NCBI GenBank assembly: GCA_039621445.1
Contig: CP154954.1
Coordinates: 6,273,425-6,337,424 of the forward strand
Origin: Euglena gracilis
Lineage: Eukaryota
Reading direction: 5' to 3'
DNA length: 64,000 nucleotides
Of this stretch, positions 1-64,000 are shown in pieces. The number at the start of each line of letters is the position of its first letter. Positions within the stretch are counted from its first letter, which is position 1. Below the pieces are notes generated by a model that was given only the letters and a program-made list of their open reading frames with translations, was not told the origin of the DNA and made no database searches. Both the position numbers and the translations under genes were made by a program.

Positions 1-7
1 TCAAGCA

Positions 8-898
8 TTAGCTTTTTAATATCTCTAGAGATTTACGCATATCTGCGTCCCATTTGATTTTTGTATTTTCGGGTGCGCGATTTTTGACCTGCCTCATTAG
101 AGGTACCGCGATTTTCGCGAAATCTTTCATGTAAATCGCGTAGTATTGGGCTAATCCCAAAAATCCTTTCAAATGGGTGATGGTCTTGATGACCTCAGGT
201 GTCCATTTCTTAATGGCCTCTAGTTTGCTAGGCGCCGCTCGGCGTTGGCCATTATTAAGAATGTGACCACAAAACTTTATCGTTTCGCGAAATAAGTGCA
301 TTTTAGCACCTTTGACAAAAAGTCTATGCTTGAGAAATGCGGCTAATACCGCGCGAACATCACGATAGTGAATATCGAGAATATTCTCGTGTGTCGCTGA
401 AGGAGGGGGGGTACCAACCAAAACATCATCAATGTATACCAGCGCAAACGGAAAATCCCGTAAGACCCATTGGATCATGCGCTGAAACATTGCTGGTCCA
501 TTCTTAACACCCATTGGTAAAACTGTCCATTGGTAAACACCTCTGGATGTTACAAAAGCCATATAGGCTTGCGAATCGGGATCCAGATGCTTTTGGTGGA
601 AACCATCCTCCAGGTTGAAAATTGACCACAAGCGGTTATCCACTTGTTTTGTGATGAGGTCCTCTATTAGAGGTAGCGGGAATGGGTCATCCTTAGTTTG
701 CGAATTTAGGTACCGATAATCCAGTACCAGCCTCCACTTTTTCTGACCTGATGGGTCTGGGGGCTTAGGAACCACAAAAGCTTGGGAGGTCCATTCACTC
801 TTGGAAGGGATGATCCACTTCCGCTCTATGAGCTTTTCAATCATTTCATTGAGAGCTATCTCTCTTTCTCCTGAACAACGGAAAAATTTCCGATGCAT
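8..898 (-). pseudogene. pol: Gypsy-A reverse transcriptase (copy 1)
   Basis: Ty3/Gypsy RT motifs: PSKSEWTSQAFVVPK, WRLVLDYRYLN, FPLPLIEDL, LPMGVKNGPAMFQ, LVYIDD, FLGLAQYY. A 1-nt indel near position 21 versus copy 2. Confidence 0.95.
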
Positions 899-1224
899 TG
901 GCTTTGCGCCTTCCTTAAGCTCAATCTTACAAACACCGAAAGGTCCTTGAATAGCGGGATCTATATCGCAAGCGTAAACGGGATTTTCCAGAACACCAGA
1001 AAATTCGCGACTGATGCGCGTACAAAATTCTGCTCAACTGGGGTGATGTCCTGCACTTTCAATGACAGCGGAAACCTGTTTATGGGTCATATCAACTATA
1101 GGGGGGGGGGGGCAGAACGGTGATGCCTATCGGCCATATGGTCAAAAGCCGTATCGGCTCCCACATGGTCGGTATGATCCAACACACTAACATTCAGGGG
1201 TGGAGATTGAGACACATTGAAAGA

Positions 1225-1626
1225 ATCAAAGAAACAAACACGGAAAATGATTTCTTGGAAATGTGGTAATACCACTCCACGGAAATCCTCGAATAGAGGA
1301 ACATCGTTTGGTAGGTCCAACCAATAAAATGTGACATAAGTCAAATTCTGAAACCATTCCGCTTCGGGATTCACAGGAACAAGTAATGCGCCTCGCGCTT
1401 GATCCTGGAAAATCTTATTTACAACAAGCGGGATAAGTTTTAGGGGTGGATGCATCCATAGGATAGTGTCTCCCCAAAAATTATCAAAAGCGTTAGAATG
1501 TTGCGACCAATGTCGCGGTAGTCGCGAATGCGCGTTGGAAGAGAATGCATCAATTTCTAAGGTCAAATCAAAGGAATCTGCCATATCGGCGATTTTTGAA
1601 AACCAATGTTTCAAGATTCGATATTG
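1225..1626 (-). pseudogene. Dam-like N6-adenine DNA methyltransferase domain in Gypsy-A pol (copy 1)
   Basis: Within ORF 1096..1758: QYRIL...IDAFSSNAHSRLPRHWS...NAFDNFWGDTILWMHPPL...GALLVP...EWF...VPLF. Motif IV reads HPPL (WMHPPL at 1441-1458) instead of NPP(Y/F/W). Confidence 0.75.
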
Positions 1627-2602
1627 ACCAAACTGAAAAGCATTCCAGGTATCCTTGGTGTACTTGGAGATCTGCTCAACATCCTGAAGGGGGGGAACAC
1701 GCTGTAACACAGAACAACAGAATTGTGAATCATCCACACACATGTCCATAGGACTCAATCCAGGGGGGGGGGTTGGGCATATACCCAGTCATCGGTGATG
1801 CGCGATAGCGCGGAATGCGCGATATGCGCGGGATTCGGACTATGTGCGGCAAGCACGATATTCGCGGGGGTGTTGGATAGCGCCATAGGCGCATGGGGAG
1901 CGCTATTCGCAAATCCTAAAAGGGAGGCTATGCCTCTGCACTGTAGTGCTTGATTCACATTCGCGAATTGCGAAAAACTTCCAATTGTAAGTGTGGGATG
2001 TGAACAACTACTAAGTGTATGGTTGGGTGTATCACCCATTGTACCAAGGCTACGTACGTTTTGGTTATCTATTAAATCCGTACCGGTTGTACCATTACCA
2101 AGTACATAAGTACTATTACCAGGTGTAGGTGGAGAAAAATTCCCGGTTGCGGAATCTAATCGGATTAGTTTGGAAGATTCAACTAGACATCAACAATCAA
2201 AATCATGGTAAGCGGAGATTCTCCGACAGTGAGCGCATTGGTAGGAGGGTTGGTGCATGTGGTGCGCGTTTGTGTGGGTGTCACTGCATAAGTTGGTGTC
2301 GGTTGGGGTAGCTGCTGGGAGGTGTACAGGGGTGTCCGAAATCGACACACCTGGTGGAAAACGAAAAAGTTGGGCAGCTGGGCGGCTACTCGACACCGTA
2401 ATTACTTCAGGCCTTTGGGCTTTCGCCTGGGAACCCAGCGAAACGAGCGGGGTTAAGCTACTGGCTTTCCGTACCGCATGGGAAACGAGCGGTAAAAGTG
2501 CTGTGTGTAGGGGGGCAACTTTCTGTTTACCCCTAGGGTAGGAAACGGTGTTTTCGGATGTGGAAAACGTTATGGAAATGCGGGGGGACGTCCTGGGTGA
2601 CG

Positions 2603-3034
2603 TCACGGGGAACAAGTTTGGGGGTTCGGCGTGTGTGCAGTGGTAGTGCGCAAACCGTGCGAAGGACAATCCACCACCATTCGGTGTTGCCGTAGGAATG
2701 GAAGACCCAATATGACATCTGACCCGGCGATATTCGCCTCGAATGCCCAAGTACCCAGAAAATTTTGTAATTGTGGGGGGTGTGTGTCGTGCTTCGGGAT
2801 AATGGGGAGGACTATGTCCAAAATGCATCCCAAGTCACCACCGCACATGGGGCTGTTGTCTGCAGTCATAATTTTGATGGGATTCTTGGCATGAACCAAG
2901 AGGGGGGTGGGTATAATTCCTTTGCGGAAAAGAAGGGGGATTCGACACCCTGTTTCGACTAAAATCTTGGCTTGTGCACAAAAATTTCGAGTTTTAATTT
3001 TCGCTTGTACCAAAAGTTCCAGGGGGGTACGCAA
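2603..3034 (-). pseudogene. Gypsy-A aspartic protease-like domain (copy 1)
   Basis: AKILVETGC at the D(T/S)G position, plus FEANIAGSDVILGLPFL. Aligns by eye with the Gypsy-B protease (ARILIDTGA...YEANIKVDAILSYPWL). Confidence 0.75.
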
Positions 3035-3098
3035 AGCGAAGGGTCGGGTGTAAAATCGTTATCGCGCCAACTATTCCATAACTCTTTGCTTACTTTGC

Positions 3099-4264
3099 TC
3101 AACATTCCAAGCAAAAATTTCGCGCGGGGAGTGGGGGACCGAAAACTTTCTGGGTACCGACTAAAAAGACCGATGGGCAGGGGTACCGACCATCATGCGC
3201 ATAGCGGGTATGCAACTTAGCCAATGAGGCTTCAATATTACCAACATCCTGTTGTAACTGTTTGTGCAAATCGGACACGGTGGCCTGAAGTCCGCTAATA
3301 TCCGGTGTTGGTGCACGGGTTGCCGCATTGCGGTTCTGCAAATCCGCGATTGCGGTCCGGATTTCCATTGTGCCGTTTTGCCACTGTTGTTGCAAATTGT
3401 CAATCCTACTCGCGACATTCGCGATTTGGGGTTGAAAACTCGCAATTTCAGCGGGAATTTCGCCTAATGGCGAGATTTCTGCTCCAATCGAGAAAGTCTT
3501 TCCTCCAAATGTTGCACATACGTGCGGGGGGCAAAACTTTGATTGGCTTGGGTAGAAAAGCGGGCAAAATTCGCGGAATCACCGCTCAATTAGAAAATGC
3601 GCTGTTGCGCTTCCTGAAATGCGGTTGAAAGTGTGGAGAACTGCTCCAATGTAATAAATTGTCCCAAATCGGGATTTTTTGATGGGGGTTCATGCAACTT
3701 TTGCTGCAATTGTGGAAAAATTGCCGTAATTGGCTCCAATTTGTGGGATAAAGCTTGCAATCTATGTTGCATGTTGGAGAAAATCGCATCATTGCGGGAT
3801 TGTGTTTCACACATGGCTTCACTCACTTTTTGGAAATGTTGTGGCAAATGTGCCTGCAAATGTGTGTCCAAACTTTGACGCAAAGTTGCTAGGTCCACAT
3901 TGGTGGATTGAAAATTTGTTTGGCAATATTCACCAACATCACGCACATAACTCCAAAGGTAATCGAGCTTGTGTTCTACAACCTTTTGGATGTTTTCATC
4001 AAAATCCAAAACCTTGTTAAGTGTCATAGCGCAATCCGCTACACAAGTGTGGACATGGGAGATTTGCCGCGTTAGCGGGTGGTCCACTGGAAGATTTGCG
4101 ACTATGCGCTGAATCACCGTAATGGGATGAGAAGAAATATTTTCCAACTCTTCCACATCACTGCTCACAGACTCTGTAGGACTTGTATAAGCAGGAACTG
4201 TCAAACGCATCTCCGGGTGCCATGGCAATGCCGGAAAAGAACCCGTATCCGGTGGTGCGGGCAA
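3099..4264 (-). pseudogene. Gypsy-A gag-position ORF fragments, coiled-coil-like (copy 1)
   Basis: ORFs 3590..4264 and 3099..3395 lie upstream of PR on the same strand and are rich in L/Q/E. No diagnostic gag motif seen. Confidence 0.45.
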
Positions 4265-5648
4265 TTGTCCAATCGGACTTGTGGGGTGAAGCGTAGGGGG
4301 GGGGCTGAAAGAAACATGGTGTTTCTAACGCACCTTCAACAAAAAGTTGCCGTGGCGTATCCGTCTCAGAGTCAAATGTGCCTATCGGCACCAGTGCGAG
4401 ATCTCGCCGGCGGGAATGGGTGTTAGCCGATTGGCTTTCCAACAAAAGGGGTTGTGCCTGTTGGGCATGGGGTTTGCTCTATAGAGCTTGACACCGATAG
4501 GTGTGGGGGTTCCCATCGGGCGGGGGGAGGATTACTCGACACAGACACCGATAGGTGTGACACACGCGGGGAAGGAGGATGACCTGCCAAATGAGTCAAT
4601 GCTTGTGTACCCCTATGGGGTTGAGGATGCTCATTAGAGCTAGTCAATGATGCCGCAGGTTCAAGTCCTCGAAGTGAACCAATCAATGCAGCGTAGTCAA
4701 TGGGAGTTGTGCTCTGCATTTTTGAAGCAAAAACACAAAAAACAAGTGTAAATTGCGGTGTAAAATGCAGAAACAAGTACAAAAAAAAGGGAAAGTATTA
4801 AAGTAAGCAGAGACCCGAACTCTGAGGTTTGAAGCAGCGTATACTGCGAACCGTCATAGGACGTGTCCGTGCGTACAGCTTTGGCCGGAAACGGCTTGTA
4901 GTGCCTGTAATCGCCTCTAGGCGAGGCACCACTCGACCGTTTGCCATCAAAAGGATCGAAAACCTAACCTGCTACAAAGTGTATGTCCAACCTTTCCTCG
5001 CTTTCGCCCTTTGGTGCGCAAAAGGTAAAAGTTGGAGTAACAGAAAAAAATAAAATAAAAATATAAAAGTTGAAAAGCCCTTTTCCCCAATTAAGAGGCA
5101 GAGCACAAGGCAGGTGAGAAGCCCTATGGGCTACGACAAAGAAAAGTGCCAAGTGACTTGGCTGTCCTTTCAGGACTTCAAATGAAAACAAATCAAACTT
5201 GAAAATCAAGTCTTGAATGAAATACCAGAATGGAATAAAATAGAAAATACCACCAAGAACCAGAATAAGGATTGAGTATTCCTAATTCAGGCCGTTGGCA
5301 TCTGTAGGAATACCACCCAGCATAGTACTGTGTATGGGGCTCAGAGCTATATCTGGCCGTAGGCTTATACCTACATACACAGTACCATGGCCTTACGGCT
5401 GCCTGGTACACAATTGCGCCAAGGGATCCTTCCGGCTTGTTCCGTACGCATCACGCCTCTTCCTACTGCGCAAGGGGTACCTCTGGGACGTTCGCCTACC
5501 GCCACCAGAACAGTGCCAGCATTGTGGCCAAAATCACTGGCCTTGGGACAGCCACACCCTCATCCGCCTGATCGGCCCGCTCCCACGTGCCCAATCAGGC
5601 TCACCTGCATTTAGGATTACAAGTGGGACAAGTGCAAAAACCCCCTGC

Positions 5649-5702
5649 CAGGGAAGAGGAGATCTGCTCTCGTGCGGAGACGTCCCCACGCACCCTGAAC
5701 CG
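5649..5702 (+). other. Degenerate 2A-like motif (CRE-B)
   Basis: Translates QGRGDLLSCGDVPTHPEP; positional counterpart of CRE-A 13401-13454. Confidence 0.6.
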
Positions 5703-5806
5703 CCGCAAAACCTAACAACAGACCACACACACACCCCGGACGTCGGGCTGGAAAGGCCCGTCCGTCGTAGTCCGCCCAAGGGCGCCGCCGCACAAGTGGG
5801 GCAAAC

Positions 5807-5860
5807 CGCGGACGGGGTAGCCTCCCCACCTGTGGGGACGTGGAGGAGAACCCCGGACCA
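5807..5860 (+). other. Intact 2A/StopGo motif (CRE-B)
   Basis: Translates RGRGSLPTCGDVEENPGP with a full D(V/I)ExNPGP core; 16/18 identical to T2A EGRGSLLTCGDVEENPGP. Confidence 0.93.
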
Positions 5861-6894
5861 GCCAGGCGTCCGGCACACGCGTCACCCCGCGGTGCACCGG
5901 CTGCGGCAGGTGCCCGGTACCACGACCACCTGTTGTTGGGTCTCGCTCACCCGGAACGCGACGCCGCGGTGGTCATCGACCGCGCGGGGCAGGAGTCCAA
6001 TCTCAGAGGACGGACCGCGCACATCCTTGTCGTGGGCACCCCCCAATGCGACATCACCCATGTCCTACATCAAAAAATCCCGACCCTCATACACCTACCC
6101 TCGGCCTGCGAACAACCTGTCTTTGACACCATGGCAGACACCATCAACACCTACGCCCACGCACAGGTTGAGGGTAGCCTGGACCAAATTGATCTCTGAT
6201 GAGGGCATGCTGGAGGATGACATTGAAGGTGGCGGTCTTGTTGGTGAGCCAAAGGTTGTGAGATGTTCAGCTGTGTAGTGGTTCAACGGTGGTGGCTCAT
6301 GAATGGACCAGGGTCTCAGTACAGGGCCAGGGTTGGTCTTGGGTTGTAGGCCTTCCACATCAATGGCATCAACCTTGGTAGGCTTTGGTTGAGCTGGGGG
6401 TCTTGGCCTGGCAGCCTGGGATGCATTGGTATGTGACCCCTGATCTCTGACCCTGCATCTGGGTCCACCCACTTGGGACCCAATGGAACTGATAGCTGGG
6501 CAGGTCATGGTCCCACAACTGGAGAAGGTTTTGGGCAGGGAGTCCCCAGCTGGAGTGAGGGGTGTCGATGCTGCCAGAGCCTGAGTGGGAGATGTCGATG
6601 TAACCACAGCCAAGGTGGGAGATGTCGATAGAGCCACAGCACCAGAAGGTGATGGTTCAGGTTGTGGTGTAGATGGGGTCGGGGAAACTGAGGAGTTGAA
6701 GGCTGGGTGCAAACTCAACATGGTGGATGGGGATGGTACTGGTCCCAGTGCCAGAAAGAAGGAGCCAAACATCAGTGTGACTCTGAGGCATGAATGGATG
6801 GTTGCTGACTTAAGGGGGCCAATGAGAAAATTAGGCCAATAATTGCTGCAATGTTGACTGCAAAAAGGCTTTGGCAGGTCCAAAAGGCTGACAG

Positions 6895-7085
6895 GCTTTT
6901 TCTGGGGGGGCTTTTGCAGGCCCAATACATGAGGAGGGAGAGCCGATTCCAGTGGGGGGTTTTGCAAACCCAATATTCCAGACTTTGAGACGGCTTCCAG
7001 AGGGGGCTTTTGCAGGCCCAATATTGAAGGTTGGGGCTTTTTCAAGCCCAAATGTGACGTGGAGAGCTTTTGCAAGCTCAAATAT
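6895..7085. repeat. Degenerate tandem repeat, about 40-55 bp spacing (ggcttttgcaggcccaatat core)
   Basis: Four to five copies, visible as LGLQKPP repeats in ORF 6095..7225. Confidence 0.6.
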
Positions 7086-7619
7086 GCACCCAGGTTGTCA
7101 ATAGTAGTTGACTGTCCGCGGCGACCACGTCGGCACGGTAGTACGGCGTCGTCTTCGTTCTCGTCGTCATGCAGCAGGCTGCCCAGTAGTCTGCAGTAGT
7201 CTGCGACGTGACGCAGGGTCTTCACAGTCCACCTCCATGTCGAGTCTCCGCTTGGTTCCAGTCTGCGTGGTCAGGGCGGCGACGATGCTCTTGGACCCCG
7301 TCTGGGGCTTTCCGGCCATGTTATGCGGAAGGCGAAAAAAAATCGACACTCAGAAATTGAACTCAGTCCACCGACCAGTGGCACAGCCTACTGGATTTGA
7401 GTGTTCAGGGGTGTCGGAGGCTATGTACAGATGGAGGAACCCCATGGATAGTCCGAGGTGTCAACTGTCGCGGGGCTCAGCGGGAGGAAAATGGGCAAGG
7501 CCCATCTTCAATATAAAGCGCAGGGGGAGGGCAGGGCGGTGCTACAAACCGTGTGGTATGGTCGTCGGCGGGTGTGCAAGAGGTGGGTTGCGGGGCGTGG
7601 GTGGGGGGGCGGTTGGTCG

Positions 7620-7696
7620 TTGTCTCTCTGTGTGTGTGTGTTGTTGTGTGTGTGCTGTGTTGCCCTTCTTCTTCTTCTTCTTCTTCTTTTTCTTTC
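7620..7696. repeat. (TG)n and (CTT)n microsatellites in the CRE-B 3' UTR
   Basis: tgtgtgtgtg... and cttcttctt... directly after the RLE stop; copy 2 has one extra CTT. Confidence 0.85.
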
Positions 7697-8392
7697 TTAA
7701 CGGAGTAAGTGCTTGGGTTGTAGGAGGTGGAATACCTCTCGTAGCAGGGCGATGGCCACGTTTTGGTAGATTTCCGCCTCCTTGATTTCGCGCTCAGCGC
7801 CCTGCTGCCAAAACGAGGCACGTTTGGCCACTCTGCTCAGTGTCCTGGCCGTTTCCGGTCCCATGCCGCCCCATGTCCCGAGGGCGAAAGGCGTGAAGCC
7901 CCACCATGCTTGCTGACATGGGATGTTGTATTTCTGCTTTTTGGCGTCCTCCCTCCTCTTTAGGAAGGATCTCCAGCGTTCGCGGGTTGCGGTGAGTTCT
8001 GTAGCCTGCCATCCATGGCAGACGGTGACGTCCAGCGCTGTCGGCTTCCCCTCAGACCAGCAGTCCAGAAGGGGGTCCGCCGGGCGGAGATGGCTGTCTC
8101 TGGCTGTCGGCAATGAAACTTCCTTCTGCACCCGCTGACCGCTGTTGGACAAGGTTTGAAATAGGGCGTCCTGTAAAGCGTTGTGGCGTGTTGCGAAGTT
8201 GTTCCTGCGGCAGAAGAGGAGGTGGTCGCCCTCCTTGTCCATGGGTTGGCCGAATCCTGTGCACGGCTGGCTGACGTCATTCAACACCAGGAGGCCCAAC
8301 CACCATTTCAGTCCCAGGGTGTATTCTTCGCTGGAGAAGGTGGTGTGGGAGTTGTTCGAGGGGGTAGCTGCCATCCAACCGTGTCCAAACCC
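7697..8392 (-). pseudogene. CRE-B C-terminal Zn knuckle plus restriction-like endonuclease
   Basis: LKWWLG, CTGF...DHLLFC (decayed CCHC), RHN, RPAD...ALDVTV...RREDAK, FTPFALGTWGGMG. Confidence 0.9.
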
Positions 8393-8895
8393 CGTGTGTT
8401 CAATTTCCTAAGGTTTGCATACAGTGGACCTGTTCCCCTATTTAGTGGCGGCCGCTCCATCCTTTCACAGAGGGGGACACAACAAGGCTGCCCTCTGGGC
8501 CCCATCGGGTTCGCCCTGGCGCTGCAGCCCCTGCTGGAGCGGATTACCAGGGATGGCCAGCTGCTGTGGAACAGCTGGTACCTGGACGACGGCCTCCTGG
8601 TCGGGACCCCGGACAGGATTGAACACTGCCTACGATTCCTGCTGCAAGAGTCCCACCGCGTAGGTCTCGGCCTTAACCTGCAAGCGTCATGTGGGGCCCG
8701 GAAGCAAGGAGTACACCCAGCTGTGACAGAATGCAAGTTGTCCCTTGGACACTAGGGGAGGGTATCACCGTCCTTGGTATCCCAGTTGACCTCCCTGCAT
8801 CCTCGGACACTACCAAGACGGCGTGGGAAGACGCCGCCGCCAAAATCGAGAAGGCCGCATCTACCATAACTTCCCTGACCGACGCCCAGGTAGCT
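8390..8895 (+). pseudogene. CRE-B RT core fragment, inverted relative to its flanks
   Basis: GTQQGCPLGP, WYLDDG, GLGLNL, GITVLGIPV, with a frameshift near 8685. Confidence 0.9.
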
Positions 8896-9452
8896 GCCCG
8901 GTCTACGCAAACAGTCTTGGAGGTGGCGGGGCCGCAGACCCGACGGACCTGGTGCGGATCCCCGCAGGAAGCGGCGGATGGCCTCCTTCAGTCTGTCCTC
9001 CCATTCCGGGGTGTGGTTCTCTGGAAATGGCCTAACGTGTCGCGGGAGGCGGTTGGTGTCGACGTTTATGCCGGCAGGATGCAACTTCTCCAGGGCAGCC
9101 CAGACCTCCGGGTCCTCTGGTTGGTGCGCACCCTCGGAGAGCAGTATCTGGACCGCCTTCGCGGACGCCCCTTTAGCAGTGAGGGTGCGTACCCGTCTCG
9201 TTACTGCCTCACTGAGGGCGGTCGGCTGTGTTCTGGAGCGCTTTTCCGCCCTGGTTTCCACGATGGAGTGTCGTGTCTGCGTGACCTTCAGTGCCTCCGA
9301 CAGAAGGGTGGTGTAATCCCCCTCGCGGAAAAGTTTGGCGCGCCTCAGCAGGATGGACTGCAGCTCTGCTGCCGAGGGCGGTGAAGTGGTTGACGCAGGT
9401 CGAAGGACGAGCTTTGGGAAAGGGTGTGCCCCGAACAATGCCGCGTCCGAAC
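8893..9452 (-). pseudogene. CRE-B RT N-terminal region
   Basis: FPKLVLR...LFREGDY...AKAVQILLSEG...LEKLHP...SAPGPSGLRPRHLQD, colinear with CRE-A 14050-14585. Confidence 0.9.
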
Positions 9453-10274
9453 GTAATCATCCTCAACCTCAACCCCAGCTCCCTCAACCCCCACACCAAC
9501 CCCATCATCCAGTTCAACCACGCTACCAGCCAAGACCCATCAACCCAGGGGACTGGTCCCAGAAGGACCTGGGGATGGACATCCCGCAGCTGCTGCAATG
9601 AGGAAGCAGACCCAACCAGGGAAATGCTCATGGTGGCCAAGGGGCCAATGACAGGAGAGCCAGTTCAGGAGGGCCCTCTTTGTCAAGTCCACTGCTGGCA
9701 TGGTCTCTGGTCACATGACACCACATTTGTTCCCCTCTACCATATTTGCTGATTCACATGTCCCCTACCCCCCAGCATAATGTCTGGCTACTGCCTTTCA
9801 TTTCTTTGGGATTGTTTTCAGAACACTGGGGTTGGATGATGACTTTCATACTCGTTGGCTACAACAAACTTTTATGAGGCATTCCCCCCATCCTGCTTGG
9901 CTTTTGCTCCAACAAACACTTCTGAGGCACACACCTTCAAACCACTCAACCCAATCAATCAGTGGCCTTCTGGGGACTGACACCAGAGCCTCCCCATCTG
10001 AGACCCACACATTTTGGCCCTGACCCTCAGCCATCAACAGCCCACCCAGTACTGCATCCTGGCCCAGTACATCCTGGCCCAGCAGTTTATCTATCATTGT
10101 GGGCCTTGTGGGCCTTTGGAGCAGTTCCTCAACTGCCCATAGATCCAGGACTTCCTCCACCGGTGTGCCTTTATGGCCCTGCTCAACCTGTTCAGCTGAT
10201 CAGACAACCCAGAGCCCCCCCCCCCCCGGCATCAATATTCGAAGAAATATCTCCCTGCAACGAACATTTCAGCC

Positions 10275-10605
10275 CCAGCCTTTTGTTTCATCCGTGCCCA
10301 AAATTGTCATCAGCTTAGCACCCCCAGACATCGGGAAATTCCAGCCAGTTTTTTCATCCCTGGCCAACATTGTGATCAGTTTGGCAACCCCAGAGCTTTG
10401 AGAAAACCAGCCTGTTGTTCCATCCCTGACCAACTTCGTGATCATTTTTTCAACCCCAGGGCTCTGAAAAAACGAGCCTGCTGCTCCATCCCTGGCAAAC
10501 ATTATGATCAGTTTGGCAACCCCAGAGCTTTGGAAACACCAGCCTGTTGTTCCGTTCATGCCTGACATTGTGACCAATTTTCCAACCCCAGAGCTCTGGA
10601 AGCAT
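10275..10605. repeat. 66-bp minisatellite, 5 copies
   Basis: ccagcc/cgagcc starts at 10275, 10341, 10407, 10473 and 10539. Confidence 0.9.
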
Positions 10606-10884
10606 GGAATCACTTAAATGCACTTTTTGACCGTTTGTGGCCCCCCTCAGCAGGTTTCTCCATGAAGCAACTTCAGTCCCATGCCGGTTGGACAAAAGGC
10701 CCCCCCCCCTCTGGGTGCAAGTGACCCCTGCACATTGCACATGCAGCTTATCTATCACCCTGGCAAGTGGAGGCACACACCTAACAACTCCTACAACTCG
10801 ATTTGTTTCACATGACAGCCCTTTGCCTGCATCCTTTCTGCGAAGCCATCCCCTTTCACACGGGCCAACATTCATTCACGAACC

Positions 10885-11070
10885 CGCCCCCCCCCCATGG
10901 TACGTTCCAAACTCCAAAAACCAAAGTGATTACTCAAAACCTCCTGAGTTGCCCAGTTTGCTCTTCCAATGAACCCAAACAGGAACCCTCCCCCCCCCCA
11001 GTGGTATGTTCCAAACTCCAAAAACCAAAGTGATCACTCAAAACCCCCTGAGTTGCCCAGTTTGCACTTG
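10885..11070. repeat. Tandem duplication, about 103 bp spacing
   Basis: tggta(c/t)gttccaaactccaaaaaccaaagtgat...gagttgcccagtttgc occurs twice. Confidence 0.85.
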
Positions 11071-11680
11071 CAATTATCCGAAACAGGAAACCGTCCAGCA
11101 AGTTTTGCACCCATGTTTAGCAATTACCGCGCCTCTTACTCCAAAGGATTTGAAATTCACCAAAAGCTGCCTTTCTCACACCAACGAAAACTCCAGGTCT
11201 TTACCCCAGCCGATCTCACACCAGCACCCACCATCTCGTAACCTCCGAATCGCAAAGAACAACAAAATTCCCCAAACCTGCCGATCTGAGACCCACGTTA
11301 ACTCAAGGCTAAAACCCCAGCCGATCTCGCACCAACACCCTCCATTCCACCAATTTCTCAAAATGACCAAAAGCCGCCGACCACAGACCCCCGGCAACTC
11401 AGTGCTACAATCTCTGCCTGTGTCGCATTATTCCCCAGCTTCTCCGCCAAACTCAGCAACCTCAACGTGCCGCCCAACACCAAACTGCCAGCGGGCACCG
11501 AGGATGAGCAGGCTCCAGTCCCCAGCTTCTCCGCCCAAAAGAGCAACGCCAACGCGCTGCCCAATACAAAACTGCCGGCTGGTGCCCACGATGCCCACGA
11601 TGAGCAAACACCAGGCCCCCAAAAATCTGTAGGCAGGGCACTTCCCGGTGTTGCACTTCTCCAAAGTCGCTCTGGAAAAC

Positions 11681-11722
11681 CTGTTACTACAAGCAGGAGA
11701 TGTGGAGCAAAACCCAGGGCCT
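11681..11722 (+). other. Intact 2A/StopGo motif 1 (CRE-A)
   Basis: LLLQAGDVEQNPGP. Confidence 0.93.
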
Positions 11723-11877
11723 GCAAATGGGCCGTCTTCCCAAATGCCCACCGAGACAGTCTGGGACACCACAGAGCGGTTGGGGCAAATAGGGCAAATC
11801 TGGTGTTTCTGCTTACATACCACACGAGCTTCCGGTCCGGCAAGCAACCACAAAAACTGTCCCAGCATAGTGCTCGA

Positions 11878-12122
11878 TGTGTGTTGTGTGGCTCCAGCAT
11901 TCGCCACCAAGGTTTCGAATCTCTGCGCTTGCACCGCTGCCAACAGCATGCCGCTCGTGCCTCCACTCAATCCCCTTTTCACGTCCTAGACACTTCACGC
12001 TGGTCCTCGGAAGAGCTGGGCCAATGGAAAATGGAACCTGGTGGAAGGCAGACTGCGACGTGTGCCGGCGGCACTGGGTAACTTGTAACCTTGCAATACT
12101 ACTCAGGCATGAATCACTGTGC
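11878..12122 (+). pseudogene. Two putative Zn-finger motifs after 2A motif 1
   Basis: CVLC...LRLHRC and CDVC...LLRHESLC, in different frames. Confidence 0.45.
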
Positions 12123-12356
12123 CAACCACGCCAGTGGGACCCCGACTACGACGCCGATCCAAGCCCCCTACCCTCCCCACCATCATCACAGACTCCCCCA
12201 CCCGACAACCACAACTATAGCACTGGAACACAACAACAGCAACAGCATCAGCAAATGCAAACACAGCCACAGGCACACCCTCATCAACATTCACAATACC
12301 ACAGCTGTTCTAGCCAGCCCCAAAGGCTCTGCCACCACACTCCCCAAATACCGTCA

Positions 12357-12410
12357 GGCAGAGGCGCAGCCATTTTGACTCACGGGGACGTGCAAAAGAA
12401 ACCAGTACCG
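12357..12410 (+). other. Decayed 2A-like motif 2 (CRE-A)
   Basis: GRGAAILTHGDVQKKPVP; three single-base changes (CAA/GAA, AAA/AAC, GTA/GGA) from GDVEKNPGP. Confidence 0.7.
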
Positions 12411-12518
12411 GAAGAACACAGAACAACAAACACCTCGCCCAAACACACCCTCCTCGGACCACAGTCTCGACCAAGGCCATATCCCTATCGCAACCTCACC
12501 CCACCAGCGAGGCTCTCG

Positions 12519-12910
12519 GACTACATGCTCGACCCCCCATGGGTCAACTGGGTTCTGCAATCACTGCAGGTGCCCCCAGAACATCACCACACAGTGGATG
12601 CATTCGCGAGCTGCCACAACGCGCAACTTCGTGAGTAATGGGACGAAAACATAGATTGCTTCACCAAGGACTGGTGCACAGACAAGGCCTTGTGGATGAA
12701 CCCACCATTCAATCCAAATCCCAGCCGTTACTCAGCGTCTGCTCACCGCCGGGGGACACGCAGTGTTGCTGGCGCCAGCTTGGTCCCAATCCCTGCGTTC
12801 TCTACAACAACTTTGTACGCGCACGGCAATCCTCCCACCAGTTCCCCTATTTCGCGTGAGGGGGACAGTACTGATGCCTGCACCACCCTGGAGAACACAT
12901 GCTTTCTCTG
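12519..12910 (+). pseudogene. Dam-like N6-adenine DNA methyltransferase domain in CRE-A (copy 1)
   Basis: DYML...TVDAFASCHNAQLRE*WDENIDCFTKDWCTDKALWMNPPF (NPPF at 12699-12710), then after a frameshift VLLAPAWS...PVPLFRVRGTVLMPAPPW. Confidence 0.85.
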
Positions 12911-13227
12911 TCTCCCGCCCAAATCCCTCTCCCAGAGACCCCCTAGCACCCCTACGACTCTCGCACTCTCCACCTGCTTCCTCTGCCATCAGCTCAGATA
13001 CCCCTCCGCCAGACCCGGGCACTCCTCCACGACCCTCTCACCCACCGCCAGTACTTCACTACAGAAATGACTTTCCATTATGCCGATCAACCGATTTGCC
13101 CCCTTTGACATCCTGGGCCTTCGCACAAAATAACGCAAAATGGATCTCCTTCGTACACTTCGCGGGCCGCGTTTTCGTCCTCGAAAGATGATTCCTTTGG
13201 GACATCAGATTCGGCCCCCCCTGGCCG

Positions 13228-13266
13228 TGCAGTTCATGTGGAGGGAAGCACTGGTTCTGGGATTGC
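13228..13266 (+). other. CCHC Zn-knuckle-like motif (C-x2-C-x3-H-x4-C)
   Basis: CSSCGGKHWFWDC; CRE-B counterpart CQHCGQNHWPWDS. Confidence 0.7.
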
Positions 13267-13400
13267 CACCCTCAGCAGCGTGCCACAGCATCCTTGCATC
13301 CTCTGCGCCACACAGCACGTCCATCCCCACCATTCGTGTCCTGCCAGTGCAAGGTGCCTGCGACCATTCAGTCCTACCCAACAGAACCTGCACAGACTGA

Positions 13401-13454
13401 CAGGGCCGCGGCTCACTCATGACCTGTGAAGACATCGAAGAAAAACCAGGACCA
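13401..13454 (+). other. Decayed 2A-like motif 3 (CRE-A)
   Basis: QGRGSLMTCEDIEEKPGP. Confidence 0.8.
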
Positions 13455-13620
13455 CTCCGATCCCCACCTTCCTTGCGTGGCCCCCTCCATCACTGCGGAC
13501 CCCCGTGCACACCCCTACGGCCACTACACCTCAGCCCACAACTGAACGAACTTCGAGCCTGCCAAAACGAGAAATAGACCCTACTTCAGAAAAAGTCCCC
13601 GCGGACAGCGCCCGAAGGGC

Positions 13621-13674
13621 ACTGGGAGAGGTTCACTCCTCACCTGCGGAGACGTGGAAGAAATCCCAGGACCC
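13621..13674 (+). other. Near-intact 2A motif 4 (CRE-A), same frame as RT
   Basis: TGRGSLLTCGDVEEIPGP, 16/18 identical to T2A; ATC is one base from AAC. Frame matches ORF 14056, with two intervening TGA stops. Confidence 0.9.
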
Positions 13675-14055
13675 GCAGCACCCACGACGGCGCAAAACAA
13701 GTCATGCAAACGCAAGGAACGATCCAGCTCCGCCTCCACTCGATGACCAGCAGACAACGCAGACACCACTGACCGCCTGAACGACCTAGCCCACCCATGG
13801 GAAGGCAGAGACGCAGCAACCGTAGCAGACTCGGCGGGCAAAGAAAGCAACCTGAGAAACAACGCCAGATGCGGGATAACCATCAGTGCGAGACCTTGCC
13901 CAATTGAGGACATCCTACAGCTCCGCGTGAACACCATCCTGCATGTCCCCGCAACTCTCCAAACCACGATATGAGACATCCTTGGAGCCGCCCTCGACGC
14001 ATACACAAGCAACCCAACCGACGACGGGCTCTTTGCAATCCTGGCTTTCCCCAGA

Positions 14056-16909
14056 TTGGTGCTCCGCACAGTAAATGCGAAAGGTACACACGCCCCCGAT
14101 GAACTCGCCTCGGCAATTGGAAGACGAAACGGCCTGTTCCGATCCGGCGAGTACGGCACGTTACTGACAGAGCTCCACTCAGCACAGAAATCCGCAATTT
14201 CAAACGCCACAGCGCTAATTAAAACCAGAGCGGAAAAACGGGCAAGAACAGAACCCTCCAGCCTACCAGACCGAACCCTGCAGAGAGTCAAAACGCTCAC
14301 AGGGGAAGGAGGCCCAGCCAAAGCACTCCAACTATTACTCTCCGAAGGTTCCCACAAACCACAGGACCCACAGGTGTGGAACAAACTGGAAGCCCTTCAC
14401 CCAAACGGTAAGCCGGTGGACCTGAACAACCTCCCCGCCAAGATCACACCGTTCCAGGATGGACAATCAATCTCGTGGGAACCAATCCTGCATGAGGCAA
14501 TCCTGAAATTCCCTCGGACTTCATCCCCAGGACCTTCTGGGCTCCGCCCTGTTCACCTGCAAGACGCAATCAAGCGCCCAGGCAGAGGAGCACAGCTAAT
14601 TACAGCACTCGCCAAAATGACCAACACCTGGGTGAATGGGGACCTCCCTGCTGCACACTCCCCGTTCTGGTGCGGCGCCAACCTGACTCCGCTCAGAAAA
14701 AAGGATGACGGTGTCAGACCGGTGGCAGTGGGTGAGACCATACGGAGGTTGATTGGCAAAGCCCTCTTGGTAACAGGCACGGCAAAAGACCAGGTCAGCA
14801 AGCTCCAAACCACACAAGTCGGCGTTGGGGTCACAAATGCAGCAGAATCAGTGGCAGTAGGCTTTCAGCACCTGGTGCACAAACTGGACCCAGCCGGCAA
14901 TTGGGCAAGTTTGCAACTGAACTTCTCCAACGCCTTCAATTGCATAGACAGGTCACACCTGCTGCTCGAGGCAACAACCAGAACGCCCTGCCTCTTCAAC
15001 TACCTCAATTTCGCGTACAAGAACCCTGCCGCCCTATTCTGCGCTGGCAAAATCCTCTGGTCCCGCTGCGGAACTCACCAGGGCTGCCCACTTGACCCAG
15101 TCGGCTTCTGCGTTGGTCTGCAACCTCTGGCAGAGACCATCAGAAACAAAGCGGAGCTACTCTGGAGTTCGTGGTATCTGAATGATGGTATCATGGTAGG
15201 CCAACCCGACAAACTGCAGAAAGTCATCTCCTTCCTCCAGGGCGAAGCCACACGCCGCGGACTCCAACTGAACCTCCGAAAGTGTGTGGTATGGGGGCCA
15301 GCTGGCAACCTAATCACCTCCGCACCAGATATGACCGTCATACCATGGCAAGAACATTCAGGGATCACGTATTGGGAGTTCCAGTGGATTTATTCGGGGG
15401 GGGGGAGCGGGCACTCAACTGTAAGAGGCCGCCAGTCGTGTGGGGATCAGGGCCGCAGGGTTGGTACCACTACCCCCCCCCCTTATTTGAGCACACCTCC
15501 GGAGTGCCAAACGGTAGACTGGGGGGGGGGGTAGTGGGTAGTCGGCCGACTAGTCGGCCGACCAATTGGGTAGTCGGCCGACTAATTGGTCGGCCGACTA
15601 GTCGGCGGACCAATTCCCACAAGCCACCAAAAGACAGCTGAAGCGTGGGTTGCGGCCACACGGAAAATTGAACACGCAGCAGACATTGTAACCCAAATGA
15701 CAGATGCCAAAATTTCTCATCACCTGCTACGCTCCTGTCTTGACGGTTGCAAAGTGAACCACCTGCTCCGCGCCTCCAACAGCTACCTCTGTAAAGAAGC
15801 AGTCACCCGATCTTCGGAAACCATTCTTCAAGCTTTTGAGAACGTCGTTGGAGTGCCTCTGAACACCACACAGAGACTGCAAGAAGCACTGCCACTCACC
15901 CTCACACAACCAAGCAGCGGAACGTACAGCAGCCCTTTGTGCCTTTTACACAGAAGGATATCAGAGAATCGGTTTGCCTCAGTATGCAACAGACCCAGTG
16001 GCAGATCTCATTGAACCACCCCTCAAAAACTTGTGTGCTGCCCTGCCCAACCACTCGACAGCCCCGAGACTGCTGGGGAATCTGGCCCACACCAAGACCT
16101 CCGGAAAAATGAACAATCCCAAAAATGGTGGTCCACAGAAATAGGAAAAACCACAATGGACAACCTCATCAACCAATGCAAACCACGAGACCAGGCCTGC
16201 CTTTTGGAACAATCCTCAGGAATTGGACATGGTTGTATGGTCTCTCCACCGTCCCCCGCCCTGCACACTGTCTTCTCAAGTGACGAGTACTGTCTTGGCC
16301 TCAAATGGTGGCTCGGAATGCCCATCATAGACGACGACACGCAGAAATGCCAAGGCTGCCCCACTGGACAGGGAAGGGGACCACCTCATCTGTTGCCCAC
16401 GAAACAACTTCACTGTCAGACACACGGCTGTTCAGGATGCAATTTTCACCCTCCTATCCTCCACAGGCCAAGGTGTCCAGAAGGAAGTCACAATCCCCAA
16501 TGCCCCCGATGCCAATCTGCGCCCCGCTGATCTCTTACTGGCATGCTTCCAGGATTGCAAGCCCACAGCCCTCGGCGTCACGATCTGTCATGCATGGCAG
16601 ATCCCAGAACAAAGTACCTCACGGGAACGATGGAGGTCTTTTCTTCGACGCAAAGAATCTGCCAAGCACACTAAATATTACGTCACCTGCCAAAATGCAG
16701 GTTGGTCTTTCACCACCTTGGCAATGGGCACATGGGGAGGCCTCGGCCCAGAGGGCGCCCGCTTGCTCGGTCGCATCTTCAAACGAGCCACGGCGACGCA
16801 AGAAGGAGAAATAGGGGAACTCAAGCAGGCCGAATGCTATCAGGCCGTCGCTGTCGCACTCACCCGCCAAATCTGGCAACTCCTCCGAGTGAAACACACC
16901 GTCCGCTAA
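14056..16909 (+). pseudogene. CRE-A RT, thumb and RLE; inactivated
   Basis: SSPGPSGLRPVHL, RPVAVGETIRRLIGK, LNFSNAFN, HQGCPLDP, WYLNDG (Asn at two catalytic Asp positions); insertion near 15393-15615; LKWWLG, LRPADL, MGTWGGLG; several frameshifts. Confidence 0.93.
15393..15615. other. About 220-bp insertion in CRE-A RT with G/C runs and a palindromic array
   Basis: Interrupts LGVPVDL...PTSHQKT, which is contiguous in CRE-B (LGIPVDLPASSDTTKT). Contains repeated gtcggccgac palindromes at 15538-15615. Confidence 0.75.
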
Positions 16910-17835
16910 ACATGCACACCGCTAGCCACAAAATGCTCCACCAGCAGCGTCACACAGAGCACAAACAGCCAAATGCGTACTACTTCGGGAAGCCGAGAGA
17001 CAAACAGGGAACCTCCTCGCCATCAAAAGACACAAACACGCCCCGCCAGGCGAACACCCGACACACCCCTCGCGCCACGTAACATATAGGAAGTGGGTCT
17101 TGCCCACGGGCCGAACAGCAGGGGCACCATACACAAACACACCCCGCCATTCAAACACCCCCCCTCCCCCGCCAAGGTATATATATGGATCGTTGGTCTT
17201 GCCCACGGTCTCCTAACCAGCTGACCGCCAACAATGCCTATACTTGCAGTGTACACTACCATCAGTATAACCTACCCGCGATATAACCTACCCGCGGCAC
17301 AGGAAGTCACAAGAGGGTTCCTCTTGTGGCGCGGGCCAAAAGAAACGATACCCTGGGCCCAGGGCACGGTTCGGGTGAAGCTGTGCTACCCACCGTGAAT
17401 TCTCAACCGTCCTTTGTAGCTTTTCTGCTTGTTTTTTTTCGACATGTCACATGGCTGACATGTCCCCTGGTGGGGTTCTAGTTACAAGCTGGGATTATAA
17501 AGTACAAGTTTTCAAGTTTCAACTTTCTGTACAACATTGTAAGTCCAAGGACAATACTTGTTTGCAAGAGCATAGGTACGCTGGTGGACAGTGCTTCTAG
17601 CCTCAGTGCTGGGGCTTCTTTGGCCGTATGCTGCTGGTTACTGCAGAATTGACTTTAAGTCGGTCTGTTTTACTTTTTGTGAACTGTTTTGTTTCTTGCC
17701 TTTTCTTTTTGTTTCTGTTTACAAAATAGCCCCAGAACAAAGGAAACCGAGGAACTTCGGTCTGTTTTTGCAAAGCTCCCATTCAGATTGTGCCAGTGTG
17801 CTAAATGTGAAAGGGATTTTGAAGATTTTGAAGAT

Positions 17836-17930
17836 TTTTGGGCCACAGGTGGTGGCCAGTTTTGGGCCACATGTGTTGGCCAGTTTTGGGCCAGATGTGG
17901 TGGCCAGTTTTGGGCCAGATGGTGCCAGAT
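17836..17930. repeat. 24-bp tandem repeat (tggccagttttgggcca core), about 4 copies
   Basis: Seen directly; gives VASFGP repeats in the ORF track. Confidence 0.75.
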
Positions 17931-20029
17931 TTTGACCAGAAACCTTTTTGTCCTGAGATGCTCGTTTTCTTCTGAAACTTGTTTTTTTTGTTTCTTGAAT
18001 TCTTTTTTTCCTGTGCAACAATTTCTCTTGCTCAAAAAACCTAAACATTTGGGGGGGTTCGGTTTTTGAGTATGGCAAATGGGTAAGTTTTGGAGGGTTT
18101 GTAGTGGGCAAATGGGTAAGTATTGGAGGGTTTGTAGTGGGCAGTTTTGGAAAGATGGGTGGCCATGTTTTTTGCCACATTTGCTGGCGATATTTTCCCA
18201 ACGAGGCGAACGAGTGGCCACAGGTTTTTTTGGGCGGGGGTGCCTCCGGCCGGTACGTCTTTTGTCCTCCCGTGCGGGTTAAAGCCAACAGGCGGGCCGT
18301 ATTTCGGTCCGAACGTTCACCCGGGTGCACTTCGGGCTTCAACTTAGGCCCCCTCCGGTGCACACATTCATTCCTGATTCAGCCGTCACTGCGTACGGCG
18401 TGCGTGTTGTTTGGTCTTGATAGCCGGCATGTTGGCTGGCTAGGTTGGTCTGCCAGCCGGCTAGGTTGGTCCGTCCAGCCGGTTAGGTTGGTCCGGCCAA
18501 ACGCCCCCCTTCAATGACCCGCGTTTTACAACGCAGCCCTTCGGTGAGAGACTGCCCGATAACCGCCAAAGGCTTGGGAAAAGTTCCTCTCGGTGCGCAT
18601 GTGCACATGCGGGCACGACAGTCCTCCATCTCCGGCGGCGGTGTAAACAAAACAGCGAGCCCCGTAGCGACGCATGATGACCCACGTGGCAGAGGATCCA
18701 CCATCTTCCTCAACCACAATCTGAGGAACTAGTGCCCGGAAGCCACTCCGGCAGCCGATCAATCGCGGCCCCACCTCGCACCCTTCATTAGCTCACATCT
18801 TTTCCCCTTTTCCCTGCCCTCCCATCGCCTGGCCCTAGCACAGACTATCGCTTCTGTACATAGCCTTACCCCTGGAACACATCAAATCCAGTAGGCTGTG
18901 CCTCTGGTCGGTGGACTCGGTTCGCGCCACCTCCGTTGTTGTAGTGTGTCTTTTTGTCCATGCACAACAAGCGTTTCGTTTGTTCGCCGGCCACACCCCC
19001 TGTGCGCCGCCGGTCGCACGCGCGACCGGCGAGTCCCGGTGGGCCGAGGGCCCGGGGGGTACTCGCCGTCGTGGAAAACCACCAACAGCCAGGGGGTGGG
19101 TTTTTCCGGGGTGGGGCCTGCGCTTTCTCCGAGGGTTGGTGGGCTCAAGCCAACCCCCGTTTGTTTCACTCAGGTATTTTCCCCAACCCCTGCCGGTGCG
19201 TAGGATCGTTTTTTTAATGTTTTCTGAAAATTTGGTGAACACCGAAAAATCTGCCATTTGCAATGAAATAGAACTTTTCTCTCTGAAATCTCACTTTTCT
19301 CTCTTTCTCTCTCTCACACTCTCTTGCACATCTTGAAGAAAAAACCAACCCACTGAATTCTGAAATGAATTCCAACCCACTGGAGAAGCAATCACACTGT
19401 TGGAAATCTGTGAGAGTGACTGAATGTGATAAAAAACAACAACCTGGGGCAAGGAAGAGGGGTATAGGGAATAGAAGCGGCGGTGAGGGTGGCGGTGTTG
19501 TAGGGTCTCCTTCTTGATTTCAATACCAAATTGACTTCAACAACTCCACCAACAATGTAATGACCAACAATGTAACTGTCAATTTCAATTCAACAATGTG
19601 ATTGATCAAATCCAATTCAATGTATTTCCTCTTTGCCAAATAATGGGGAAAACCCCTCAAGTTCTGTGAAAAATGACAAATTTGAAGGCGCTTAGAAATT
19701 TGACCCGCTTCCAATTTAAGTCGCGGGTTTCTCTAACTGATTGGCTGTTACCCACGACTTTGTAATTTACGCTTTCTGGCAATTTTTGGCTGCCGGCGAA
19801 AGCCGGCGGCCGACACCCCCTCCCTTGCAACCTTAGTCGGACACCAAAAATTCGCCCCCCCCCGTTCCTCAACAACAGGGGGAAAATCCTCCATTCGGCA
19901 CTATTTCATCCAAAGCCTATGTCCCACACCCATTCTCCCTTGAATCAACAAATGGGAAACAAACTTCAGGCACTATGGCTTTCAAGTGCCTTCAAACCTT
20001 TGGGAAGGACTCGGTTCACCAACCAACGA

Positions 20030-20320
20030 ATATTAGGCTGCCCCCCCCGCTTCTCACGGGTGGTATGAGGGTCTTCACCAAGATCTGCCCCCCCCTTCCA
20101 ACGGGTCGGGGGTTTTTGGTAAAATTTCGGTTGGCGCCCCCCCCCTTCGGGTCGGGAGGATTTTTTGGTTCAAATTCGTCAAGCCCCCCCCCCCTCCTCG
20201 GGCAGGGGGATTTTTGTCAAAAAATCAAGCGCACCCCCCCCTTTTCGGGCCGGGGGGATTTTTGTCAAAAAAATCATGCCCCCCCCCCTCTCCTCAGGTC
20301 GGGGGGATTTTTGTCAAACC
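20030..20320. repeat. Degenerate tandem repeat, about 45-50 bp (poly-C...cggg...ggggattttt...caaa)
   Basis: About five imperfect units. Confidence 0.6.
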
Positions 20321-20738
20321 GAACGGGGGCTCATAATGTGACCAAGGACTCCCAACCACAATGTAACCCATCATCTCAAAGAATCAATCTCCAAACCCTA
20401 ATAACACCGGGAGGGAAGAGGAGGGGACGGCAAATATAGAAAGTGCGGTGCGGCAATGAGCGCAGTGTGGCGAATATAATAGCAATGCGGCGGCGAATGC
20501 ACTGAGGTGCCCCTTGCACTCCTGGCCCCCTTGCGGGACCTTTTTCTACCTTTCTCCATTCTCCTTGGCAAATTCTTGCATTTGTACATTCTCTCATTTA
20601 CACGCTCATGCGTGTGTGCGTGCACTCACACCCACACGGACGTGCAAATCCGGTTTTTGAATTTTAAAAACAGCACTTTGCCTTCCCATTAGGCTCACCG
20701 TAGAGCCTTGGACAGGGCCTTATGGCTCACCTTAGAGC

Positions 20739-20955
20739 CTACGGCCCACCGTCAATTTTAAGTTCGGACATTATGTCCATTTTCACTTTTTTCTCACGGC
20801 AATACTTCACAAACTCCCCACTGAACCTGTGAATAAAATTCCCAGCCGGTTCCCAGGTCTGCTCCCCGTCTTCATATCCGACCCACTTTGTTTAAAACTC
20901 CCACTTTCCATCCTTTCCTTTCCGATGCCTTAGAATTTTCTCCACCTCCCACTCA
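20739..20955 (-). pseudogene. Gypsy-B chromodomain
   Basis: EWEVEKILRHRKGKDGKWEF*TKWVGYEDGEQTWEPAGNF. Confidence 0.9.
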
Positions 20956-22103
20956 TCAGGTAATGCCTCTTCTTCTTTTTCGGTACGTTTATAATAAAAA
21001 AGAGGCACCCCTTTCCCTTCAACTTGGGGTTCCCGATACTCCTTCAAAAAACTCCTATGAGCTTTTGTCTCCACCCCAGGTTTCATTTCGATTACATAAC
21101 TTCGTTCCCCTTCTCTACCCTTCACGACCCCAGGTCCCACCCACCTAGAGTCAAGCTTCTCACCCGACCCTTCGGGTCTCCTACACCAAACCATCATCCC
21201 CACCTTTAGGGGTTCCATTTCTTTCCTCCCCTTATTTATCCTTGCCACCTCCTCCTCAATGCTTTTTGTTGAGTATCCTAGCCACCCTCCCATCAATGTC
21301 TTGCATCGTTCGGAAAAAATCTACCGAATCCTCACATTCTTTGGGTGGTTGGTAGGGTACCCCTGCTAATGGTCGTTCCCTTCCATGTAGAATTTCATAT
21401 GGGCTGAACCCGCTTTCCCCCTTTACGTCGTGAATTCGGTCCACAGCTTGGGGTAAAGCTTCAACCCAATTAATTTTTTCTTTCACGTACAAATTTCTCA
21501 ACACCTCCATTACCTGTTGTCCGGCTCTCTCAATCCTCCCGTTTGCTTGGTGGTGGTATGCTTGGGAATATGCTTGCCTAATCCCCAAAAGTGCACACAT
21601 GTTTTTCCACCAAGTTCTTGTGAAATGGCTCCCTTGGTCACTTGAGATGACCGAGGGAACCCCAAAAGGCCTCCACTGACTTTTCACCATTTCCTTAGCC
21701 AACTTGGCACCGGTTAATCCCTTGTCCTTGCATGCAACCCCCACAATCCATCCCGAATGCCTATCCACACAAAGGGCTAGGGTGTCATACTCCCCCCCAT
21801 CGTGTAAAACCCTTGGCATTCGAAACAAATCGATGGCAACACTTATCATTAGTGCAGGGGGTATGGGTGTGGACTCGATCGGTCCTTTCAAACTCTTCCC
21901 CCTCACACTCGCTTGGCATGTGAAACAATTTTTGCTGCACTTTTGGTTGAGTTGTTTTGCAGCCTTTTCATCAGCCCAAACAAAACGGATTGCAATGTGT
22001 TTCCAACTTTTTCAGGGCCAACGTTCCCCAAAAACTCGTGAAGTTCCTGAATCACCAAGTGTTGAAAACTTTCAGGCACACACAACTTTTCTTCAAAAAG
22101 CAA
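20956..22103 (-). pseudogene. pol: Gypsy-B integrase
   Basis: LHEFLGN...CFTC, VAIDLF, VISSDQGSHF, HQANGRIERA, FSPYEILHG, KLDSRWVGPG (GPY/F-like). Confidence 0.93.
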
Positions 22104-22519
22104 TTGGCCATTTAGCTCTTTGAAGCCCGTTGGCCAAATTGAATCGCCTTTGGTAGCTACCCATTTTTCTTTCCATGTGGGGCATTGGGAATATGCTTCC
22201 CCCCCATACGGGCTTAATATCCTTAGGGGTCGTACTTGGCAGGGCGTCCCCCACTTCCATACGAGTGTCCCCCCTCGAACTTTCAGCCGTCTCCGGGACA
22301 GGGGTCGTCTCCCCCCCCCACTTTCTCATCCCAAAAATGAACTCGTTTCTTTTCTTTCCTGGGCCATTGTGAGTGGGTGTCCACAGGGGTGTCTTTTCCT
22401 CCTGGGTCTACCCCACCCTCGGTTCCCCTCCTTGTGCACTCGCCTTTTTCCTCCTCAGGTGTTACGTTTTTGCCACTACAGGTTGTCACCCCCCGTATCC
22501 AGGCATTACGTAAATTGGG

Positions 22520-23283
22520 CTGGTTTTTGATTCTTATCTCCAAACACTTTTTTTCCTCTTCTTTTTCCTCCCGGATAAAATTTTCCATTTCATCCTTGTC
22601 TTCGGCTGACCCATGCTTACTTATATCCCTTAGGGCCTGTGAATCTGGGTATGCCCACCGACTAATAATGTCGGCTATGGTATTTTCTTTACCCGGGATA
22701 TATCCCACCGTCAAATCATACTTGGAGAAAATTTGGTGCCATCTCGCCCTCCTCCCAACCGGACCACTGGGGGTGTCCAGGACTTCCCTTGTCCAAGACT
22801 CCAAACTTTGGTGGTCGGTTAAAACCAAAACGGGTTGCAATCCAATCCAACTCTCCCATTTTTGTAGTGCCAAAATTATGGCATATGTCTCCAACTCCCT
22901 GGGGGTCCATTTTCTTTGCCCCTCGGTCAATTTTCGAGACATAAAAGCCACTGGCACAGTTTTTTTCTCAATCACATCTTGGGCTGTGGGCCCCCCTCCT
23001 TCATTTGCTCTAACGTTGCCCCCACGGCGTACCCACTGGCATCTACCCTTAGCACAAAGGGTTTATCTGGGTCTACCCGTTGCAACATTAGGCCCGAACA
23101 CAACCATTTTTTCAGCTCCTCAAAAGCTTTTAAATCCTCCCCATCAAATTCCACAGGTTTTCGACTTCCTTTCTTTCCCACCTCCCTAGGGACTTTCAAT
23201 TTGTCTTGCAGCCGGGCAGCTACTTCCGCATACATGTGAACGTATGCATTGTAATAATTTGTGAATCCCAAAAAGGCTCTCAA
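22520..23283 (-). pseudogene. pol: Gypsy-B connection domain and RNase H
   Basis: FLGFTNYY, VLRVDASGYAVGATL, VAFMSRKL, RELETYAI, VLTDHQSL, YIPGKENTIADIISR. Confidence 0.93.
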
Positions 23284-24021
23284 AGCCGTAATTGTTTTTG
23301 GAACCTCCCACTATTCGATCGCTCGTAGCTTACCCGGTGCTGGCCTCCTAGTCCCATTTCCTAAAATCTGTCCACAAAATTAAACCCCCTCCACAAAAAG
23401 TTTGGCTTTGAATTCATCAGCCACCAAAAGTTCTGTTTTGAGCACTTCCAACACTCTCCTCAAATCTTTTTCATGTGCCCCCACTAGATCCTCCCCTTCC
23501 CCGACCGTTGTCCACACCAGTATGTCGTCTATGTCCCCTGTGGCGATATCCCTTACTGGTGTCAAACGGTCATCGATCATTTGCTGAAATTGTTGGGGGG
23601 CATTTGTCAAACCCATTACGTTCACCCTCCACTGAAAAATCCCTTTGGGGGTGAAACAACACGTTATGGGTCGACTTTCTGGGTGTGAAGGTTGTTGGTG
23701 AAAAGCTTGATTTGAATCAATGATCGAAAACATTTGGTTTGCACCATGTTTGACAAAAATGTCTTCAGTTTTGGGTAAGGGGTAGTTGCATCGCCTTGTT
23801 TGGCTGTTTGGGCCCCTGAGGTCCACCACCCCCCTCCAAGGAGAATCGTTGGATTTTTTTGGAACTGGAAAAGTCTGGGAGAGCCATTCAGAATTTTTGG
23901 CTGTGGCTGGCTCAATGTATTTTTTGTCAAGCCAGTCTTGGGTGATTTTTTCAAGTGCCTCTTTCCTCTCACCATACATGAAAAAAGGCTTCTGTCTGGT
24001 TGGCTTTGCCCCCTCCTTCAA
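23284..24021 (-). pseudogene. pol: Gypsy-B reverse transcriptase
   Basis: WRGVVDLRGPN, YPLPK, MGLTNAPQQFQ, GDIDDIL (decayed YIDD). Confidence 0.92.
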
Positions 24022-24439
24022 AGGTATGTATGCATAACCATATTGTCCTCTTTCGGGGGGGGTCTGGAAATGGCGATGACTGAAATACTGTCCCCCGGTA
24101 ATCTTCCAAAACTTGTTCCCTCAACTTGACTACCCGTTCCTCCTCTTTTTTGTCCTCCCCCTCCCTTGCAATTATCATTCGGTTGACAACTTGCACTGGG
24201 GGGTCACTTCCTTCCAAATTTGTGGCAACCTCCCCCAAGTCCTCGTCACTCAAAAATTGCAAGTCCTGGTCCAACCCTTCCAATGGCAAACAAAGACCAA
24301 GTTTTTGCAACCCAAACGAAGACCCGTCCGCCACAGTCACATTGTCCACTGAAACATTTGTGTCATCCCTGAAATTTTGCGGACCCCTCCGTCCTTCAAC
24401 ACCCCGCAAAAAAATCAGGTCGGGGCTGTCTTTCACCAA

Positions 24440-24800
24440 TGCCTTGTGGTGTGGAAAAATTCCCAGTTTTGCCTCCGCCAACCATGGATAAGAAAGAATG
24501 GCATCAACTTTGATGTTTGCCTCATAAAATTCAACCTCATATTCCACAAACTCAATTTCCCTTTCCTCATTCGAATTTTGTTGAAGGATCATTTTCACCT
24601 TAGCACATCTGCTCCCCCCCGCCAAAGTTTGCCCATTGGCTGTTTCAAACCTTAACGGGTCCTTAGCAGGATACATTAGGTGGTCCCCTATCAACCCTTG
24701 TCGAATGAGGTTTGCCTCAGCCCCCGTGTCAATCAAAATTCTGGCCGTTTTTTCCTCCCCATTTGCCAACCGTATCTGTGTTTTTAACAGCAGTTGTCTG
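24440..24800 (-). pseudogene. Gypsy-B aspartic protease
   Basis: ARILIDTGAEANLI (DTG at 24722-24730), FETANG, DAILSYPWL. Confidence 0.9.
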
Positions 24801-24916
24801 TCCTCCCCAAGTTTCTTTGCTCCTCCCCGAGTGTTTGTCCCTCTCAACATTCTTTTTTTCAGCCGCACCAATTTTTTCTTTCCTGGGGCTGCCCCCCCCT
24901 GGGAGGGTTGCCTTCT

Positions 24917-25303
24917 ATCAATCAACAAGGCCCACACCCCCCAACGGGTACCCCTCAAAATCCACCCATCAGCCTCAAACAACTTTGTCCCCTTGGGAAA
25001 ATAAATCTTTTTGACAGCAATAGCCACCAGATTTCTCACCCACCTCCTATTCCAGTCTGGGCAAATACAAATTGCCCGACAATTGAAATTTTGCAATTTT
25101 TCAGCCACCTCAGGCCACAAAGTCCAGGGGGGGTTCATCCACAACGTTTCCTCCGCCCCCCATTCCTTTTTCGTGGCATCATTATCCCCCCCATAAAACT
25201 TTTCACACCTGGCATTTTGGCTGGTTGCAAAACAATCCCGTTACGCCTTAACCCGAAATTCATTCTCAATTTCCTCCATACAAACTTTCCTAACAGCATA
25301 ATC
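24917..25303 (-). pseudogene. Dam-like N6-adenine DNA methyltransferase domain in Gypsy-B
   Basis: DYAV...KA*RDCFATSQNARCEKFY...EWGAEETLWMNPPW (NPPW at 25124-25135)...ICPDW; in frame with PR downstream. Confidence 0.85.
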
Positions 25304-25336
25304 CTCCCTACGATATCCGCTTTTTCGTTCCAACAC

Positions 25337-25919
25337 GGTTAACAAATACTCCACCAGTTGTTTGGGCACCCTCCATTTTTTCTGAGTACTAACTGTCATT
25401 CCATATCCTCCCAAATTTTCTTGGTGACTCCTCCCCCCAGGAATCAAATTCGGGCAGGTCTGGCCATCACAAAGTTTGTTTTGTAGCTTGCTCAGATTTT
25501 CGCTCCCCCAGATTCGGGTGGGCTTTTGATATCCCCGTTCTGAAAATTGACAATAATCAACATCGACAAAGGTAAGATTTTGAACACAGGGTCTTTTTCG
25601 AAGCAACCCATGACGGGGATTTTCAATCCACCACAACTTTGGGTCGAAATATTCGACAATTTCCAAAGTTTTTTTTTTTATTTGATCTGCATCCTCCAAA
25701 TTTCTGACTCCCAACGTTTTGGCCAAGCTATATTCTGTACAGGGCACCCCCGCAGCGATGATCTGAAAATATCCGGGGGGTTACCTCCAATATCTCCACT
25801 CCAAAATATTTGCACAGTGGGTTGGGTTAAATCTGGGGTTTATGTCCACTGACACAACCTTAAACCCCTGCTCTCTCAGGCAATCCCCAACCGAGCCTTT
25901 ACCGCAAAAAAATGTCTAA
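25337..25919 (-). pseudogene. C5-cytosine DNA methyltransferase domain in Gypsy-B
   Basis: Motif I LDIFCGKGS (after removing one T from a 7-T run), motif II VVSVDI, a frameshift near 25790, motif IV IIAAGVPCTEYS, motif VI WWIENP, VDYCQF, motif VIII-like YQKPTRIW. Confidence 0.88.
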
Positions 25920-27228
25920 AGCTCTTTTCCTTACGGAAGGCTGTGCACGACCTCTTATGAGGTCTGATTCTTTACAGATTTGGGCCGAGTCACAGATTTG
26001 CACGTCACGCAGGCACGCACCCGACACACTGGACACACCTTGTGCAGAGATCTCCTGGGATGGCAGATTTTTCGTCGTGGTTTCACTCGCACGACATTTT
26101 TCATGCCACCTGGGATTTGTGTATGTCTTTGTGTGGGGCTGGGTATGCGAGCCCGGGGCGGCTCCCGCCCCCAACGGTCCACCCCGGCTATCCTAGCAAC
26201 GGTTTCCTTTCCCCCTTCCTTTGCCTTTGCCTTTTCCACCATCTTGGCCCTTTCCCCTAGACCAGTCATTTCCATTGTTTCCTTTCCCCCAAGAATTGTT
26301 TCCTTTGCCCTTTCCTTTGCCTTTGCCTTTGCCACCACCAAACTGTGAATCAAAATTCTGTTGATTTGAGTGCCACCACTGATTTCCCTGAAAATTGGCA
26401 TTGGCGTTGGAATTCCTCCCAGAATCGTTTCTCCATCCACCCCCATTGCCAAATTGAGATTGCTGGGGGGGTGAATATGACTGTGATCGAACCACTGGCA
26501 CTGGATTTTGCACTTGGGGGTTCGCGTTTGCATCGGTCGCCGGAGCTGCCACCTGTGAATCTGATTTTTCAACGGACGGTTTTACCACCGTTTCGCCCCC
26601 CTTTGCTGACCGTGCTGGGGAGGGTGTCCTGGACCCCTTGGCCCGATCTGCCTTTTCAGTCCTGGCCCTCCGGTTTCCGGACCCATTTGGCTCTCCGGAA
26701 CTGTGTAACATGTCTTGATTATCCCTGGATGACAATTTTCGCTCAACAAAACGGAAAATTTCTTCAGCTCCCATTTTTGACTGTTCCTACACAATTTTGA
26801 TTCTTTTATCCGTGCCTGTGATTGGTTTCACACTGACCTCTTTCAGGTTGTCGCAAATCGTAGTATAGGGCAAAAAGACTTCGAAGTCCAGCGGTGAAAC
26901 TTTCGAAACCTTGCAGGGCTTTTCCACAGTGACACGTTCCACAGCACAAATAATGTTTTCCTCCGTTGCTGGCACTCCAGGGTACATTTTGACTTTCGGT
27001 CCACACGTTGATTTCCTTTCCTCCTCATCGGCGACCCAATGCAAAATGAAATTTGGAAGTTTTCCTTTGACCAGTCTTTCTGCCTCATCGTCAGTGGCGC
27101 TTTTCACCTGTCTCCAGGCCATTTTGAAATTTATGACAAAGTCTCGCCATCCCGTACAGTAATTTTCCCTTGGTTCACAAGGTGGACATCATTCCATTTT
27201 TTTCTGGCACAGTCGGACTGAGTTCCAG
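25920..27228 (-). pseudogene. Gypsy-B gag-position ORF fragments with a G/K/N-rich tail
   Basis: ORFs 26787..27122 and 26193..26774 (GKGKGKGK repeats) upstream of the MTases. Positional call only. Confidence 0.5.
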
Positions 27229-29573
27229 CCTCGAACAGTTGAGCAACAAAAAGGGATTTGCCCCCCAAACCGGTTTGGTAACACAAGGGATTTTGTTATT
27301 TTGGGGCCCTCGAAAGGTTGAGCAACAAAAAGGGATTTGCCCCCCGAACCTGTTTGGTAACACAAGGGATTTTGTTATTTTGGGGCCCTTGAACAGTTGA
27401 GCAACAAAAAGGGATTTGCCCCCCAAAACGGTTTGGTTACACAAGGGATTTTGTTAATTTGGGGCCTTCGAACAGTTGAACAACAAAAAGGGATTTGCCC
27501 CCCAAAACGGTTTGGTAACACAAGGGATTTTGTTTTTTTGGGGCCCTCGAACAGTTGAGTAACAAAAAGGGATTTGGCCCCCAAAACGGTTTGGTAACAC
27601 AAGGGATTTTGTTAATTTGGGGGCCCTCGAACAGTTGAGCAACAAAAAGGGATTTGCCCCCCAAACCGGTTTGGTAACACAAGGGATTTTGTTATTTTGG
27701 GGCCCTCGAACAGTTGAGCAACAAAAAGGGGTTTGCCCCCCAAAACGGTTTGGTAACACAAGGGATTTTGTTATTTTGGGGCCCTCGAACAGTTGAGCAA
27801 CAAAAAGGGGTTTGCCCCCCAAACCGGTTTGGTAACACAAGGGATTTTGTTATTTTGGGGCCCTCGAACAGTAGAGCAACAAAAAGGGGTTTGCCCCCCA
27901 AAACGGTTTGGTAACACAAGGGATTTTGTTATTTTGGGGCCCTCGAATGGTTGAGCAACAAAAAGGGATTTGCCCCCCAAACCGGTTTGGTAACACAAGG
28001 GATTTTGTTATTTTGGGGCCCTCAAATGGTTGAGCAACAAAAAGGGGTTTGCCCCCCAAACCGGTTTGGTAACACAAGGGATTTTGTTATTTTGGGGCCC
28101 TCGAACAGTTGAGCAACAAAAAGGGGTTTGCCCCCAAAACGGTTTGGTAACACAAGGGATTTTGTTATTTTGGGGCCCTCGAATGGTTGAGCAACAAAAA
28201 GGGATTTGCCCCCCAAACCGGTTTGGTAACACAAGGGATTTTGTTATTTTGGGGCCCTCGAATGGTTGAGCAACAAAAAGGGATTTGCCCCCCAAACCGG
28301 TTTGGTAACACAAGGGATTTTGTTATTTTGGGGCCCTCGAACAGTTGAGCAACAAAAAGGGATTTGCCCCCCAAACCGGTTTGGTAACACAAGGGATTTT
28401 GTTAATTTGGGGCCCTCGAACAGTTGAGCAACAAAAAGGGATTTGCCCCCCAAACCGGTTTGGTAACACAAGGGATTTTGTTATTTTGGGGCCCTCGAAC
28501 AGTTGAGCAACAAAAAGAGATTGCCCCCCAAAACGGTTTGGTAACACAAGGGATTTTGTTAATTTGGGGGCCTCGAACAGTTGAGCAACAAAAAGGGATT
28601 TGCCCCCCAAACGGGTTTGGTAACACAAGGGATTTTGTTATTTTGGGGCCCTCGAAAGGTTGAGCAACAAAAAGGGATTTGCCCCCCAAAACGGTTTGGT
28701 AACACAAGGGATTTTGTTAATTTGGGGCCCTCGAACAGTTGAGCAACAAAAAGGGATTTGCCCCCCAAAACGGGTTGGTAACACAAGGGATTTTATTAAT
28801 TTGGGGCCCTCGAACAGTTGAGCAACAAAAAGGGATTTGCCCCCCAAAACGGTTTGGTAACACAAGGGATTTTGTTATTTTGGGGCGCTCGAACACCACC
28901 CCCCCCCCAAATTGTCCCCCCCACCCCATATTGTCCCTCAGTCCCGGCCGACGGGGGGGTTTTTTGGCTCGGCCAATGAAATTTGTTTGCTACCCCCATA
29001 TTGTCCCCCCCCCCCCATGTTGTCCGGTCGGGCCTGCCGGGGGGAGGTCGGTGGGACAACATGGGGGGGGGGGGTTGAAGTTGAGCAACAAAAAGGGATT
29101 TGCCCCCCAAACCGGTTTGGTAACACAAGGGATTTTGTTATTTTGGGGCCCTCGAACAGTTGAGCAACAAAAAGGGGTTTGCCCCCCAAAACGGTTTGGT
29201 AACACAAGGGATTTTGTTATTTTGGGGCCCTCGAACAGTTGAGCAACAAAAAGGGGTTTGCAGCCCAAAACGGTTTGGTAACACAAGGGATTTTGTTATT
29301 TTGGGGCCCTCGAATGGTTGAGCAACAAAAAGGGATTTGCCCCCCAAACCGGTTTGGTAACACAAGGGATTTTGTTATTTTGGGGCCCTCGAACAGTTGA
29401 GCAACAAAAAGGGGTTTGCCCCCCAAAACGGTTTGGTAACACAAGGGATTTTGTTATTTTGGGGCCCTCGAATGGTTGAGCAACAAAAAAGGATTTGCCC
29501 CCCAAAACGGTTTGGTAACACAAGGGATTTTGTTATTTTGGGGCCCTCGAACAGTTGAGCAACAAAAAGGGAT
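27229..29573. repeat. 79-bp satellite, about 27 copies
   Basis: Unit cctcgaacagttgagcaacaaaaagggatttgccccccaaaccggtttggtaacacaagggattttgttattttggggc. Confidence 0.97.
28894..29078. mobile_element. About 185-bp MITE-like insertion inside the satellite
   Basis: Splits one unit (ctcgaac | agttgagc). Ends are imperfect inverted repeats: ccccccccc...ttgtccc and gggacaa...ggggggggg. Confidence 0.6.
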
Positions 29574-30532
29574 TCAACTACTTAGGCGGCCGAATTCGCA
29601 CTTAAGCTTTTTTCCTTTGGATTTGCGCAATTGCGCAAATGTACCATTTTTTTGTAACCCCTGGGACCTTGTACCCTGACCGCTGAAAAAAAATTTTTGA
29701 TCGCGAACGGAACTCGTTAGGGCTGGGCAATTCGAACCCCTTCAAATACAAAGTCATTCTGTACCTCCCCCTCTCCACAGCTGCTTTCTTTCACGCTGCC
29801 CGCGGGGCACCCACCCACACCCACTTCTACCCCACAGCTGCCCGCGGCAAGCACCTGGCCAGATCTGGCGGCGTACAGTTTTTGAGTTTTGGACGGTCCG
29901 AATGTGTGCTGTGGATATCAATGGTTTGGCTGACGATGAAATCAGACACCCTTGATGAATTTGAGAATTATTGCGAGGGTGTGTTGGGTGCCACCAATTG
30001 TGAAGTACGATGGAATTGAGTGTGTCCGAAGAGGGGTGTGACACCGCCTGTCTTGAACAAGGATGAAGAAACGCCCGGTGAATTGGAACCTTCTAATTGA
30101 TGTCCAACAGAAATTTATTTATGGCGCATTGCACACTTGCGCAATTGCGCGCATCAAAAGATTGTTTCCTCAATTATGAATTCAGTTGCTGAGAAGGGGT
30201 TTGGGACGCCCCAGATTGTGTCAGTGATGAAAAGTGGTACCGTTTTACTTGCGCAATTGCGTGCACAATTTGTTGCTTTTTGTTGTGAGGCTAACCAGTG
30301 GGTGCCAGTAGGCAGTCGCCACAAACCAATGCTGCGCAATTGCGCACATATGCATCATGGTGGAAGCTTGTGCTATCCGGGTTGCGTGTGCAGATATGCA
30401 CTGCTAGCATGTCGTTTTGTAGCCCATGGCATGCTGTACATAACCACAATAGTGGATTATTTTCCTGGAAATCCAGTACGAAATTTCCTCCAAAATATTT
30501 TGGGCAAATACCCTTGGAGATTTCGCGTCCCG

Positions 30533-31770
30533 GTTATGTACCCCCCGGGGTCCCATTAGGTATCCCCCTGGGGGGTTTGGCGGGGGTACATAATGGGGGG
30601 GGGATGGTAGCTCACTGTCGTAACACTTTTTCTAAATAATTTCCCAAAAAAATGCTCAAAAATCGACGTTTTTGGGACGTTTTCAAAAAGTGATATTTGG
30701 CAAATGTGCTGAAAATTGACCATTTATTGCAAACATCCAAAAAGTTGCCAAAAATGACCCCTTTTGGGCTGTTCGGTCGGGTCTGGGAGTGGGACCTGGG
30801 TACCCCCCCCATTGTGTACCTCCCCCACATTACGATCCCCCCCCCATTATGTACCCCCCCCATTAGGTACCCCCTGGGGGGGAGGTACATAATGCTGGGG
30901 GATGGTAGCTCACTGTCATAACACTTTTTCTAAAGAATTTCCCAAAAAATGCTCAAAAATCGACGTTTTTGGGACGTTTTCAAAAAGTGATATTTGGCAA
31001 ATGTGCTGAAAATTGACCATTTATTGCAAACATCCAAAAAGTTGCCAAAAATGACCCCTTTTGGGCTGTTCGGTCGGGTCTGGGAGTGGGACCTGGGTAC
31101 CCCCCCCATTGTGTACCTCCCCCACATTACGATCCCCCCCCATTATGTACCCCCCCCATTAGGTACCCCCTGGGGGGGAGGTACATAATGCTGGGGGATG
31201 GTAGCTCACTGTCATAACACTTTTTCTAAAGAATTTCCCAAAAAATGCTCAAAAATCGACGTTTTTGGGACGTTTTCAAAAAGTGATATTTGGCAAATGT
31301 GCTGAAAATTGACCATTTATTGCAAACATCCAAAAAGTTGCCAAAAATGACCCCTTTTGGGCTGTTCGGTCGGGTCTGGGAGTGGGACCTGGGTACCCCC
31401 CCCATTGTGTACCTCCCCCACATTACGATCCCCCCCCATTATGTACCCCCCCCATTAGGTACCCCCTGGGGGGGAGGTACATAATGCTGGGGGATGGTAG
31501 CTCACTGTCATAACACTTTTTCTAAAGAATTTCCCAAAAAATGCTCAAAAATTGACGTTTTTGGGACGTTTTCAAAAAGTGATATTTGGCACATGTGCTG
31601 AAAATTGACCATTTATTGCAAACATCCAAAAAGTTGCCAAAAATGACCCCTTTTGGGCTGTTCGGTCGGGTCTGGGAATGGGACCTCCCCATTGTGTACC
31701 TCCCCCCCATTATGTACCTCCCCCCCAATTTCGGCCTCCCGGGGGGAGGTACATAAGGGGGGGGGGGTGG
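30533..31770. repeat. About 296-bp tandem repeat, about 4 copies
   Basis: gatggtagctcactgtc starts at 30603, 30901, 31198 and 31494. Units contain inverted ttatgtac(c)n / (g)ngtacataa motifs. Confidence 0.95.
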
Positions 31771-32379
31771 TACTCTGGACAATACGTCCTCAGTCCAAAA
31801 TGGCTCACTGGCCTCATGAGGGACATCTGATCTTATCGATCTGATTGTGGGTTTGCGCTTAGCGCCTTCAGAGGTTGCAGCCACATAGCTGGCCATGGGT
31901 ATCGTTGGCCTATGGCATGCGCCAGAGCCATCTCCACCAGGAGGTGGTGGCTCATCATCCCGCCGCCTTTCAGCGGGCTTGCAGCCTTCGGCTGAGGGTT
32001 TAGCCTTAGGCTTTTTATGTTTGCCATATCGGCGTTCTTCCCGAGGGTCTGCCGGAGGCAGTGGTATTTCCGCTGTTGGCGGTTTCGGGGCTGCCGGTTT
32101 GGCAGGAGGTGGTTGCATTTCCGCCGTTGGCGGTGCTGGTGCCGCTGGTTTCGCTGCTGGAACATCCAACTCCATTGGAGCTGTGACCGCAGCCTGTACG
32201 GCTGTTGAGCTGCTATCAGCAGCAGGAACCCGTTGGGTTTCTGGGGACAAGGCAATACAGTTGGTCAAACCTTGGGACCCCCCCCTCCCCCCCCTGTACA
32301 GTCCAACCCCCCCTCCCGGGACCCCCCCCCTCCCCCCCACTTCCAACCCCCCCGAGACAGATGAATTTTTTTAAAAAAA

Positions 32380-33176
32380 CGCCTTGTTTTTCTGAAACAA
32401 AAAAAATGCTTTTTTAAGGGGGTGGTGCGGGTCGCGGGGGGGTCATGGGGGGGGTCACGGGGAGGGGGGGGTCACGGGGGAAGTATGACACTTTGTAGGT
32501 AGCCGGGAGGCAACATCCATGACGTGGCATCGTGATAAAATTGGTCATTTTTGAAAAGGGAATTTTGTTAGGATTTTCTTGACCAACACGTTTTTGGGAT
32601 GAAGTTTGGGCCATTTTTGACAAAATTCCGTTTTGGGTGGGGAAATGCACCAGTTTTTGGCACTTCTTTCAGGGGAAAGATTTTGGCCATGGGTGTGAAG
32701 GTGCATTGGGCGGACAAGGATACATGAAAGTTCATTGTTTTTTTTTAAAAAAATGCTTTTAAAAACAGAATGGCGAAGGATCGATTCTCGGGTCACGGGG
32801 GGGGGTCACGGGGGTGTAACTGGGGGGGGGGGGCATGGGGGTAGTACCCCCTAAGAAAAAATATGTTTTTTTAAAAAAAAACAAAAAAACCTCATGGGGG
32901 TTTGGGGGAATTTTTTGAAACTTTTTCTTGAAAAAAGGTCTTTTTTCATCTCTGCAGCTTCGTAGTCTGTTAAAGGTGCTGGAAAAACTAAAAATACGTC
33001 ACTTTTGATGACCAAAAAAATGACCTTAAAACCTTTTCGTCAAAAAATGGCCATTTTGCAAGGAAAAAACGTCAAATTTTGCTTTTTTAAAGAAAGAAAA
33101 CAGGTTTTTGTGTGTTTTTCTTGAAAAAAAATATATTTTTTGTTCTTTGTTGAAAAACAAAAAACCGTCAACCCTG
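32380..33176. mobile_element. Second, left-truncated copy of the hAT-like MITE, interrupted by a nested insert
   Basis: Homologous to 37794-38216; right end cgtcaaccctg at 33166-33176; left TIR not seen. Confidence 0.7.
32418..32851. mobile_element. Nested MITE-like insert with a TAA duplication (PIF/Harbinger-like)
   Basis: taa|gggggt ... accccc|taa; removing it restores colinearity with the 37794 copy. Confidence 0.6.
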
Positions 33177-33451
33177 GCTCAATTCCGCGTGGTGTGCCAA
33201 GGGGGAGTGATTGAAGCTGCTTCCTGCCTTTCTGCTAAGTGTTTAAAGTGAAAATACTGGCTACCACTCTTTTTACAAGACACAAATATTTTGCAAAATG
33301 CATCTGAATTTCGCAAAATCCATCATTACCAACCTCAGTTGGACGAAAAATGTCGCAACTGTCTCGGGGGTAGGCAGTACAGTTGTAATTTTCTGGGGAA
33401 CCCCCCCCTGTACAGCTTCCCACACCCCCCGCGGACCCCCCCTCCCCCCCT

Positions 33452-34192
33452 GTGCTTTGTCTCCTCTGGTGGGGATGCGGCAAGTGAGCCGCGAGGGGTC
33501 AGCACTGCCGATACTGCGTACATTGCCGCAGTCAGACCCTGTAGCACACCACCTAAAACACCTGTAGGTATTGTTGGTGATGCGACAGGTTCTGTCGGTG
33601 TTGGTGCCGTTGGCAGTGCTGGTAAGGAGAGGGGTGGTACCAGAGGTACCGCTGGCCGTTCAGCCTCAGATGTAGGAGATTCGGTTTCTGAGCTTACATC
33701 TCCTTCAGGCGGAAGGGGTGTTCTGGAGCCCAGTGGGGCTGGGGGGAGAGCTGGGTGCTGAGGTTCATCAGCACATATTTCTTCCAAACCTTCCATGCAG
33801 TCTTCACCGCTCTCTCCATCGCTCTCTTCACTGCCCTCCACCGTTTCTGGTGAAGCGGCAGGGGCTGCTGGCTGTTCCGCTATAGCGGTAGGCATAGTTC
33901 CTATTTGCGCAGTCGCGCTGCTGGGTGCCGCTGTAGCGGGCTGGGGAGAAGAACTACCAACAGAAGATTGACTTTCCTGATGTCCCTTAGGGACAAAAGG
34001 TTCTGCTGTAGCCGATAGGCTTGATTCCAGATAACGCCGACCACGCCCGAAGACGGGTGGTGGTGTCTCACCAGGAATTCCCCGGGGAACTGGCGTTGCC
34101 GGTTGCGGCTGAGCTGTGACTGACGTTGCCGGTTGCGGCTGGGTTGAGGATTCCGATGGCGGAACCAGGAATGGAATCGTCATTTTGACCAC
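33452..34192 (-). pseudogene. Pro/Ala/Ser/Glu-rich ORF of unknown function
   Basis: Part of ORF 33335..34192; similar composition resumes at about 31770-32255 beyond the MITE cluster. Confidence 0.35.
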
Positions 34193-35489
34193 TGTAATTT
34201 AGTCGTCAAATTAGAACAGGGCGATCGTCACTGACAGCCACTTCGGTCAAACGTGGGTTGCGCGTCATACGGAAAAAATTTTCTGTCAGACGTGTCGGTA
34301 CGTTTGTCGGCATGAAAAACGCATATTGGTTGGCGGGAAACCAAGTTAACACGTCAAAAAACGTACCTTCCTAGTGGGGGGTAATTGCCTGAAGCCAGCA
34401 CGAACGGCAAACAGAAACGGCCGTGCAAAGACTTTTTAAACAGAGTGCAGCTAACACCATTTTCGGCCATTTTTTGGACAATTGTTGTCTTAAAAAAAAA
34501 TTGAAAGCTTGTGGGCTGGACCTGGACCTCCAAAGGGGGGTAACCAATCACCCCCCCCCCGGGAGGGGTATTGCTAGTACAAAAGTGGCCACAGCTGTTG
34601 CACAAAAAATGGACGCCATCAAACAAAAATGGATCACACCTGTGTTACAAAAATGGACCCTACCAGTGGTACAACACAGGCCCACCAAAAAATGCCCCAC
34701 CTGTGAACCAGAAACGGCTTTCAACTCTGGAACAGAAATGGGCTCCAGCTGAGGCACTATCCCGATCCAAAACCGAGTGGGTCCATCTGGGGGGAGGTCC
34801 TGTGAAAAACGTGAACCCTTTCTTCCTGGGTGTCTGGCAAATTGGACCTGGTGGGGTTTATTTGTTGGTGGTAATTTATTTGGAGCTGACGTGTAAGCCT
34901 GTCTTGACACTTTAAAAGCGTTGGACTCACGCTGGTTCGTTTTGTGAAATCACAGTTCCCTTTGCCCTGCGTGCTATGCAACATTTTGTCGATGCCTAAA
35001 TTTCGGTAATGTGGTGTGTGTGAGCTGGAAGGGCACCTGTAGCATCCTGCTCTGCAAAATGAAAAAAAAAATGAGAAGGGACAGGGAGAAGAAAACAAAC
35101 CTCCTGTCAACCCTTCCAGATAACCACTTCAATGATCAGCCACCAACTCCTTCCATCTCCAGCACCACCAAAAAACTTGACTTCTTCCTTCTCCAGGAGC
35201 ATCGGCTCAGTTCACTTCAACGATCTGGGGGGGAAAGAAACTCACAGCACACTAACCCAACTGCGAACCACACCAGTCCTCGGCCAGAATACGGTCAGAT
35301 AAGAAAGGCAAAGTGCAGATGACCAACAAATGTGACCAGCACCGGAAACCCGAAGACAAGGCAGGCAGCTTCCAATCGCGAGGACCAAAGCCATTGCGTG
35401 AATATTAATGAGTCCGTTCGATATACAACTTTTCCGCTTGTCAGCCCTTTTTCCAAAAAGTCAAGTATTCTGTCAAACGAAGGCGTTTG

Positions 35490-36829
35490 TCAGGTGAAAT
35501 TTGCATTCCTGGGCGGAACCTCAGGAGCCGTCTGCGGCTTTGGGCGTTGTGCTTTTGGCACATGTCTTTTCCGTAATCGGAAAATGTCCCATGGTTTCCG
35601 TTCTTCTTCAACCATCCTGTGGTTGAAGCGCAGGAGGGGTAGGGCCATGCCCAACTCGTTAACTCTGCCACCTTGGAAAAATGGCTGGAACAAAGCTCTA
35701 TCGAGCGTATCGCCGAATCGGCGTTTGACATAATCGTCAATGCTTTCCTTCTCGAACCGGGGTCTGATGGGGACATAGTCCGGGGGAATCTCCCTATCGG
35801 GATTGAGATGATAATATATCTCCATGATCTGGCAGGTCCAAGCCCTGAACGAGAACTGTTGCAAATACAGCAGGAGTTGACGGTGGTTGCGTCACCCGTT
35901 CGAGCTTTGGTGAACATCCTTTGGATTTCTGCAGAGGTGCAGGAGCATGATGCGCTTTGGCGCTGTCTGCGGGATATTGGCCTGTTGGCCTCGTCGTCCT
36001 GACCTTCGGCCTGTGGTTGAGTACTGCGTACTCCGAATCCCCAGAAATCCACTGCAAACTTTTCGTAGCAGTGAGAGCATCGGACGATATACGTCTGGGG
36101 GAAGCGGTCAATATCGACCACTTCAAAGTGATAGGCATATTGCCAGTGGTAAAAGACTTGCAGATTGCTGCAGAACATGTTTCCCGCCAATTTGGCGATA
36201 TTTTCAGGTAGTGGGTAAAACTCCCACTCCAGGCCTTTTGGGCCTACACTGCGAATGCAGTCGAATAACTGCCGTAGCAGGTCTTTACCTGTGTTGTATC
36301 GGTCTTCCCGACCACAATCCAGGTTTGGATAGCCACAGGAGTTCAGGAGCCTGCCGAAATTTTGGGTGGGGTATCCTGCCTAGAACCAAACGTGCCAGAA
36401 TCCGGGCAGATTGTCCAATATCGGACCGAGGATGGCATTGCCCTCAAAGGCATATAAAGTTCCATCATGGTGGAAATCACGATTTCGCTCCGTAAAGAGC
36501 TGTCTGGTCACAGTCACGACAGGGGAGGCGACCAGGATTGGAAGGTTAAGTTCATTTTGGAACTTCCGCATGGCCTCGAATGCGAGGTCATGAAGGCTCT
36601 GGATGTGCTTGAATAGAGCTTCCATGTCGTCCTCATAGACGTTCCGGTATTGGCCTTTCTGGCCTTTGCCTTGGCCTTTTTGGCCTGCAGTAGGTGCTCG
36701 TTTAGGAGCACTTTTGGCTTTACCCTTGCCCGATCGGGCTTCCCATCGGGCAATCTCTTCTCTAGCTTGTTTACAAGCATGAGGACTGAGATTGGATGCA
36801 AAACGGGGGCCCAAAAATGCAGGATTCAT
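35490..36829 (-). pseudogene. Unknown globular-looking protein, about 440 codons, with one stop and one frameshift
   Basis: ORFs 36380..36829 and 35441..36190 share a frame with a single TAG (36380-36382) between them; 35490..35864 continues after a shift. Contains CSHC and CCIC. Confidence 0.55.
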
Positions 36830-39496
36830 GTCGCTTGTTCGACCAAGAGTTCCTGTGGGGGATAAGCCGTTTTTGGTGTTGGGTATGCTGCAGGTTGATC
36901 CTGCATATCCGCCAATAGCGGTGGGTTATTGTCAGTGAGGGGTTCGCCTCTAGGCGGATCGATGTAGGTGGGATTGCGTACACGTTCGCGAGTATCGTCA
37001 AGTATTTTCTGTACTCGTGCACGCTCCGCAGCTTCATGCTCGATTTCTGCCCCATGGGCTCTTTGGGCCAGTTCGGCTTGTTCGAGCTGTTGCTGAGTGG
37101 GTTCAGGAACAGGCAGTACCTCGGTTGCGGCCTGTTGGCCTGGTGGTACTGGTGTCTCCTGAGGTGGTGCCATTGGTGCTGTTACAGGCTGTGGCGCCAT
37201 TGGCGCTGCTACAGGCTGTGGCGCGGTTGGCGCTGCTGCAGCTGCCGACGCCGCTGCTTTTGCTGGCACCGGTCTGGGGGGTTGCGCCATTGGCGCTGGC
37301 TTGGCCGGCACGGCAAACGGTACGGGCACGGGAGGCGGTGCGGCCTGTTGGCCACCCGATGCCCGACGTTGCTGTGCAGGGGTAGCCTGTCTGGCTGGGG
37401 CTGGGGCCGGGGGTTTTGGTCTCCCCATTGGGGATGAAGATTCTGGTCTACCCCGTTTCCCTAGGTCTGCCGGCCTGTATGGCTGTGACGCATATCTGCG
37501 TTCTGCAGACTGTGGGCCCTGGAGCTGTTCCAGGGATTGGTAGTACCGGATGGCTTGCTGAGGTGATGTGAAGCGGGGTTATGGAAGGGGTTCATGTACC
37601 GTTGGTACATCCTCTTCCACAGCCATACGGCCTTCGGCCTCGGCCTGCTCCACATCCTCAGCCCAGGATACAGGCTCCTGAGCCACCGGCTGATCCCGTT
37701 GTACGGGTAACTGACTACCAGATTCCAAATGGGCTGGATATGAAAATTGTGGTAGTGCCGATGACGGTTGCGTCGTTGGCTGATACGCATATTCAAGGTT
37801 GACGGCTTGTTTTTTTTGAAACAAAAAAAACATGTTTTTTTTAAAAAAAATATGTTTTTTTAAAAAAAAACAAAAAAAACGTCATGGAGGGTTTGGGTGA
37901 AAAAAATTTTTGAACGTTTTTTTAAAGGAAAAGGTCATTTTTTTCTTTGCAACTTCGCAGTCCGTAAAGGGTGATGGCTTTCACATGAACCATCATTTTA
38001 GTATTTTTGGATGAAGGGTCTGGAAAAACTGAAAAAAACGCCACTTTGATGACCAAAAACAGGACTTTAGAACTTTTTCCTCAAAAAAATGGCCATTTCG
38101 CAAGGAAAAAGGTCAATTTTTGCTTTTTCAAAAAAAACATGTTTTTTTTGCGTTTTTTTTAAAAAAAACATGTTTTTTTGTTTTTTTTAAAAAAAACAAA
38201 AAAAACGTCAACCCTGCGCATATTGCGTTGGGGGTTCCCGATATGTGGGTGGTGCATACGAGGAGGGGACTGGGTATCGCGAAAAATTCGCGATGGCTGC
38301 ACCATTGGTGCTGGGATATCTCCCGCCTCGCTTTCCGCCACTGGGGGGCTACGCTCCCGCATATATTCGGTGAATGCACCTGTGTGATGACGAGTCCGCG
38401 GCATCGGCGGTACCTGGACACCCAGTGTAGTGTACACTGTACGCATGCTGACATCAGGGGGATATTCCCCAGGCATGAAGTACACTTTCCCTGTCATCAG
38501 AGTTTGGCCACAAGCGCACCATTGTGCTATAGGCCTATTGGCCAGGCCCAAAATCTGACGACAGTGGGTATCCCACATCACTTGTAAGGAGGGGTCTGCT
38601 CTTTCGAGTGCGCTAACGCGCAGGGCAGTCCGCAGAGTTTTCTCTGCGAGATTCACTAATTCTGCGGTGAATGCGGGGTATGGCACTGTTGGTGCTGGCT
38701 GTGGCGTCTCATGCGCCGCAGGGATCGCATAAGCGGATATACTACTGCTGCTGACTGCAGTCATAGCCGCAGGCTCCTGACCGGGTTGAGCAGCAGGAGC
38801 GGGCATCGCGTGCACGGCGTGTACCTGGTGCGGGACACCCTGTACGTGTTGAGATTGGGGTTGTGTTTGGGGTTGTTGAGTCATAACGTACTGTGGTGTA
38901 TACAGGATGGGAGGTGAGGGACCAGGCATGGCGTAATGCGCCTGCTCCATTGGAGGTGCCTGTCCCTGCCTCGCATACTGTTGTTGTTCCATTGGAACTT
39001 GGTGTGCCTGCTGAGGGTGTGGTTATTCCATTGGAACTTGATATGCCTGTTGAGGCTGTGCCGCATATGCAGCACCCATTGGCACGGGGGCCGCATGAGC
39101 GACTGGTGGCGGTTGCGCCTGAGAGGGGGGCGGCATTTGTGCCTGAGAGGGGGCTGGCATATGTGACTGAGAGGGGTATGGCATTTGTGCCTGTACCATT
39201 TGAGGTGGGGGTGGCATTTGTGCCTGAGCCGCATAAGCGGCTGGAGGGGATTGATATACCGCATACGCGGGCGCCCCTTGGGCTGGGGGAGCCGCCGCAT
39301 AGGCGTGTGGGGGGTATGGAGGGATGGCATACTGTAGGGGGCGGTCCTGGGCCGCGCCCTGGGTCTTGCATTGGTCCGGGGACCAAAAACAACAAAAAAA
39401 GTAGCTTGATGAGCTGTAGAAAAAGAAGAGAGAAATTAATTGGGTTTGTGAGAAAAACACAGAGAGGGGAGGAAAAGGCCCATAGGCCGATTTCAA
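36826..39496 (-). pseudogene. Long Pro/Gln/Ala/Tyr-rich coding-like tract directly downstream of Gypsy-A pol, broken by frameshifts and a MITE
   Basis: Consecutive minus-strand ORFs 39023..39496, 38159..38992, 37579..37833 and 36826..37428. Confidence 0.5.
37794..38216. mobile_element. hAT-like MITE, 423 bp
   Basis: TIRs caaggttgacg / cgtcaaccctg (10/11 match); perfect 8-bp TSD cgcatatt at 37786-37793 and 38217-38224; AT-rich non-coding interior. Confidence 0.9.
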
Positions 39497-39690
39497 AAAT
39501 TATTCACAGAAATGTCTATGTTATTTCTTTTATTCCACAGCTTCCAGTCCTGTTGGACATAACCAATAAAACTGGAGGCTGGCTCCCAGGTGTCCTCCTC
39601 TGGCCCATAGCCTTTCCACCTGACCTTCCAGCAATGGACTCCCCGATCAATTTTGTGATCGAGGATTTTGTCTACCACAAAATCATCCGT
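39493..39690 (-). pseudogene. Gypsy-A chromodomain
   Basis: [39 protein letters not shown]. Confidence 0.93.
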
Positions 39691-39769
39691 TTTGGGTAAC
39701 TTGGAACGGGGTTTGAAATAAAGGCACGGTAGTGCTTTGCCATTAGGCGGGGAAAGGTATGGCTTGAAA

Positions 39770-40800
39770 TCATCCATGTGAACATCCTCGAACCCGTTTG
39801 GGCAGTGCCACCCTGTAGCGGCCACTTTTGCCAACACGTTCGAGAATTTCACAGGGCCCGATCCAGAGGGGGTCTATTTTGGAAGCTTGCATACGGATTC
39901 GGTTATTCCGAACCCATACGCGATCACCAGCACTATAGCCAGGTGATTTGAATTCTTGCAAAAATTTATTTCTCTTTTGAGAATGGATATCAGTAATGCG
40001 TTTTTGAACAGTAGTTCTGAGAGACCCTACTTCAGAGAACCATGTCTCACAGGTTACGTAACTTCGAGCTGGTCTCTCTGATGATATATCACCAATCGCC
40101 GCCGGGTCTCGCCCAAAAACGATTTTATATGGGGATTGCGGAAAAACTAAACCCGGTAGGGTGTTTATATAAAAGAGGGACCATGGCAAAACCTGGACCC
40201 AGGCCTGGCGCGAGTCAGCCAGTGAGAGGCGGAGCATATTTACAACAGCCTTCACTGCTGCCTCGGCGCGGCCATTGCCCTTCGGGCGATATATAATGGA
40301 AAAATGTTGTTCGATTCCCAGTAAACCACATAGGGTTGTGAAGAATCGGGAAGAGATCAAATGATCTTGATCACTGACAATCTCATTCGGCAAGCCCATT
40401 AGGCAGACACACTTCTCCATAAATATCTGCGCTAAAATTTGCGCGGTCAACCCTGCCTTTTGGCATGGAATGGCTACTATGTAACCACTCAAGCGACAGA
40501 CAACTACAAAAACATAATCGTAAATTTTGCCGTCTGATCCTTAGCAAGGTTCTAATTCGAGAAAATCCATGCAGAGGGACGTAAAAATGTCAGGGGGTAC
40601 GGGGAAAAAATCAAGCGCACCAGGGGGGGTACCTCTGCGCGGTTTCACGGCTTGACAAATTTGCACCATTGCGAAATTTGCAAGCAGCGCGAATGCAAAT
40701 CTATTTCTTTCAGGGTTGTACAATACCTGCGACCCACCAAAGAAAGATGTTTGGGGGCCCCAGGGTGAACTTGGTTGTGTTAACACAAAAGTACTTCATC
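39770..40800 (-). pseudogene. pol: Gypsy-A integrase
   Basis: [45 protein letters not shown]; stops and frameshifts. Confidence 0.92.
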
Positions 40801-41099
40801 AACCAAGTCACGGGGTATACAATATTTATATCCCGCATCATCGCGGTAAACCAACCGTAAAGGGGAGAGAGTATAATTATGTACAACTTCGCCATTGCGC
40901 AGTCTGTGCACTATCGTGCTATATACAGGGTCATGGGAATAATCCCATTCGCGAAAGAAGAGGGGGGAAGGAGATTCAGATCGCGTAATGCGACGGGGGC
41001 CAGGTGTGCGGCCTCGTCGCCTTCTCCCCCGTATAGGAGAGACTGGCAACGAACGAAAAATCGATGAAACGGGAAAAGAGTCCAACATATCGTCGGCTG

Positions 41100-42519
41100 C
41101 GTCATATCGACGTGCATATTCATCAGCCTCTTGGCTACCATGAAAGATGGCATCACCTTCATCCGGGTTACCGGGGTAATCCCAGGGTGCTCGACTGAGC
41201 GGGTCTGCTACTTTATGTGTATGGCCAGGGGTATATACAACCACTAGGTTCAATTGGCTCAAAAATTCATGCCATCGGCATCTTCGGCCTACAGAAGACA
41301 TAGCTTTGTTCAGATCCTCGGTGTACCAGTGTTGAAGACTCTCATGGTCAGTCAACACTAGTATTTGCACCAAGGAACTGGCGACCCAACTACGGAATTT
41401 TTGCAAAATAAGTACGATTGCGTACGTTTCCTTCTCACGGATACTCCATTTGACTTGGCCTTTGCCAGCTTCACCTTGTAGCTTTCTACTGAAAAATGCT
41501 ACAGGGCGTAATTAGTTAGCCGCGTTATGCTGGCTTAGAACACCGCCTTCAGCATAATCGCTGCTATCGACTTCTAGCACATAAGGCTTGTAGGGATCCA
41601 CGATGTCGAGTACGACATTTTCAAGCATTAGCTTTTTAATGATCTCTAGAGATTTACGCATATCTGCGTCCCATTTGATTTTTGTATTTTCGGGTGCGCG
41701 ATTTTTGACCTGCCTCGTTAGAGGTACCGCGATTTTCGCGAAATCTTTCATGTAAATCGCGTAGTATTGGGCTAATCCCAAAAATCCTTTCAAATGGGTG
41801 ATGGTCTTGATGACCTCAGGTGTCCATTTCTTAATGGCCTCTAGTTTGCTAGGCGCCGCTCGGCGTTGGCCATTATTAAGAATGTGACCACAAAACTTTA
41901 TCGTTTCGCGAAATAAGTGCATTTTAGCACCTTTGACAAAAAGTCTATGCTTGAGAAATGCGGCTAATACCGCGCGAACATCACGATAGTGAATATCGAG
42001 AATATTCTCGTGTGTCGCTGAAGGAGGGGGGGTACCAACCAAAACATCATCAATGTATACCAGCGCAAACGGAAAATCCCGTAAGACCCATTGGATCATG
42101 CGCTGAAACATTGCTGGTCCATTCTTAACACCCATTGGTAAAACTGTCCATTGGTAAACACCTCTGGATGTTACAAAAGCCATATAGGCTTGCGAATCGG
42201 GATCCAGATGCTTTTGGTGGAAACCATCCTCCAGGTTGAAAATTGACCACAAGCGGTTATCCACTTGTTTTGTGATGAGGTCCTCTATTAGAGGTAGCGG
42301 GAATGGGTCATCCTTAGTTTGCGAATTTAGGTACCGATAATCCAGTACCAGCCTCCACTTTTTCTGACCTGATGGGTCTGGGGGCTTAGGAACCACAAAA
42401 GCTTGGGAGGTCCATTCACTCTTGGAAGGGATGATCCACTTCCGCTCTATGAGCTTTTCAATCATTTCATTGAGAGCTATCTCTCTTTCTCCTGAACAAC
42501 GGAAAAATTTCCGATGCAT
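41100..42519 (-). pseudogene. pol: Gypsy-A RT and RNase H (copy 2)
   Basis: LVYIDD, LEVDSSDYA, stop at 41512, RPVAFFSRKL, EKETYAI, VLTDHESL, YTPGHTHKVADPLSR. Confidence 0.95.
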
Positions 42520-42844
42520 TGGCTTTGCGCCTTCCTTAAGCTCAATCTTACAAACACCGAAAGGTCCTTGAATAGCGGGATCTATATCGCAAGCGTAAAC
42601 GGGATTTTCCAGAACACCAGAAAATTCGCGACTGATGCGCGTACAAAATTCTGCTCAACTGGGGTGATGTCCTGCACTTTCAATGACAGCGGAAACCTGT
42701 TTATGGGTCATATCAACTATAGGGGGGGGGGGCAGAACGGTGATGCCTATCGGCCATATGGTCAAAAGCCGTATCGGCTCCCACATGGTCGGTATGATCC
42801 AACACACTAACATTCAGGGGTGGAGATTGAGACACATTGAAAGA

Positions 42845-43246
42845 ATCAAAGAAACAAACACGGAAAATGATTTCTTGGAAATGTGGTAATACCACTCCAC
42901 GGAAATCCTCGAATAGAGGAACATCGTTTGGTAGGTCCAACCAATAAAATGTGACATAAGTCAAATTCTGAAACCATTCCGCTTCGGGATTCACAGGAAC
43001 AAGTAATGCGCCTCGCGCTTGATCCTGGAAAATCTTATTTACAACAAGCGGGATAAGTTTTAGGGGTGGATGCATCCATAGGATAGTGTCTCCCCAAAAA
43101 TTATCAAAAGCGTTAGAATGTTGCGACCAATGTCGCGGTAGTCGCGAATGCGCGTTGGAAGAGAATGCATCAATTTCTAAGGTCAAATCAAAGGAATCTG
43201 CCATATCGGCGATTTTTGAAAACCAATGTTTCAAGATTCGATATTG
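42845..43246 (-). pseudogene. Dam-like MTase domain in Gypsy-A (copy 2)
   Basis: Same translation as 1225-1626 (IDAFSS...LWMHPPL). Confidence 0.75.
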
Positions 43247-44269
43247 ACCAAACTGAAAAGCATTCCAGGTATCCTTGGTGTACTTGGAGATCTGCTCAAC
43301 ATCCTGAAGGGGGGGAACACGCTGTAACACAGAACAACAGAATTGTGAATCATCCACACACATGTCCATAGGACTCAATCCAGGGGGGGGGGGGTTGGGC
43401 ATATACCCAGTCATCGGTGATGCGCGATAGCGCGGAACGCGCGATATGCGCGGGATTCGGACTATGTGCGGCAAGCACGATATTCGCGGGGGTGTTGGAT
43501 AGCGCCATAGGCGCATGGGGAGCGCTATTCGCAAATCCTAAAAGGGAGGCTATGCCTTTGCACTGTAGTGCTTGATTCACATTCGCGAATTGCGAAAAAC
43601 TTCCAATTGTAAGTGTGGGATGTGAACAACTACTAAGTGTATGGTTGGGTGTATCACCCATTGTACCAAGGCTACGTACGTTTTGGTTATCTATTAAATC
43701 CGTACCGGTTGTACCATTACCAAGTACATAAGTACTATTACCAGGTGTAGGTGGAGAAAAATTCCCGGTTGCGGAATCTAATCGGATTAGTTTGGAAGAT
43801 TCAACTAGACATCAACAATCAAAATCATGGTAAGCGGAGATTCTCCGACAGTGAGCGCATTGGTAGGAGGGTTGGTGCATGTGGTGCGCGTTTGTGTGGG
43901 TGTCACTGCATAAGTTGGTGTCGGTTGGGGTAGCTGCTGGGAGGTGTACAGGGGTGTCCGAAATCGACACACCTGGTGGAAAACGAAAAAGTTGGGCAGC
44001 TGGGCGGCTACTCGACACCGTAATTACTTCAGGCCTTTGGGCTTTCGCCTGGGAACCCAGCGAAACGAGCGGGGTTAAGCTACTGGCTTTCCGTACCGCA
44101 TGGGAAACGAGCGGTAAAAGTGCTGTGTGTAGGGGGGCAACTTTCTGTTTACCCCTAGGGTAGGAAACGGTGTTTTCGGATGTGGAAAACGTTATGGAAA
44201 TGCGGGGGGACGTCCTGGGTGACGTCACGGGGAACAAGTTTGGGGGTTCGGCGTGTGTGCAGGGGGTAG

Positions 44270-44657
44270 TGCGCAAACCGTGCGAAGGACAATCCACCAC
44301 CATTCGGTGTTGCCGTAGGAATGGAAGACCCAATATGACATCTGACCCGGCGATATTCGCCTCGAATGCCCAAGTACCCAGAAAATTTTGTAATTGTGGG
44401 GGGTGTGTGTCGTGCTTCGGGATAATGGGGAGGACTATGTCCAAAATGCATCCCAAGTCACCACCGCACATGGGGCTGTTGTCTGCAGTCATAATTTTGA
44501 TGGGATTCTTGGCATGAACCAAGAGGGGGGTGGGTATAATTCCTTTGCGGAAAAGAAGGGGGATTCGACACCCTGTTTCGACTAAAATCTTGGCTTGTGC
44601 ACAAAAATTTCGAGTTTTAATTTTCGCTTGTACCAAAAGTTCCAGGGGGGTACGCAA
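44270..44657 (-). pseudogene. Gypsy-A protease-like domain (copy 2)
   Basis: ILVETGC, DVILGLPFL; open into the downstream linker in this copy (ORF 43812..44657). Confidence 0.75.
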
Positions 44658-46918
44658 AGCGAAGGGTCGGGTGTAAAATCGTTATCGCGCCAACTATTCC
44701 ATAACTCTTTGCTTACTTTGCTCAACATTCCAAGCAAAAATTTCGCGCGGGGAGTGGGGGACCGAAAACTTTCTGGGTACCGACTAAAAAGACCGATGGG
44801 CAGGGGTACCGACCATCATGCGCATAGCGGGTATGCAACTTAGCCAATGAGGCTTCAATATTACCAACATCCTGTTGTAACTGTTTGTGCAAATCGGACA
44901 CGGTGGCCTGAAGTCCGCTAATATCCGGTGTTGGTGCACGGGTTGCCGCATTGCGGTTCTGCAAATCCGCGATTGCGGTCCGGATTTCCATTGTGCCGTT
45001 TTGCCACTGTTGTTGCAAATTGTCAATCCTACTCGCGACATTCGCGATTTGGGGTTGAAAACTCGCAATTTCAGCGGGAATTTCGCCTAATGGCGAGATT
45101 TCTGCTCCAATCGAGAAAGTCTTTCCTCCAAATGTTGCACATACGTGCGGGGGGCAAAACTTTGATTGGCTTGGGTAGAAAAGCGGGCAAAATTCGCGGA
45201 ATCACCGCTCAATTAGAAAATGCGCTGTTGCGCTTCCTGAAATGCGGTTGAAAGTGTGGAGAACTGCTCCAATGTAATAAATTGTCCCAAATCGGGATTT
45301 TTTGATGGGGGTCATGCAACTTTTGCTGCAATTGTGGAAAAATTGCCGTAATTGGCTCCAATTTATGATGTAAGGCTTGCAATCTATGTTGCATGTTGGA
45401 GAAAATCGCATCATTGCGGGATTGTGTTTCACACATGGCTTCACTCACTTTTTGGAAATGTTGTGGCAAATGTGCCTGCAAATGTGTGTCCAAACTTTGA
45501 CGCAAAGTTGCTAGGTCCACATTGGTGGATTGAAAATTTGTTTGGCAATATTCACCAACATCACGCACATAACTCCAAAGGTAATCGAGCTTGTGTTCTA
45601 CAACCTTTTGGATGTTTTCATCAAAATCCAAAACCTTGTTAAGTGTCATAGCGCAATCCGCTACACAAGTGTGGACATGGGAGATTTGCCGCGTTAGCGG
45701 GTGGTCCACTGGAAGATTTGCGACTATGCGCTGAATCACCGTAATGGGATGAGAAGAAATATTTTCCAACTCTTCCACATCACTGCTCATAGACTCTGTA
45801 GGACTTGTATAAGCAGGAACTGTCAAACGCATCTCCGGGTGCCATGGCAATGCCGGAAAAGAACCCGTATCCGGTGGTGCGGGCAATTGTCCAATCGGAC
45901 TTGTGGGGTGAAGCGTAGGGGGGGGGCTGAAAGAAACATGGTGTTTCTAACGCACCTTCAACAAAAAGTTGCCGTGGCGTATCCGTCTCAGAGTCAAATG
46001 TGCCTATCGGCACCAGTGCGAGATCTCGCCGGCGGGAATGGGTGTTAGCCGATTGGCTTTCCAACAAAAGGGGTTGTGCCTGTTGGGCATGGGGTTTGCT
46101 CTATAGAGCTTGACACCGATAGGTGTGGGGGTTCCCATCGGGCGGGGGGAGGATTACTCGACACAGACACCGATAGGTGTGACACACGCGGGGAAGGAGG
46201 ATGACCTGCCAAATGAGTCAATGCTTGTGTACCCCTATGGGGTTGAGGATGCTCATTAGAGCTAGTCAATGATGCCGCAGGTTCAAGTCCTCGAAGTGAA
46301 CCAATCAATGCAGCGTAGTCAATGGGAGTTGTGCTCTGCATTTTTGAAGCAAAAACACAAAAAACAAGTGTAAATTGCGGTGTAAAATGCAGAAACAAGT
46401 ACAAAAAAAAGGGAAAGTATTAAAGTAAGCAGAGACCCGAACTCTGAGGTTTGAAGCAGCGTATACTGCGAACCGTCATAGGACGTGTCCGTGCGTACAG
46501 CTTTGGCCGGAAACGGCTTGTAGTGCCTGTGGTCGCCTATAGGCGGGGCACCACACGACCGTTTGCGGTCAAAAGGACCGAAAAACCTAAACTGCTACCA
46601 AGTGTACGTCCAACCTTTCCTCGCTTTCGCCCTTTGGTGCGCAAAAGGTAAAAGTTGGAGTAACAGAAAAAAATAAAAAAAATAATATAAAAGTTGAAAA
46701 GCCCTTTTCCCCAATTAAGAGGCAGAGCACAAGGCAGGTGAGAAGCCCTATGGGCTACGACAAAGAAAAGTGCCAAGTGACTTGGCTGTCCTTTCAGGAC
46801 TTCAAATGAAAACAAATCAAACTTGAAAATCAAGTCTTGAATGAAATACCAGAATGGAATAAAATAGAAAATACCACCAAGAACCAGAATAAGGATTGAG
46901 TATTCCTAATTCAGGCCG

Positions 46919-49900
46919 TTGGCATCTGTAGGAATACCACCCAGCATAGTACTGTGTATGGGGCTCAGAGCTATATCTGGCCGTAGGCTTATACCTACAT
47001 ACACAGTACCATGGCCTTACGGCTGCCTGGTACACAATTGCGCCAAGGGATCCTTCCGGCTTGTTCCGTACGCATCACGCCTCTTCCTACTGCGCAAGGG
47101 GTACCTCTGGGACGTTCGCCTACCGCCACCAGAACAGTGCCAGCATTGTGGCCAAAATCACTGGCCTTGGGACAGCCACACCCTCATCCGCCTGATCGGC
47201 CCGCTCCCACGTGCCCAATCAGGCTCACCTGCATTTAGGATTACAAGTGGGACAAGTGCAAAAACCCCCTGCCAGGGAAGAGGAGATCTGCTCTCGTGCG
47301 GAGACGTCCCCACGCACCCTGAACCGCCGCAAAACCTAACAACAGACCACACACACCCCGGACGTCGGGCTGGAAAGGCCCGTCCGTCGTAGTCCGCCCA
47401 AGGGCGCCGCCGCACAAGTGGGGCAAACCGCGGACGGGGTAGCCTCCCCACCTGTGGGGACGTGGAGGAGAACCCCGGACCAGCCAGGCGTCCGGCACAC
47501 GCGTCACCCCGCGGTGCACCGGCTGCGGCAGGTGCCCGGTACCACGACCACCTGTTGTTGGGTCTCGCTCACCCGGAACGCGACGCCGCGGTGGTCATCG
47601 ACCGCGCGGGGCAGGAGTCCAATCTCAGAGGACGGACCGCGCACATCCTTGTCGTGGGCACCCCCCAATGCGACATCACCCATGTCCTACATCAAAAAAT
47701 CCCGACCCTCATACACCTACCCTCGGCCTGCGAACAACCTGTCTTTGACACCATGGCAGACACCATCAACACCTACGCCCACGCACAGGTTGAGGGTAGC
47801 CTGGACCAAATTGATCTCTGATGAGGGCATGCTGGAGGATGACATTGAAGGTGGCGGTCTTGTTGGTGAGCCAAAGGTTGTGAGATGTTCAGCTGTGTAG
47901 TGGTTCAACGGTGGTGGCTCATGAATGGACCAGGGTCTCAGTACAGGGCCAGGGTTGGTCTTGGGTTGTAGGCCTTCCACATCAATGGCATCAACCTTGG
48001 TAGGCTTTGGTTGAGCTGGGGGTCTTGGCCTGGCAGCCTGGGATGCATTGGTATGTGACCCCTGATCTCTGACCCTGCATCTGGGTCCACCCACTTGGGA
48101 CCCAATGGAACTGATAGCTGGGCAGGTCATGGTCCCACAACTGGAGAAGGTTTTGGGCAGGGAGTCCCCAGCTGGAGTGAGGGGTGTCGATGCTGCCAGA
48201 GCCTGAGTGGGAGATGTCGATGTAACCACAGCCAAGGTGGGAGATGTCGATAGAGCCACAGCACCAGAAGGTGATGGTTCAGGTTGTGGTGTAGATGGGG
48301 TCGGGGAAACTGAGGAGTTGAAGGCTGGGTGCAAACTCAACATGGTGGATGGGGATGGTACTGGTCCCAATGCCAGAAAGAAGGAGCCAAACATCAGTGT
48401 GACTCTGAGGCATGAATGGATGGTTGCTGACTTAAGGGGGCCAATGAGAAAATTAGGCCAATAATTGCTGCAATGTTGACTGCAAAAAGGCTTTGGCAGG
48501 TCCAAAAGGCTGACAGGCTTTTTCTGGGGGGGCTTTTGCAGGCCCAATACATGAGGAGGGAGAGCCGATTCCAGTGGGGGGTTTTGCAAACCCAATATTC
48601 CAGACTTTGAGACGGCTTCCAGAGGGGGCTTTTGCAGGCCCAATATTGAAGGTTGGGGCTTTTTCAAGCCCAAATGTGACGTGGAGAGCTTTTGCAAGCT
48701 CAAATATGCACCCAGGTTGTCAATAGTAGTTGACTGTCCGCGGCGACCACGTCGGCACGGTAGTACGGCGTCGTCTTCGTTCTCGTCGTCATGCAGCAGG
48801 CTGCCCAGTAGTCTGCAGTAGTCTGCGACGTGACGCAGGGTCTTCACAGTCCACCTCCATGTCGAGTCTCCGCTTGGTTCCAGTCTGCGTGGTCAGGGCG
48901 GCGACGATGCTCTTGGACCCCGTCTGGGGCTTTCCGGCCATGTTATGCGGAAGGCGAAAAAAAATCGACACTCAGAAATTGAACTCAGTCCACCGACCAG
49001 TGGCACAGCCTACTGGATTTGAGTGTTCAGGGGTGTCGGAGGCTATGTACAGATGGAGGAACCCCATGGATAGTCCGAGGTGTCAACTGTCGCGGGGCTC
49101 AGCGGGAGGAAAATGGGCAAGGCCCATCTTCAATATAAAGCGCAGGGGGAGGGCAGGGCGGTGCTACAAACCGTGTGGTATGGTCGTCGGCGGGTGTGCA
49201 AGAGGTGGGTTGCGGGGCGTGGGTGGGGGGGCGGTTGGTCGTTGTCTCTCTGTGTGTGTGTGTTGTTGTGTGTGTGCTGTGTTGCCCTTCTTCTTCTTCT
49301 TCTTCTTCTTCTTTTTCTTTCTTAACGGAGTAAGTGCTTGGGTTGTAGGAGGTGGAATACCTCTCGTAGCAGGGCGATGGCCACGTTTTGGTAGATTTCC
49401 GCCTCCTTGATTTCGCGCTCAGCGCCCTGCTGCCAAAACGAGGCACGTTTGGCCACTTTGCTCAGTGTCCTGGCCGTTTCCGGTCCCATGCCGCCCCATG
49501 TCCCGAGGGCGAAAGGCGTGAAGCCCCACCATGCTTGCTGACATGGGATGTTGTATTTCTGCTTTTTGGCGTCCTCCCTCCTCTTTAGGAAGGATCTCCA
49601 GCGTTCGCGGGTTGCGGTGAGTTCTGTAGCCTGCCATCCATGGCAGACGGTGACGTCCAGCGCTGTCGGCTTCCCCTCAGACCAGCAGTCCAGAAGGGGG
49701 TCCGCCGGGCGGAGATGGCTGTCTCTGGCTGTCGGCAATGAAACTTCCTTCTGCACCCGCTGACCGCTGTTGGACAAGGTTTGAAATAGGGCGTCCTGTA
49801 AAGCGTTGTGGCGTGTTGCGAAGTTGTTCCTGCGGCAGAAGAGGAGGTGGTCGCCCTCCTTGTCCATGGGTTGGCCGAATCCTGTGCACGGCTGGCTGAC

Positions 49901-51077
49901 GTCATTCAACACCAGGAGGCCCAACCACCATTTCAGTCCCAGGGTGTATTCTTCGCTGGAGAAGGTGGTGTGGGAGTTGTTCGAGGGGGTAGCTGCCATC
50001 CAACCGTGTCCAAACCCCGTGTGTTCAATTTCCTAAGGTTTGCATACAGTGGACCTGTTCCCCTATTTAGTGGCGGCCGCTCCATCCTTTCACAGAGGGG
50101 GACACAACAAGGCTGCCCTCTGGGCCCCATCGGGTTCGCCCTGGCGCTGCAGCCCCTGCTGGAGCGGATTACCAGGGATGGCCAGCTGCTGTGGAACAGC
50201 TGGTACCTGGACGACGGCCTCCTGGTCGGGACCCCGGACAGGATTGAACACTGCCTACGATTCCTGCTGCAAGAGTCCCACCGCGTAGGTCTCGGCCTTA
50301 ACCTGCAAGCGTCATGTGGGGCCCGGAAGCAAGGAGTACACCCAGCTGTGACAGAATGCAAGTTGTCCCTTGGACACTAGGGGAGGGTATCACCGTCCTT
50401 GGTATCCCAGTTGACCTCCCTGCATTCTCGGACACTACCAAGACGGCGTGGGAAGACGCCGCCGCCAAAATCGAGAAGGCCGCATCTACCATAACTTCCC
50501 TGACCGACGCCCAGGTAGCTGCCCGGTCTACGCAAACAGTCTTGGAGGTGGCGGGGCCGCAGACCCGACGGACCTGGTGCGGATCCCCGCAGGAAGCGGC
50601 GGATGGCCTCCTTCAGTCTGTCCTCCCATTCCGGGGTGTGGTTCTCTGGAAATGGCCTAACGTGTCGCGGGAGGCGGTTGGTGTCGACGTTTATGCCGGC
50701 AGGATGCAACTTCTCCAGGGCAGCCCAGACCTCCGGGTCCTCTGGTTGGTGCGCACCCTCGGAGAGCAGTATCTGGACCGCCTTCGCGGACGCCCCTTTA
50801 GCAGTGAGGGTGCGTACCCGTCTCGTTACTGCCTCACTGAGGGCGGTCGGCTGTGTTCTGGAGCGCTTTTCCGCCCTGGTTTCCACGATGGAGTGTCGTG
50901 TCTGCGTGACCTTCAGTGCCTCCGACAGAAGGGTGGTGTAATCCCCCTCGCGGAAAAGTTTGGCGCGCCTCAGCAGGATGGACTGCAGCTCTGCTGCCGA
51001 GGGCGGTGAAGTGGTTGACGCAGGTCGAAGGACGAGCTTTGGGAAAGGGTGTGCCCCGAACAATGCCGCGTCCGAAC
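46919..51077. mobile_element. CRE-B remnant (copy 2)
   Basis: Same pieces and junctions as 5295-9452. The 2A-like motifs at 47273-47326 and 47429-47482 share a frame here, with one TAG between them. Confidence 0.85.
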
Positions 51078-52629
51078 GTAATCATCCTCAACCTCAACCC
51101 CAGCTCCCTCAACCCCCACACCAACCCCATCATCCAGTTCAACCACGCTACCAGCCAAGACCCATCAACCCAGGGGACTGGTCCCAGAAGGACCTGGGGA
51201 TGGACATCCCGCAGCTGCTGCAATGAGGAAGCAGACCCAACCAGGGAAATGCTCATGGTGGCCAAGGGGCCAATGACAGGAGAGCCAGTTCAGGAGGGCC
51301 CTCTTTGTCAAGTCCACTGCTGGCATGGTCTCTGGTCACATGACACCACATTTGTTCCCCTCTACCATATTTGCTGATTCACATGTCCCCTACCCCCCAG
51401 CATAATGTCTGGCTACTGCCTTTCATTTCTTTGGGATTGTTTTCAGAACACTGGGGTTGGATGATGACTTTCATACTCGTTGGCTACAACAAACTTTTAT
51501 GAGGCATTCCCCCCATCCTGCTTGGCTTTTGCTCCAACAAACACTTCTGAGGCACACACCTTCAAACCACTCAACCCAATCAATCAGTGGCCTTCTGGGG
51601 ACTGACACCAGAGCCTCCCCATCTGAGACCCACACATTTTGGCCCTGACCCTCAGCCATCAACAGCCCACCCAGTACTGCATCCTGGCCCAGTACATCCT
51701 GGCCCAGCAGTTTATCTATCATTGTGGGCCTTGTGGGCCTTTGGAGCAGTTCCTCAACTGCCCATAGATCCAGGACTTCCTCCACCGGTGTGCCTTTATG
51801 GCCCTGCTCAACCTGTTCAGCTGATCAGACAACCCAGAGCCCCCCCCCCCCCCGGCATCAATATTCGAAGAAATATCTCCCTGCAACGAACATTTCAGCC
51901 CCAGCCTTTTGTTTCATCCGTGCCCAAAATTGTCATCAGCTTAGCACCCCCAGACATCGGGAAATTCCAGCCAGTTTTTTCATCCCTGGCCAACATTGTG
52001 ATCAGTTTGGCAACCCCAGAGCTTTGAGAAAACCAGCCTGTTGTTCCATCCCTGACCAACTTCGTGATCATTTTTTCAACCCCAGGGCTCTGAAAAAACG
52101 AGCCTGCTGCTCCATCCCTGGCAAACATTATGATCAGTTTGGCAACCCCAGAGCTTTGGAAACACCAGCCTGTTGTTCCGTTCATGCCTGACATTGTGAC
52201 CAATTTTCCAACCCCAGAGCTCTGGAAGCATGGAATCACTTAAATGCACTTTTTGACCGTTTGTGGCCCCCCTCAGCAGGTTTCTCCATGAAGCAACTTC
52301 AGTCCCATGCCGGTTGGACAAAAGGCCCCCCCCCTCTGGGTGCAAGTGACCCCTGCACATTGCACATGCAGCTTATCTATCACCCTGGCAAGTGGAGGCA
52401 CACACCTAACAACTCCTACAACTCGATTTGTTTCACATGACAGCCCTTTGCCTGCATCCTTTCTGCGAAGCCATCCCCTTTCACACGGGCCAACATTCAT
52501 TCACGAACCCGCCCCCCCCCCATGGTACGTTCCAAACTCCAAAAACCAAAGTGATTACTCAAAACCTCCTGAGTTGCCCAGTTTGCTCTTCCAATGAACC
52601 CAAACAGGAACCCTCCCCCCCCCAGTGGT

Positions 52630-55600
52630 ATGTTCCAAACTCCAAAAACCAAAGTGATCACTCAAAACCCCCTGAGTTGCCCAGTTTGCACTTGCAATTA
52701 TCCGAAACAGGAAACCGTCCAGCAAGTTTTGCACCCATGTTTAGCAATTACCGCGCCTCTTACTCCAAAGGATTTGAAATTCACCAAAAGCTGCCTTTCT
52801 CACACCAACGAAAACTCCAGGTCTTTACCCCAGCCGATCTCACACCAGCACCCACCATCTCGTAACCTCCGAATCGCAAAGAACAACAAAATACCCCAAA
52901 CCTGCCGATCTGAGACCCACGTTAACTCAAGGCTAAAACCCCAGCCGATCTCGCACCAACACCCTCCATTCCACCAATTTCTCAAAATGACCAAAAGCCG
53001 CCGACCACAGACCCCCGGCAACTCAGTGCTACAATCTCTGCCTGTGTCGCATTATTCCCCAGCTTCTCCGCCAAACTCAGCAACCTCAACGTGCCGCCCA
53101 ACACCAAACTGCCAGCGGGCACCGAGGATGAGCAGGCTCCAGTCCCCAGCTTCTCCGCCCAAAAGAGCAACGCCAACGCGCTGCCCAATACAAAACTGCC
53201 GGCTGGTGCCCACGATGCCCACGATGAGCAAACACCAGGCCCCCAAAAATCTGTAGGCAGGGCACTTCCCGGTGTTGCACTTCTCCAAAGTCGCTCTGGA
53301 AAACCTGTTACTACAAGCAGGAGATGTGGAGCAAAACCCAGGGCCTGCAAATGGGCCGTCTTCCCAAATGCCCACCGAGACAGTCTGGGACACCACAGAG
53401 CGGTTGGGGCAAATAGGGCAAATCTGGTGTTTCTGCTTACATACCACACGAGCTTCCGGTCCGGCAAGCAACCACAAAAACTGTCCCAGCATAGTGCTCG
53501 ATGTGTGTTGTGTGGCTCCAGCATTCGCCACCAAGGTTTCGAATCTCTGCGCTTGCACCGCTGCCAACAGCATGCCGCTCGTGCCTCCACTCAATCCCCT
53601 TTTCACGTCCTAGACACTTCACGCTGGTCCTCGGAAGAGCTGGGCCAATGGAAAATGGAACCTGGTGGAAGGCAGACTGCGACGTGTGCCGGCGGCACTG
53701 GGTAACTTGTAACCTTGCAATACTACTCAGGCATGAATCACTGTGCCAACCACGCCAGTGGGACCCCGACTACGACGCCGATCCAAGCCCCCTACCCTCC
53801 CCACCATCATCACAGACTCCCCCACCCGACAACCACAACTATAGCACTGGAACACAACAACAGCAACAGCATCAGCAAATGCAAACACAGCCACAGGCAC
53901 ACCCTCATCAACATTCACAATACCACAGCTGTTCTAGCCAGCCCCAAAGGCTCTGCCACCACACTCCCCAAATACCGTCAGGCAGAGGCGCAGCCATTTT
54001 GACTCACGGGGACGTGCAAAAGAAACCAGTACCGGAAGAACACAGAACAACAAACACCTCGCCCAAACACACCCTCCTCGGACCACAGTCTCGACCAAGG
54101 CCATATCCCTATCGCAACCTCACCCCACCAGCGAGGCTCTCGGACTACATGCTCGACCCCCCATGGGTCAACTGGGTTCTGCAATCACTGCAGGTGCCCC
54201 CAGAACATCACCACACAGTGGATGCATTCGCGAGCTGCCACAACACGCAACTTCGTGAGTAATGGGACGAAAACATAGATTGCTTCACCAAGGACTGGTG
54301 CACAGACAAGGCCTTGTGGATGAACCCACCATTCAATCCAAATCCCAGCCGTTACTCAGCGTCTGCTCACCGCCGGGGGACACGCAGTGTTGCTGGCGCC
54401 AGCTTGGTCCCAATCCCTGCGTTCTCTACAACAACTTTGTACGCGCACGGCAATCCTCCCACCAGTTCCCCTATTTCGCGTGAGGGGGACAGTACTGATG
54501 CCTGCACCACCCTGGAGAACACATGCTTTCTCTGTCTCCCGCCCAAATCCCTCTCCCAGAGACCCCCTAGCACCCCTACGACTCTCGCACTCTCCACCTG
54601 CTTCCTCTGCCATCAGCTCAGATACCCCTCCGCCAGACCCGGGCACTCCTCCACGACCCTCTCACCCACCGCCAGTACTTCACTACAGAAATGACTTTCC
54701 ATTATGCCGATCAACCGATTTGCCCCCTTTGACATCCTGGGCCTTCGCACAAAATAACGCAAAATGGATCTCCTTCGTACACTTCGCGGGCCGCGTTTTC
54801 GTCCTCGAAAGATGATTCCTTTGGGACATCAGATTCGGCCCCCCCTGGCCGTGCAGTTCATGTGGAGGGAAGCACTGGTTCTGGGATTGCCACCCTCAGC
54901 AGCGTGCCACAGCATTCTTGCATCCTCTGCGCCACACAGCACGTCCATCCCCACCATTCGTGTCCTGCCAGTGCAAGGTGCCTGCGACCATTCAGTCCTA
55001 CCCAACAGAACCTGCACAGACTGACAGGGCCGCGGCTCACTCATGACCTGTGAAGACATCGAAGAAAAACCAGGACCACTCCGATCCCCACCTTCCTTGC
55101 GTGGCCCCCTCCATCACTGCGGACCCCCGTGCACACCCCTACGGCCACTACACCTCAGCCCACAACTGAACGAACTTCGAGCCTGCCAAAACGAGAAATA
55201 GACCCTACTTCGGAAAAGTCCCCGCGGACAGCGCCCGAAGGGCACTGGGAGAGGTTCACTCCTCACCTGCGGAGACGTGGAAGAAATCCCAGGACCCGCA
55301 GCACCCACGACGGCGCAAAACAAGTCATGCAAACGCAAGGAACGATCCAGCTCCGCCTCCACTCGATGACCAGCAGACAACGCAGACACCACTGACCGCC
55401 TGAACGACCTAGCCCACCCATGGGAAGGCAGAGACGCAGCAACCGTAGCAGACTCGGCGGGCAAAGAAAGCAACCTGAGAAACAACGCCAGATGCGGGAT
55501 AACCATCAGTGCGAGACCTTGCCCAATTGAGGACATCCTACAGCTCCGCGTGAACACCATAATGCATGTCCCCGCAACTCTCCAAACCACGATATGAGAC

Positions 55601-58600
55601 ATCCTTGGAGCCGCCCTCGACGCATACACAAGCAACCCAACCGACGACGGGCTCTTTGCAATCCTGGCTTTCCCCAGATTGGTGCTCCGCACAGTAAATG
55701 CGAAAGGTACACACGCCCCCGATGAACTCGCCTCGGCAATTGGAAGACGAAACGGCCTGTTCCGATCCGGCGAGTACGGCACGTTACTGACAGAGCTCCA
55801 CTCAGCACAGAAATCCGCAATTTCAAACGCCACAGCGCTAATTAAAACCAGAGCGGAAAAACGGGCAAGAACAGAACCCTCCAGCCTACCAGACCGAACC
55901 CTGCAGAGAGTCAAAACGCTCACAGGGGAAGGAGGCCCAGCCAAAGCACTCCAACTATTACTCTCCGAAGGTTCCCACAAACCACAGGACCCACAGGTGT
56001 GGAACAAACTGGAAGCCCTTCACCCAAACGGTAAGCCGGTGGACCTGAACAACCTCCCCGCCAAGATCACACCGTTCCAGGATGGACAATCAATCTCGTG
56101 GGAACCAATCCTGCATGAGGCAATCCTGAAATTCCCTCGGACTTCATCCCCAGGACCTTCTGGGCTCCGCCCTGTTCACCTGCAAGACGCAATCAAGCGC
56201 CCAGGCAGAGGAGCACAGCTAATTACAGCACTCGCCAAAATGACCAACACCTGGGTGAATGGGGACCTCCCTGCTGCACACTCCCCGTTCTGGTGCGGCG
56301 CCAACCTGACTCCGCTCAGAAAAAAGGATGACGGTGTCAGACCGGTGGCAGTGGGTGAGACCATACGGAGGTTGATTGGCAAAGCCCTCTTGGTAACAGG
56401 CACGGCAAAAGACCAGGTCAGCAAGCTCCAAACCACACAAGTCGGCGTTGGGGTCACAAATGCAGCAGAATCAGTGGCAGTAGGCTTTCAGCACCTGGTG
56501 CACAAACTGGACCCAGCCGGCAATTGGGCAAGTTTGCAACTGAACTTCTCCAACGCCTTCAATTGCATAGACAGGTCACACCTGCTGCTCGAGGCAACAA
56601 CCAGAACGCCCTGCCTCTTCAACTACCTCAATTTCGCGTACAAGAACCCTGCCGCCCTATTCTGCGCTGGCAAAATCCTCTGGTCCCGCTGCGGAACTCA
56701 CCAGGGCTGCCCACTTGACCCAGTCGGCTTCTGCGTTGGTCTGCAACCTCTGGCAGAGACCATCAGAAACAAAGCGGAGCTACTCTGGAGTTCGTGGTAT
56801 CTGAATGATGGTATCATGGTAGGCCAACCCGACAAACTGCAGAAAGTCATCTCCTTCCTCCAGGGCGAAGCCACACGCCGCGGACTCCAACTGAACCTCC
56901 GAAAGTGTGTGGTATGGGGGCCAGCTGGCAACCTAATCACCTCCGCACCAGATATGACCGTCATACCATGGCAAGAACATTCAGGGATCACGTATTGGGA
57001 GTTCCAGTGGATTTATTCGGGGGGGGGGGGAGCGGGCACTCAACTGTAAGAGGCCGCCAGTCGTGTGGGGATCAGGGCCGCAGGGTTGGTACCACTACCC
57101 CCCCCCCCTTATTTGAGCACACCTCCGGAGGCCCAAACGGTAGACTGGGGGGGGGGGGTAGTGGGTAGTCGGCCGACTAGTCGGCCGACCAATTGGGTAG
57201 TCGGCCGACTAATTGGTCGGCCGACTAGTCGGCGGACCAATTCCCACAAGCCACCAAAAGACAGCTGAAGCGTGGGTTGCGGCCACACGGAAAATTGAAC
57301 ACGCAGCAGACATTGTAACCCAAATGACAGATGCCAAAATTTCTCATCACCTGCTACGCTCCTGTCTTGACGGTTGCAAAGTGAACCACCTGCTCCGCGC
57401 CTCCAACAGCTACCTCTGTAAAGAAGCAGTCACCCGATCTTCGGAAACCATTCTTCAAGCTTTTGAGAACGTCGTTGGAGTGCCTCTGAACACCACACAG
57501 AGACTGCAAGAAGCACTGCCACTCACCCTCACACAACCAAGCAGCGGAACGTACAGCAGCCCTTTGTGCCTTTTACACAGAAGGATATCAGAGAATCGGT
57601 TTGCCTCAGTATGCAACAGACCCAGTGGCAGATCTCATTGAACCACCCCTCAAAAACTTGTGTGCTGCCCTGCCCAACCACTCGACAGCCCCGAGACTGC
57701 TGGGGAATCTGGCCCACACCAAGACCTCCGGAAAAAATGAACAATCCCAAAAATGGTGGTCCACAGAAATAGGAAAAACCACAATGGACAACCTCATCAA
57801 CCAATGCAAACCACGAGACCAGGCCTGCCTTTTGGAACAATCCTCAGGAATTGGACATGGTTGTATGGTCTCTCCACCGTCCCCCGCCCTGCACACTGTC
57901 TTCTCAAGTGACGAGTACTGTCTTGGCCTCAAATGGTGGCTCGGAATGCCCATCATAGACGACGACACGCAGAAATGCCAAGGCTGCCCCACTGGACAGG
58001 GAAGGGGACCACCTCATCTGTTGCCCACGAAACAACTTCACTGTCAGACACACGGCTGTTCAGGATGCAATTTTCACCCTCCTATCCTCCACAGGCCAAG
58101 GTGTCCAGAAGGAAGTCACAATCCCCAATGCCCCCGATGCCAATCTGCGCCCCGCTGATCTCTTACTGGCATGCTTCCAGGATTGCAAGCCCACAGCCCT
58201 CGGCGTCACGATCTGTCATGCATGGCAGATCCCAGAACAAAGTACCTCACGGGAACGATGGAGGTCTTTTCTTCGACGCAAAGAATCTGCCAAGCACACT
58301 AAATATTACGTCACCTGCCAAAATGCAGGTTGGTCTTTCACCACCTTGGCAATGGGCACATGGGGAGGCCTCGGCCCAGAGGGCGCCCGCTTGCTCGGTC
58401 GCATCTTCAAACGAGCCACGGCGACGCAAGAAGGAGAAATAGGGGAACTCAAGCAGGCCGAATGCTATCAGGCCGTCGCTGTCGCACTCACCCGCCAAAT
58501 CTGGCAACTCCTCCGAGTGAAACACACCGTCCGCTAAACATGCACACCGCTAGCCACAAAATGCTCCACCAGCAGCGTCACACAGAGCACAAACAGCCAA

Positions 58601-58834
58601 ATGCGTACTACTTCGGGAAGCCGAGAGACAAACAGGGAACCTCCTCGCCATCAAAAGACACAAACACGCCCCGCCAGGCGAACACCCGACACACCCCTCG
58701 CGCCACGTAACATATAGGAAGTGGGTCTTGCCCACGGGCCGAACAGCAGGGGCACCATACACAAACACACCCCGCCATTCAAACACCCCCCCTCCCCCGC
58801 CAAGGTATATATATGGATCGTTGGTCTTGCCCAC
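52630..58834 (+). mobile_element. CRE-A (copy 2)
   Basis: 2A motifs at 53305-53346, 53981-54034, 55025-55078 and 55244-55297; Dam-like domain about 54143-54534; RT from 55679; RLE ends at 58537. Confidence 0.85.
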
Positions 58835-61800
58835 GGTCTCCTAACCAGCTGACCGCCAACAATGCCTATACTTGCAGTGTACACTACCATCAGTATAACC
58901 TACCCGCGATATAACCTACCCGCGGCACAGGAAGTCACAAGAGGGTTCCTCTTGTGGCGCGGGCCAAAAGAAACGATACCCTGGGCCCAGGGCACGGTTC
59001 GGGTGAAGCTGTGCTACCCACCGTGAATTCTCAACCGTCCTTTGTAGCTTTTCTGCTTGTTTTTTTTCGACATGTCACATGGCTGACATGTCCCCTGGTG
59101 GGGTTCTAGTTACAAGCTGGGATTATAAAGTACAAGTTTTCAAGTTTCAACTTTCTGTACAACATTGTAAGTCCAAGGACAATACTTGTTTGCAAGAGCA
59201 TAGGTACGCTGGTGGACAGTGCTTCTAGCCTCAGTGCTGGGGCTTCTTTGGCCGTATGCTGCTGGTTACTGCAGAATTGACTTTAAGTCGGTCTGTTTTA
59301 CTTTTTGTGAACTGTTTTGTTTCTTGCCTTTTCTTTTTGTTTCTGTTTACAAAATAGCCCCAGAACAAAGGAAACCGAGGAACTTCGGTCTGTTTTTGCA
59401 AAGCTCCCATTCAGATTGTGCCAGTGTGCTAAATGTGAAAGGGATTTTGAAGATTTTGAAGATTTTTGGGCCACAGGTGGTGGCCAGTTTTGGGCCACAT
59501 GTGTTGGCCAGTTTTGGGCCAGATGTGGTGGCCAGTTTTGGGCCAGATGGTGCCAGATTTTGACCAGAAACCTTTTTGTCCTGAGATGCTCGTTTTCTTC
59601 TGAAACTTGTTTTTTTTGTTTCTTGAATTCTTTTTTTCCTGTGCAACAATTTCTCTTGCTCAAAAAACCTAAACATTTGGGGGGGTTCGGTTTTTGAGTA
59701 TGGCAAATGGGTAAGTTTTGGAGGGTTTGTAGTGGGCAAATGGGTAAGTATTGGAGGGTTTGTAGTGGGCAGTTTTGGAAAGATGGGTGGCCATGTTTTT
59801 TGCCACATTTGCTGGCGATATTTTCCCAACGAGGCGAACGAGTGGCCACAGGTTTTTTTGGGCGGGGGTGCCTCCGGCCGGTACGTCTTTTGTCCTCCCG
59901 TGCGGGTTAAAGCCAACAGGCGGGCCGTATTTCGGTCCGAACGTTCACCCGGGTGCACTTCGGGCTTCAACTTAGGCCCCCTCCGGTGCACACATTCATT
60001 CCTGATTCAGCCGTCACTGCGTACGGCGTGCGTGTTGTTTGGTCTTGATAGCCGGCATGTTGGCTGGCTAGGTTGGTCTGCCAGCCGGCTAGGTTGGTCC
60101 GTCCAGCCGGTTAGGTTGGTCCGGCCAAACGCCCCCCTTCAATGACCCGCGTTTTACAACGCAGCCCTTCGGTGAGAGACTGCCCGATAACCGCCAAAGG
60201 CTTGGGAAAAGTTCCTCTCGGTGCGCATGTGCACATGCGGGCACGACAGTCCTCCATCTCCGGCGGCGGTGTAAACAAAACAGCGAGCCCCGTAGCGACG
60301 CATGATGACCCACGTGGCAGAGGATCCACCATCTTCCTCAACCACAATCTGAGGAACTAGTGCCCGGAAGCCACTCCGGCAGCCGATCAATCGCGGCCCC
60401 ACCTCGCACCCTTCATTAGCTCACATCTTTTCCCCTTTTCCCTGCCCTCCCATCGCCTGGCCCTAGCACAGACTATCGCTTCTGTACATAGCCTTACCCC
60501 TGGAACACATCAAATCCAGTAGGCTGTGCCTCTGGTCGGTGGACTCGGTTCGCGCCACCTCCGTTGTTGTAGTGTGTCTTTTTGTCCATGCACAACAAGC
60601 GTTTCGTTTGTTCGCCGGCCACACCCCTGTGTGCCGCCGGTCGCACGCGCGACCGGCGAGTCCCGGTGGGCCGAGGGCCCGGGGGGTACTCGCCGTCGTG
60701 GAAAACCACCAACAGCCAGGGGGTGGGTTTTTCCGGGGTGGGGCCTGCGCTTTCTCCGAGGGTTGGTGGGCTCAAGCCAACCCCCGTTTGTTTCACTCAG
60801 GTATTTTCCCCAACCCCTGCCGGTGCGTAGGATCGTTTTTTTAATGTTTTCTGAAAATTTGGTGAACACCGAAAAATCTGCCATTTGCAATGAAATAGAA
60901 CTTTTCTCTCTGAAATCTCACTTTTCTCTCTTTCTCTCTCTCACACTCTCTTGCACATCTTGAAGAAAAAACCAACCCACTGAATTCTGAAATGAATTCC
61001 AACCCACTGGAGAAGCAATCACACTGTTGGAAATCTGTGAGAGTGACTGAATGTGATAAAAAACAACAACCTGGGGCAAGGAAGAGGGGTATAGGGAATA
61101 GAAGCGGCGGTGAGGGTGGCGGTGTTGTAGGGTCTCCTTCTTGATTTCAATACCAAATTGACTTCAACAACTCCACCAACAATGTAATGACCAACAATGT
61201 AACTGTCAATTTCAATTCAACAATGTGATTGATCAAATCCAATTCAATGTATTTCCTCTTTGCCAAATAATGGGGAAAACCCCTCAAGTTCTGTGAAAAA
61301 TGACAAATTTGAAGGCGCTTAGAAATTTGACCCGCTTCCAATTTAAGTCGCGGGTTTCTCTAACTGATTGGCTGTTACCCACGACTTTGTAATTTACGCT
61401 TTCTGGCAATTTTTGGCTGCCGGCGAAAGCCGGCGGCCGACACCCCCTCCCTTGCAACCTTAGTCGGACACCAAAAATTCGCCCCCCCCCGTTCCTCAAC
61501 AACAGGGGGAAAATCCTCCATTCGGCACTATTTCATCCAAAGCCTATGTCCCACACCCATTCTCCCTTGAATCAACAAATGGGAAACAAACTTCAGGCAC
61601 TATGGCTTTCAAGTGCCTTCAAACCTTTGGGAAAGACTCGGTTCACCAACCAACGAATATTAGGCTGCCCCCCCCGCTTCTCACGGGTGGTATGAGGGTC
61701 TTCACCAAGATCTGCCCCCCCCTTCCAACGGGTCGGGGGTTTTTGGTAAAATTTCGGTTGGCGCCCCCCCCCTTCGGGTCGGGAGGATTTTTTGGTTCAA

Positions 61801-62365
61801 ATTCGTCAAGCCCCCCCCCCCTCCTCGGGCAGGGGGATTTTTGTCAAAAAATCAAGCGCACCCCCCCCTTTTCGGGCCGGGGGGATTTTTGTCAAAAAAA
61901 TCATGCCCCCCCCCCTCTCCTCAGGTCGGGGGGATTTTTGTCAAACCGAACGGGGGCTCATAATGTGACCAAGGACTCCCAACCACAATGTAACCCATCA
62001 TCTCAAAGAATCAATCTCCAAACCCTAATAACACCGGGAGGGAAGAGGAGGGGACGGCAAATATAGAAAGTGCGGTGCGGCAATGAGCGCAGTGTGGCGA
62101 ATATAATAGCAATGCGGCGGCGAATGCACTGAGGTGCCCCTTGCACTCCTGGCCCCCTTGCGGGGCCTTTTTCTACCTTTCTCCATTCTCCTTGGCAAAT
62201 TCTTGCATTTGTACATTCTCTCATTTACACGCTCATGCGTGTGTGCGTGCACTCACACCCACACGGACGTGCAAATCCGGTTTTTGAATTTTAAAAACAG
62301 CACTTTGCCTTCCCATTAGGCTCACCGTAGAGCCTTGGACAGGGCCTTATGGCTCACCTTAGAGC

Positions 62366-64000
62366 CTACGGCCCACCGTCAATTTTAAGTTCGGACATTA
62401 TGTCCATTTTCACTTTTTTCTCACGGCAATACTTCACAAACTCCCCACTGAACCTGTGAATAAAATTCCCAGCCGGTTCCCAGGTCTGCTCCCCGTCTTC
62501 ATATCCGACCCACTTTGTTTAAAACTCCCACTTTCCATCCTTTCCTTTCCGATGCCTTAGAATTTTCTCCACCTCCCACTCATCAGGTAATGCCTCTTCT
62601 TCTTTTTCGGTACGTTTATAATAAAAAAGAGGCACCCCTTTCCCTTCAACTTGGGGTTCCCGATACTCCTTCAAAAAACTCCTATGAGCTTTTGTCTCCA
62701 CCCCAGGTTTCATTTCGATTACATAACTTCGTTCCCCTTCTCTACCCTTCACGACCCCAGGTCCCACCCACCTAGAGTCAAGCTTCTCACCCGACCCTTC
62801 GGGTCTCCTACACCAAACCATCATCCCCACCTTTAGGGGTTCCATTTCTTTCCTCCCCTTATTTATCCTTGCCACCTCCTCCTCAATGCTTTTTGTTGAG
62901 TATCCTAGCCACCCTCCCATCAATGTCTTGCATCGTTCGGAAAAAATCTACCGAATCCTCACATTCTTTGGGTGGTTGGTAGGGTACCCCTGCTAATGGT
63001 CGTTCCCTTCCATGTAGAATTTCATATGGGCTGAACCCGCTTTCCCCCTTTACGTCGTGAATTCGGTCCACAGCTTGGGGTAAAGCTTCAACCCAATTAA
63101 TTTTTTCTTTCACGTACAAATTTCTCAACACCTCCATTACCTGTTGTCCGGCTCTCTCAATCCTCCCGTTTGCTTGGTGGTGGTATGCTTGGGAATATGC
63201 TTGCCTAATCCCCAAAAGTGCACACATGTTTTTCCACCAAGTTCTTGTGAAATGGCTCCCTTGGTCACTTGAGATGACCGAGGGAACCCCAAAAGGCCTC
63301 AACTGATGTTTCACCATTTCCTTAGCCAACTTGGCACCGGTTAATCCCTTGTCCTTGCATGCAACCCCCACAATCCATCCCGAATGCCTATCCACACAAA
63401 GGGCTAGGGTGTCATACTCCCCCCCATCGTGTAAAACCCTTGGCATTCGAAACAAATCGATGGCAACACTTATCATTAGTGCAGGGGGTATGGGTGTGGA
63501 CTCGATCGGTCCTTTCAAACTCTTCCCCCTCACACTCGCTTGGCATGTGAAACAATTTTTGCTGCACTTTTGGTTGAGTTGTTTTGCAGCCTTTTCATCA
63601 GCCCAAACAAAACGGATTGCATGTGTTTCCAACTTTTTCAGGGCCAACGTTCCCCAAAAACTCGTGAAGTTCCTGAATCACCAAGTGTTGAAAACTTTCA
63701 GGCACACACAACTTTTCTTCAAAAAGCAATTGGCCATTTAGCTCTTTGAAGCCCGTTGGCCAAATTGAATCGCCTTTGGTAGCTACCCATTTTTCTTTCC
63801 ATGTGGGGCATTGGGAATATGCTTCCCCCCCATACGGGCTTAATATCCTTAGGGGTCGTACTTGGCAGGGCGTCCCCCACTTCCATACGAGTGTCCCCCC
63901 TCGAACTTTCAGCCGTCTCCGGGACAGGGGTCGTCTCCCCCCCCCACTTTCTCATCCCAAAAATGAACTCGTTTCTTTTCTTTCCTGGGCCATTGTGAGT
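62366..64000 (-). mobile_element. Gypsy-B 3' part (integrase, chromodomain), copy 2; cut by window edge
   Basis: ORFs 62883..63647 and 62519..62923. Confidence 0.92.

Follow-up and report, generated by a model that had tools for sequence, protein, structure and literature searches.

A predicted Dam-like amino-methyltransferase set between 2A-like signals forms part of the polyprotein of CRE-A, an endonuclease-type non-LTR retrotransposon of Euglena gracilis. Based on the window (the whole stretch of 64,000 nucleotides analyzed) and on database relatives of the element, the polyprotein of this family very probably runs from a 2A signal through Dam, often accompanied by a small Cys/His knuckle, to a further 2A signal, reverse transcriptase (RT) and restriction-like endonuclease. 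This arrangement appears to be the new part of our results, and we did not find the layout in print. The label CRE is our own assumption by resemblance; what can be read directly is a non-LTR element of the endonuclease type.

Three homologous domains in decayed elements

The window is a nest of insertions in which positions 1-22374 recur at 41621-64000 as a tandem duplicate, 99.7% alike, and all Dam-bearing element copies in it are decayed. The first-pass annotation had placed Dam-like domains at 1225-1626 (minus strand), 12519-12910 (plus) and 24917-25303 (minus), and these coordinates hold. Domain A, a PF05869-type domain of the element Gypsy-A (1219..1629, minus), lies in an open frame and carries the motif IV variant HPP (HPPL) at 1444-1458. 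Domain B of CRE-A (12519..12930, plus) carries NPPF at 12693-12710, one stop at 12636-12638 and one single-base frameshift just 3' of NPPF, through which alone its second half (hhhP..LF..G..L) can be read. Domain C of Gypsy-B (24914..25303, minus) carries NPPW at 25124-25141 and one stop at 25241-25243. Second copies of domain A (42845..43246, minus) and domain B (54143..54532, plus, with the same stop as the first) lie in the tandem duplicate, a recurrence that had been overlooked.

The three domains share 22-29% pairwise identity in the alignment, match one another by tblastn inside the window (E = 4e-8 to 1e-4) and reach Smith-Waterman scores of 100-130 against shuffle maxima of 49-55, with 0 of 1,000 shuffles scoring as high for each of the three pairs. 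A profile built solely from 13 database proteins scored domain B at 151 bits, C at 84 and A at 44. Against Pfam PF05869 (cut-off 28.1 bits), domain C exceeded the cut-off (29.4 bits, E = 8e-7), domain A reached 23.2 bits (E = 6e-5) and a piece of domain B 17.2 bits (E = 0.004). The homology of these predicted PF05869 Dam-like amino-methyltransferases is thereby confirmed, and the common scaffold proposed earlier is visible in the alignment, with HPP for NPP in domain A. The domains belong to three distinct elements, as had been claimed: the RTs of Gypsy-A and Gypsy-B are 37.8% identical over 233 residues, and no significant alignment was found between the RTs of CRE-A and Gypsy-A. Their differing placement also stands, with A between protease and RT, B between 2A-like motifs and C before the protease.

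In Gypsy-A, all on the minus strand, an aspartic protease (2807..3022, with E for the catalytic D in the window copy) precedes Dam, and the RT (11..1033; RVT_1, E = 8e-24) follows it. Beyond this left-hand RT, the element can be followed in the duplicate unit, where the second copy holds RNase H, integrase and chromodomain (39502..41511; Chromo, E = 2e-10). With the order PR-Dam-RT-RH-IN-chromo, Gypsy-A would be classed as a Ty3/Gypsy chromovirus of the DAM-LTR type, in which Dam lies within pol together with protease, RT, RNase H and integrase.

Gypsy-B, likewise on the minus strand, carries an aspartic protease downstream of Dam (24434..24793), followed by RT, RNase H, integrase and chromodomain (20742..24120), which are interrupted by stops and frameshifts; its chromodomain was matched on a piece (Chromo, E = 0.002). 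The chromodomains of both elements had been overlooked, as had a C5 cytosine methyltransferase encoded just upstream of domain C (25352..25912). The latter is in frame with Dam and keeps the PC and ENP motifs despite stops and a frameshift; it is 49% identical to P0162 (E = 9e-53) and matches Pfam PF00145 weakly (E = 0.014). With the order DNMT-Dam-PR-RT-RH-IN-chromo, Gypsy-B would be a dual-methyltransferase chromovirus of the EpiLTR type, combining DAM, C5 DNMT and chromodomain. No flanking direct repeats (LTR pairs) were found for Gypsy-A or Gypsy-B, both of which are old and nested copies.

A Dam-like domain between 2A motifs

CRE-A lies on the plus strand. Its 2A-like motif at 11696..11722 is the sole canonical one in the window (DVExNPGP); the motif upstream of Dam (12384..12410) and a third one (13428..13454) are degenerate in this copy, and the fourth (13648..13674), directly before the RT-endonuclease protein, has an N to I change. 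A small Cys/His knuckle (13225..13266) shares the frame of the second half of Dam and recurs in CRE relatives and in a CRE fragment at 5511-5552. The RT (13975..15390) reads YLND for YLDD, marking a dead copy, and is interrupted by a 230-bp high-copy insert (15386-15615). The restriction-like endonuclease (16367..16909; H-x3-C, RH, E, RPAD) ends the ORF. Named database matches of the RT were hypothetical proteins of Diplonema and Cladocopium. As for the hallmarks of CRE insertion (spliced-leader RNA genes as targets, a poly-A tail and a target-site duplication), there was no Rfam match in 1-41700 and no poly-A at 16901-17330. RNA depth over the CRE-A Dam was zero in one RNA run (about 5% of reads).

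The layout is far clearer in relatives. Among 69 long homologues of the CRE-A RT, a profile search detected Dam in the same ORF in 13, eight of which were flagged PF05869; in-frame Dam was absent from the other 56, many of which are 5'-truncated ORFs. These 13 relatives, with RTs 28-50% identical to that of CRE-A, carry Dam and RT in one open frame. The endonuclease (CCHC-RH-E-R[PAE]AD), defined by the motif set CCHC, RH, E, R/KPD and D/E in the accessible text of PMC12857005, ends 11 of the 13 ORFs, and the remaining two stop early. A Pfam scan of two full-length members (P0001 and P0027) returned RT and Dam only, with no APE, protease, RNase H or integrase, and the precomputed domains of the 69 relatives included no APE, integrase, protease or tyrosine recombinase.

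A 2A-like motif stands between Dam and RT in all 16 CRE-linked Dams and before Dam in 10 of the 11 with upstream sequence, nine of these within 3-12 residues; it was found in none of 29 LTR-type proteins. The motif (D-[VI]-E-x-N-P-G-P) is canonical in most relatives, and intact Dam, 2A motifs and YLDD occur together in 14 of 30 further cluster members. More distant metagenome loci (61), most of them short or distant, gave no Dam or 2A match.

We also considered whether domain B could stem from an LTR or DIRS element that inserted into a CRE, or from chimeric assembly. The region is indeed an insertion nest inside a near-identical tandem duplicate, and no single contig of three DNA runs spans all of CRE-A; in these runs, contigs 85-99% alike cover 29-30 of 30 bins of the element, the Dam region included. 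However, the 13 one-frame proteins are independent database entries, P0001 is collinear with CRE-A from the second 2A motif through the ORF end, and the nearest Dam relatives of domain B are themselves CRE-borne. Together with the 2A-flanked Dams of other CREs, these observations largely refute the idea, to which we give almost no credence.

Descent, substrate and possible role

The comparison of methyltransferase and RT trees proposed in the first-pass annotation bears on how the domains came to lie in different elements. In the Dam tree, a branch with 98/98 support separates 16 CRE Dams and one DIRS-type Dam (P0181, RT-RH-Dam) from 31 LTR Dams; after adding 33 2A-only rows, the CRE/2A group had a support of 85, with two 2A-bearing rows outside it. 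A single clade for domains A, B and C was rejected (AU p = 8e-66), and the database proteins nearest to each come from elements of its own class, which speaks against a recent exchange of the three in this host. Judging by these trees, they are three old lineages, not one recent capture. Among CREs, the Dam and RT trees conflict under two models (AU p = 0.0002), which points to swapping of the Dam cassette among CRE lineages. From the trees we infer that CREs may have acquired Dam once and since then traded the 5' cassette among lineages; a DIRS-type donor is conceivable, an idea based on one DIRS-type sequence drawn from a CRE-biased list of the best 150. Among the LTR elements, the close relatives of domain C form one clade (100/99) in which the protease of P0118, P0127, P0144 and P0155 precedes Dam, opposite to Gypsy-B, so module order is shuffled within a lineage; three orders occur among Gypsy-B and its relatives, namely DNMT-Dam-PR (Gypsy-B), PR-Dam-DNMT (P0118) and Dam-PR-DNMT-RT (P0162). 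The earlier proposal of repeated capture or module swapping thus stands insofar as members of one family have passed between LTR and non-LTR elements and swapping is real, but differing positions alone do not prove separate captures.

The catalytic motif has been widely retained. Of 159 family domains, 140 carry NPP[FWY], and all 16 CRE-linked Dams carry NPP[FY]; 15 of the latter also have D-x-[FV]-A, the remaining one being cut short; median identity among CRE Dams is 40%. Such long retention of an intact motif would argue against neutrality. The suggested selection on retroelements to carry adenine methylation is, for DNA, unproven, as related eukaryotic DAMs expressed in dam- E. coli did not raise 6mA (Fernandez-Moreno et al., bioRxiv 10.64898/2026.05.21.726589). 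The same negative assay would fit a Dam kept as a non-catalytic binder of nucleic acid or SAM, serving as an ORF1-like helper or as a decoy for host methylation readers, as would the HPP variant of domain A and 2 of 159 relatives and the judgment, in the accessible text of Iyer et al. 2016 (PMC4738411), that DIRS Dam-like domains are likely inactive. Motif retention at such divergence weighs against this reading, which we regard as quite unlikely.

DNA 6mA seems the likeliest product, with RNA as a possible substrate. The structure model of the P0001 Dam domain (pLDDT 93.7) has a class I SAM-dependent amino-methyltransferase fold. Its best solved match in both structure searches was the RNA cap methyltransferase PCIF1/CAPAM (Z = 9.4, rmsd 3.0, 123 aligned), against 8.1 for T4 Dam (rmsd 2.7, 105 aligned) and 7.7 for E. 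coli Dam; no Foldseek match reached E <= 0.001 (best E = 0.006). The scores of PCIF1 and T4 Dam are close, and a search of solved sequences found no PF05869 chain, so PCIF1 may be no more than the closest fold with a solved structure. Dam might nevertheless methylate a cap-adjacent or internal adenosine of the element's transcript in a PCIF1-like way, or else the RNA within the RNA:DNA intermediate; RNA of the element would then pass as host mRNA or be stabilized. In the portions available, DIRS methyltransferases fall within the PCIF1 clade according to Iyer et al. 2016 (PMC4738411), and PMC11417388 attributes cap m6Am in T. cruzi to a PCIF1 homologue; the E. coli result and the cytoplasmic location expected of a released protein would also suit an RNA substrate. 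On the other side, PF05869 was matched by 40 of 40 family members and the phage DNA methyltransferase family phrog_111 by 39, compared with only 2 for PCIF1 (PF12237), and in E. gracilis and two ichthyosporeans 6mA is found on DAM-LTR copies more often than on other LTRs (bioRxiv 10.64898/2026.05.21.726589). We therefore consider an RNA substrate unlikely, if worth keeping in view.

Our best overall explanation, which we hold tentatively and at slightly under even chances, joins three old Dam lineages and the CRE 2A-Dam polyprotein to a Dam that is released and places 6mA on the new copy. Ribosome skipping, observed for 14 of 17 predicted class A 2A peptides (PMC12338488), would free Dam at the predicted CRE 2A sites as a separate small protein, much as the viral protease would in LTR elements. 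While target-primed reverse transcription is under way, or afterwards, the freed enzyme could then deposit 6mA on the new element copy. The mark might seed maintenance of 6mA by the host and a state open to expression in a genome otherwise methylated at CpG. One weak point is that 2A release would part Dam from RT, leaving any effect in cis on the new copy dependent on a putative tether; another is that expression of DAM-LTRs in E. gracilis was not raised (bioRxiv 10.64898/2026.05.21.726589).

A bolder version, which we consider improbable, would have this 2A-skipping non-LTR clade make an active adenine methyltransferase, swap the cassette between lineages and deploy it at the insertion site, on the new copy; in its boldest form, a restriction-modification-like pair in a eukaryotic LINE would shield filled sites from its own endonuclease. 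Taken separately, the reading of Dam as the modification partner of the CRE endonuclease, marking its own copies or filled target sites against recutting, draws on the 11 members that hold both in one ORF, and 2A release would presumably yield no less Dam than endonuclease. Yet the family is also kept in LTR and DIRS-type elements without such an endonuclease, the Dam of CREs is swapped without regard to RT, which would hardly be expected of an enzyme whose specificity had to match the nuclease, and most CRE-like RT proteins (56 of 69, many of them truncated) have no in-frame Dam. We judge this pairing very improbable.

Relation to known elements

The LTR half of our results, that is, Gypsy-A, Gypsy-B and repeated capture, is already published, and both elements are examples of a known design. 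Fernandez-Moreno et al. (bioRxiv 10.64898/2026.05.21.726589) describe DAM-LTRs with PF05869-type, NPP-bearing DAMs in Ty3/Gypsy polyproteins, which Gypsy-A fits, and report that DAMs were transferred repeatedly between retrotransposon classes, with incongruent DAM and RT trees. Their EpiLTRs of E. gracilis and Cymbomonas combine DAM, DNMT and chromodomain, and Gypsy-B adds up likewise with protease, RT, RNase H and integrase; unlike them, the Gypsy-B copy is dead, and the module order of the Euglena elements is absent from the preprint's main text. That main text covers only DIRS and LTR classes, with no non-LTR architecture, restriction-like endonuclease or 2A, and the supplementary figures may hold such sequences. 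For Euglena DAM elements with LINE-like RTs, it offers nesting or assembly chimera as an alternative; CRE 2A-Dam elements would explain these unresolved cases plainly.

The preprint, from May 2026, also proposes that retroelement DAMs methylate reverse-transcription intermediates and recruit host 6mA, an activity not shown there. All of its cases make free cDNA, whereas a non-LTR carrier makes none, which limits where and when Dam can act. Delimited by its 2A boundaries, the enzyme would be a natural free-standing protein of some 140-300 residues, and it may lend itself to assays better than domains excised from Pol.

Other known elements resemble CRE-A in part. DIRS1-like elements carry the same methyltransferase family, and P0181 groups with the CRE Dams; as far as the accessible text of Iyer et al. 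2016 (PMC4738411) describes, their Dam is C-terminal to RNase H and likely inactive, whereas the CRE Dam is N-terminal, bounded by 2A motifs and intact in motif IV. SymbioLINE-Dnmt, in the available part of de Mendoza et al. 2018 (PMC5890265), is a LINE with a methyltransferase upstream of RT, but a cytosine enzyme in a separate ORF1, in contrast to the adenine-type, 2A-split single ORF with restriction-like endonuclease of CRE-A. CRE-clade elements (CRE1/2, SLACS, CZAR, MoTeR/FoTeR) share with it a single ORF that encodes RT and, C-terminally, the restriction-like endonuclease, and the excerpts of PMC12278014 and PMC12857005 describe no methyltransferase in them. Finally, 2A-bearing non-LTR elements likewise place 2A N-terminal to an enzymatic protein, and the accessible text of Odon et al. 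2013 (PMC3708506) describes them in APE-type elements (L1Tc, Ingi, CR1, L2, Rex1 and Crack), not in endonuclease-type CREs; the CRE-A family would thus extend 2A peptides to endonuclease-type LINEs.

Three Dam domains in a retrotransposon nest

The window is a nest of eukaryotic retrotransposons, three of which carry a Dam methyltransferase domain: the LTR elements Gypsy-A (domain A, 1225-1626) and Gypsy-B (domain C, 24917-25303) and the CRE-like non-LTR element CRE-A (domain B, 12519-12910). A euglenid host is likely, since these architectures match those reported for Euglena gracilis. The first-pass annotation had placed the domains at these positions and assigned them to one family, and both claims held. 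All three matched Pfam PF05869, their pairwise identity was 22-29%, 0 of 1000 shuffles reached the alignment score of any pair, and a profile built only from 13 database proteins scored 151 bits for B, 84 for C and 44 for A. The frame of domain A is open, with HPP in place of NPP; domain C contains one stop, and domain B one stop and one frameshift. All three elements are dead copies, with a protease D to E change in Gypsy-A, broken frames in Gypsy-B, and a 230-bp insert plus a change from YLDD to YLND in the reverse transcriptase (RT) of CRE-A. This insert (15386-15615), of very high copy number and with short internal inverted repeats, splits CRE-A and is skipped cleanly by related contigs.

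Positions 1-22374 are tandemly duplicated at 41621-64000 (99.7% identity, period 41.6 kb), so domains A and B are present twice yet represent one event each. Between the copies there are 39 substitutions plus 24 gap columns, many of them within homopolymers; the repeat may be a segmental duplication of recent date or an artefact of assembly. Upstream of Gypsy-B lie 79-bp and 296-bp tandem arrays (27229-29574 and 30534-31724), and the minus strand of 31500-39500 holds several Q/P/A-rich ORFs of 150-310 aa without convincing Pfam match, together with related poly-A/T-rich spacers. Coiled-coil Gag-like ORFs also gave weak Pfam matches to families without any relation to them, which were taken as chance.

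The module order is PR-Dam-RT-RH-IN-chromo in Gypsy-A and DNMT-Dam-PR-RT-RH-IN-chromo in Gypsy-B (PR, protease; RH, RNase H; IN, integrase; DNMT, C5 cytosine methyltransferase); the cytosine methyltransferase had been overlooked in the first pass. An LTR search of the two elements found none. A preprint describes a Euglena DAM-LTR/DIRS group and EpiLTRs, elements with DAM, DNMT and a chromodomain, and reports that the eukaryotic DAM family is largely monophyletic, that DAM was transferred from DIRS to LTR elements at least four times, that DAM-LTRs are enriched in 6mA, and that an E. coli assay of DAM was negative (bioRxiv 10.64898/2026.05.21.726589). Because it reports both, the LTR-element half of our observations has already been published, as has the proposal of repeated capture. 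As side observations, the CpG observed/expected ratio was 0.52 in the DNMT-bearing Gypsy-B (20740-26800) and 0.91 in Gypsy-A (39500-46000), and the ApT ratio was 1.07 in Gypsy-A versus 0.75-0.84 elsewhere; the ApT, GATC and CpG ratios are anecdotal, with a single observation per element, and were kept out of the argument.

Dam and 2A motifs in CRE-type elements

CRE-A contains four 2A-like (ribosome-skipping) motifs, with Dam between the second and third, and the second half of its Dam shares one frame with a small Cys/His knuckle. Among 69 longer relatives of the CRE-A RT, 8 were flagged PF05869 and 13 scored 173-193 bits with the Dam profile, which was itself built from those 13. A restriction-like endonuclease ends 11 of the 13, and Pfam found no LTR or APE domains in the two Dam-bearing relatives scanned at full length. 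Searching 1.84 billion representatives with a profile produced 7549 matches at E <= 0.001, of which the best 150 were examined and 56 of these scanned with Pfam. The RT relatives and these best 150 of 7549 matches yielded at least 16 Dams tied to a CRE-type ORF. NPP[FY] is intact in all 16, each of which also has a 2A-like motif separating Dam from RT, and a 2A also lies ahead of Dam in 10 of the 11 proteins having upstream sequence (nine of them at 3-12 residues). The same 2A pattern, broadened once sequences had been viewed, matched 0 of 29 LTR-type proteins.

Dam-bearing proteins are spread over several deep RT lineages. None occurs in a 26-row RT group that includes Diplonema proteins, which is weak evidence because many Dam-less ORFs are 5'-truncated. 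A metagenome scan of 61 distant loci found 0 with Dam or 2A and carries little weight, since most loci were short or 21-36% identical. No named CRE references were found in an alignment search over proteins of 3696-5000 aa.

Several neighbouring structures were also observed. In CRE-A, 2A motifs 1 and 2 enclose a Cys/His-containing module (11723-12350, plus strand), other small Cys-rich cassettes sit between 2A motifs in its relatives, and the database protein P0070 carries two tandem Dam-like domains followed by a knuckle. A second CRE-like element (7721-9450, minus strand) has an RT core (8390-8895) inverted relative to its flanks. A third CRE-like fragment (5427-6190, plus strand) holds a knuckle, two 2A-like motifs (the canonical one at 5834-5860) and the start of an RT ORF, with no Dam in its surviving piece.

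Module order and probable cassette exchange

We constructed an unrooted Dam tree of 48 rows and 134 columns, excluding domains shorter than 105 residues, rows without a label and 33 rows with 2A only. Domain A fell within a PR-Dam-RT LTR clade (support 100/99) and domain C within an LTR clade including DNMT-linked members (100/99); domain B joined 15 further Dams from CREs together with a single RT-RH-Dam protein of DIRS type (98/98). A single clade of the three window domains was rejected (p = 8e-66), as was a grouping of A with C (p = 2e-5). In a quick tree with more rows, support for the CRE/2A group was 85, with two 2A-bearing rows outside it. A DIRS element may have been the Dam donor, judging from one DIRS-type sequence in a biased sample and an unrooted tree.

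The differing positions of Dam had been read as pointing to repeated capture or module swapping. Close relatives of C carry their protease on the upstream side of Dam, and three arrangements of DNMT, Dam and PR exist, so position alone cannot count captures. The proposed module swapping was upheld when Dam and RT trees were compared for 12 CREs with both domains. The trees conflict: the Dam data reject an RT clade with support of 99/94 (p = 0.0002 with either LG+G4 or a mixture model), and the RT data in turn reject a Dam grouping (p = 0.0002). The members behind this conflict are P0003, P0018, P0034 and P0027. An AU test of the database proteins P0023 and P0027 as a group on the Dam data gave no rejection (p = 0.24). 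Dam and RT identities in the 12 CREs correlated with a Mantel rho of 0.28 (255 of 5000 permutations as high), or 0.13 without two near pairs (1251 of 5000), so Dam and RT have not strictly co-diverged among CREs. The simplest reading is a single Dam capture into CREs followed by 5' cassette exchange; assembly chimeras among the database proteins could also explain the conflict.

Possible roles of Dam and comparison with known systems

The layout, its conservation and the tree conflict are observed directly; what Dam does for the element can be proposed conditionally. Skipping at 2A would separate Dam, by itself or together with the knuckle, from the RT-endonuclease, and the freed Dam would put 6mA on the new copy, seeding a permissive state. 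We hold this account tentatively, as a realistic possibility. In one RNA run, of which about 5% was read, depth was 0 over the CRE-A Dam, and no RNA datasets were listed as containing CRE-A. That Dam in CREs is an artefact is extremely improbable. The database protein P0001 and CRE-A align collinearly from the second 2A through the end of the ORF, and related contigs from three DNA runs cover the element (the extra base at 13590 is missing in all, and nearly all that span the stop immediately ahead of 2A motif 3 lack it), which makes nesting or artefact unlikely; the 16 CRE-linked Dams within CRE-type ORFs, all with the intervening 2A, argue the same way.

The domain model of P0001 (pLDDT 93.7) predicts a compact class I amino-methyltransferase, with structural matches to PCIF1 (Z 9.4), T4 Dam (8.1) and E. 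coli Dam (7.7); Foldseek returned nothing at E <= 0.001, with PCIF1 best. By sequence, the family is closer to phage DNA methyltransferases (PF05869 in 40/40, phrog_111 in 39/40, PCIF1 in 2/40). As a word-index query, the P0001 Dam region matched itself only, and sequences of solved structures gave 0 matches for protein P0003 and query A1 and one, by chance, for query A3. Iyer et al. (2016, PMC4738411) put DIRS domains in the PCIF1 clade and consider them probably inactive; our motif census, with NPP[FWY] in 140 of 159 family domains, argues that the active site was retained in the branch studied here. An RNA substrate is unlikely, and a non-catalytic binding role slightly more so. It is improbable that Dam shields the element from its own endonuclease. 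A search on phage T1/HP1 Dam returned nothing bearing on the target motif.

In the literature searched, with subscription journals, Repbase Reports and preprint supplements largely outside its scope, we found neither Dam in a non-LTR element nor 2A in endonuclease-type LINEs; the closest statement is a single preprint sentence that mentions LINE-like RTs of Euglena (bioRxiv 10.64898/2026.05.21.726589). Our analysis adds a side-by-side comparison of the three Dams, a statistical test that counts against one recent capture, and evidence of cassette swapping among CREs. With 2A skipping, the motif in CREs would take the role that the protease has in LTR elements, and the same use of 2A is argued for APE-type LINEs in a passage of Odon et al. 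(2013, PMC3708506).

Follow-up and report, generated by a model that had tools for sequence, protein, structure and literature searches.

The stretch of Euglena gracilis DNA analysed here (64,000 nucleotides in all, referred to as the window) is a direct duplication of 41.6 kb, in which positions 1-22374 are repeated at 41621-64000 with 99.7% identity and a period of about 41,620 bp, so that every motif and feature described below occurs twice. The duplication may be a recent segmental one or an artefact of the assembly. The duplicated segment is repeat-rich and crowded with decayed retroelements, among them two diverged elements, A and B, each of which carries a peptide of the 2A type next to its reverse transcriptase (RT). 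Rfam and tRNA scans of the window detected no RNA genes, whether rRNA, tRNA or spliced-leader, and with these scans empty the 41.6-kb repeat was rejected as an rDNA unit.

Several other repeats share the window with A and B. Two Ty3-like elements are located on the minus strand, at 21259-25240 and at 39773-43408 (the latter corresponding to 1-1788 in the first copy); they show the order Dam methyltransferase, RT, RNase H and integrase ('DAM-LTR' type), with stops present. The Dam of these elements shares 26-33% identity with the Dam of the LINE family to which A and B belong, and no 2A motif was found on the minus strand that carries them. A long tandem array of units of about 79 bp, whose copies are 94-97% alike, occupies 27229-29574, and a second array with units of about 300 bp occupies 30534-31725. 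Moreover, three stretches (5200-5593, 7170-7563 and 15444-15837) reach a summed contig depth of approximately 16,000-40,000 in run X1, compared with 10-70 nearby; these are high-copy short repeats, to which some RNA reads also correspond.

Paired 2A-like motifs in elements A and B

In element B, the RT-proximal peptide RGRGSLPTCGDVEENPGP is encoded at 5807-5860 (+) and preserves the canonical motif, with a change from L to P at position 7 of the peptide and an in-frame stop 17 codons upstream. The corresponding site of element A, TGRGSLLTCGDVEEIPGP at 13621-13674 (+), is the last of four in that element (2A-4) and reads IPGP, the Asn of NPGP being replaced by Ile. Both are identical at 16 of 18 positions to the reference T2A peptide, EGRGSLLTCGDVEENPGP (PMC12338488 Table S1), and are indeed the near-twins of T2A that the initial annotation had described. 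The 41.6-kb duplicate places second copies on the plus strand at 47429-47482 (B), 55244-55297 (2A-4 of A) and 53293-53346 (2A-1 of A). The full class A motif, GD(V/I)ExNPGP, is matched by the B site at 5807-5860 and by 2A-1 of A at 11669-11722; the A site at 13621-13674 fails at the Asn, and the upstream partners of the two RT-proximal sites fail at several positions. The strict form of the motif, D[VI]ExNPGP, occurs twice per 41.6-kb unit, against 1.2e-4 occurrences expected from the six-frame amino-acid composition, and did not occur in any of 200 shuffled sequences, on which grounds a chance origin was rejected.

A further GRG-type motif had been claimed 35-55 codons upstream of each site. 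Such a motif is present at that distance in both elements, but it is degenerate and out of frame with its partner. In B, it reads QGRGDLLSCGDVPTHPEP (5649-5702, +) and is separated by 104 nt from the main motif, which lies in another frame; in A, it is 2A-3, QGRGSLMTCEDIEEKPGP, at 13401-13454 (+), with a stop codon directly before it and a non-conserved spacer of 166 nt (13455-13620, +) between it and 2A-4. Spacers of 166 and 104 nt put the paired motifs in different frames in both A and B. The two spacers cannot be aligned with each other, in agreement with the earlier statement that the spacer peptides are not conserved.

The segment after the motif (LAHPWEGRDAATVADSAGKESNLR in A, LAHPERDAAVVIDRAGQESNLR in B), described beforehand as a shared LAHP..RDAA..AG.ESNLR stretch, is homologous between the two elements and aligns also to their relatives. 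Within the motif itself, the 18 codons of A and B share 15 residues and 37 of 54 bases, and the reported difference in codon usage is thereby confirmed (Ser, for example, is TCA in one and AGC in the other). The corresponding pN is 0.16 and pS 0.74, while the 97 aligned codons of the flanks share 29 residues, with a pN of 0.51 and a pS of 0.69. The saturation of synonymous sites indicates that the A and B lineages are old, and the low pN of the motif compared with its flanks indicates that selection acted on the peptide, as had been proposed from inspection of the two copies.

Element A (approximately 11669-16906) is colinear with residues 804-2111 of a relative, P0069, from the 2A/Dam region through to the RT and the restriction-like endonuclease (RLE). 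Four 2A sites were once present, two of them (2A-1 and 2A-2) upstream of the pair first noticed. Thus 2A-1 (ALENLLLQAGDVEQNPGP, 11669-11722, +) is intact and canonical, and is followed by a small, decayed zinc-finger module (11723-12353, +) with the C..C...H...C pattern of the inter-2A modules of relatives, by the degenerate 2A-2 (SGRGAAILTHGDVQKKPVP, 12354-12410, +), by a module of the Dam-type N6-adenine methyltransferase (12411-13400, +), by the degenerate 2A-3 and the IPGP-bearing 2A-4, and finally by the RT-RLE protein region (13675-16906, +). The methyltransferase module has a frame change near 12713; the window ORFs of this region give no Pfam PF05869 match at E<=1e-3, and the assignment comes from the NPPF motif and from alignment to the PF05869-bearing parts of relatives. 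The RT-RLE region is colinear with relatives and is damaged at several points. Two in-frame stops lie close to its N-terminus, YxDD has become YLND, the LDVT of the RLE reads LGVT, the frame changes near 16360, and the RT is interrupted at 15385-15616 by an insert of about 230 bp, one of the high-copy short repeats noted above, which one run X1 contig skips. The RT ORF of the element spans 13975-15531; public protein collections contain relatives of it, the majority derived from environmental assemblies. Tandem repeats of 66 bp and of about 103 bp, at 10275-10604 and 10877-11092, lie just upstream of 2A-1 and may represent the 5' region of element A.

Element B retains, at 5427-6190, the C-terminus of its Dam, both motifs and the first 100 or so residues of the RT protein, the remainder being scrambled. 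In the alignment with P0069, the Dam end (5427-5648, +) and the 2A-like motif jointly correspond to residues 1023-1116, and the N-terminal segment of the RT-RLE protein occupies 5861-6163 (+), with homology ending near 6163-6190. The scrambled pieces comprise an inverted C-terminal part of the RLE (7721-8401, -) with GDH..C, RH, E, RPAD and LDVTV motifs, an RT core (8390-8895, +) corresponding to P0069 residues 1534-1703 (RVT_1, E=1.2e-5), and an inverted N-terminal domain of the RT (8896-9450, -) corresponding to P0069 residues 1220-1401.

Around neither RT-proximal site does the window hold a continuous ORF, stops and frame changes being present at both. Both copies are dead pseudogenes, and nothing is expressed or functional at the locus. 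As judged from the sequence, neither locus can express a 2A, because of the in-frame stops and frame changes between the pairs, the IPGP of A and the scrambling of B. The change from N to I in 2A-4 would be expected to abolish skipping, given that a change from N to H in NPGP already lowers 2A activity in L1Tc and FMDV (PMC3708506). The RNA runs X21, X22 and X24, with about 5-6% of each read, gave zero depth over 5594-6381 and 13080-14261, and a sequencing-run search for the stretch returned no RNA run among the runs listed. In the DNA contigs of run X1, one-base length variants are found between the paired motifs of both A and B, as well as at other frame breaks of A; since these variants bring the paired motifs into one frame, less damaged copies, or a strain possessing them, exist.

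The family of relatives and its 2A sites

The elements that host the motifs are non-LTR retrotransposons with a C-terminal RLE. RVT_1 matches are obtained in A, in B and in the relatives, which read YLDDG where A reads YLND, and the RT is followed by a block of C..C..GDH..C, RH, E, RPAD and LD(V/I)T motifs, conserved in 20 aligned relatives and in the piece from B, which we take to be the signature of the R2-type restriction-like endonuclease. A profile of 12 relatives (A1) matched R2 proteins in the PDB at 1.5e-13 and LINE-1 ORF2p at about 1e-4; a PDB search with the single sequence P0070 gave weak RT matches only, and a search of the ESM Atlas with P0002 gave unnamed RVT_1 clusters only. Pfam scans of 34 relatives detected no Exo_endo_phos (APE), no rve (integrase) and no Phage_integrase (tyrosine recombinase). 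The RLE block, the R2 profile matches and the absence of these three domains from the scans together place the elements in the RLE-type non-LTR class. A DIRS-like element had also been considered, on account of the Dam, and was rejected, as the ORF ends in the RLE block and has neither tyrosine recombinase nor RNase H. The CRE label used in the initial annotation is unproven, the only hint to that clade being the name '132 kDa protein' given in its source to a distant relative, P0063.

The combination of PF05869 (Dam) and RVT_1 in one predicted protein, with 2A sites in between, occurs in 11 of the 20 long relatives scanned. When the proteins of relatives are split at NPG|P, those that are intact present a polyprotein composed of an N-terminal part, a zinc-finger module, a Dam and an RT-RLE, with 2A sites at the three junctions in the complete arrangement and 1-4 sites in all. 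The zinc-finger-like module (C..C...H...C) has 90-170 residues and the Dam about 290-370, and the last 2A product, which consists of an N-terminal domain, the RT and the RLE, has 992-1300. A continuous ORF on both sides of the 2A occurs in relatives such as P0069, P0093 and P0100, and no protease domain was detected in the relatives scanned. In P0092 and P0100, the first 2A-bounded product contains an SLBP-type histone-hairpin RNA-binding domain (PF15247, E about 1e-20), and it is possible that this product is an ORF1-like RNA-binding protein; P0092 also has W-containing variants of the 2A (WV..L...GD[VI]E.NPGP).

Among the 255 relatives collected, 28 proteins contain 46 strict D[VI]ExNPGP sites, at 1-4 2A sites per protein, in which G10, D11, E13, N15, P16, G17 and P18 are invariant and which are preceded by GRG in 36 cases. 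In most members of the family the register is GRG-x-x-LL-[ST]-C, which exceeds that of T2A by one residue, and three relatives are also identical to T2A at 16 of 18 positions. Of the 26 relatives whose sequence extends 620 residues or more upstream of YxDD, 18 have a strict 2A located 420-640 residues before that motif, the other eight being the most distant ones. The motif, which according to the initial annotation should be conserved across family members, is so conserved within one clade. An exhaustive phmmer search with P0070 yielded 1115 cluster representatives at E<=1e-30; among the best 150 of these 1115, a 2A is found at the site in 7 of the 37 representatives with sequence beyond the homologous site, and hence the trait is clade-specific and not general in the wider superfamily.

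The same distribution is seen in a FastTree tree of 65 rows of known 2A state, from which 54 rows without N-terminal coverage were excluded. All 22 rows with a 2A fall in one clade of 27 rows (SH-like support 98), and its sister clade of 31 rows has none; this tree requires 4 changes of the 2A state, versus a mean of 18.6 when shuffled, and none of 500 shuffles reached so low a number. The five rows without a 2A inside the 27-row clade start at a Met near the site, so their lack of a 2A may be due to truncation in gene calling. Element A, and element B represented by three pieces with a row each, lie inside the best-supported sub-clade of 2A-bearing rows, in a starred set of 11 rows in each of two builds. 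Furthermore, a scan of metagenome DNA with alignment A1 returned 63 loci, all of them distant RT relatives at 25-38% identity; four of these have a 2A motif, in no case beside a family RT.

Two isolated matches may be added. P0107, a member of the sister clade without 2A, has a weak match to an OTU cysteine protease (E=0.005) upstream of its RT, and in this clade a protease or deubiquitinase module may take the place of the 2A. The family profile also matched, at its 2A positions, the C-terminal 34 residues of PDB chain 7p2p_B, a signal-peptidase subunit construct, where the match is probably to the remnant of a 2A tag from the expression construct.

Proposed processing at the 2A sites and alternative readings

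On their sequence and setting, the two T2A-like peptides are native, positionally homologous sites of a retrotransposon family. Direct observations comprise the motif and where it lies, its conservation across the clade, the constraint at the peptide level and the order of the domains; with a probability of roughly 85%, the peptides are relics of functional StopGo sites which, in a clade of RLE-bearing non-LTR retrotransposons, would have split the product of one ORF. In class A 2As, the nascent peptide in the exit tunnel keeps the Gly-Pro bond from forming, the upstream chain is set free with NPG at its end, and translation resumes at the Pro (PMC3708506; PMC12338488). By analogy, the product of the single long ORF of intact members would be divided at NPG|P during translation, giving separate proteins, namely an N-terminal part (in some members with the SLBP-type RNA-binding domain), a zinc-finger protein, the Dam methyltransferase and an RT-RLE of about 1000-1300 residues, and the family thus appears to make three to five proteins per ORF by ribosome skipping. 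The last, RT-proximal 2A would free the methyltransferase or a short spacer, leaving an RT-RLE that starts at proline. Ribosome drop-off at each site would lower the amount of downstream product, and each site, single or doubled, would also set the ratio between upstream and downstream products.

The initial annotation had gone further, proposing that a tandem pair is maintained before the RT. The peptide was under selection and the pair recurs, but it is not fixed. The functions suggested for it in that annotation, a tuning of RT output or the freeing of the RT N-terminus, are hypothetical, and an equivalent idea has been published for L1Tc (PMC3708506). A second 2A-like site no more than 80 residues upstream of the RT-proximal one was found in both window copies and in 7 of the 23 relatives with enough upstream sequence (P0003, P0005, P0039, P0074, P0090, P0093 and P0095), with a spacing of 20-47 residues. 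The seven lie dispersed across the tree, and P0073 and P0074, although sisters and almost the same in sequence, do not share the doublet; together with the unconserved spacers, this indicates a pair that is recurrent and unfixed. The doublet may provide redundancy, leading to complete separation, or a stronger brake on RT synthesis, or it may be a by-product of module loss. The third of these, according to which the loss of a module or a local duplication leaves two boundary 2As around a junk spacer and the pair as such is not selected, is a serious possibility whose chances we place somewhat under one half: besides the unconserved spacers and the scatter over the tree, the segment between 2As in relatives is either the zinc-finger module of about 90-170 residues or a remnant of 20-47. 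However, both members of the pair are fully canonical in four of the seven doublets (P0003, P0005, P0074 and P0093), which argues against a second site in mere decay.

It has also been considered whether the sites are mainly translational attenuators, which by drop-off ('protein reduction') would keep the RT-RLE low, the doublet acting as a stronger brake. A down-regulation of products downstream of the 2A has been proposed for L1Tc (PMC3708506), and according to a preprint (10.64898/2026.06.17.732966) many eukaryotic 2A-like peptides reduce protein abundance instead of skipping cleanly, 59% of the ORF2p-associated ones tested having reduced it; the doublets before the RT, in relatives and in both window copies, fit with such a brake. 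The sites, however, lie exactly at the boundaries between zinc finger, Dam and RT-RLE, as separation predicts, and the doublet differs between so close a pair of sisters as P0073 and P0074, which makes attenuation as the main role unlikely; attenuation and separation are, in any case, not mutually exclusive.

Origins outside the family have very little in their favour. The peptide GRGSLLTCGDVE(E/S)NPGP is that of the 2As of Thosea asigna virus and Providence virus (PMC12338488 Tables S1, S2), but an endogenised fragment of a tetravirus- or picorna-like RNA virus is highly improbable and was rejected for this locus, where no RdRp, capsid or other viral domain lies nearby and the flanks are Dam and RT-RLE, which form one ORF in relatives. 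Least probable of all, and likewise rejected, is the remnant of a laboratory T2A cassette, by vector contamination or a transgene in the assembly: against the 16/18 identity of both peptides to T2A stand the mere 37 of 54 bases common to the copies, with differing Ser, Arg, Gly, Glu and Pro codons, the embedding of each copy in homologous retrotransposon sequence with Dam upstream and RT-RLE downstream, the same motif at the same place in relatives from environmental assemblies, the fact that DNA runs from 15 studies contain the stretch, and the absence around the motifs of flanking reporter or selection genes and of near-identical nucleotide copies.

Comparison with known systems

Sequences of the 2A type in non-LTR retrotransposons were reportedly described by Heras in 2006. 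StopGo sequences of the 2A type are found in L1Tc and Ingi elements of trypanosomes, and in Rex1, L2, CR1, Crack and Ingi elements of sea urchin, amphioxus and molluscs (Odon 2013, PMC3708506). These elements resemble the window family in having an in-frame class A 2A (GD[VI]ExNPGP) in the N-terminal part of the RT-bearing protein, and the roles proposed for 2As of the L1Tc type, that is, separating products and limiting RT output, are those proposed here. Elements of the L1Tc type are, however, APE-type, whereas the window family has an RLE and no APE in Pfam scans; the family further differs from them in having up to four sites per ORF, with Dam and zinc finger as separate 2A-bounded products.

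Two large catalogues of 2025-2026 include thousands of eukaryotic 2A candidates (PMC12338488; 10.64898/2026.06.17.732966), the second of them with ORF2p-like proteins and a Dualen/RandI case, and a preprint of September 2026 lists 580 RT-associated contigs with predicted 2As, as well as tandem 2As in viruses (10.64898/2026.09.24.754024). The peptide 'RGSLLTCGDVESNPGP' is recorded in the first catalogue from MGnify proteins without lineage (PMC12338488 Table S2), and some of these entries may belong to the window family. As the occurrence of 2As in retrotransposons is established in print, the present finding adds a member and not a new principle.

Although 2As in retrotransposons are already known, the layout of Dam, zinc finger and RLE with up to four 2As, and often a doublet ahead of the RT, appears to be undescribed. 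The literature searched yielded no account of an RLE-type LINE that combines Dam with several 2As, a provisional result, as preprint supplements lay outside the search; the supplementary data of 10.64898/2026.09.24.754024 and 10.64898/2026.05.21.726589 may list family members. Tentatively, and at little less than an even chance, the family would be an undescribed clade of RLE-LINEs in which StopGo, at up to four sites that are sometimes doubled, is the sole device for processing the polyprotein and delivers Dam, zinc finger and RT-endonuclease in graded amounts. If true, no RLE-type LINE family before it would have been organised as a 2A polyprotein with multiple products, and the DAM-bearing retrotransposons would gain a third class, 'DAM-LINE'. 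The family would also be a test case for a LINE that sets the ratio of accessory proteins to RT, and its natural, deeply diverged variants of the T2A type, doublets included, could serve studies of the 2A mechanism as well as tool development.

As regards the methyltransferase, the DAM-TEs (10.64898/2026.05.21.726589) share with the window family a retrotransposon-encoded Dam of the PF05869 type, and the Dam-RT-RNase H-integrase elements of the window are of the kind described for them. The adenine methyltransferase of DAM retrotransposons has been linked to active chromatin marked by 6mA (10.64898/2026.05.21.726589). The classes that we found named in that preprint are DIRS and LTR only, whereas the Dam of the window family is 2A-bounded within a non-LTR polyprotein of the RLE type; its main text does not contain the term '2A peptide' and mentions LINE only for Euglena RTs (10.64898/2026.05.21.726589).

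With regard to viruses, T2A of Thosea asigna virus and PrV-2A1 of Providence virus have the peptide in common with the family, but they belong to capsid or replicase polyproteins of RNA viruses, and 18 residues are too few to tell homology from convergence. The tandem 2As of picornaviruses, dicistroviruses and totiviruses include, as here, back-to-back or close 2As before one coding region and further 2As that partition the polyprotein (PMC11512398; 10.64898/2026.09.24.754024). Those tandem sites are viral, whereas the present ones belong to a cellular retrotransposon in which the doublet is limited to 7 of 23 relatives.

Finally, for the R2, CRE, NeSL, R4 and Hero elements, no report of a 2A was found in the literature searched. 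They have the same order as the window family, with the RT followed by a CCHC-like motif and a PD-(D/E)xK-like block (RPAD...LDVT), and the best structure matches of the family are to R2. In their classical form, these elements have a single ORF that encodes a single protein (PMC3708506), unlike the window family with its several 2A-bounded products.

Follow-up and report, generated by a model that had tools for sequence, protein, structure and literature searches.

Whether 2A-type motifs, a zinc finger and a Dam-like N6-adenine methyltransferase located upstream of a reverse transcriptase are parts of one element, and of which class, is the question raised by this locus. In the window, i.e., the whole stretch of 64,000 nucleotides analyzed here, a zinc-finger (Z) module and a Dam-like methyltransferase (MTase) with a C-terminal knuckle were found between four 2A-type motifs at 11681-16909, followed downstream by an RT-RLE module, all on the + strand (Table 1). 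We regard it as likely that this stretch is a decayed and immobile RLE-type LINE, the intact relatives of which have a single ORF split by 2A peptides into Z, a Dam MTase, and RT-RLE. In the literature searched, 2A peptides were reported only for APE-type or Dualen LINEs and Dam domains only for DIRS and LTR elements; a description of a 2A-split, Dam-bearing layout was not found there for RLE-type LINEs.

Table 1. Features of the element and its second copy (window coordinates).
Feature	Position	Strand	Remarks
Leader, open frame ending in 2A-1	11633..11722	+	contains 2A-1 (11681-11722)
2A-1, LLLQAGDVEQNPGP	11681-11722	+	canonical; sole canonical 2A of the window copy
Z module	11720..12356	+	starts P-A-N-G-P-S-S right after 2A-1; ARCVLCGSSIRHQGFESLRLHRC, then Q-rich tail
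2A-2, GRGAAILTHGDVQKKPVP	12357-12410	+	degenerate
Dam-like N6-adenine methyltransferase core	12408..12960	+	in-frame stop 12636-12638; frameshift near 12714-12717
MTase C-terminal extension, FAGRVFV...LWDIRFGP...CSSCGGKHWFWDC knuckle	13159..13266	+	one in-frame stop
2A-3, QGRGSLMTCEDIEEKPGP	13401-13454	+	degenerate
Spacer separating tandem 2A-3 and 2A-4	13455..13620	+	166 nt, ~55 codons
2A-4, TGRGSLLTCGDVEEIPGP	13621-13674	+	immediately 5′ of the RT-RLE protein
RT-RLE module	13672..16909	+	RT domain ~14695-15294; stop 16907-16909
Private insertion/replacement in RT-linker region	15369..15621	+	palindromic 12-mer array TAGTCGGCCGAC
RLE domain	16348..16906	+	CCHC knuckle (CQGC...GDHLICC), RHT, E, RPAD, ALGVTICH
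Second copy, same insertion	53305..58537	+	within segmental duplication

Layout and decay of the window copy

The element copy in the window is dead. It contains at least five frameshifts and at least six in-frame stops, and catalytic residues of both RT and RLE are altered. The YxDD box is changed to YLND (15175), and the RLE domain has ALGVTICH in place of the AxDxTVxH of the family. In the RT-RLE module, in-frame stops are located at 13744, 13972, 15532, 15583, and 16012 and a frameshift near 16360; the Z module is split over three frames. The 5′-UTR is probably located upstream of 11681 and the 3′-UTR beyond 17100. The stop upstream of the leader (11630-11632) has a different reading in the two other contigs covering that site. 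Three RNA runs yielded 13-30 reads each, most of them matching the window stretch only partly.

A first-pass annotation of this DNA had proposed four 2A sites. Four motifs are present at the respective places, but only motif 1 is canonical, the others being degenerate at one or two residues. 2A-2 has the position of the canonical NPGP located immediately 5′ of the Dam module in relatives; its proposed common frame with the MTase holds for the first half of the domain, whereas the second half is in the next frame. Motif 4 and the RT are, as described, in a common frame with two intervening stops, and the length measured for the spacer between motifs 3 and 4 agrees with the earlier estimate. From 2A-4 to the YLND box there are 504 codons, and in 19 relatives the last 2A is 462-598 aa away from YxDD. 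When the window was translated in six frames, D[VI]ExNPGP as a strict pattern was found four times versus zero times in 100 block shuffles, and a loose 2A pattern ten times versus a mean of 0.08 in shuffles. The 2A motifs of the window are not a product of chance.

The Zn-finger-like and Q-rich region noticed after the first 2A was found again as the Z module, in which ARCVLCGSSIRHQGFESLRLHRC forms a Cys-x2-Cys-x15-His-x-Cys arrangement. Using tblastn, the Z modules of the relatives P0011 and P0025 matched window 11684-11890 with E-values of 1.5e-6 and 8e-5, respectively, and PxxGPSS...SGPSG...CxxC...HxC is common to the Z modules in family alignment A3.

What had been called copy 2 is located inside a 22.4-kb segmental duplication (window 1-22374 versus 41621-64000, 99.72% identity) and is therefore not an independent insertion; as the same insertion duplicated, it adds no independent support. 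Over 11000-17500, the two element copies are 8 substitutions and 5 indels apart. A 1-nt indel at 13588 places motifs 3 and 4 of this copy in one frame, as had been noted. The 253 nt of the private insertion in the RT-linker region are absent from other copies; the depth peaks there at 35,280, and protein alignments to relatives stop at 15369 and restart near 15598. The depth profile of this multicopy element is LINE-like, with the summed contig depth increasing from 56 at the 5′ end to ~1100 near the RLE.

Class of the element and architecture of its relatives

RVT_1 matched the window RT with an E-value of 1.3e-6, and the family profile A1 matched with 1.3e-165 on 13798-15369, 2.9e-46 on 15598-16362, and 6.9e-57 on 15896-16906. 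Among R2 proteins in the PDB, A1 matched 9nl3_A (E 1.7e-32) in separate RT and RLE stretches; CCHC, RHN, E, PD, DxTV, and K are paired in this alignment, the second (RLE) stretch having an E-value of 7.5e-4. An APE domain was found in none of the ten relatives scanned. The window element is an RLE-type, R2-like non-LTR retrotransposon.

CRE elements are known from euglenozoans. A position in the CRE clade, with specificity for SL RNA genes like that of CRE1, SLACS, and CZAR, would be compatible with the RLE-type architecture, and weak relatives are present in the euglenozoan Diplonema papillatum; the Diplonema proteins, however, were placed in a separate long-branched group on the RT tree. Also, no Rfam family reached the threshold anywhere within the 64-kb window, and therefore the insertion is not flanked by a gene for SL RNA, snRNA, or rRNA. 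We consider membership in CRE with this target specificity unlikely.

For the family architecture, 244 proteins retrieved with RT or Dam queries from public assemblies were used, a biased set in which the profiles matched RT-RLE in 102 and Dam in 162 proteins. NPGP is present in 38 RT-RLE proteins. Dam and RT-RLE are encoded in one uninterrupted ORF in 20 proteins from separate contigs, each with NPGP (20/20). The modules are arranged as leader / 2A / zinc finger / 2A / Dam / 2A (often doubled) / RT-RLE, or with Dam preceding the zinc finger, and in some relatives Z is replaced or accompanied by an SLBP-type RNA-binding module. P0001, a single ORF of 2111 aa, has the order N-terminal region / 2A / zinc finger / 2A / Dam with knuckle / 2A / RT-RLE, while four NPGP sites each, with five predicted products, are found in P0009 and P0025. 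Short pieces between 2A sites measure 47 aa in P0006, 20 aa in P0009, and 39 aa in both P0025 and P0027. The gene calls of the relatives may include untranslated 5′ sequence; the N-terminal 738 aa of P0004 are a tandem low-complexity repeat.

No single ORF can be read through the window copy, and therefore the single-ORF claim depends on relatives with no more than 65% identity in the RT core. With this basis, the earlier idea of an ancestral single ORF with about four 2A sites and a free product of MTase plus knuckle is in agreement with the intact relatives P0001, P0009, and P0025, skipping being predicted. The window is colinear with P0001, P0003, P0005, P0006, P0009, P0011, P0025, and P0032 over Dam, 2A, RT, linker, and RLE. 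The family architecture, its conservation, and this colinearity are established by these comparisons.

In the RT-core tree (132 rows; one FastTree run without bootstraps and with several long branches), one 45-row clade (SH-like 96) contains 28 of 31 2A-bearing and all 13 Dam-bearing rows. The window groups with P0073 (65% identity) in a 7-row clade having 2A in every row. Dam is not universal in the larger clade, being absent in P0004, P0024, P0058, and P0064 despite at least 400 aa upstream, and NPGP is absent in four clade rows with at least 40 aa upstream (P0015, P0018, P0059, and P0063).

It could be argued that the locus is a nested chimera, in which a 5′-truncated RLE LINE is located 3′ of another Dam retroelement (DIRS/LTR) and the MTase and upstream 2As are foreign. 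Many retroelements are piled up in the window, among them two Ty3-like elements with Dam on the opposite strand and scrambled fragments of LINEs (5427-9450), and a Dam survey remarks on Euglena Dams with LINE/L1-like RTs, raising possible nesting for Euglena gracilis (10.64898/2026.05.21.726589). The 20 uninterrupted, 2A-containing ORFs with Dam and RT-RLE speak against this, as does the colinearity of the window with such relatives. The window Dam shares 33-41% identity with each of the 15 LINE-family Dam modules, as against 26-29% with the two LTR-element Dam domains in the same window, and read depth over the Dam region (~100-123) equals that of the flanks. Hence the MTase, for which the first-pass annotation had itself considered an origin in a separate inserted element, is not a foreign insert; the chimera is largely refuted and has hardly any probability left.

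The Dam-like methyltransferase module

The Dam-like domain (DAFAS...WMNPPF) extends over 12510-12713 in one frame and 12718-12960 in the next, with the NPPF motif kept; the family Dam HMM matched these parts with 8e-22 and 5e-22, respectively. A comparison with Pfam returned an MTase match for the window piece (Dam PF05869, E 0.0095), and in relatives the same model scored 29.0 bits for P0001 and 28.3 bits for P0009 at a curated cut-off of 28.1. The CCHC motif reported behind the MTase is the knuckle of the C-terminal extension, and an equivalent FGDRxFV...LWDxRGP...CxxCxxxHWPWxC was found in P0001, P0003, and P0017.

In a structure model of the Dam module, the core had pLDDT values of 82-96, and N72, P73, and P74 are among the invariant residues. 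The top fold matches were adenine-N6 methyltransferases, namely PCIF1 (Z 9.5), T4 Dam (Z 8.0), and E. coli Dam (Z 7.8); T4 Dam was superposed on the model with an rmsd of 2.9 over 106 residues. The module as modeled has an MTase fold with an NPP[FYW] motif.

The module is possibly, though in our view not probably, something other than a DNA adenine methylase: it may methylate RNA or an RNA:DNA hybrid, or be a non-catalytic, nucleic-acid-binding substitute for ORF1p. The closest structure is that of the RNA cap m6Am methyltransferase PCIF1 (Foldseek top 5 matches), and the RNA adenine methylases KsgA, Erm, and DIMT1 score equal to DNA Dam enzymes; the lead of PCIF1 over T4 and E. coli Dam, however, is 1.5-1.7 Z units, and by sequence the module belongs to the Dam family PF05869. 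According to a preprint, TE-borne Dam domains, in which part of the prokaryotic enzyme is missing, gave no 6mA upon expression in E. coli, and a hybrid substrate was suggested (bioRxiv 10.64898/2026.05.21.726589). An RNA target was likewise suggested for SymbioLINE-Dnmt (De Mendoza et al. 2018, PMC5890265). On the other hand, the NPP[FYW] motif is invariant among members that are ~40% identical, which argues for some kind of catalysis. Possible RNA substrates are the transcript of the element itself or the adenosine next to its cap.

Predicted 2A processing and comparison with known systems

D[VI]ExNPGP fits 113 of 143 family 2A sites, with the column consensus TGRG..LL(S/T)CGDVExNPGP. When the PDB was searched with the module profile, the sole matches were ...GEGRGSLLTCGDVEENPG tails on engineered constructs, these tails being T2A of Thosea asigna virus. 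At the sequence level, the family consensus GRGxLLxCGDVExNPG/P is nearly equal to T2A. NPG/P is located at most 25 aa from the start of the Dam match in 33 of the 105 Dam matches with at least 25 aa upstream, in many cases 0-5 aa, and 44 of 241 proteins tallied have 2-5 2A sites.

Intact members would be expressed from one mRNA with one ORF of ~1300-2100 codons. Judging from the sequences, the ribosome would skip the Gly-Pro bond at each T2A-like site, and separate proteins would be released: a leader or N-terminal piece, a small CCHC Z protein, a Dam-like MTase (here with knuckle), RT-RLE, and often a short peptide from between tandem 2A sites. The RT-RLE enzyme (~1000-1100 aa) would insert the element by R2-like target-primed reverse transcription. 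Through drop-off at 2A, accessory proteins would be made in excess of RT-RLE, comparable to the ORF1p:ORF2p ratio, and the methylase would put m6A on the new copy, its RNA, or the RNA:DNA intermediate.

Alternatively, the architecture may be real, but the 2A-like peptides may mainly attenuate translation by stalling or lower abundance, or skip inefficiently, the product being fused or scarce. In a 2026 high-throughput preprint, many eukaryotic 2A-like peptides lowered protein abundance instead of skipping, among the retrotransposon-associated ones in 59% of ORF2p and 70% of ORF1p cases (PMC13405545), and down-regulated downstream products were proposed by Odon et al. 2013 and Heras et al. 2006 (PMC3708506). 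Also, the first 2A is less T2A-like in many members, e.g., LLRTGVEANPGP or DGDVQPNPGP. Most family sites, however, fit the strongest known skipping consensus, with T2A tails as PDB matches; module starts coincide exactly with the Pro following NPG, and the doubled tandem 2A before the RT is most sensible if full separation matters. We consider attenuation or inefficient skipping unlikely and prefer release of separate products.

The family shares with R2/RLE-type elements the arrangement of one ORF in which RT precedes a CCHC knuckle and a PD-(D/E)xK endonuclease, the family profile matching the R2 RT and RLE. For R2-type elements, a single multifunctional protein has been described as the product (Odon 2013, PMC3708506). 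Unlike in R2, the RT of the family is preceded by two or three accessory modules and as many as four 2A sites, and the Rfam scan of the window revealed neither rDNA nor another RNA gene as a target of the window element. LINEs with 2A comprise the APE-type L1Tc and Ingi of trypanosomes and Rex1, L2, CR1, and Crack of sea urchin and others, as well as Dualen of Haematococcus; they are similar in having an in-frame D(V/I)ExNPGP close to the N-terminal end of the RT protein, and one ORF instead of two (PMC3708506, PMC13405545). As far as these sources describe it, 2A precedes the APE endonuclease in the APE-type elements, with no accessory enzyme between sites. In the family, by contrast, the endonuclease is RLE and 2-5 sites bound swappable modules.

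DIRS retrotransposons have also been studied by Goodwin and Poulter. DAM-DIRS and DAM-LTR elements share the short eukaryotic Dam-type domain and the NPP[FYW] pocket (Fernandez-Moreno et al., bioRxiv 10.64898/2026.05.21.726589), and the Dam domains of the two DAM-LTRs in the window match the LINE-family Dam HMM at 9e-27 and 3e-11. In the sections considered, that survey places Dam domains in DIRS, Ty3-like LTR elements, and a hepadnavirus-like element and names no non-LTR class; Dam is part of Pol there, whereas in the family it is a separate 2A-bounded predicted product. SymbioLINE-Dnmt of Symbiodiniaceae is likewise a LINE with an acquired accessory DNA methyltransferase upstream of the RT, but it is APE-type, and its methylase is of the C5-cytosine type and encoded by an ORF1 of its own (de Mendoza et al. 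2018, PMC5890265); that of the family is of the N6-adenine type, inside a single RLE-type ORF, and predicted to be released by 2A. RNA-virus polyproteins also combine one ORF with several co-translational 2A cuts (T2A of Thosea asigna virus; multi-2A picornaviruses, PMC11512398), whereas the family is a chromosomal retrotransposon without capsid or protease, for which a zinc-finger protein, a methylase, and RT-RLE are the predicted products.

The element and its copy in the window

Features were placed by stop-to-stop ORFs (standard code) and a six-frame motif scan of the window, and all parts of the decayed LINE listed in the first-pass annotation were recovered on the plus strand where it had located them. 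Four 2A motifs had been proposed and all four are present; motif 1 alone is canonical, while motifs 2-4 differ. A strict 2A pattern occurred four times in the window against none in 100 shuffled sequences, and a loose pattern ten times against a shuffle mean of 0.08.

Features of the decayed LINE at 11681-16909
Feature	Position	Strand	Remark
2A-1 LLLQAGDVEQNPGP	11681-11722	+	canonical 2A
Cys/His- and Q-rich stretch	between 2A-1 and 2A-2	+	ORF reading
2A-2 GRGAAILTHGDVQKKPVP	12357-12410	+	degenerate, 1-2 NPGP residues off
Dam-like domain VDAFAS...WMNPPF	3' of 2A-2	+	ORFs, motif
Knuckle CSSCGGKHWFWDC	3' of Dam-like domain	+	ORF reading
2A-3 QGRGSLMTCEDIEEKPGP	13401-13454	+	degenerate, 1-2 NPGP residues off
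Spacer, 166 nt	between 2A-3 and 2A-4	+	
2A-4 TGRGSLLTCGDVEEIPGP	13621-13674	+	degenerate, 1-2 NPGP residues off
RT, then C-terminal domain	3' of 2A-4, end at 16909	+	RVT_1 E 1.3e-6

The window copy is dead. Its translation would have to shift frame five times or more, and it is interrupted by in-frame stops at 12636, 13189, 13744, 13972, 15532, 15583, and 16012; in one DNA run, most other contigs carried a different letter at the stops at 11630 and 13744. The YxDD box reads YLND, and the motifs of the restriction-like endonuclease (RLE) are present with glycine in place of the DxTV aspartate. A private insertion at 15369-15621 is made of a very abundant palindromic short repeat. It contains an array of the palindromic 12-mer TAGTCGGCCGAC at 15539-15610, where summed contig depth reached 35,280 compared to a few hundred close by, so that this repeat must be extremely abundant in the DNA run. 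In three RNA runs, 13, 22, and 30 raw reads fitted the stretch at 80% likeness, mostly as partial fits, and many of them fell on the low-complexity insertion.

The second occurrence of the element in the window had been used to read motifs 3 and 4 in one frame. This shared frame was found, solely in copy 2, and is due to a 1-nt indel at 13588. Copy 2 did not prove to be an independent insertion: positions 1-22374 of the window equal 41621-64000 at 99.72% identity, surroundings included, and it is therefore the same single insertion, duplicated. Between 11000 and 17500 the two copies are 8 substitutions and 5 indels apart. The segmental duplication spans at least 22.4 kb with a period of about 41.62 kb, by which the first third of the window, element included, occurs twice.

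Directly 5' of the ORF, at 10275-11593, tandem repeats were observed (66 bp in five units, 104 bp in two, and pairs of about 112 bp and 87 bp), and one frame is open across 10973-11632. The repeats may represent monomers of the element's 5' UTR or, alternatively, the target sequence. No Pfam family was matched by the upstream ORFs at 10200-11632, and no sequence at the 5' or 3' ends was common to the element and other LINE fragments in the window. Rfam yielded no family at threshold in the window, and no RNA gene flanks the insertion. The dinoflagellate spliced-leader (SL) motif, which may differ from the SL of this host, was absent from this single locus.

Class of the element and position on the RT tree

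An alignment of 17 RT-RLE proteins gave the consensus CPxC..GDHAxxC..RHN..E..RPAD..AxDxTVxH..ExxK. Used as a profile, it aligned to R2 proteins of known structure (9nl3_A, E 1.7e-32) over one RT and one RLE stretch, the latter with E 7.5e-4, and matched L1 ORF2p much more weakly (about 1e-10). A PDB search with the single related protein P0008 (P-numbers denote proteins fetched from public assemblies) returned nothing at E<=0.01. In ten of ten relatives Pfam detected RVT_1, Dam, and SLBP_RNA_bind only and no APE domain (E<=0.01). From the R2-like match of RT and RLE together with the Pfam result without APE, the element was classified as an RLE-type LINE; it thereby differs from Dualen and APE-type LINEs, to which the APE endonuclease belongs. 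A DIRS1-type element, for which a DIRS-type RT/RNase H and a tyrosine recombinase would be expected, was also considered and rejected, since the RT is LINE/R2-like and neither an RNase H nor an integrase family was matched by the ORFs of the element or by the ten relatives.

The CRE-type label given in the first-pass annotation is tentative: no named RLE reference element (e.g. CRE1, CRE2, SLACS, or CZAR) was among the protein search matches. Those from named organisms were all distant and included Porphyra purpurea, Pyropia vietnamensis, and Diplonema papillatum; the Diplonema proteins, the sole euglenozoan matches, were placed elsewhere on the RT tree. This RT-core tree (FastTree; 132 rows, 333 columns) is a single quick tree with several long branches. 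One clade of 45 rows (SH-like support 96) contains 28 of the 31 rows with 2A and 13 of 13 rows with Dam; 13 of its rows were too short to score, and four have 40 or more upstream residues but no NPGP. The 2A label requires 14 changes on the tree compared to 27.9 in shuffles, none of 500 being as low. The partner of the window element is P0073, with 65% identity.

Eighty loci on metagenome contigs were tried as additional full-length copies and rejected. They belong to RLE LINEs at a greater distance (best-segment identity 27-40%) and serve as contrast, not as support. None of the 80 carries a Dam module; a six-frame scan found the 2A pattern in one locus only (L012), and NPGP occurred in the longest ORFs of three (L012, L051, and L069). 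With Dam lacking and 2A almost absent in these distant loci, the polyprotein layout marks a subclade and not RLE LINEs in general.

Module order and cassettes in related proteins

The first-pass annotation had proposed that the ancestral element was one ORF divided by 2A sites. Relatives were sought in protein collections with the RT ORF of the window as query, by which 53 longer proteins were matched; NPGP sites were present in 20 of them and a precomputed Pfam Dam assignment in seven. The relatives have a recurrent module plan in which every junction reads ...GDVExNPG|P. In P0001, an N-terminus of 650 aa is followed by the CCHC zinc-finger module Z (176 aa), Dam with knuckle (289 aa), and RT-RLE (996 aa), and P0005 has the order 208 aa, Z, Dam, RT-RLE. 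In P0009, P0011, P0012, P0020, and P0025 the N-terminus is followed by Dam, Z, (a short piece), and RT-RLE. In the alignment, the window is colinear with the relatives from the Dam domain through the last residue of the endonuclease, and the segment that follows its 2A-1 is similar to the Z modules of P0011 and P0025 as well.

Modules were tallied in a biased sample, the 244 proteins that RT or Dam queries had retrieved. In it, the RT-RLE profile matched 102 and the Dam profile 162 proteins, NPGP occurred in 38 RT-RLE proteins, and Dam and RT-RLE were joined in one ORF in 20 proteins, all 20 with NPGP. These 20 ORFs and the colinearity of the window bear out the proposed single-ORF polyprotein with multiple 2A sites. 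Where Dam and Z were both present (14 proteins), Dam preceded Z in 11 and Z preceded Dam in three; the window has the latter order. When the Dam-module profile was run against 1.84 billion cluster representatives, 5923 proteins passed E<=0.001, of which 53 reached E<=1e-30. Among the best 150 matches, 45 of 144 new proteins contained NPGP; of the 93 with enough upstream sequence, 29 had it no more than 40 residues from where Dam begins, mostly 4-5 residues away.

A further module is an SLBP-type RNA-binding domain (PF15247, E 2e-13 to 3e-20) in P0024 (515-583), P0032 (290-359), and P0069 (40-101). It adjoins 2A in each case, being flanked on both sides in P0024 and lying in the N-terminal piece before the first 2A in P0032 and P0069. 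This cassette may be an ORF1p-like RNA binder.

The Z module matched no Pfam family. Its model had a mean pLDDT of 75.3, and structure comparison yielded nothing convincing (best VIA Z 3.6, Foldseek E about 1), the weak structural rows being dsRBD, MBD, and zinc-ribbon-like only. We regard it as a zinc-finger protein that probably binds nucleic acid. On the broken window copy the Z HMM gave no match, and Z was assigned there by tblastn and motifs.

In their RT cores, the proteins P0003 and P0004 hardly differ (end branches about 0.05). P0003 carries Dam and knuckle ahead of the last 2A, and P0004 a low-complexity tandem-repeat N-terminus of 738 aa; just the last 65 residues of their accessory regions are common to both. 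The accessory region therefore turns over fast.

In the relatives, 113 of 143 sites with full upstream context fit D[VI]ExNPGP, and the column consensus is (T)GRG..LL(S/T)CGDVExNPGP. In the PDB, the Dam-module profile had no sequence match to any methylase of known structure and instead returned C-terminal ...GEGRGSLLTCGDVEENPG tails of engineered proteins, which we take to be the T2A peptide of Thosea asigna virus. The upstream 2A context of the relatives agrees with these tails. From the last 2A to the YxDD box there are 462-598 residues in 19 relatives and 504 codons in the window, and a short doubled 2A directly 5' of the RT is found in P0006, P0009, P0025, and P0027 as well as in the window. 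By their sequence, the 2A sites of the family are predicted to cause ribosome skipping.

Taken together, the comparison supports a LINE clade whose members are multi-2A polyproteins, the Dam-like methylase and the zinc-finger protein each forming a cassette of its own; skipping, stoichiometry, and the substrate of the methylase are predictions. We favour, with moderate confidence, the broader reading of an RLE-LINE clade that is widespread in environmental eukaryote assemblies and has a virus-like multi-2A polyprotein with exchangeable Dam, CCHC, and SLBP-type cassettes in two orders.

The methylase module and Dam-bearing retroelements

Against Pfam Dam, the broken piece of the Dam-like domain recognized in the window scored 16.1 bits by itself (E 0.0095); at a curated cut-off of 28.1 bits, the intact P0001 and P0009 scored 29.0 and 28.3 bits. 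A family Dam HMM matched the window halves with 8e-22 and 5e-22. The window has WMNPPF, and N72, P73, and P74 of the catalytic Asn-Pro-Pro-aromatic pocket are invariant in the alignment of Dam modules, the members of which are about 41% identical. An AlphaFold model of the P0001 module had core pLDDT values of 82-96 over residues 11-150, with the knuckle region poorly predicted. The top Foldseek matches of the model were adenine methylases; its fold matched PCIF1 (Z 9.5), T4 Dam (Z 8.0; rmsd 2.9 over 106 residues), and E. coli Dam (Z 7.8), and further KsgA, Erm, and DIMT1. As modelled, the fold is that of a class I methyltransferase, and fold and chemistry type are adenine-N6 methyltransferase-like, which does not fix the substrate.

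The module might have belonged to a separate inserted element instead of being an integral part of the LINE. The window Dam is 33-41% identical to each of the 15 LINE-family modules compared; with the Dam domains carried by two Ty3-like elements of the window, identity is only 26-29%. This argues for the integral part. The element was covered by 2499 contig pieces of 80-100% likeness in one DNA run. Summed depth was 56 at the 5' end and increased towards the endonuclease to about 1100, a gradient such as 5'-truncated LINE copies would give. Over the Dam region it was about 100-123, the same as in the flanks.

RLE-type LINEs are known from textbooks as retrotransposons with a single protein, and gene-insertion tools are currently being built on them. 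In Odon et al. (2013, PMC3708506), RLE clades are described as single-ORF and single-protein, and 2A is reported in APE-type LINEs. A 2026 preprint (PMC13405545) extends this to Dualen and to further cases in ORF2p, 'most' of them with APE, and Rao et al. (2025, PMC12338488) name a 2A peptide class in dinoflagellates and the TSAR group with no context given. For methylases, de Mendoza et al. (2018, PMC5890265) report that ORF1 of a LINE of the APE type encodes a C5-methylase. Fernandez-Moreno et al. (2026, bioRxiv 10.64898/2026.05.21.726589) assign TE-borne Dam to DIRS, LTR, and a hepadnavirus-like element. On LINEs they note only that part of the Dam elements of Euglena group with LINE-like RTs, perhaps through nesting, and they report no 6mA for TE Dam domains expressed in E. 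coli. The 2A/Dam LINE clade may explain this published puzzle of Dam domains branching with LINE-like RTs.

A search of article full texts found no paper on ribosome skipping in a retrotransposon with restriction-like endonuclease. For a retrotransposon combining NPGP, RT, and methyltransferase, it gave a general review only; supplementary tables may list such proteins. The element joins features of two known kinds, 2A-LINEs and Dam-bearing retrotransposons. If the broader reading holds, it would add to the Dam-bearing retrotransposons a class not listed so far (DAM-LINE) and would be the first LINE known to free an epigenetic enzyme as a separate protein, and the retrotransposon capture of prokaryote-type adenine methylases, seen in DIRS and LTR elements, would extend to non-LTR elements. 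With the methylase released as a free protein, it would be possible to test directly whether it acts on DNA, an RNA:DNA hybrid, or RNA. Several proteins per ORF via ribosome skipping would be another route for a LINE to gain ORF1-like helpers. The 2A is nearly identical to T2A of an insect virus, which would suggest that RNA viruses and LINEs have exchanged 2A cassettes, and the family supplies natural multi-2A cassettes with a T2A-like consensus.

Further retroelements were observed in the window. Ty3-like LTR-type elements with Dam at the N-terminal end of Pol lie at 25312-21256 (-) and 43243-39770 (-), and a partial duplicate of a Dam-bearing Ty3-like element at 1788-8 (-). One contains Dam, aspartyl protease, RT, RNase H, and integrase, the other Dam, RT, RNase H, and integrase plus a Tf2 SH3 domain; both match the 'DAM-LTR' class of Fernandez-Moreno et al. 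With these and the Dam LINE, the host carries Dam in LTR as well as LINE elements. At 5427-9450 (duplicate 47051-51075), scrambled fragments of a related RLE LINE are found on both strands, with RT pieces on plus and minus, RLE on minus, and in the pre-RT region a fully canonical 2A RGRGSLPTCGDVEENPGP at about 5807-5860; these fragments are probably nested or rearranged insertions. The observed/expected CpG ratio is 0.66 for the window, 0.67 for the element, and 0.92-0.95 in the Dam-LTR region 39700-43600 and in 1-5000.
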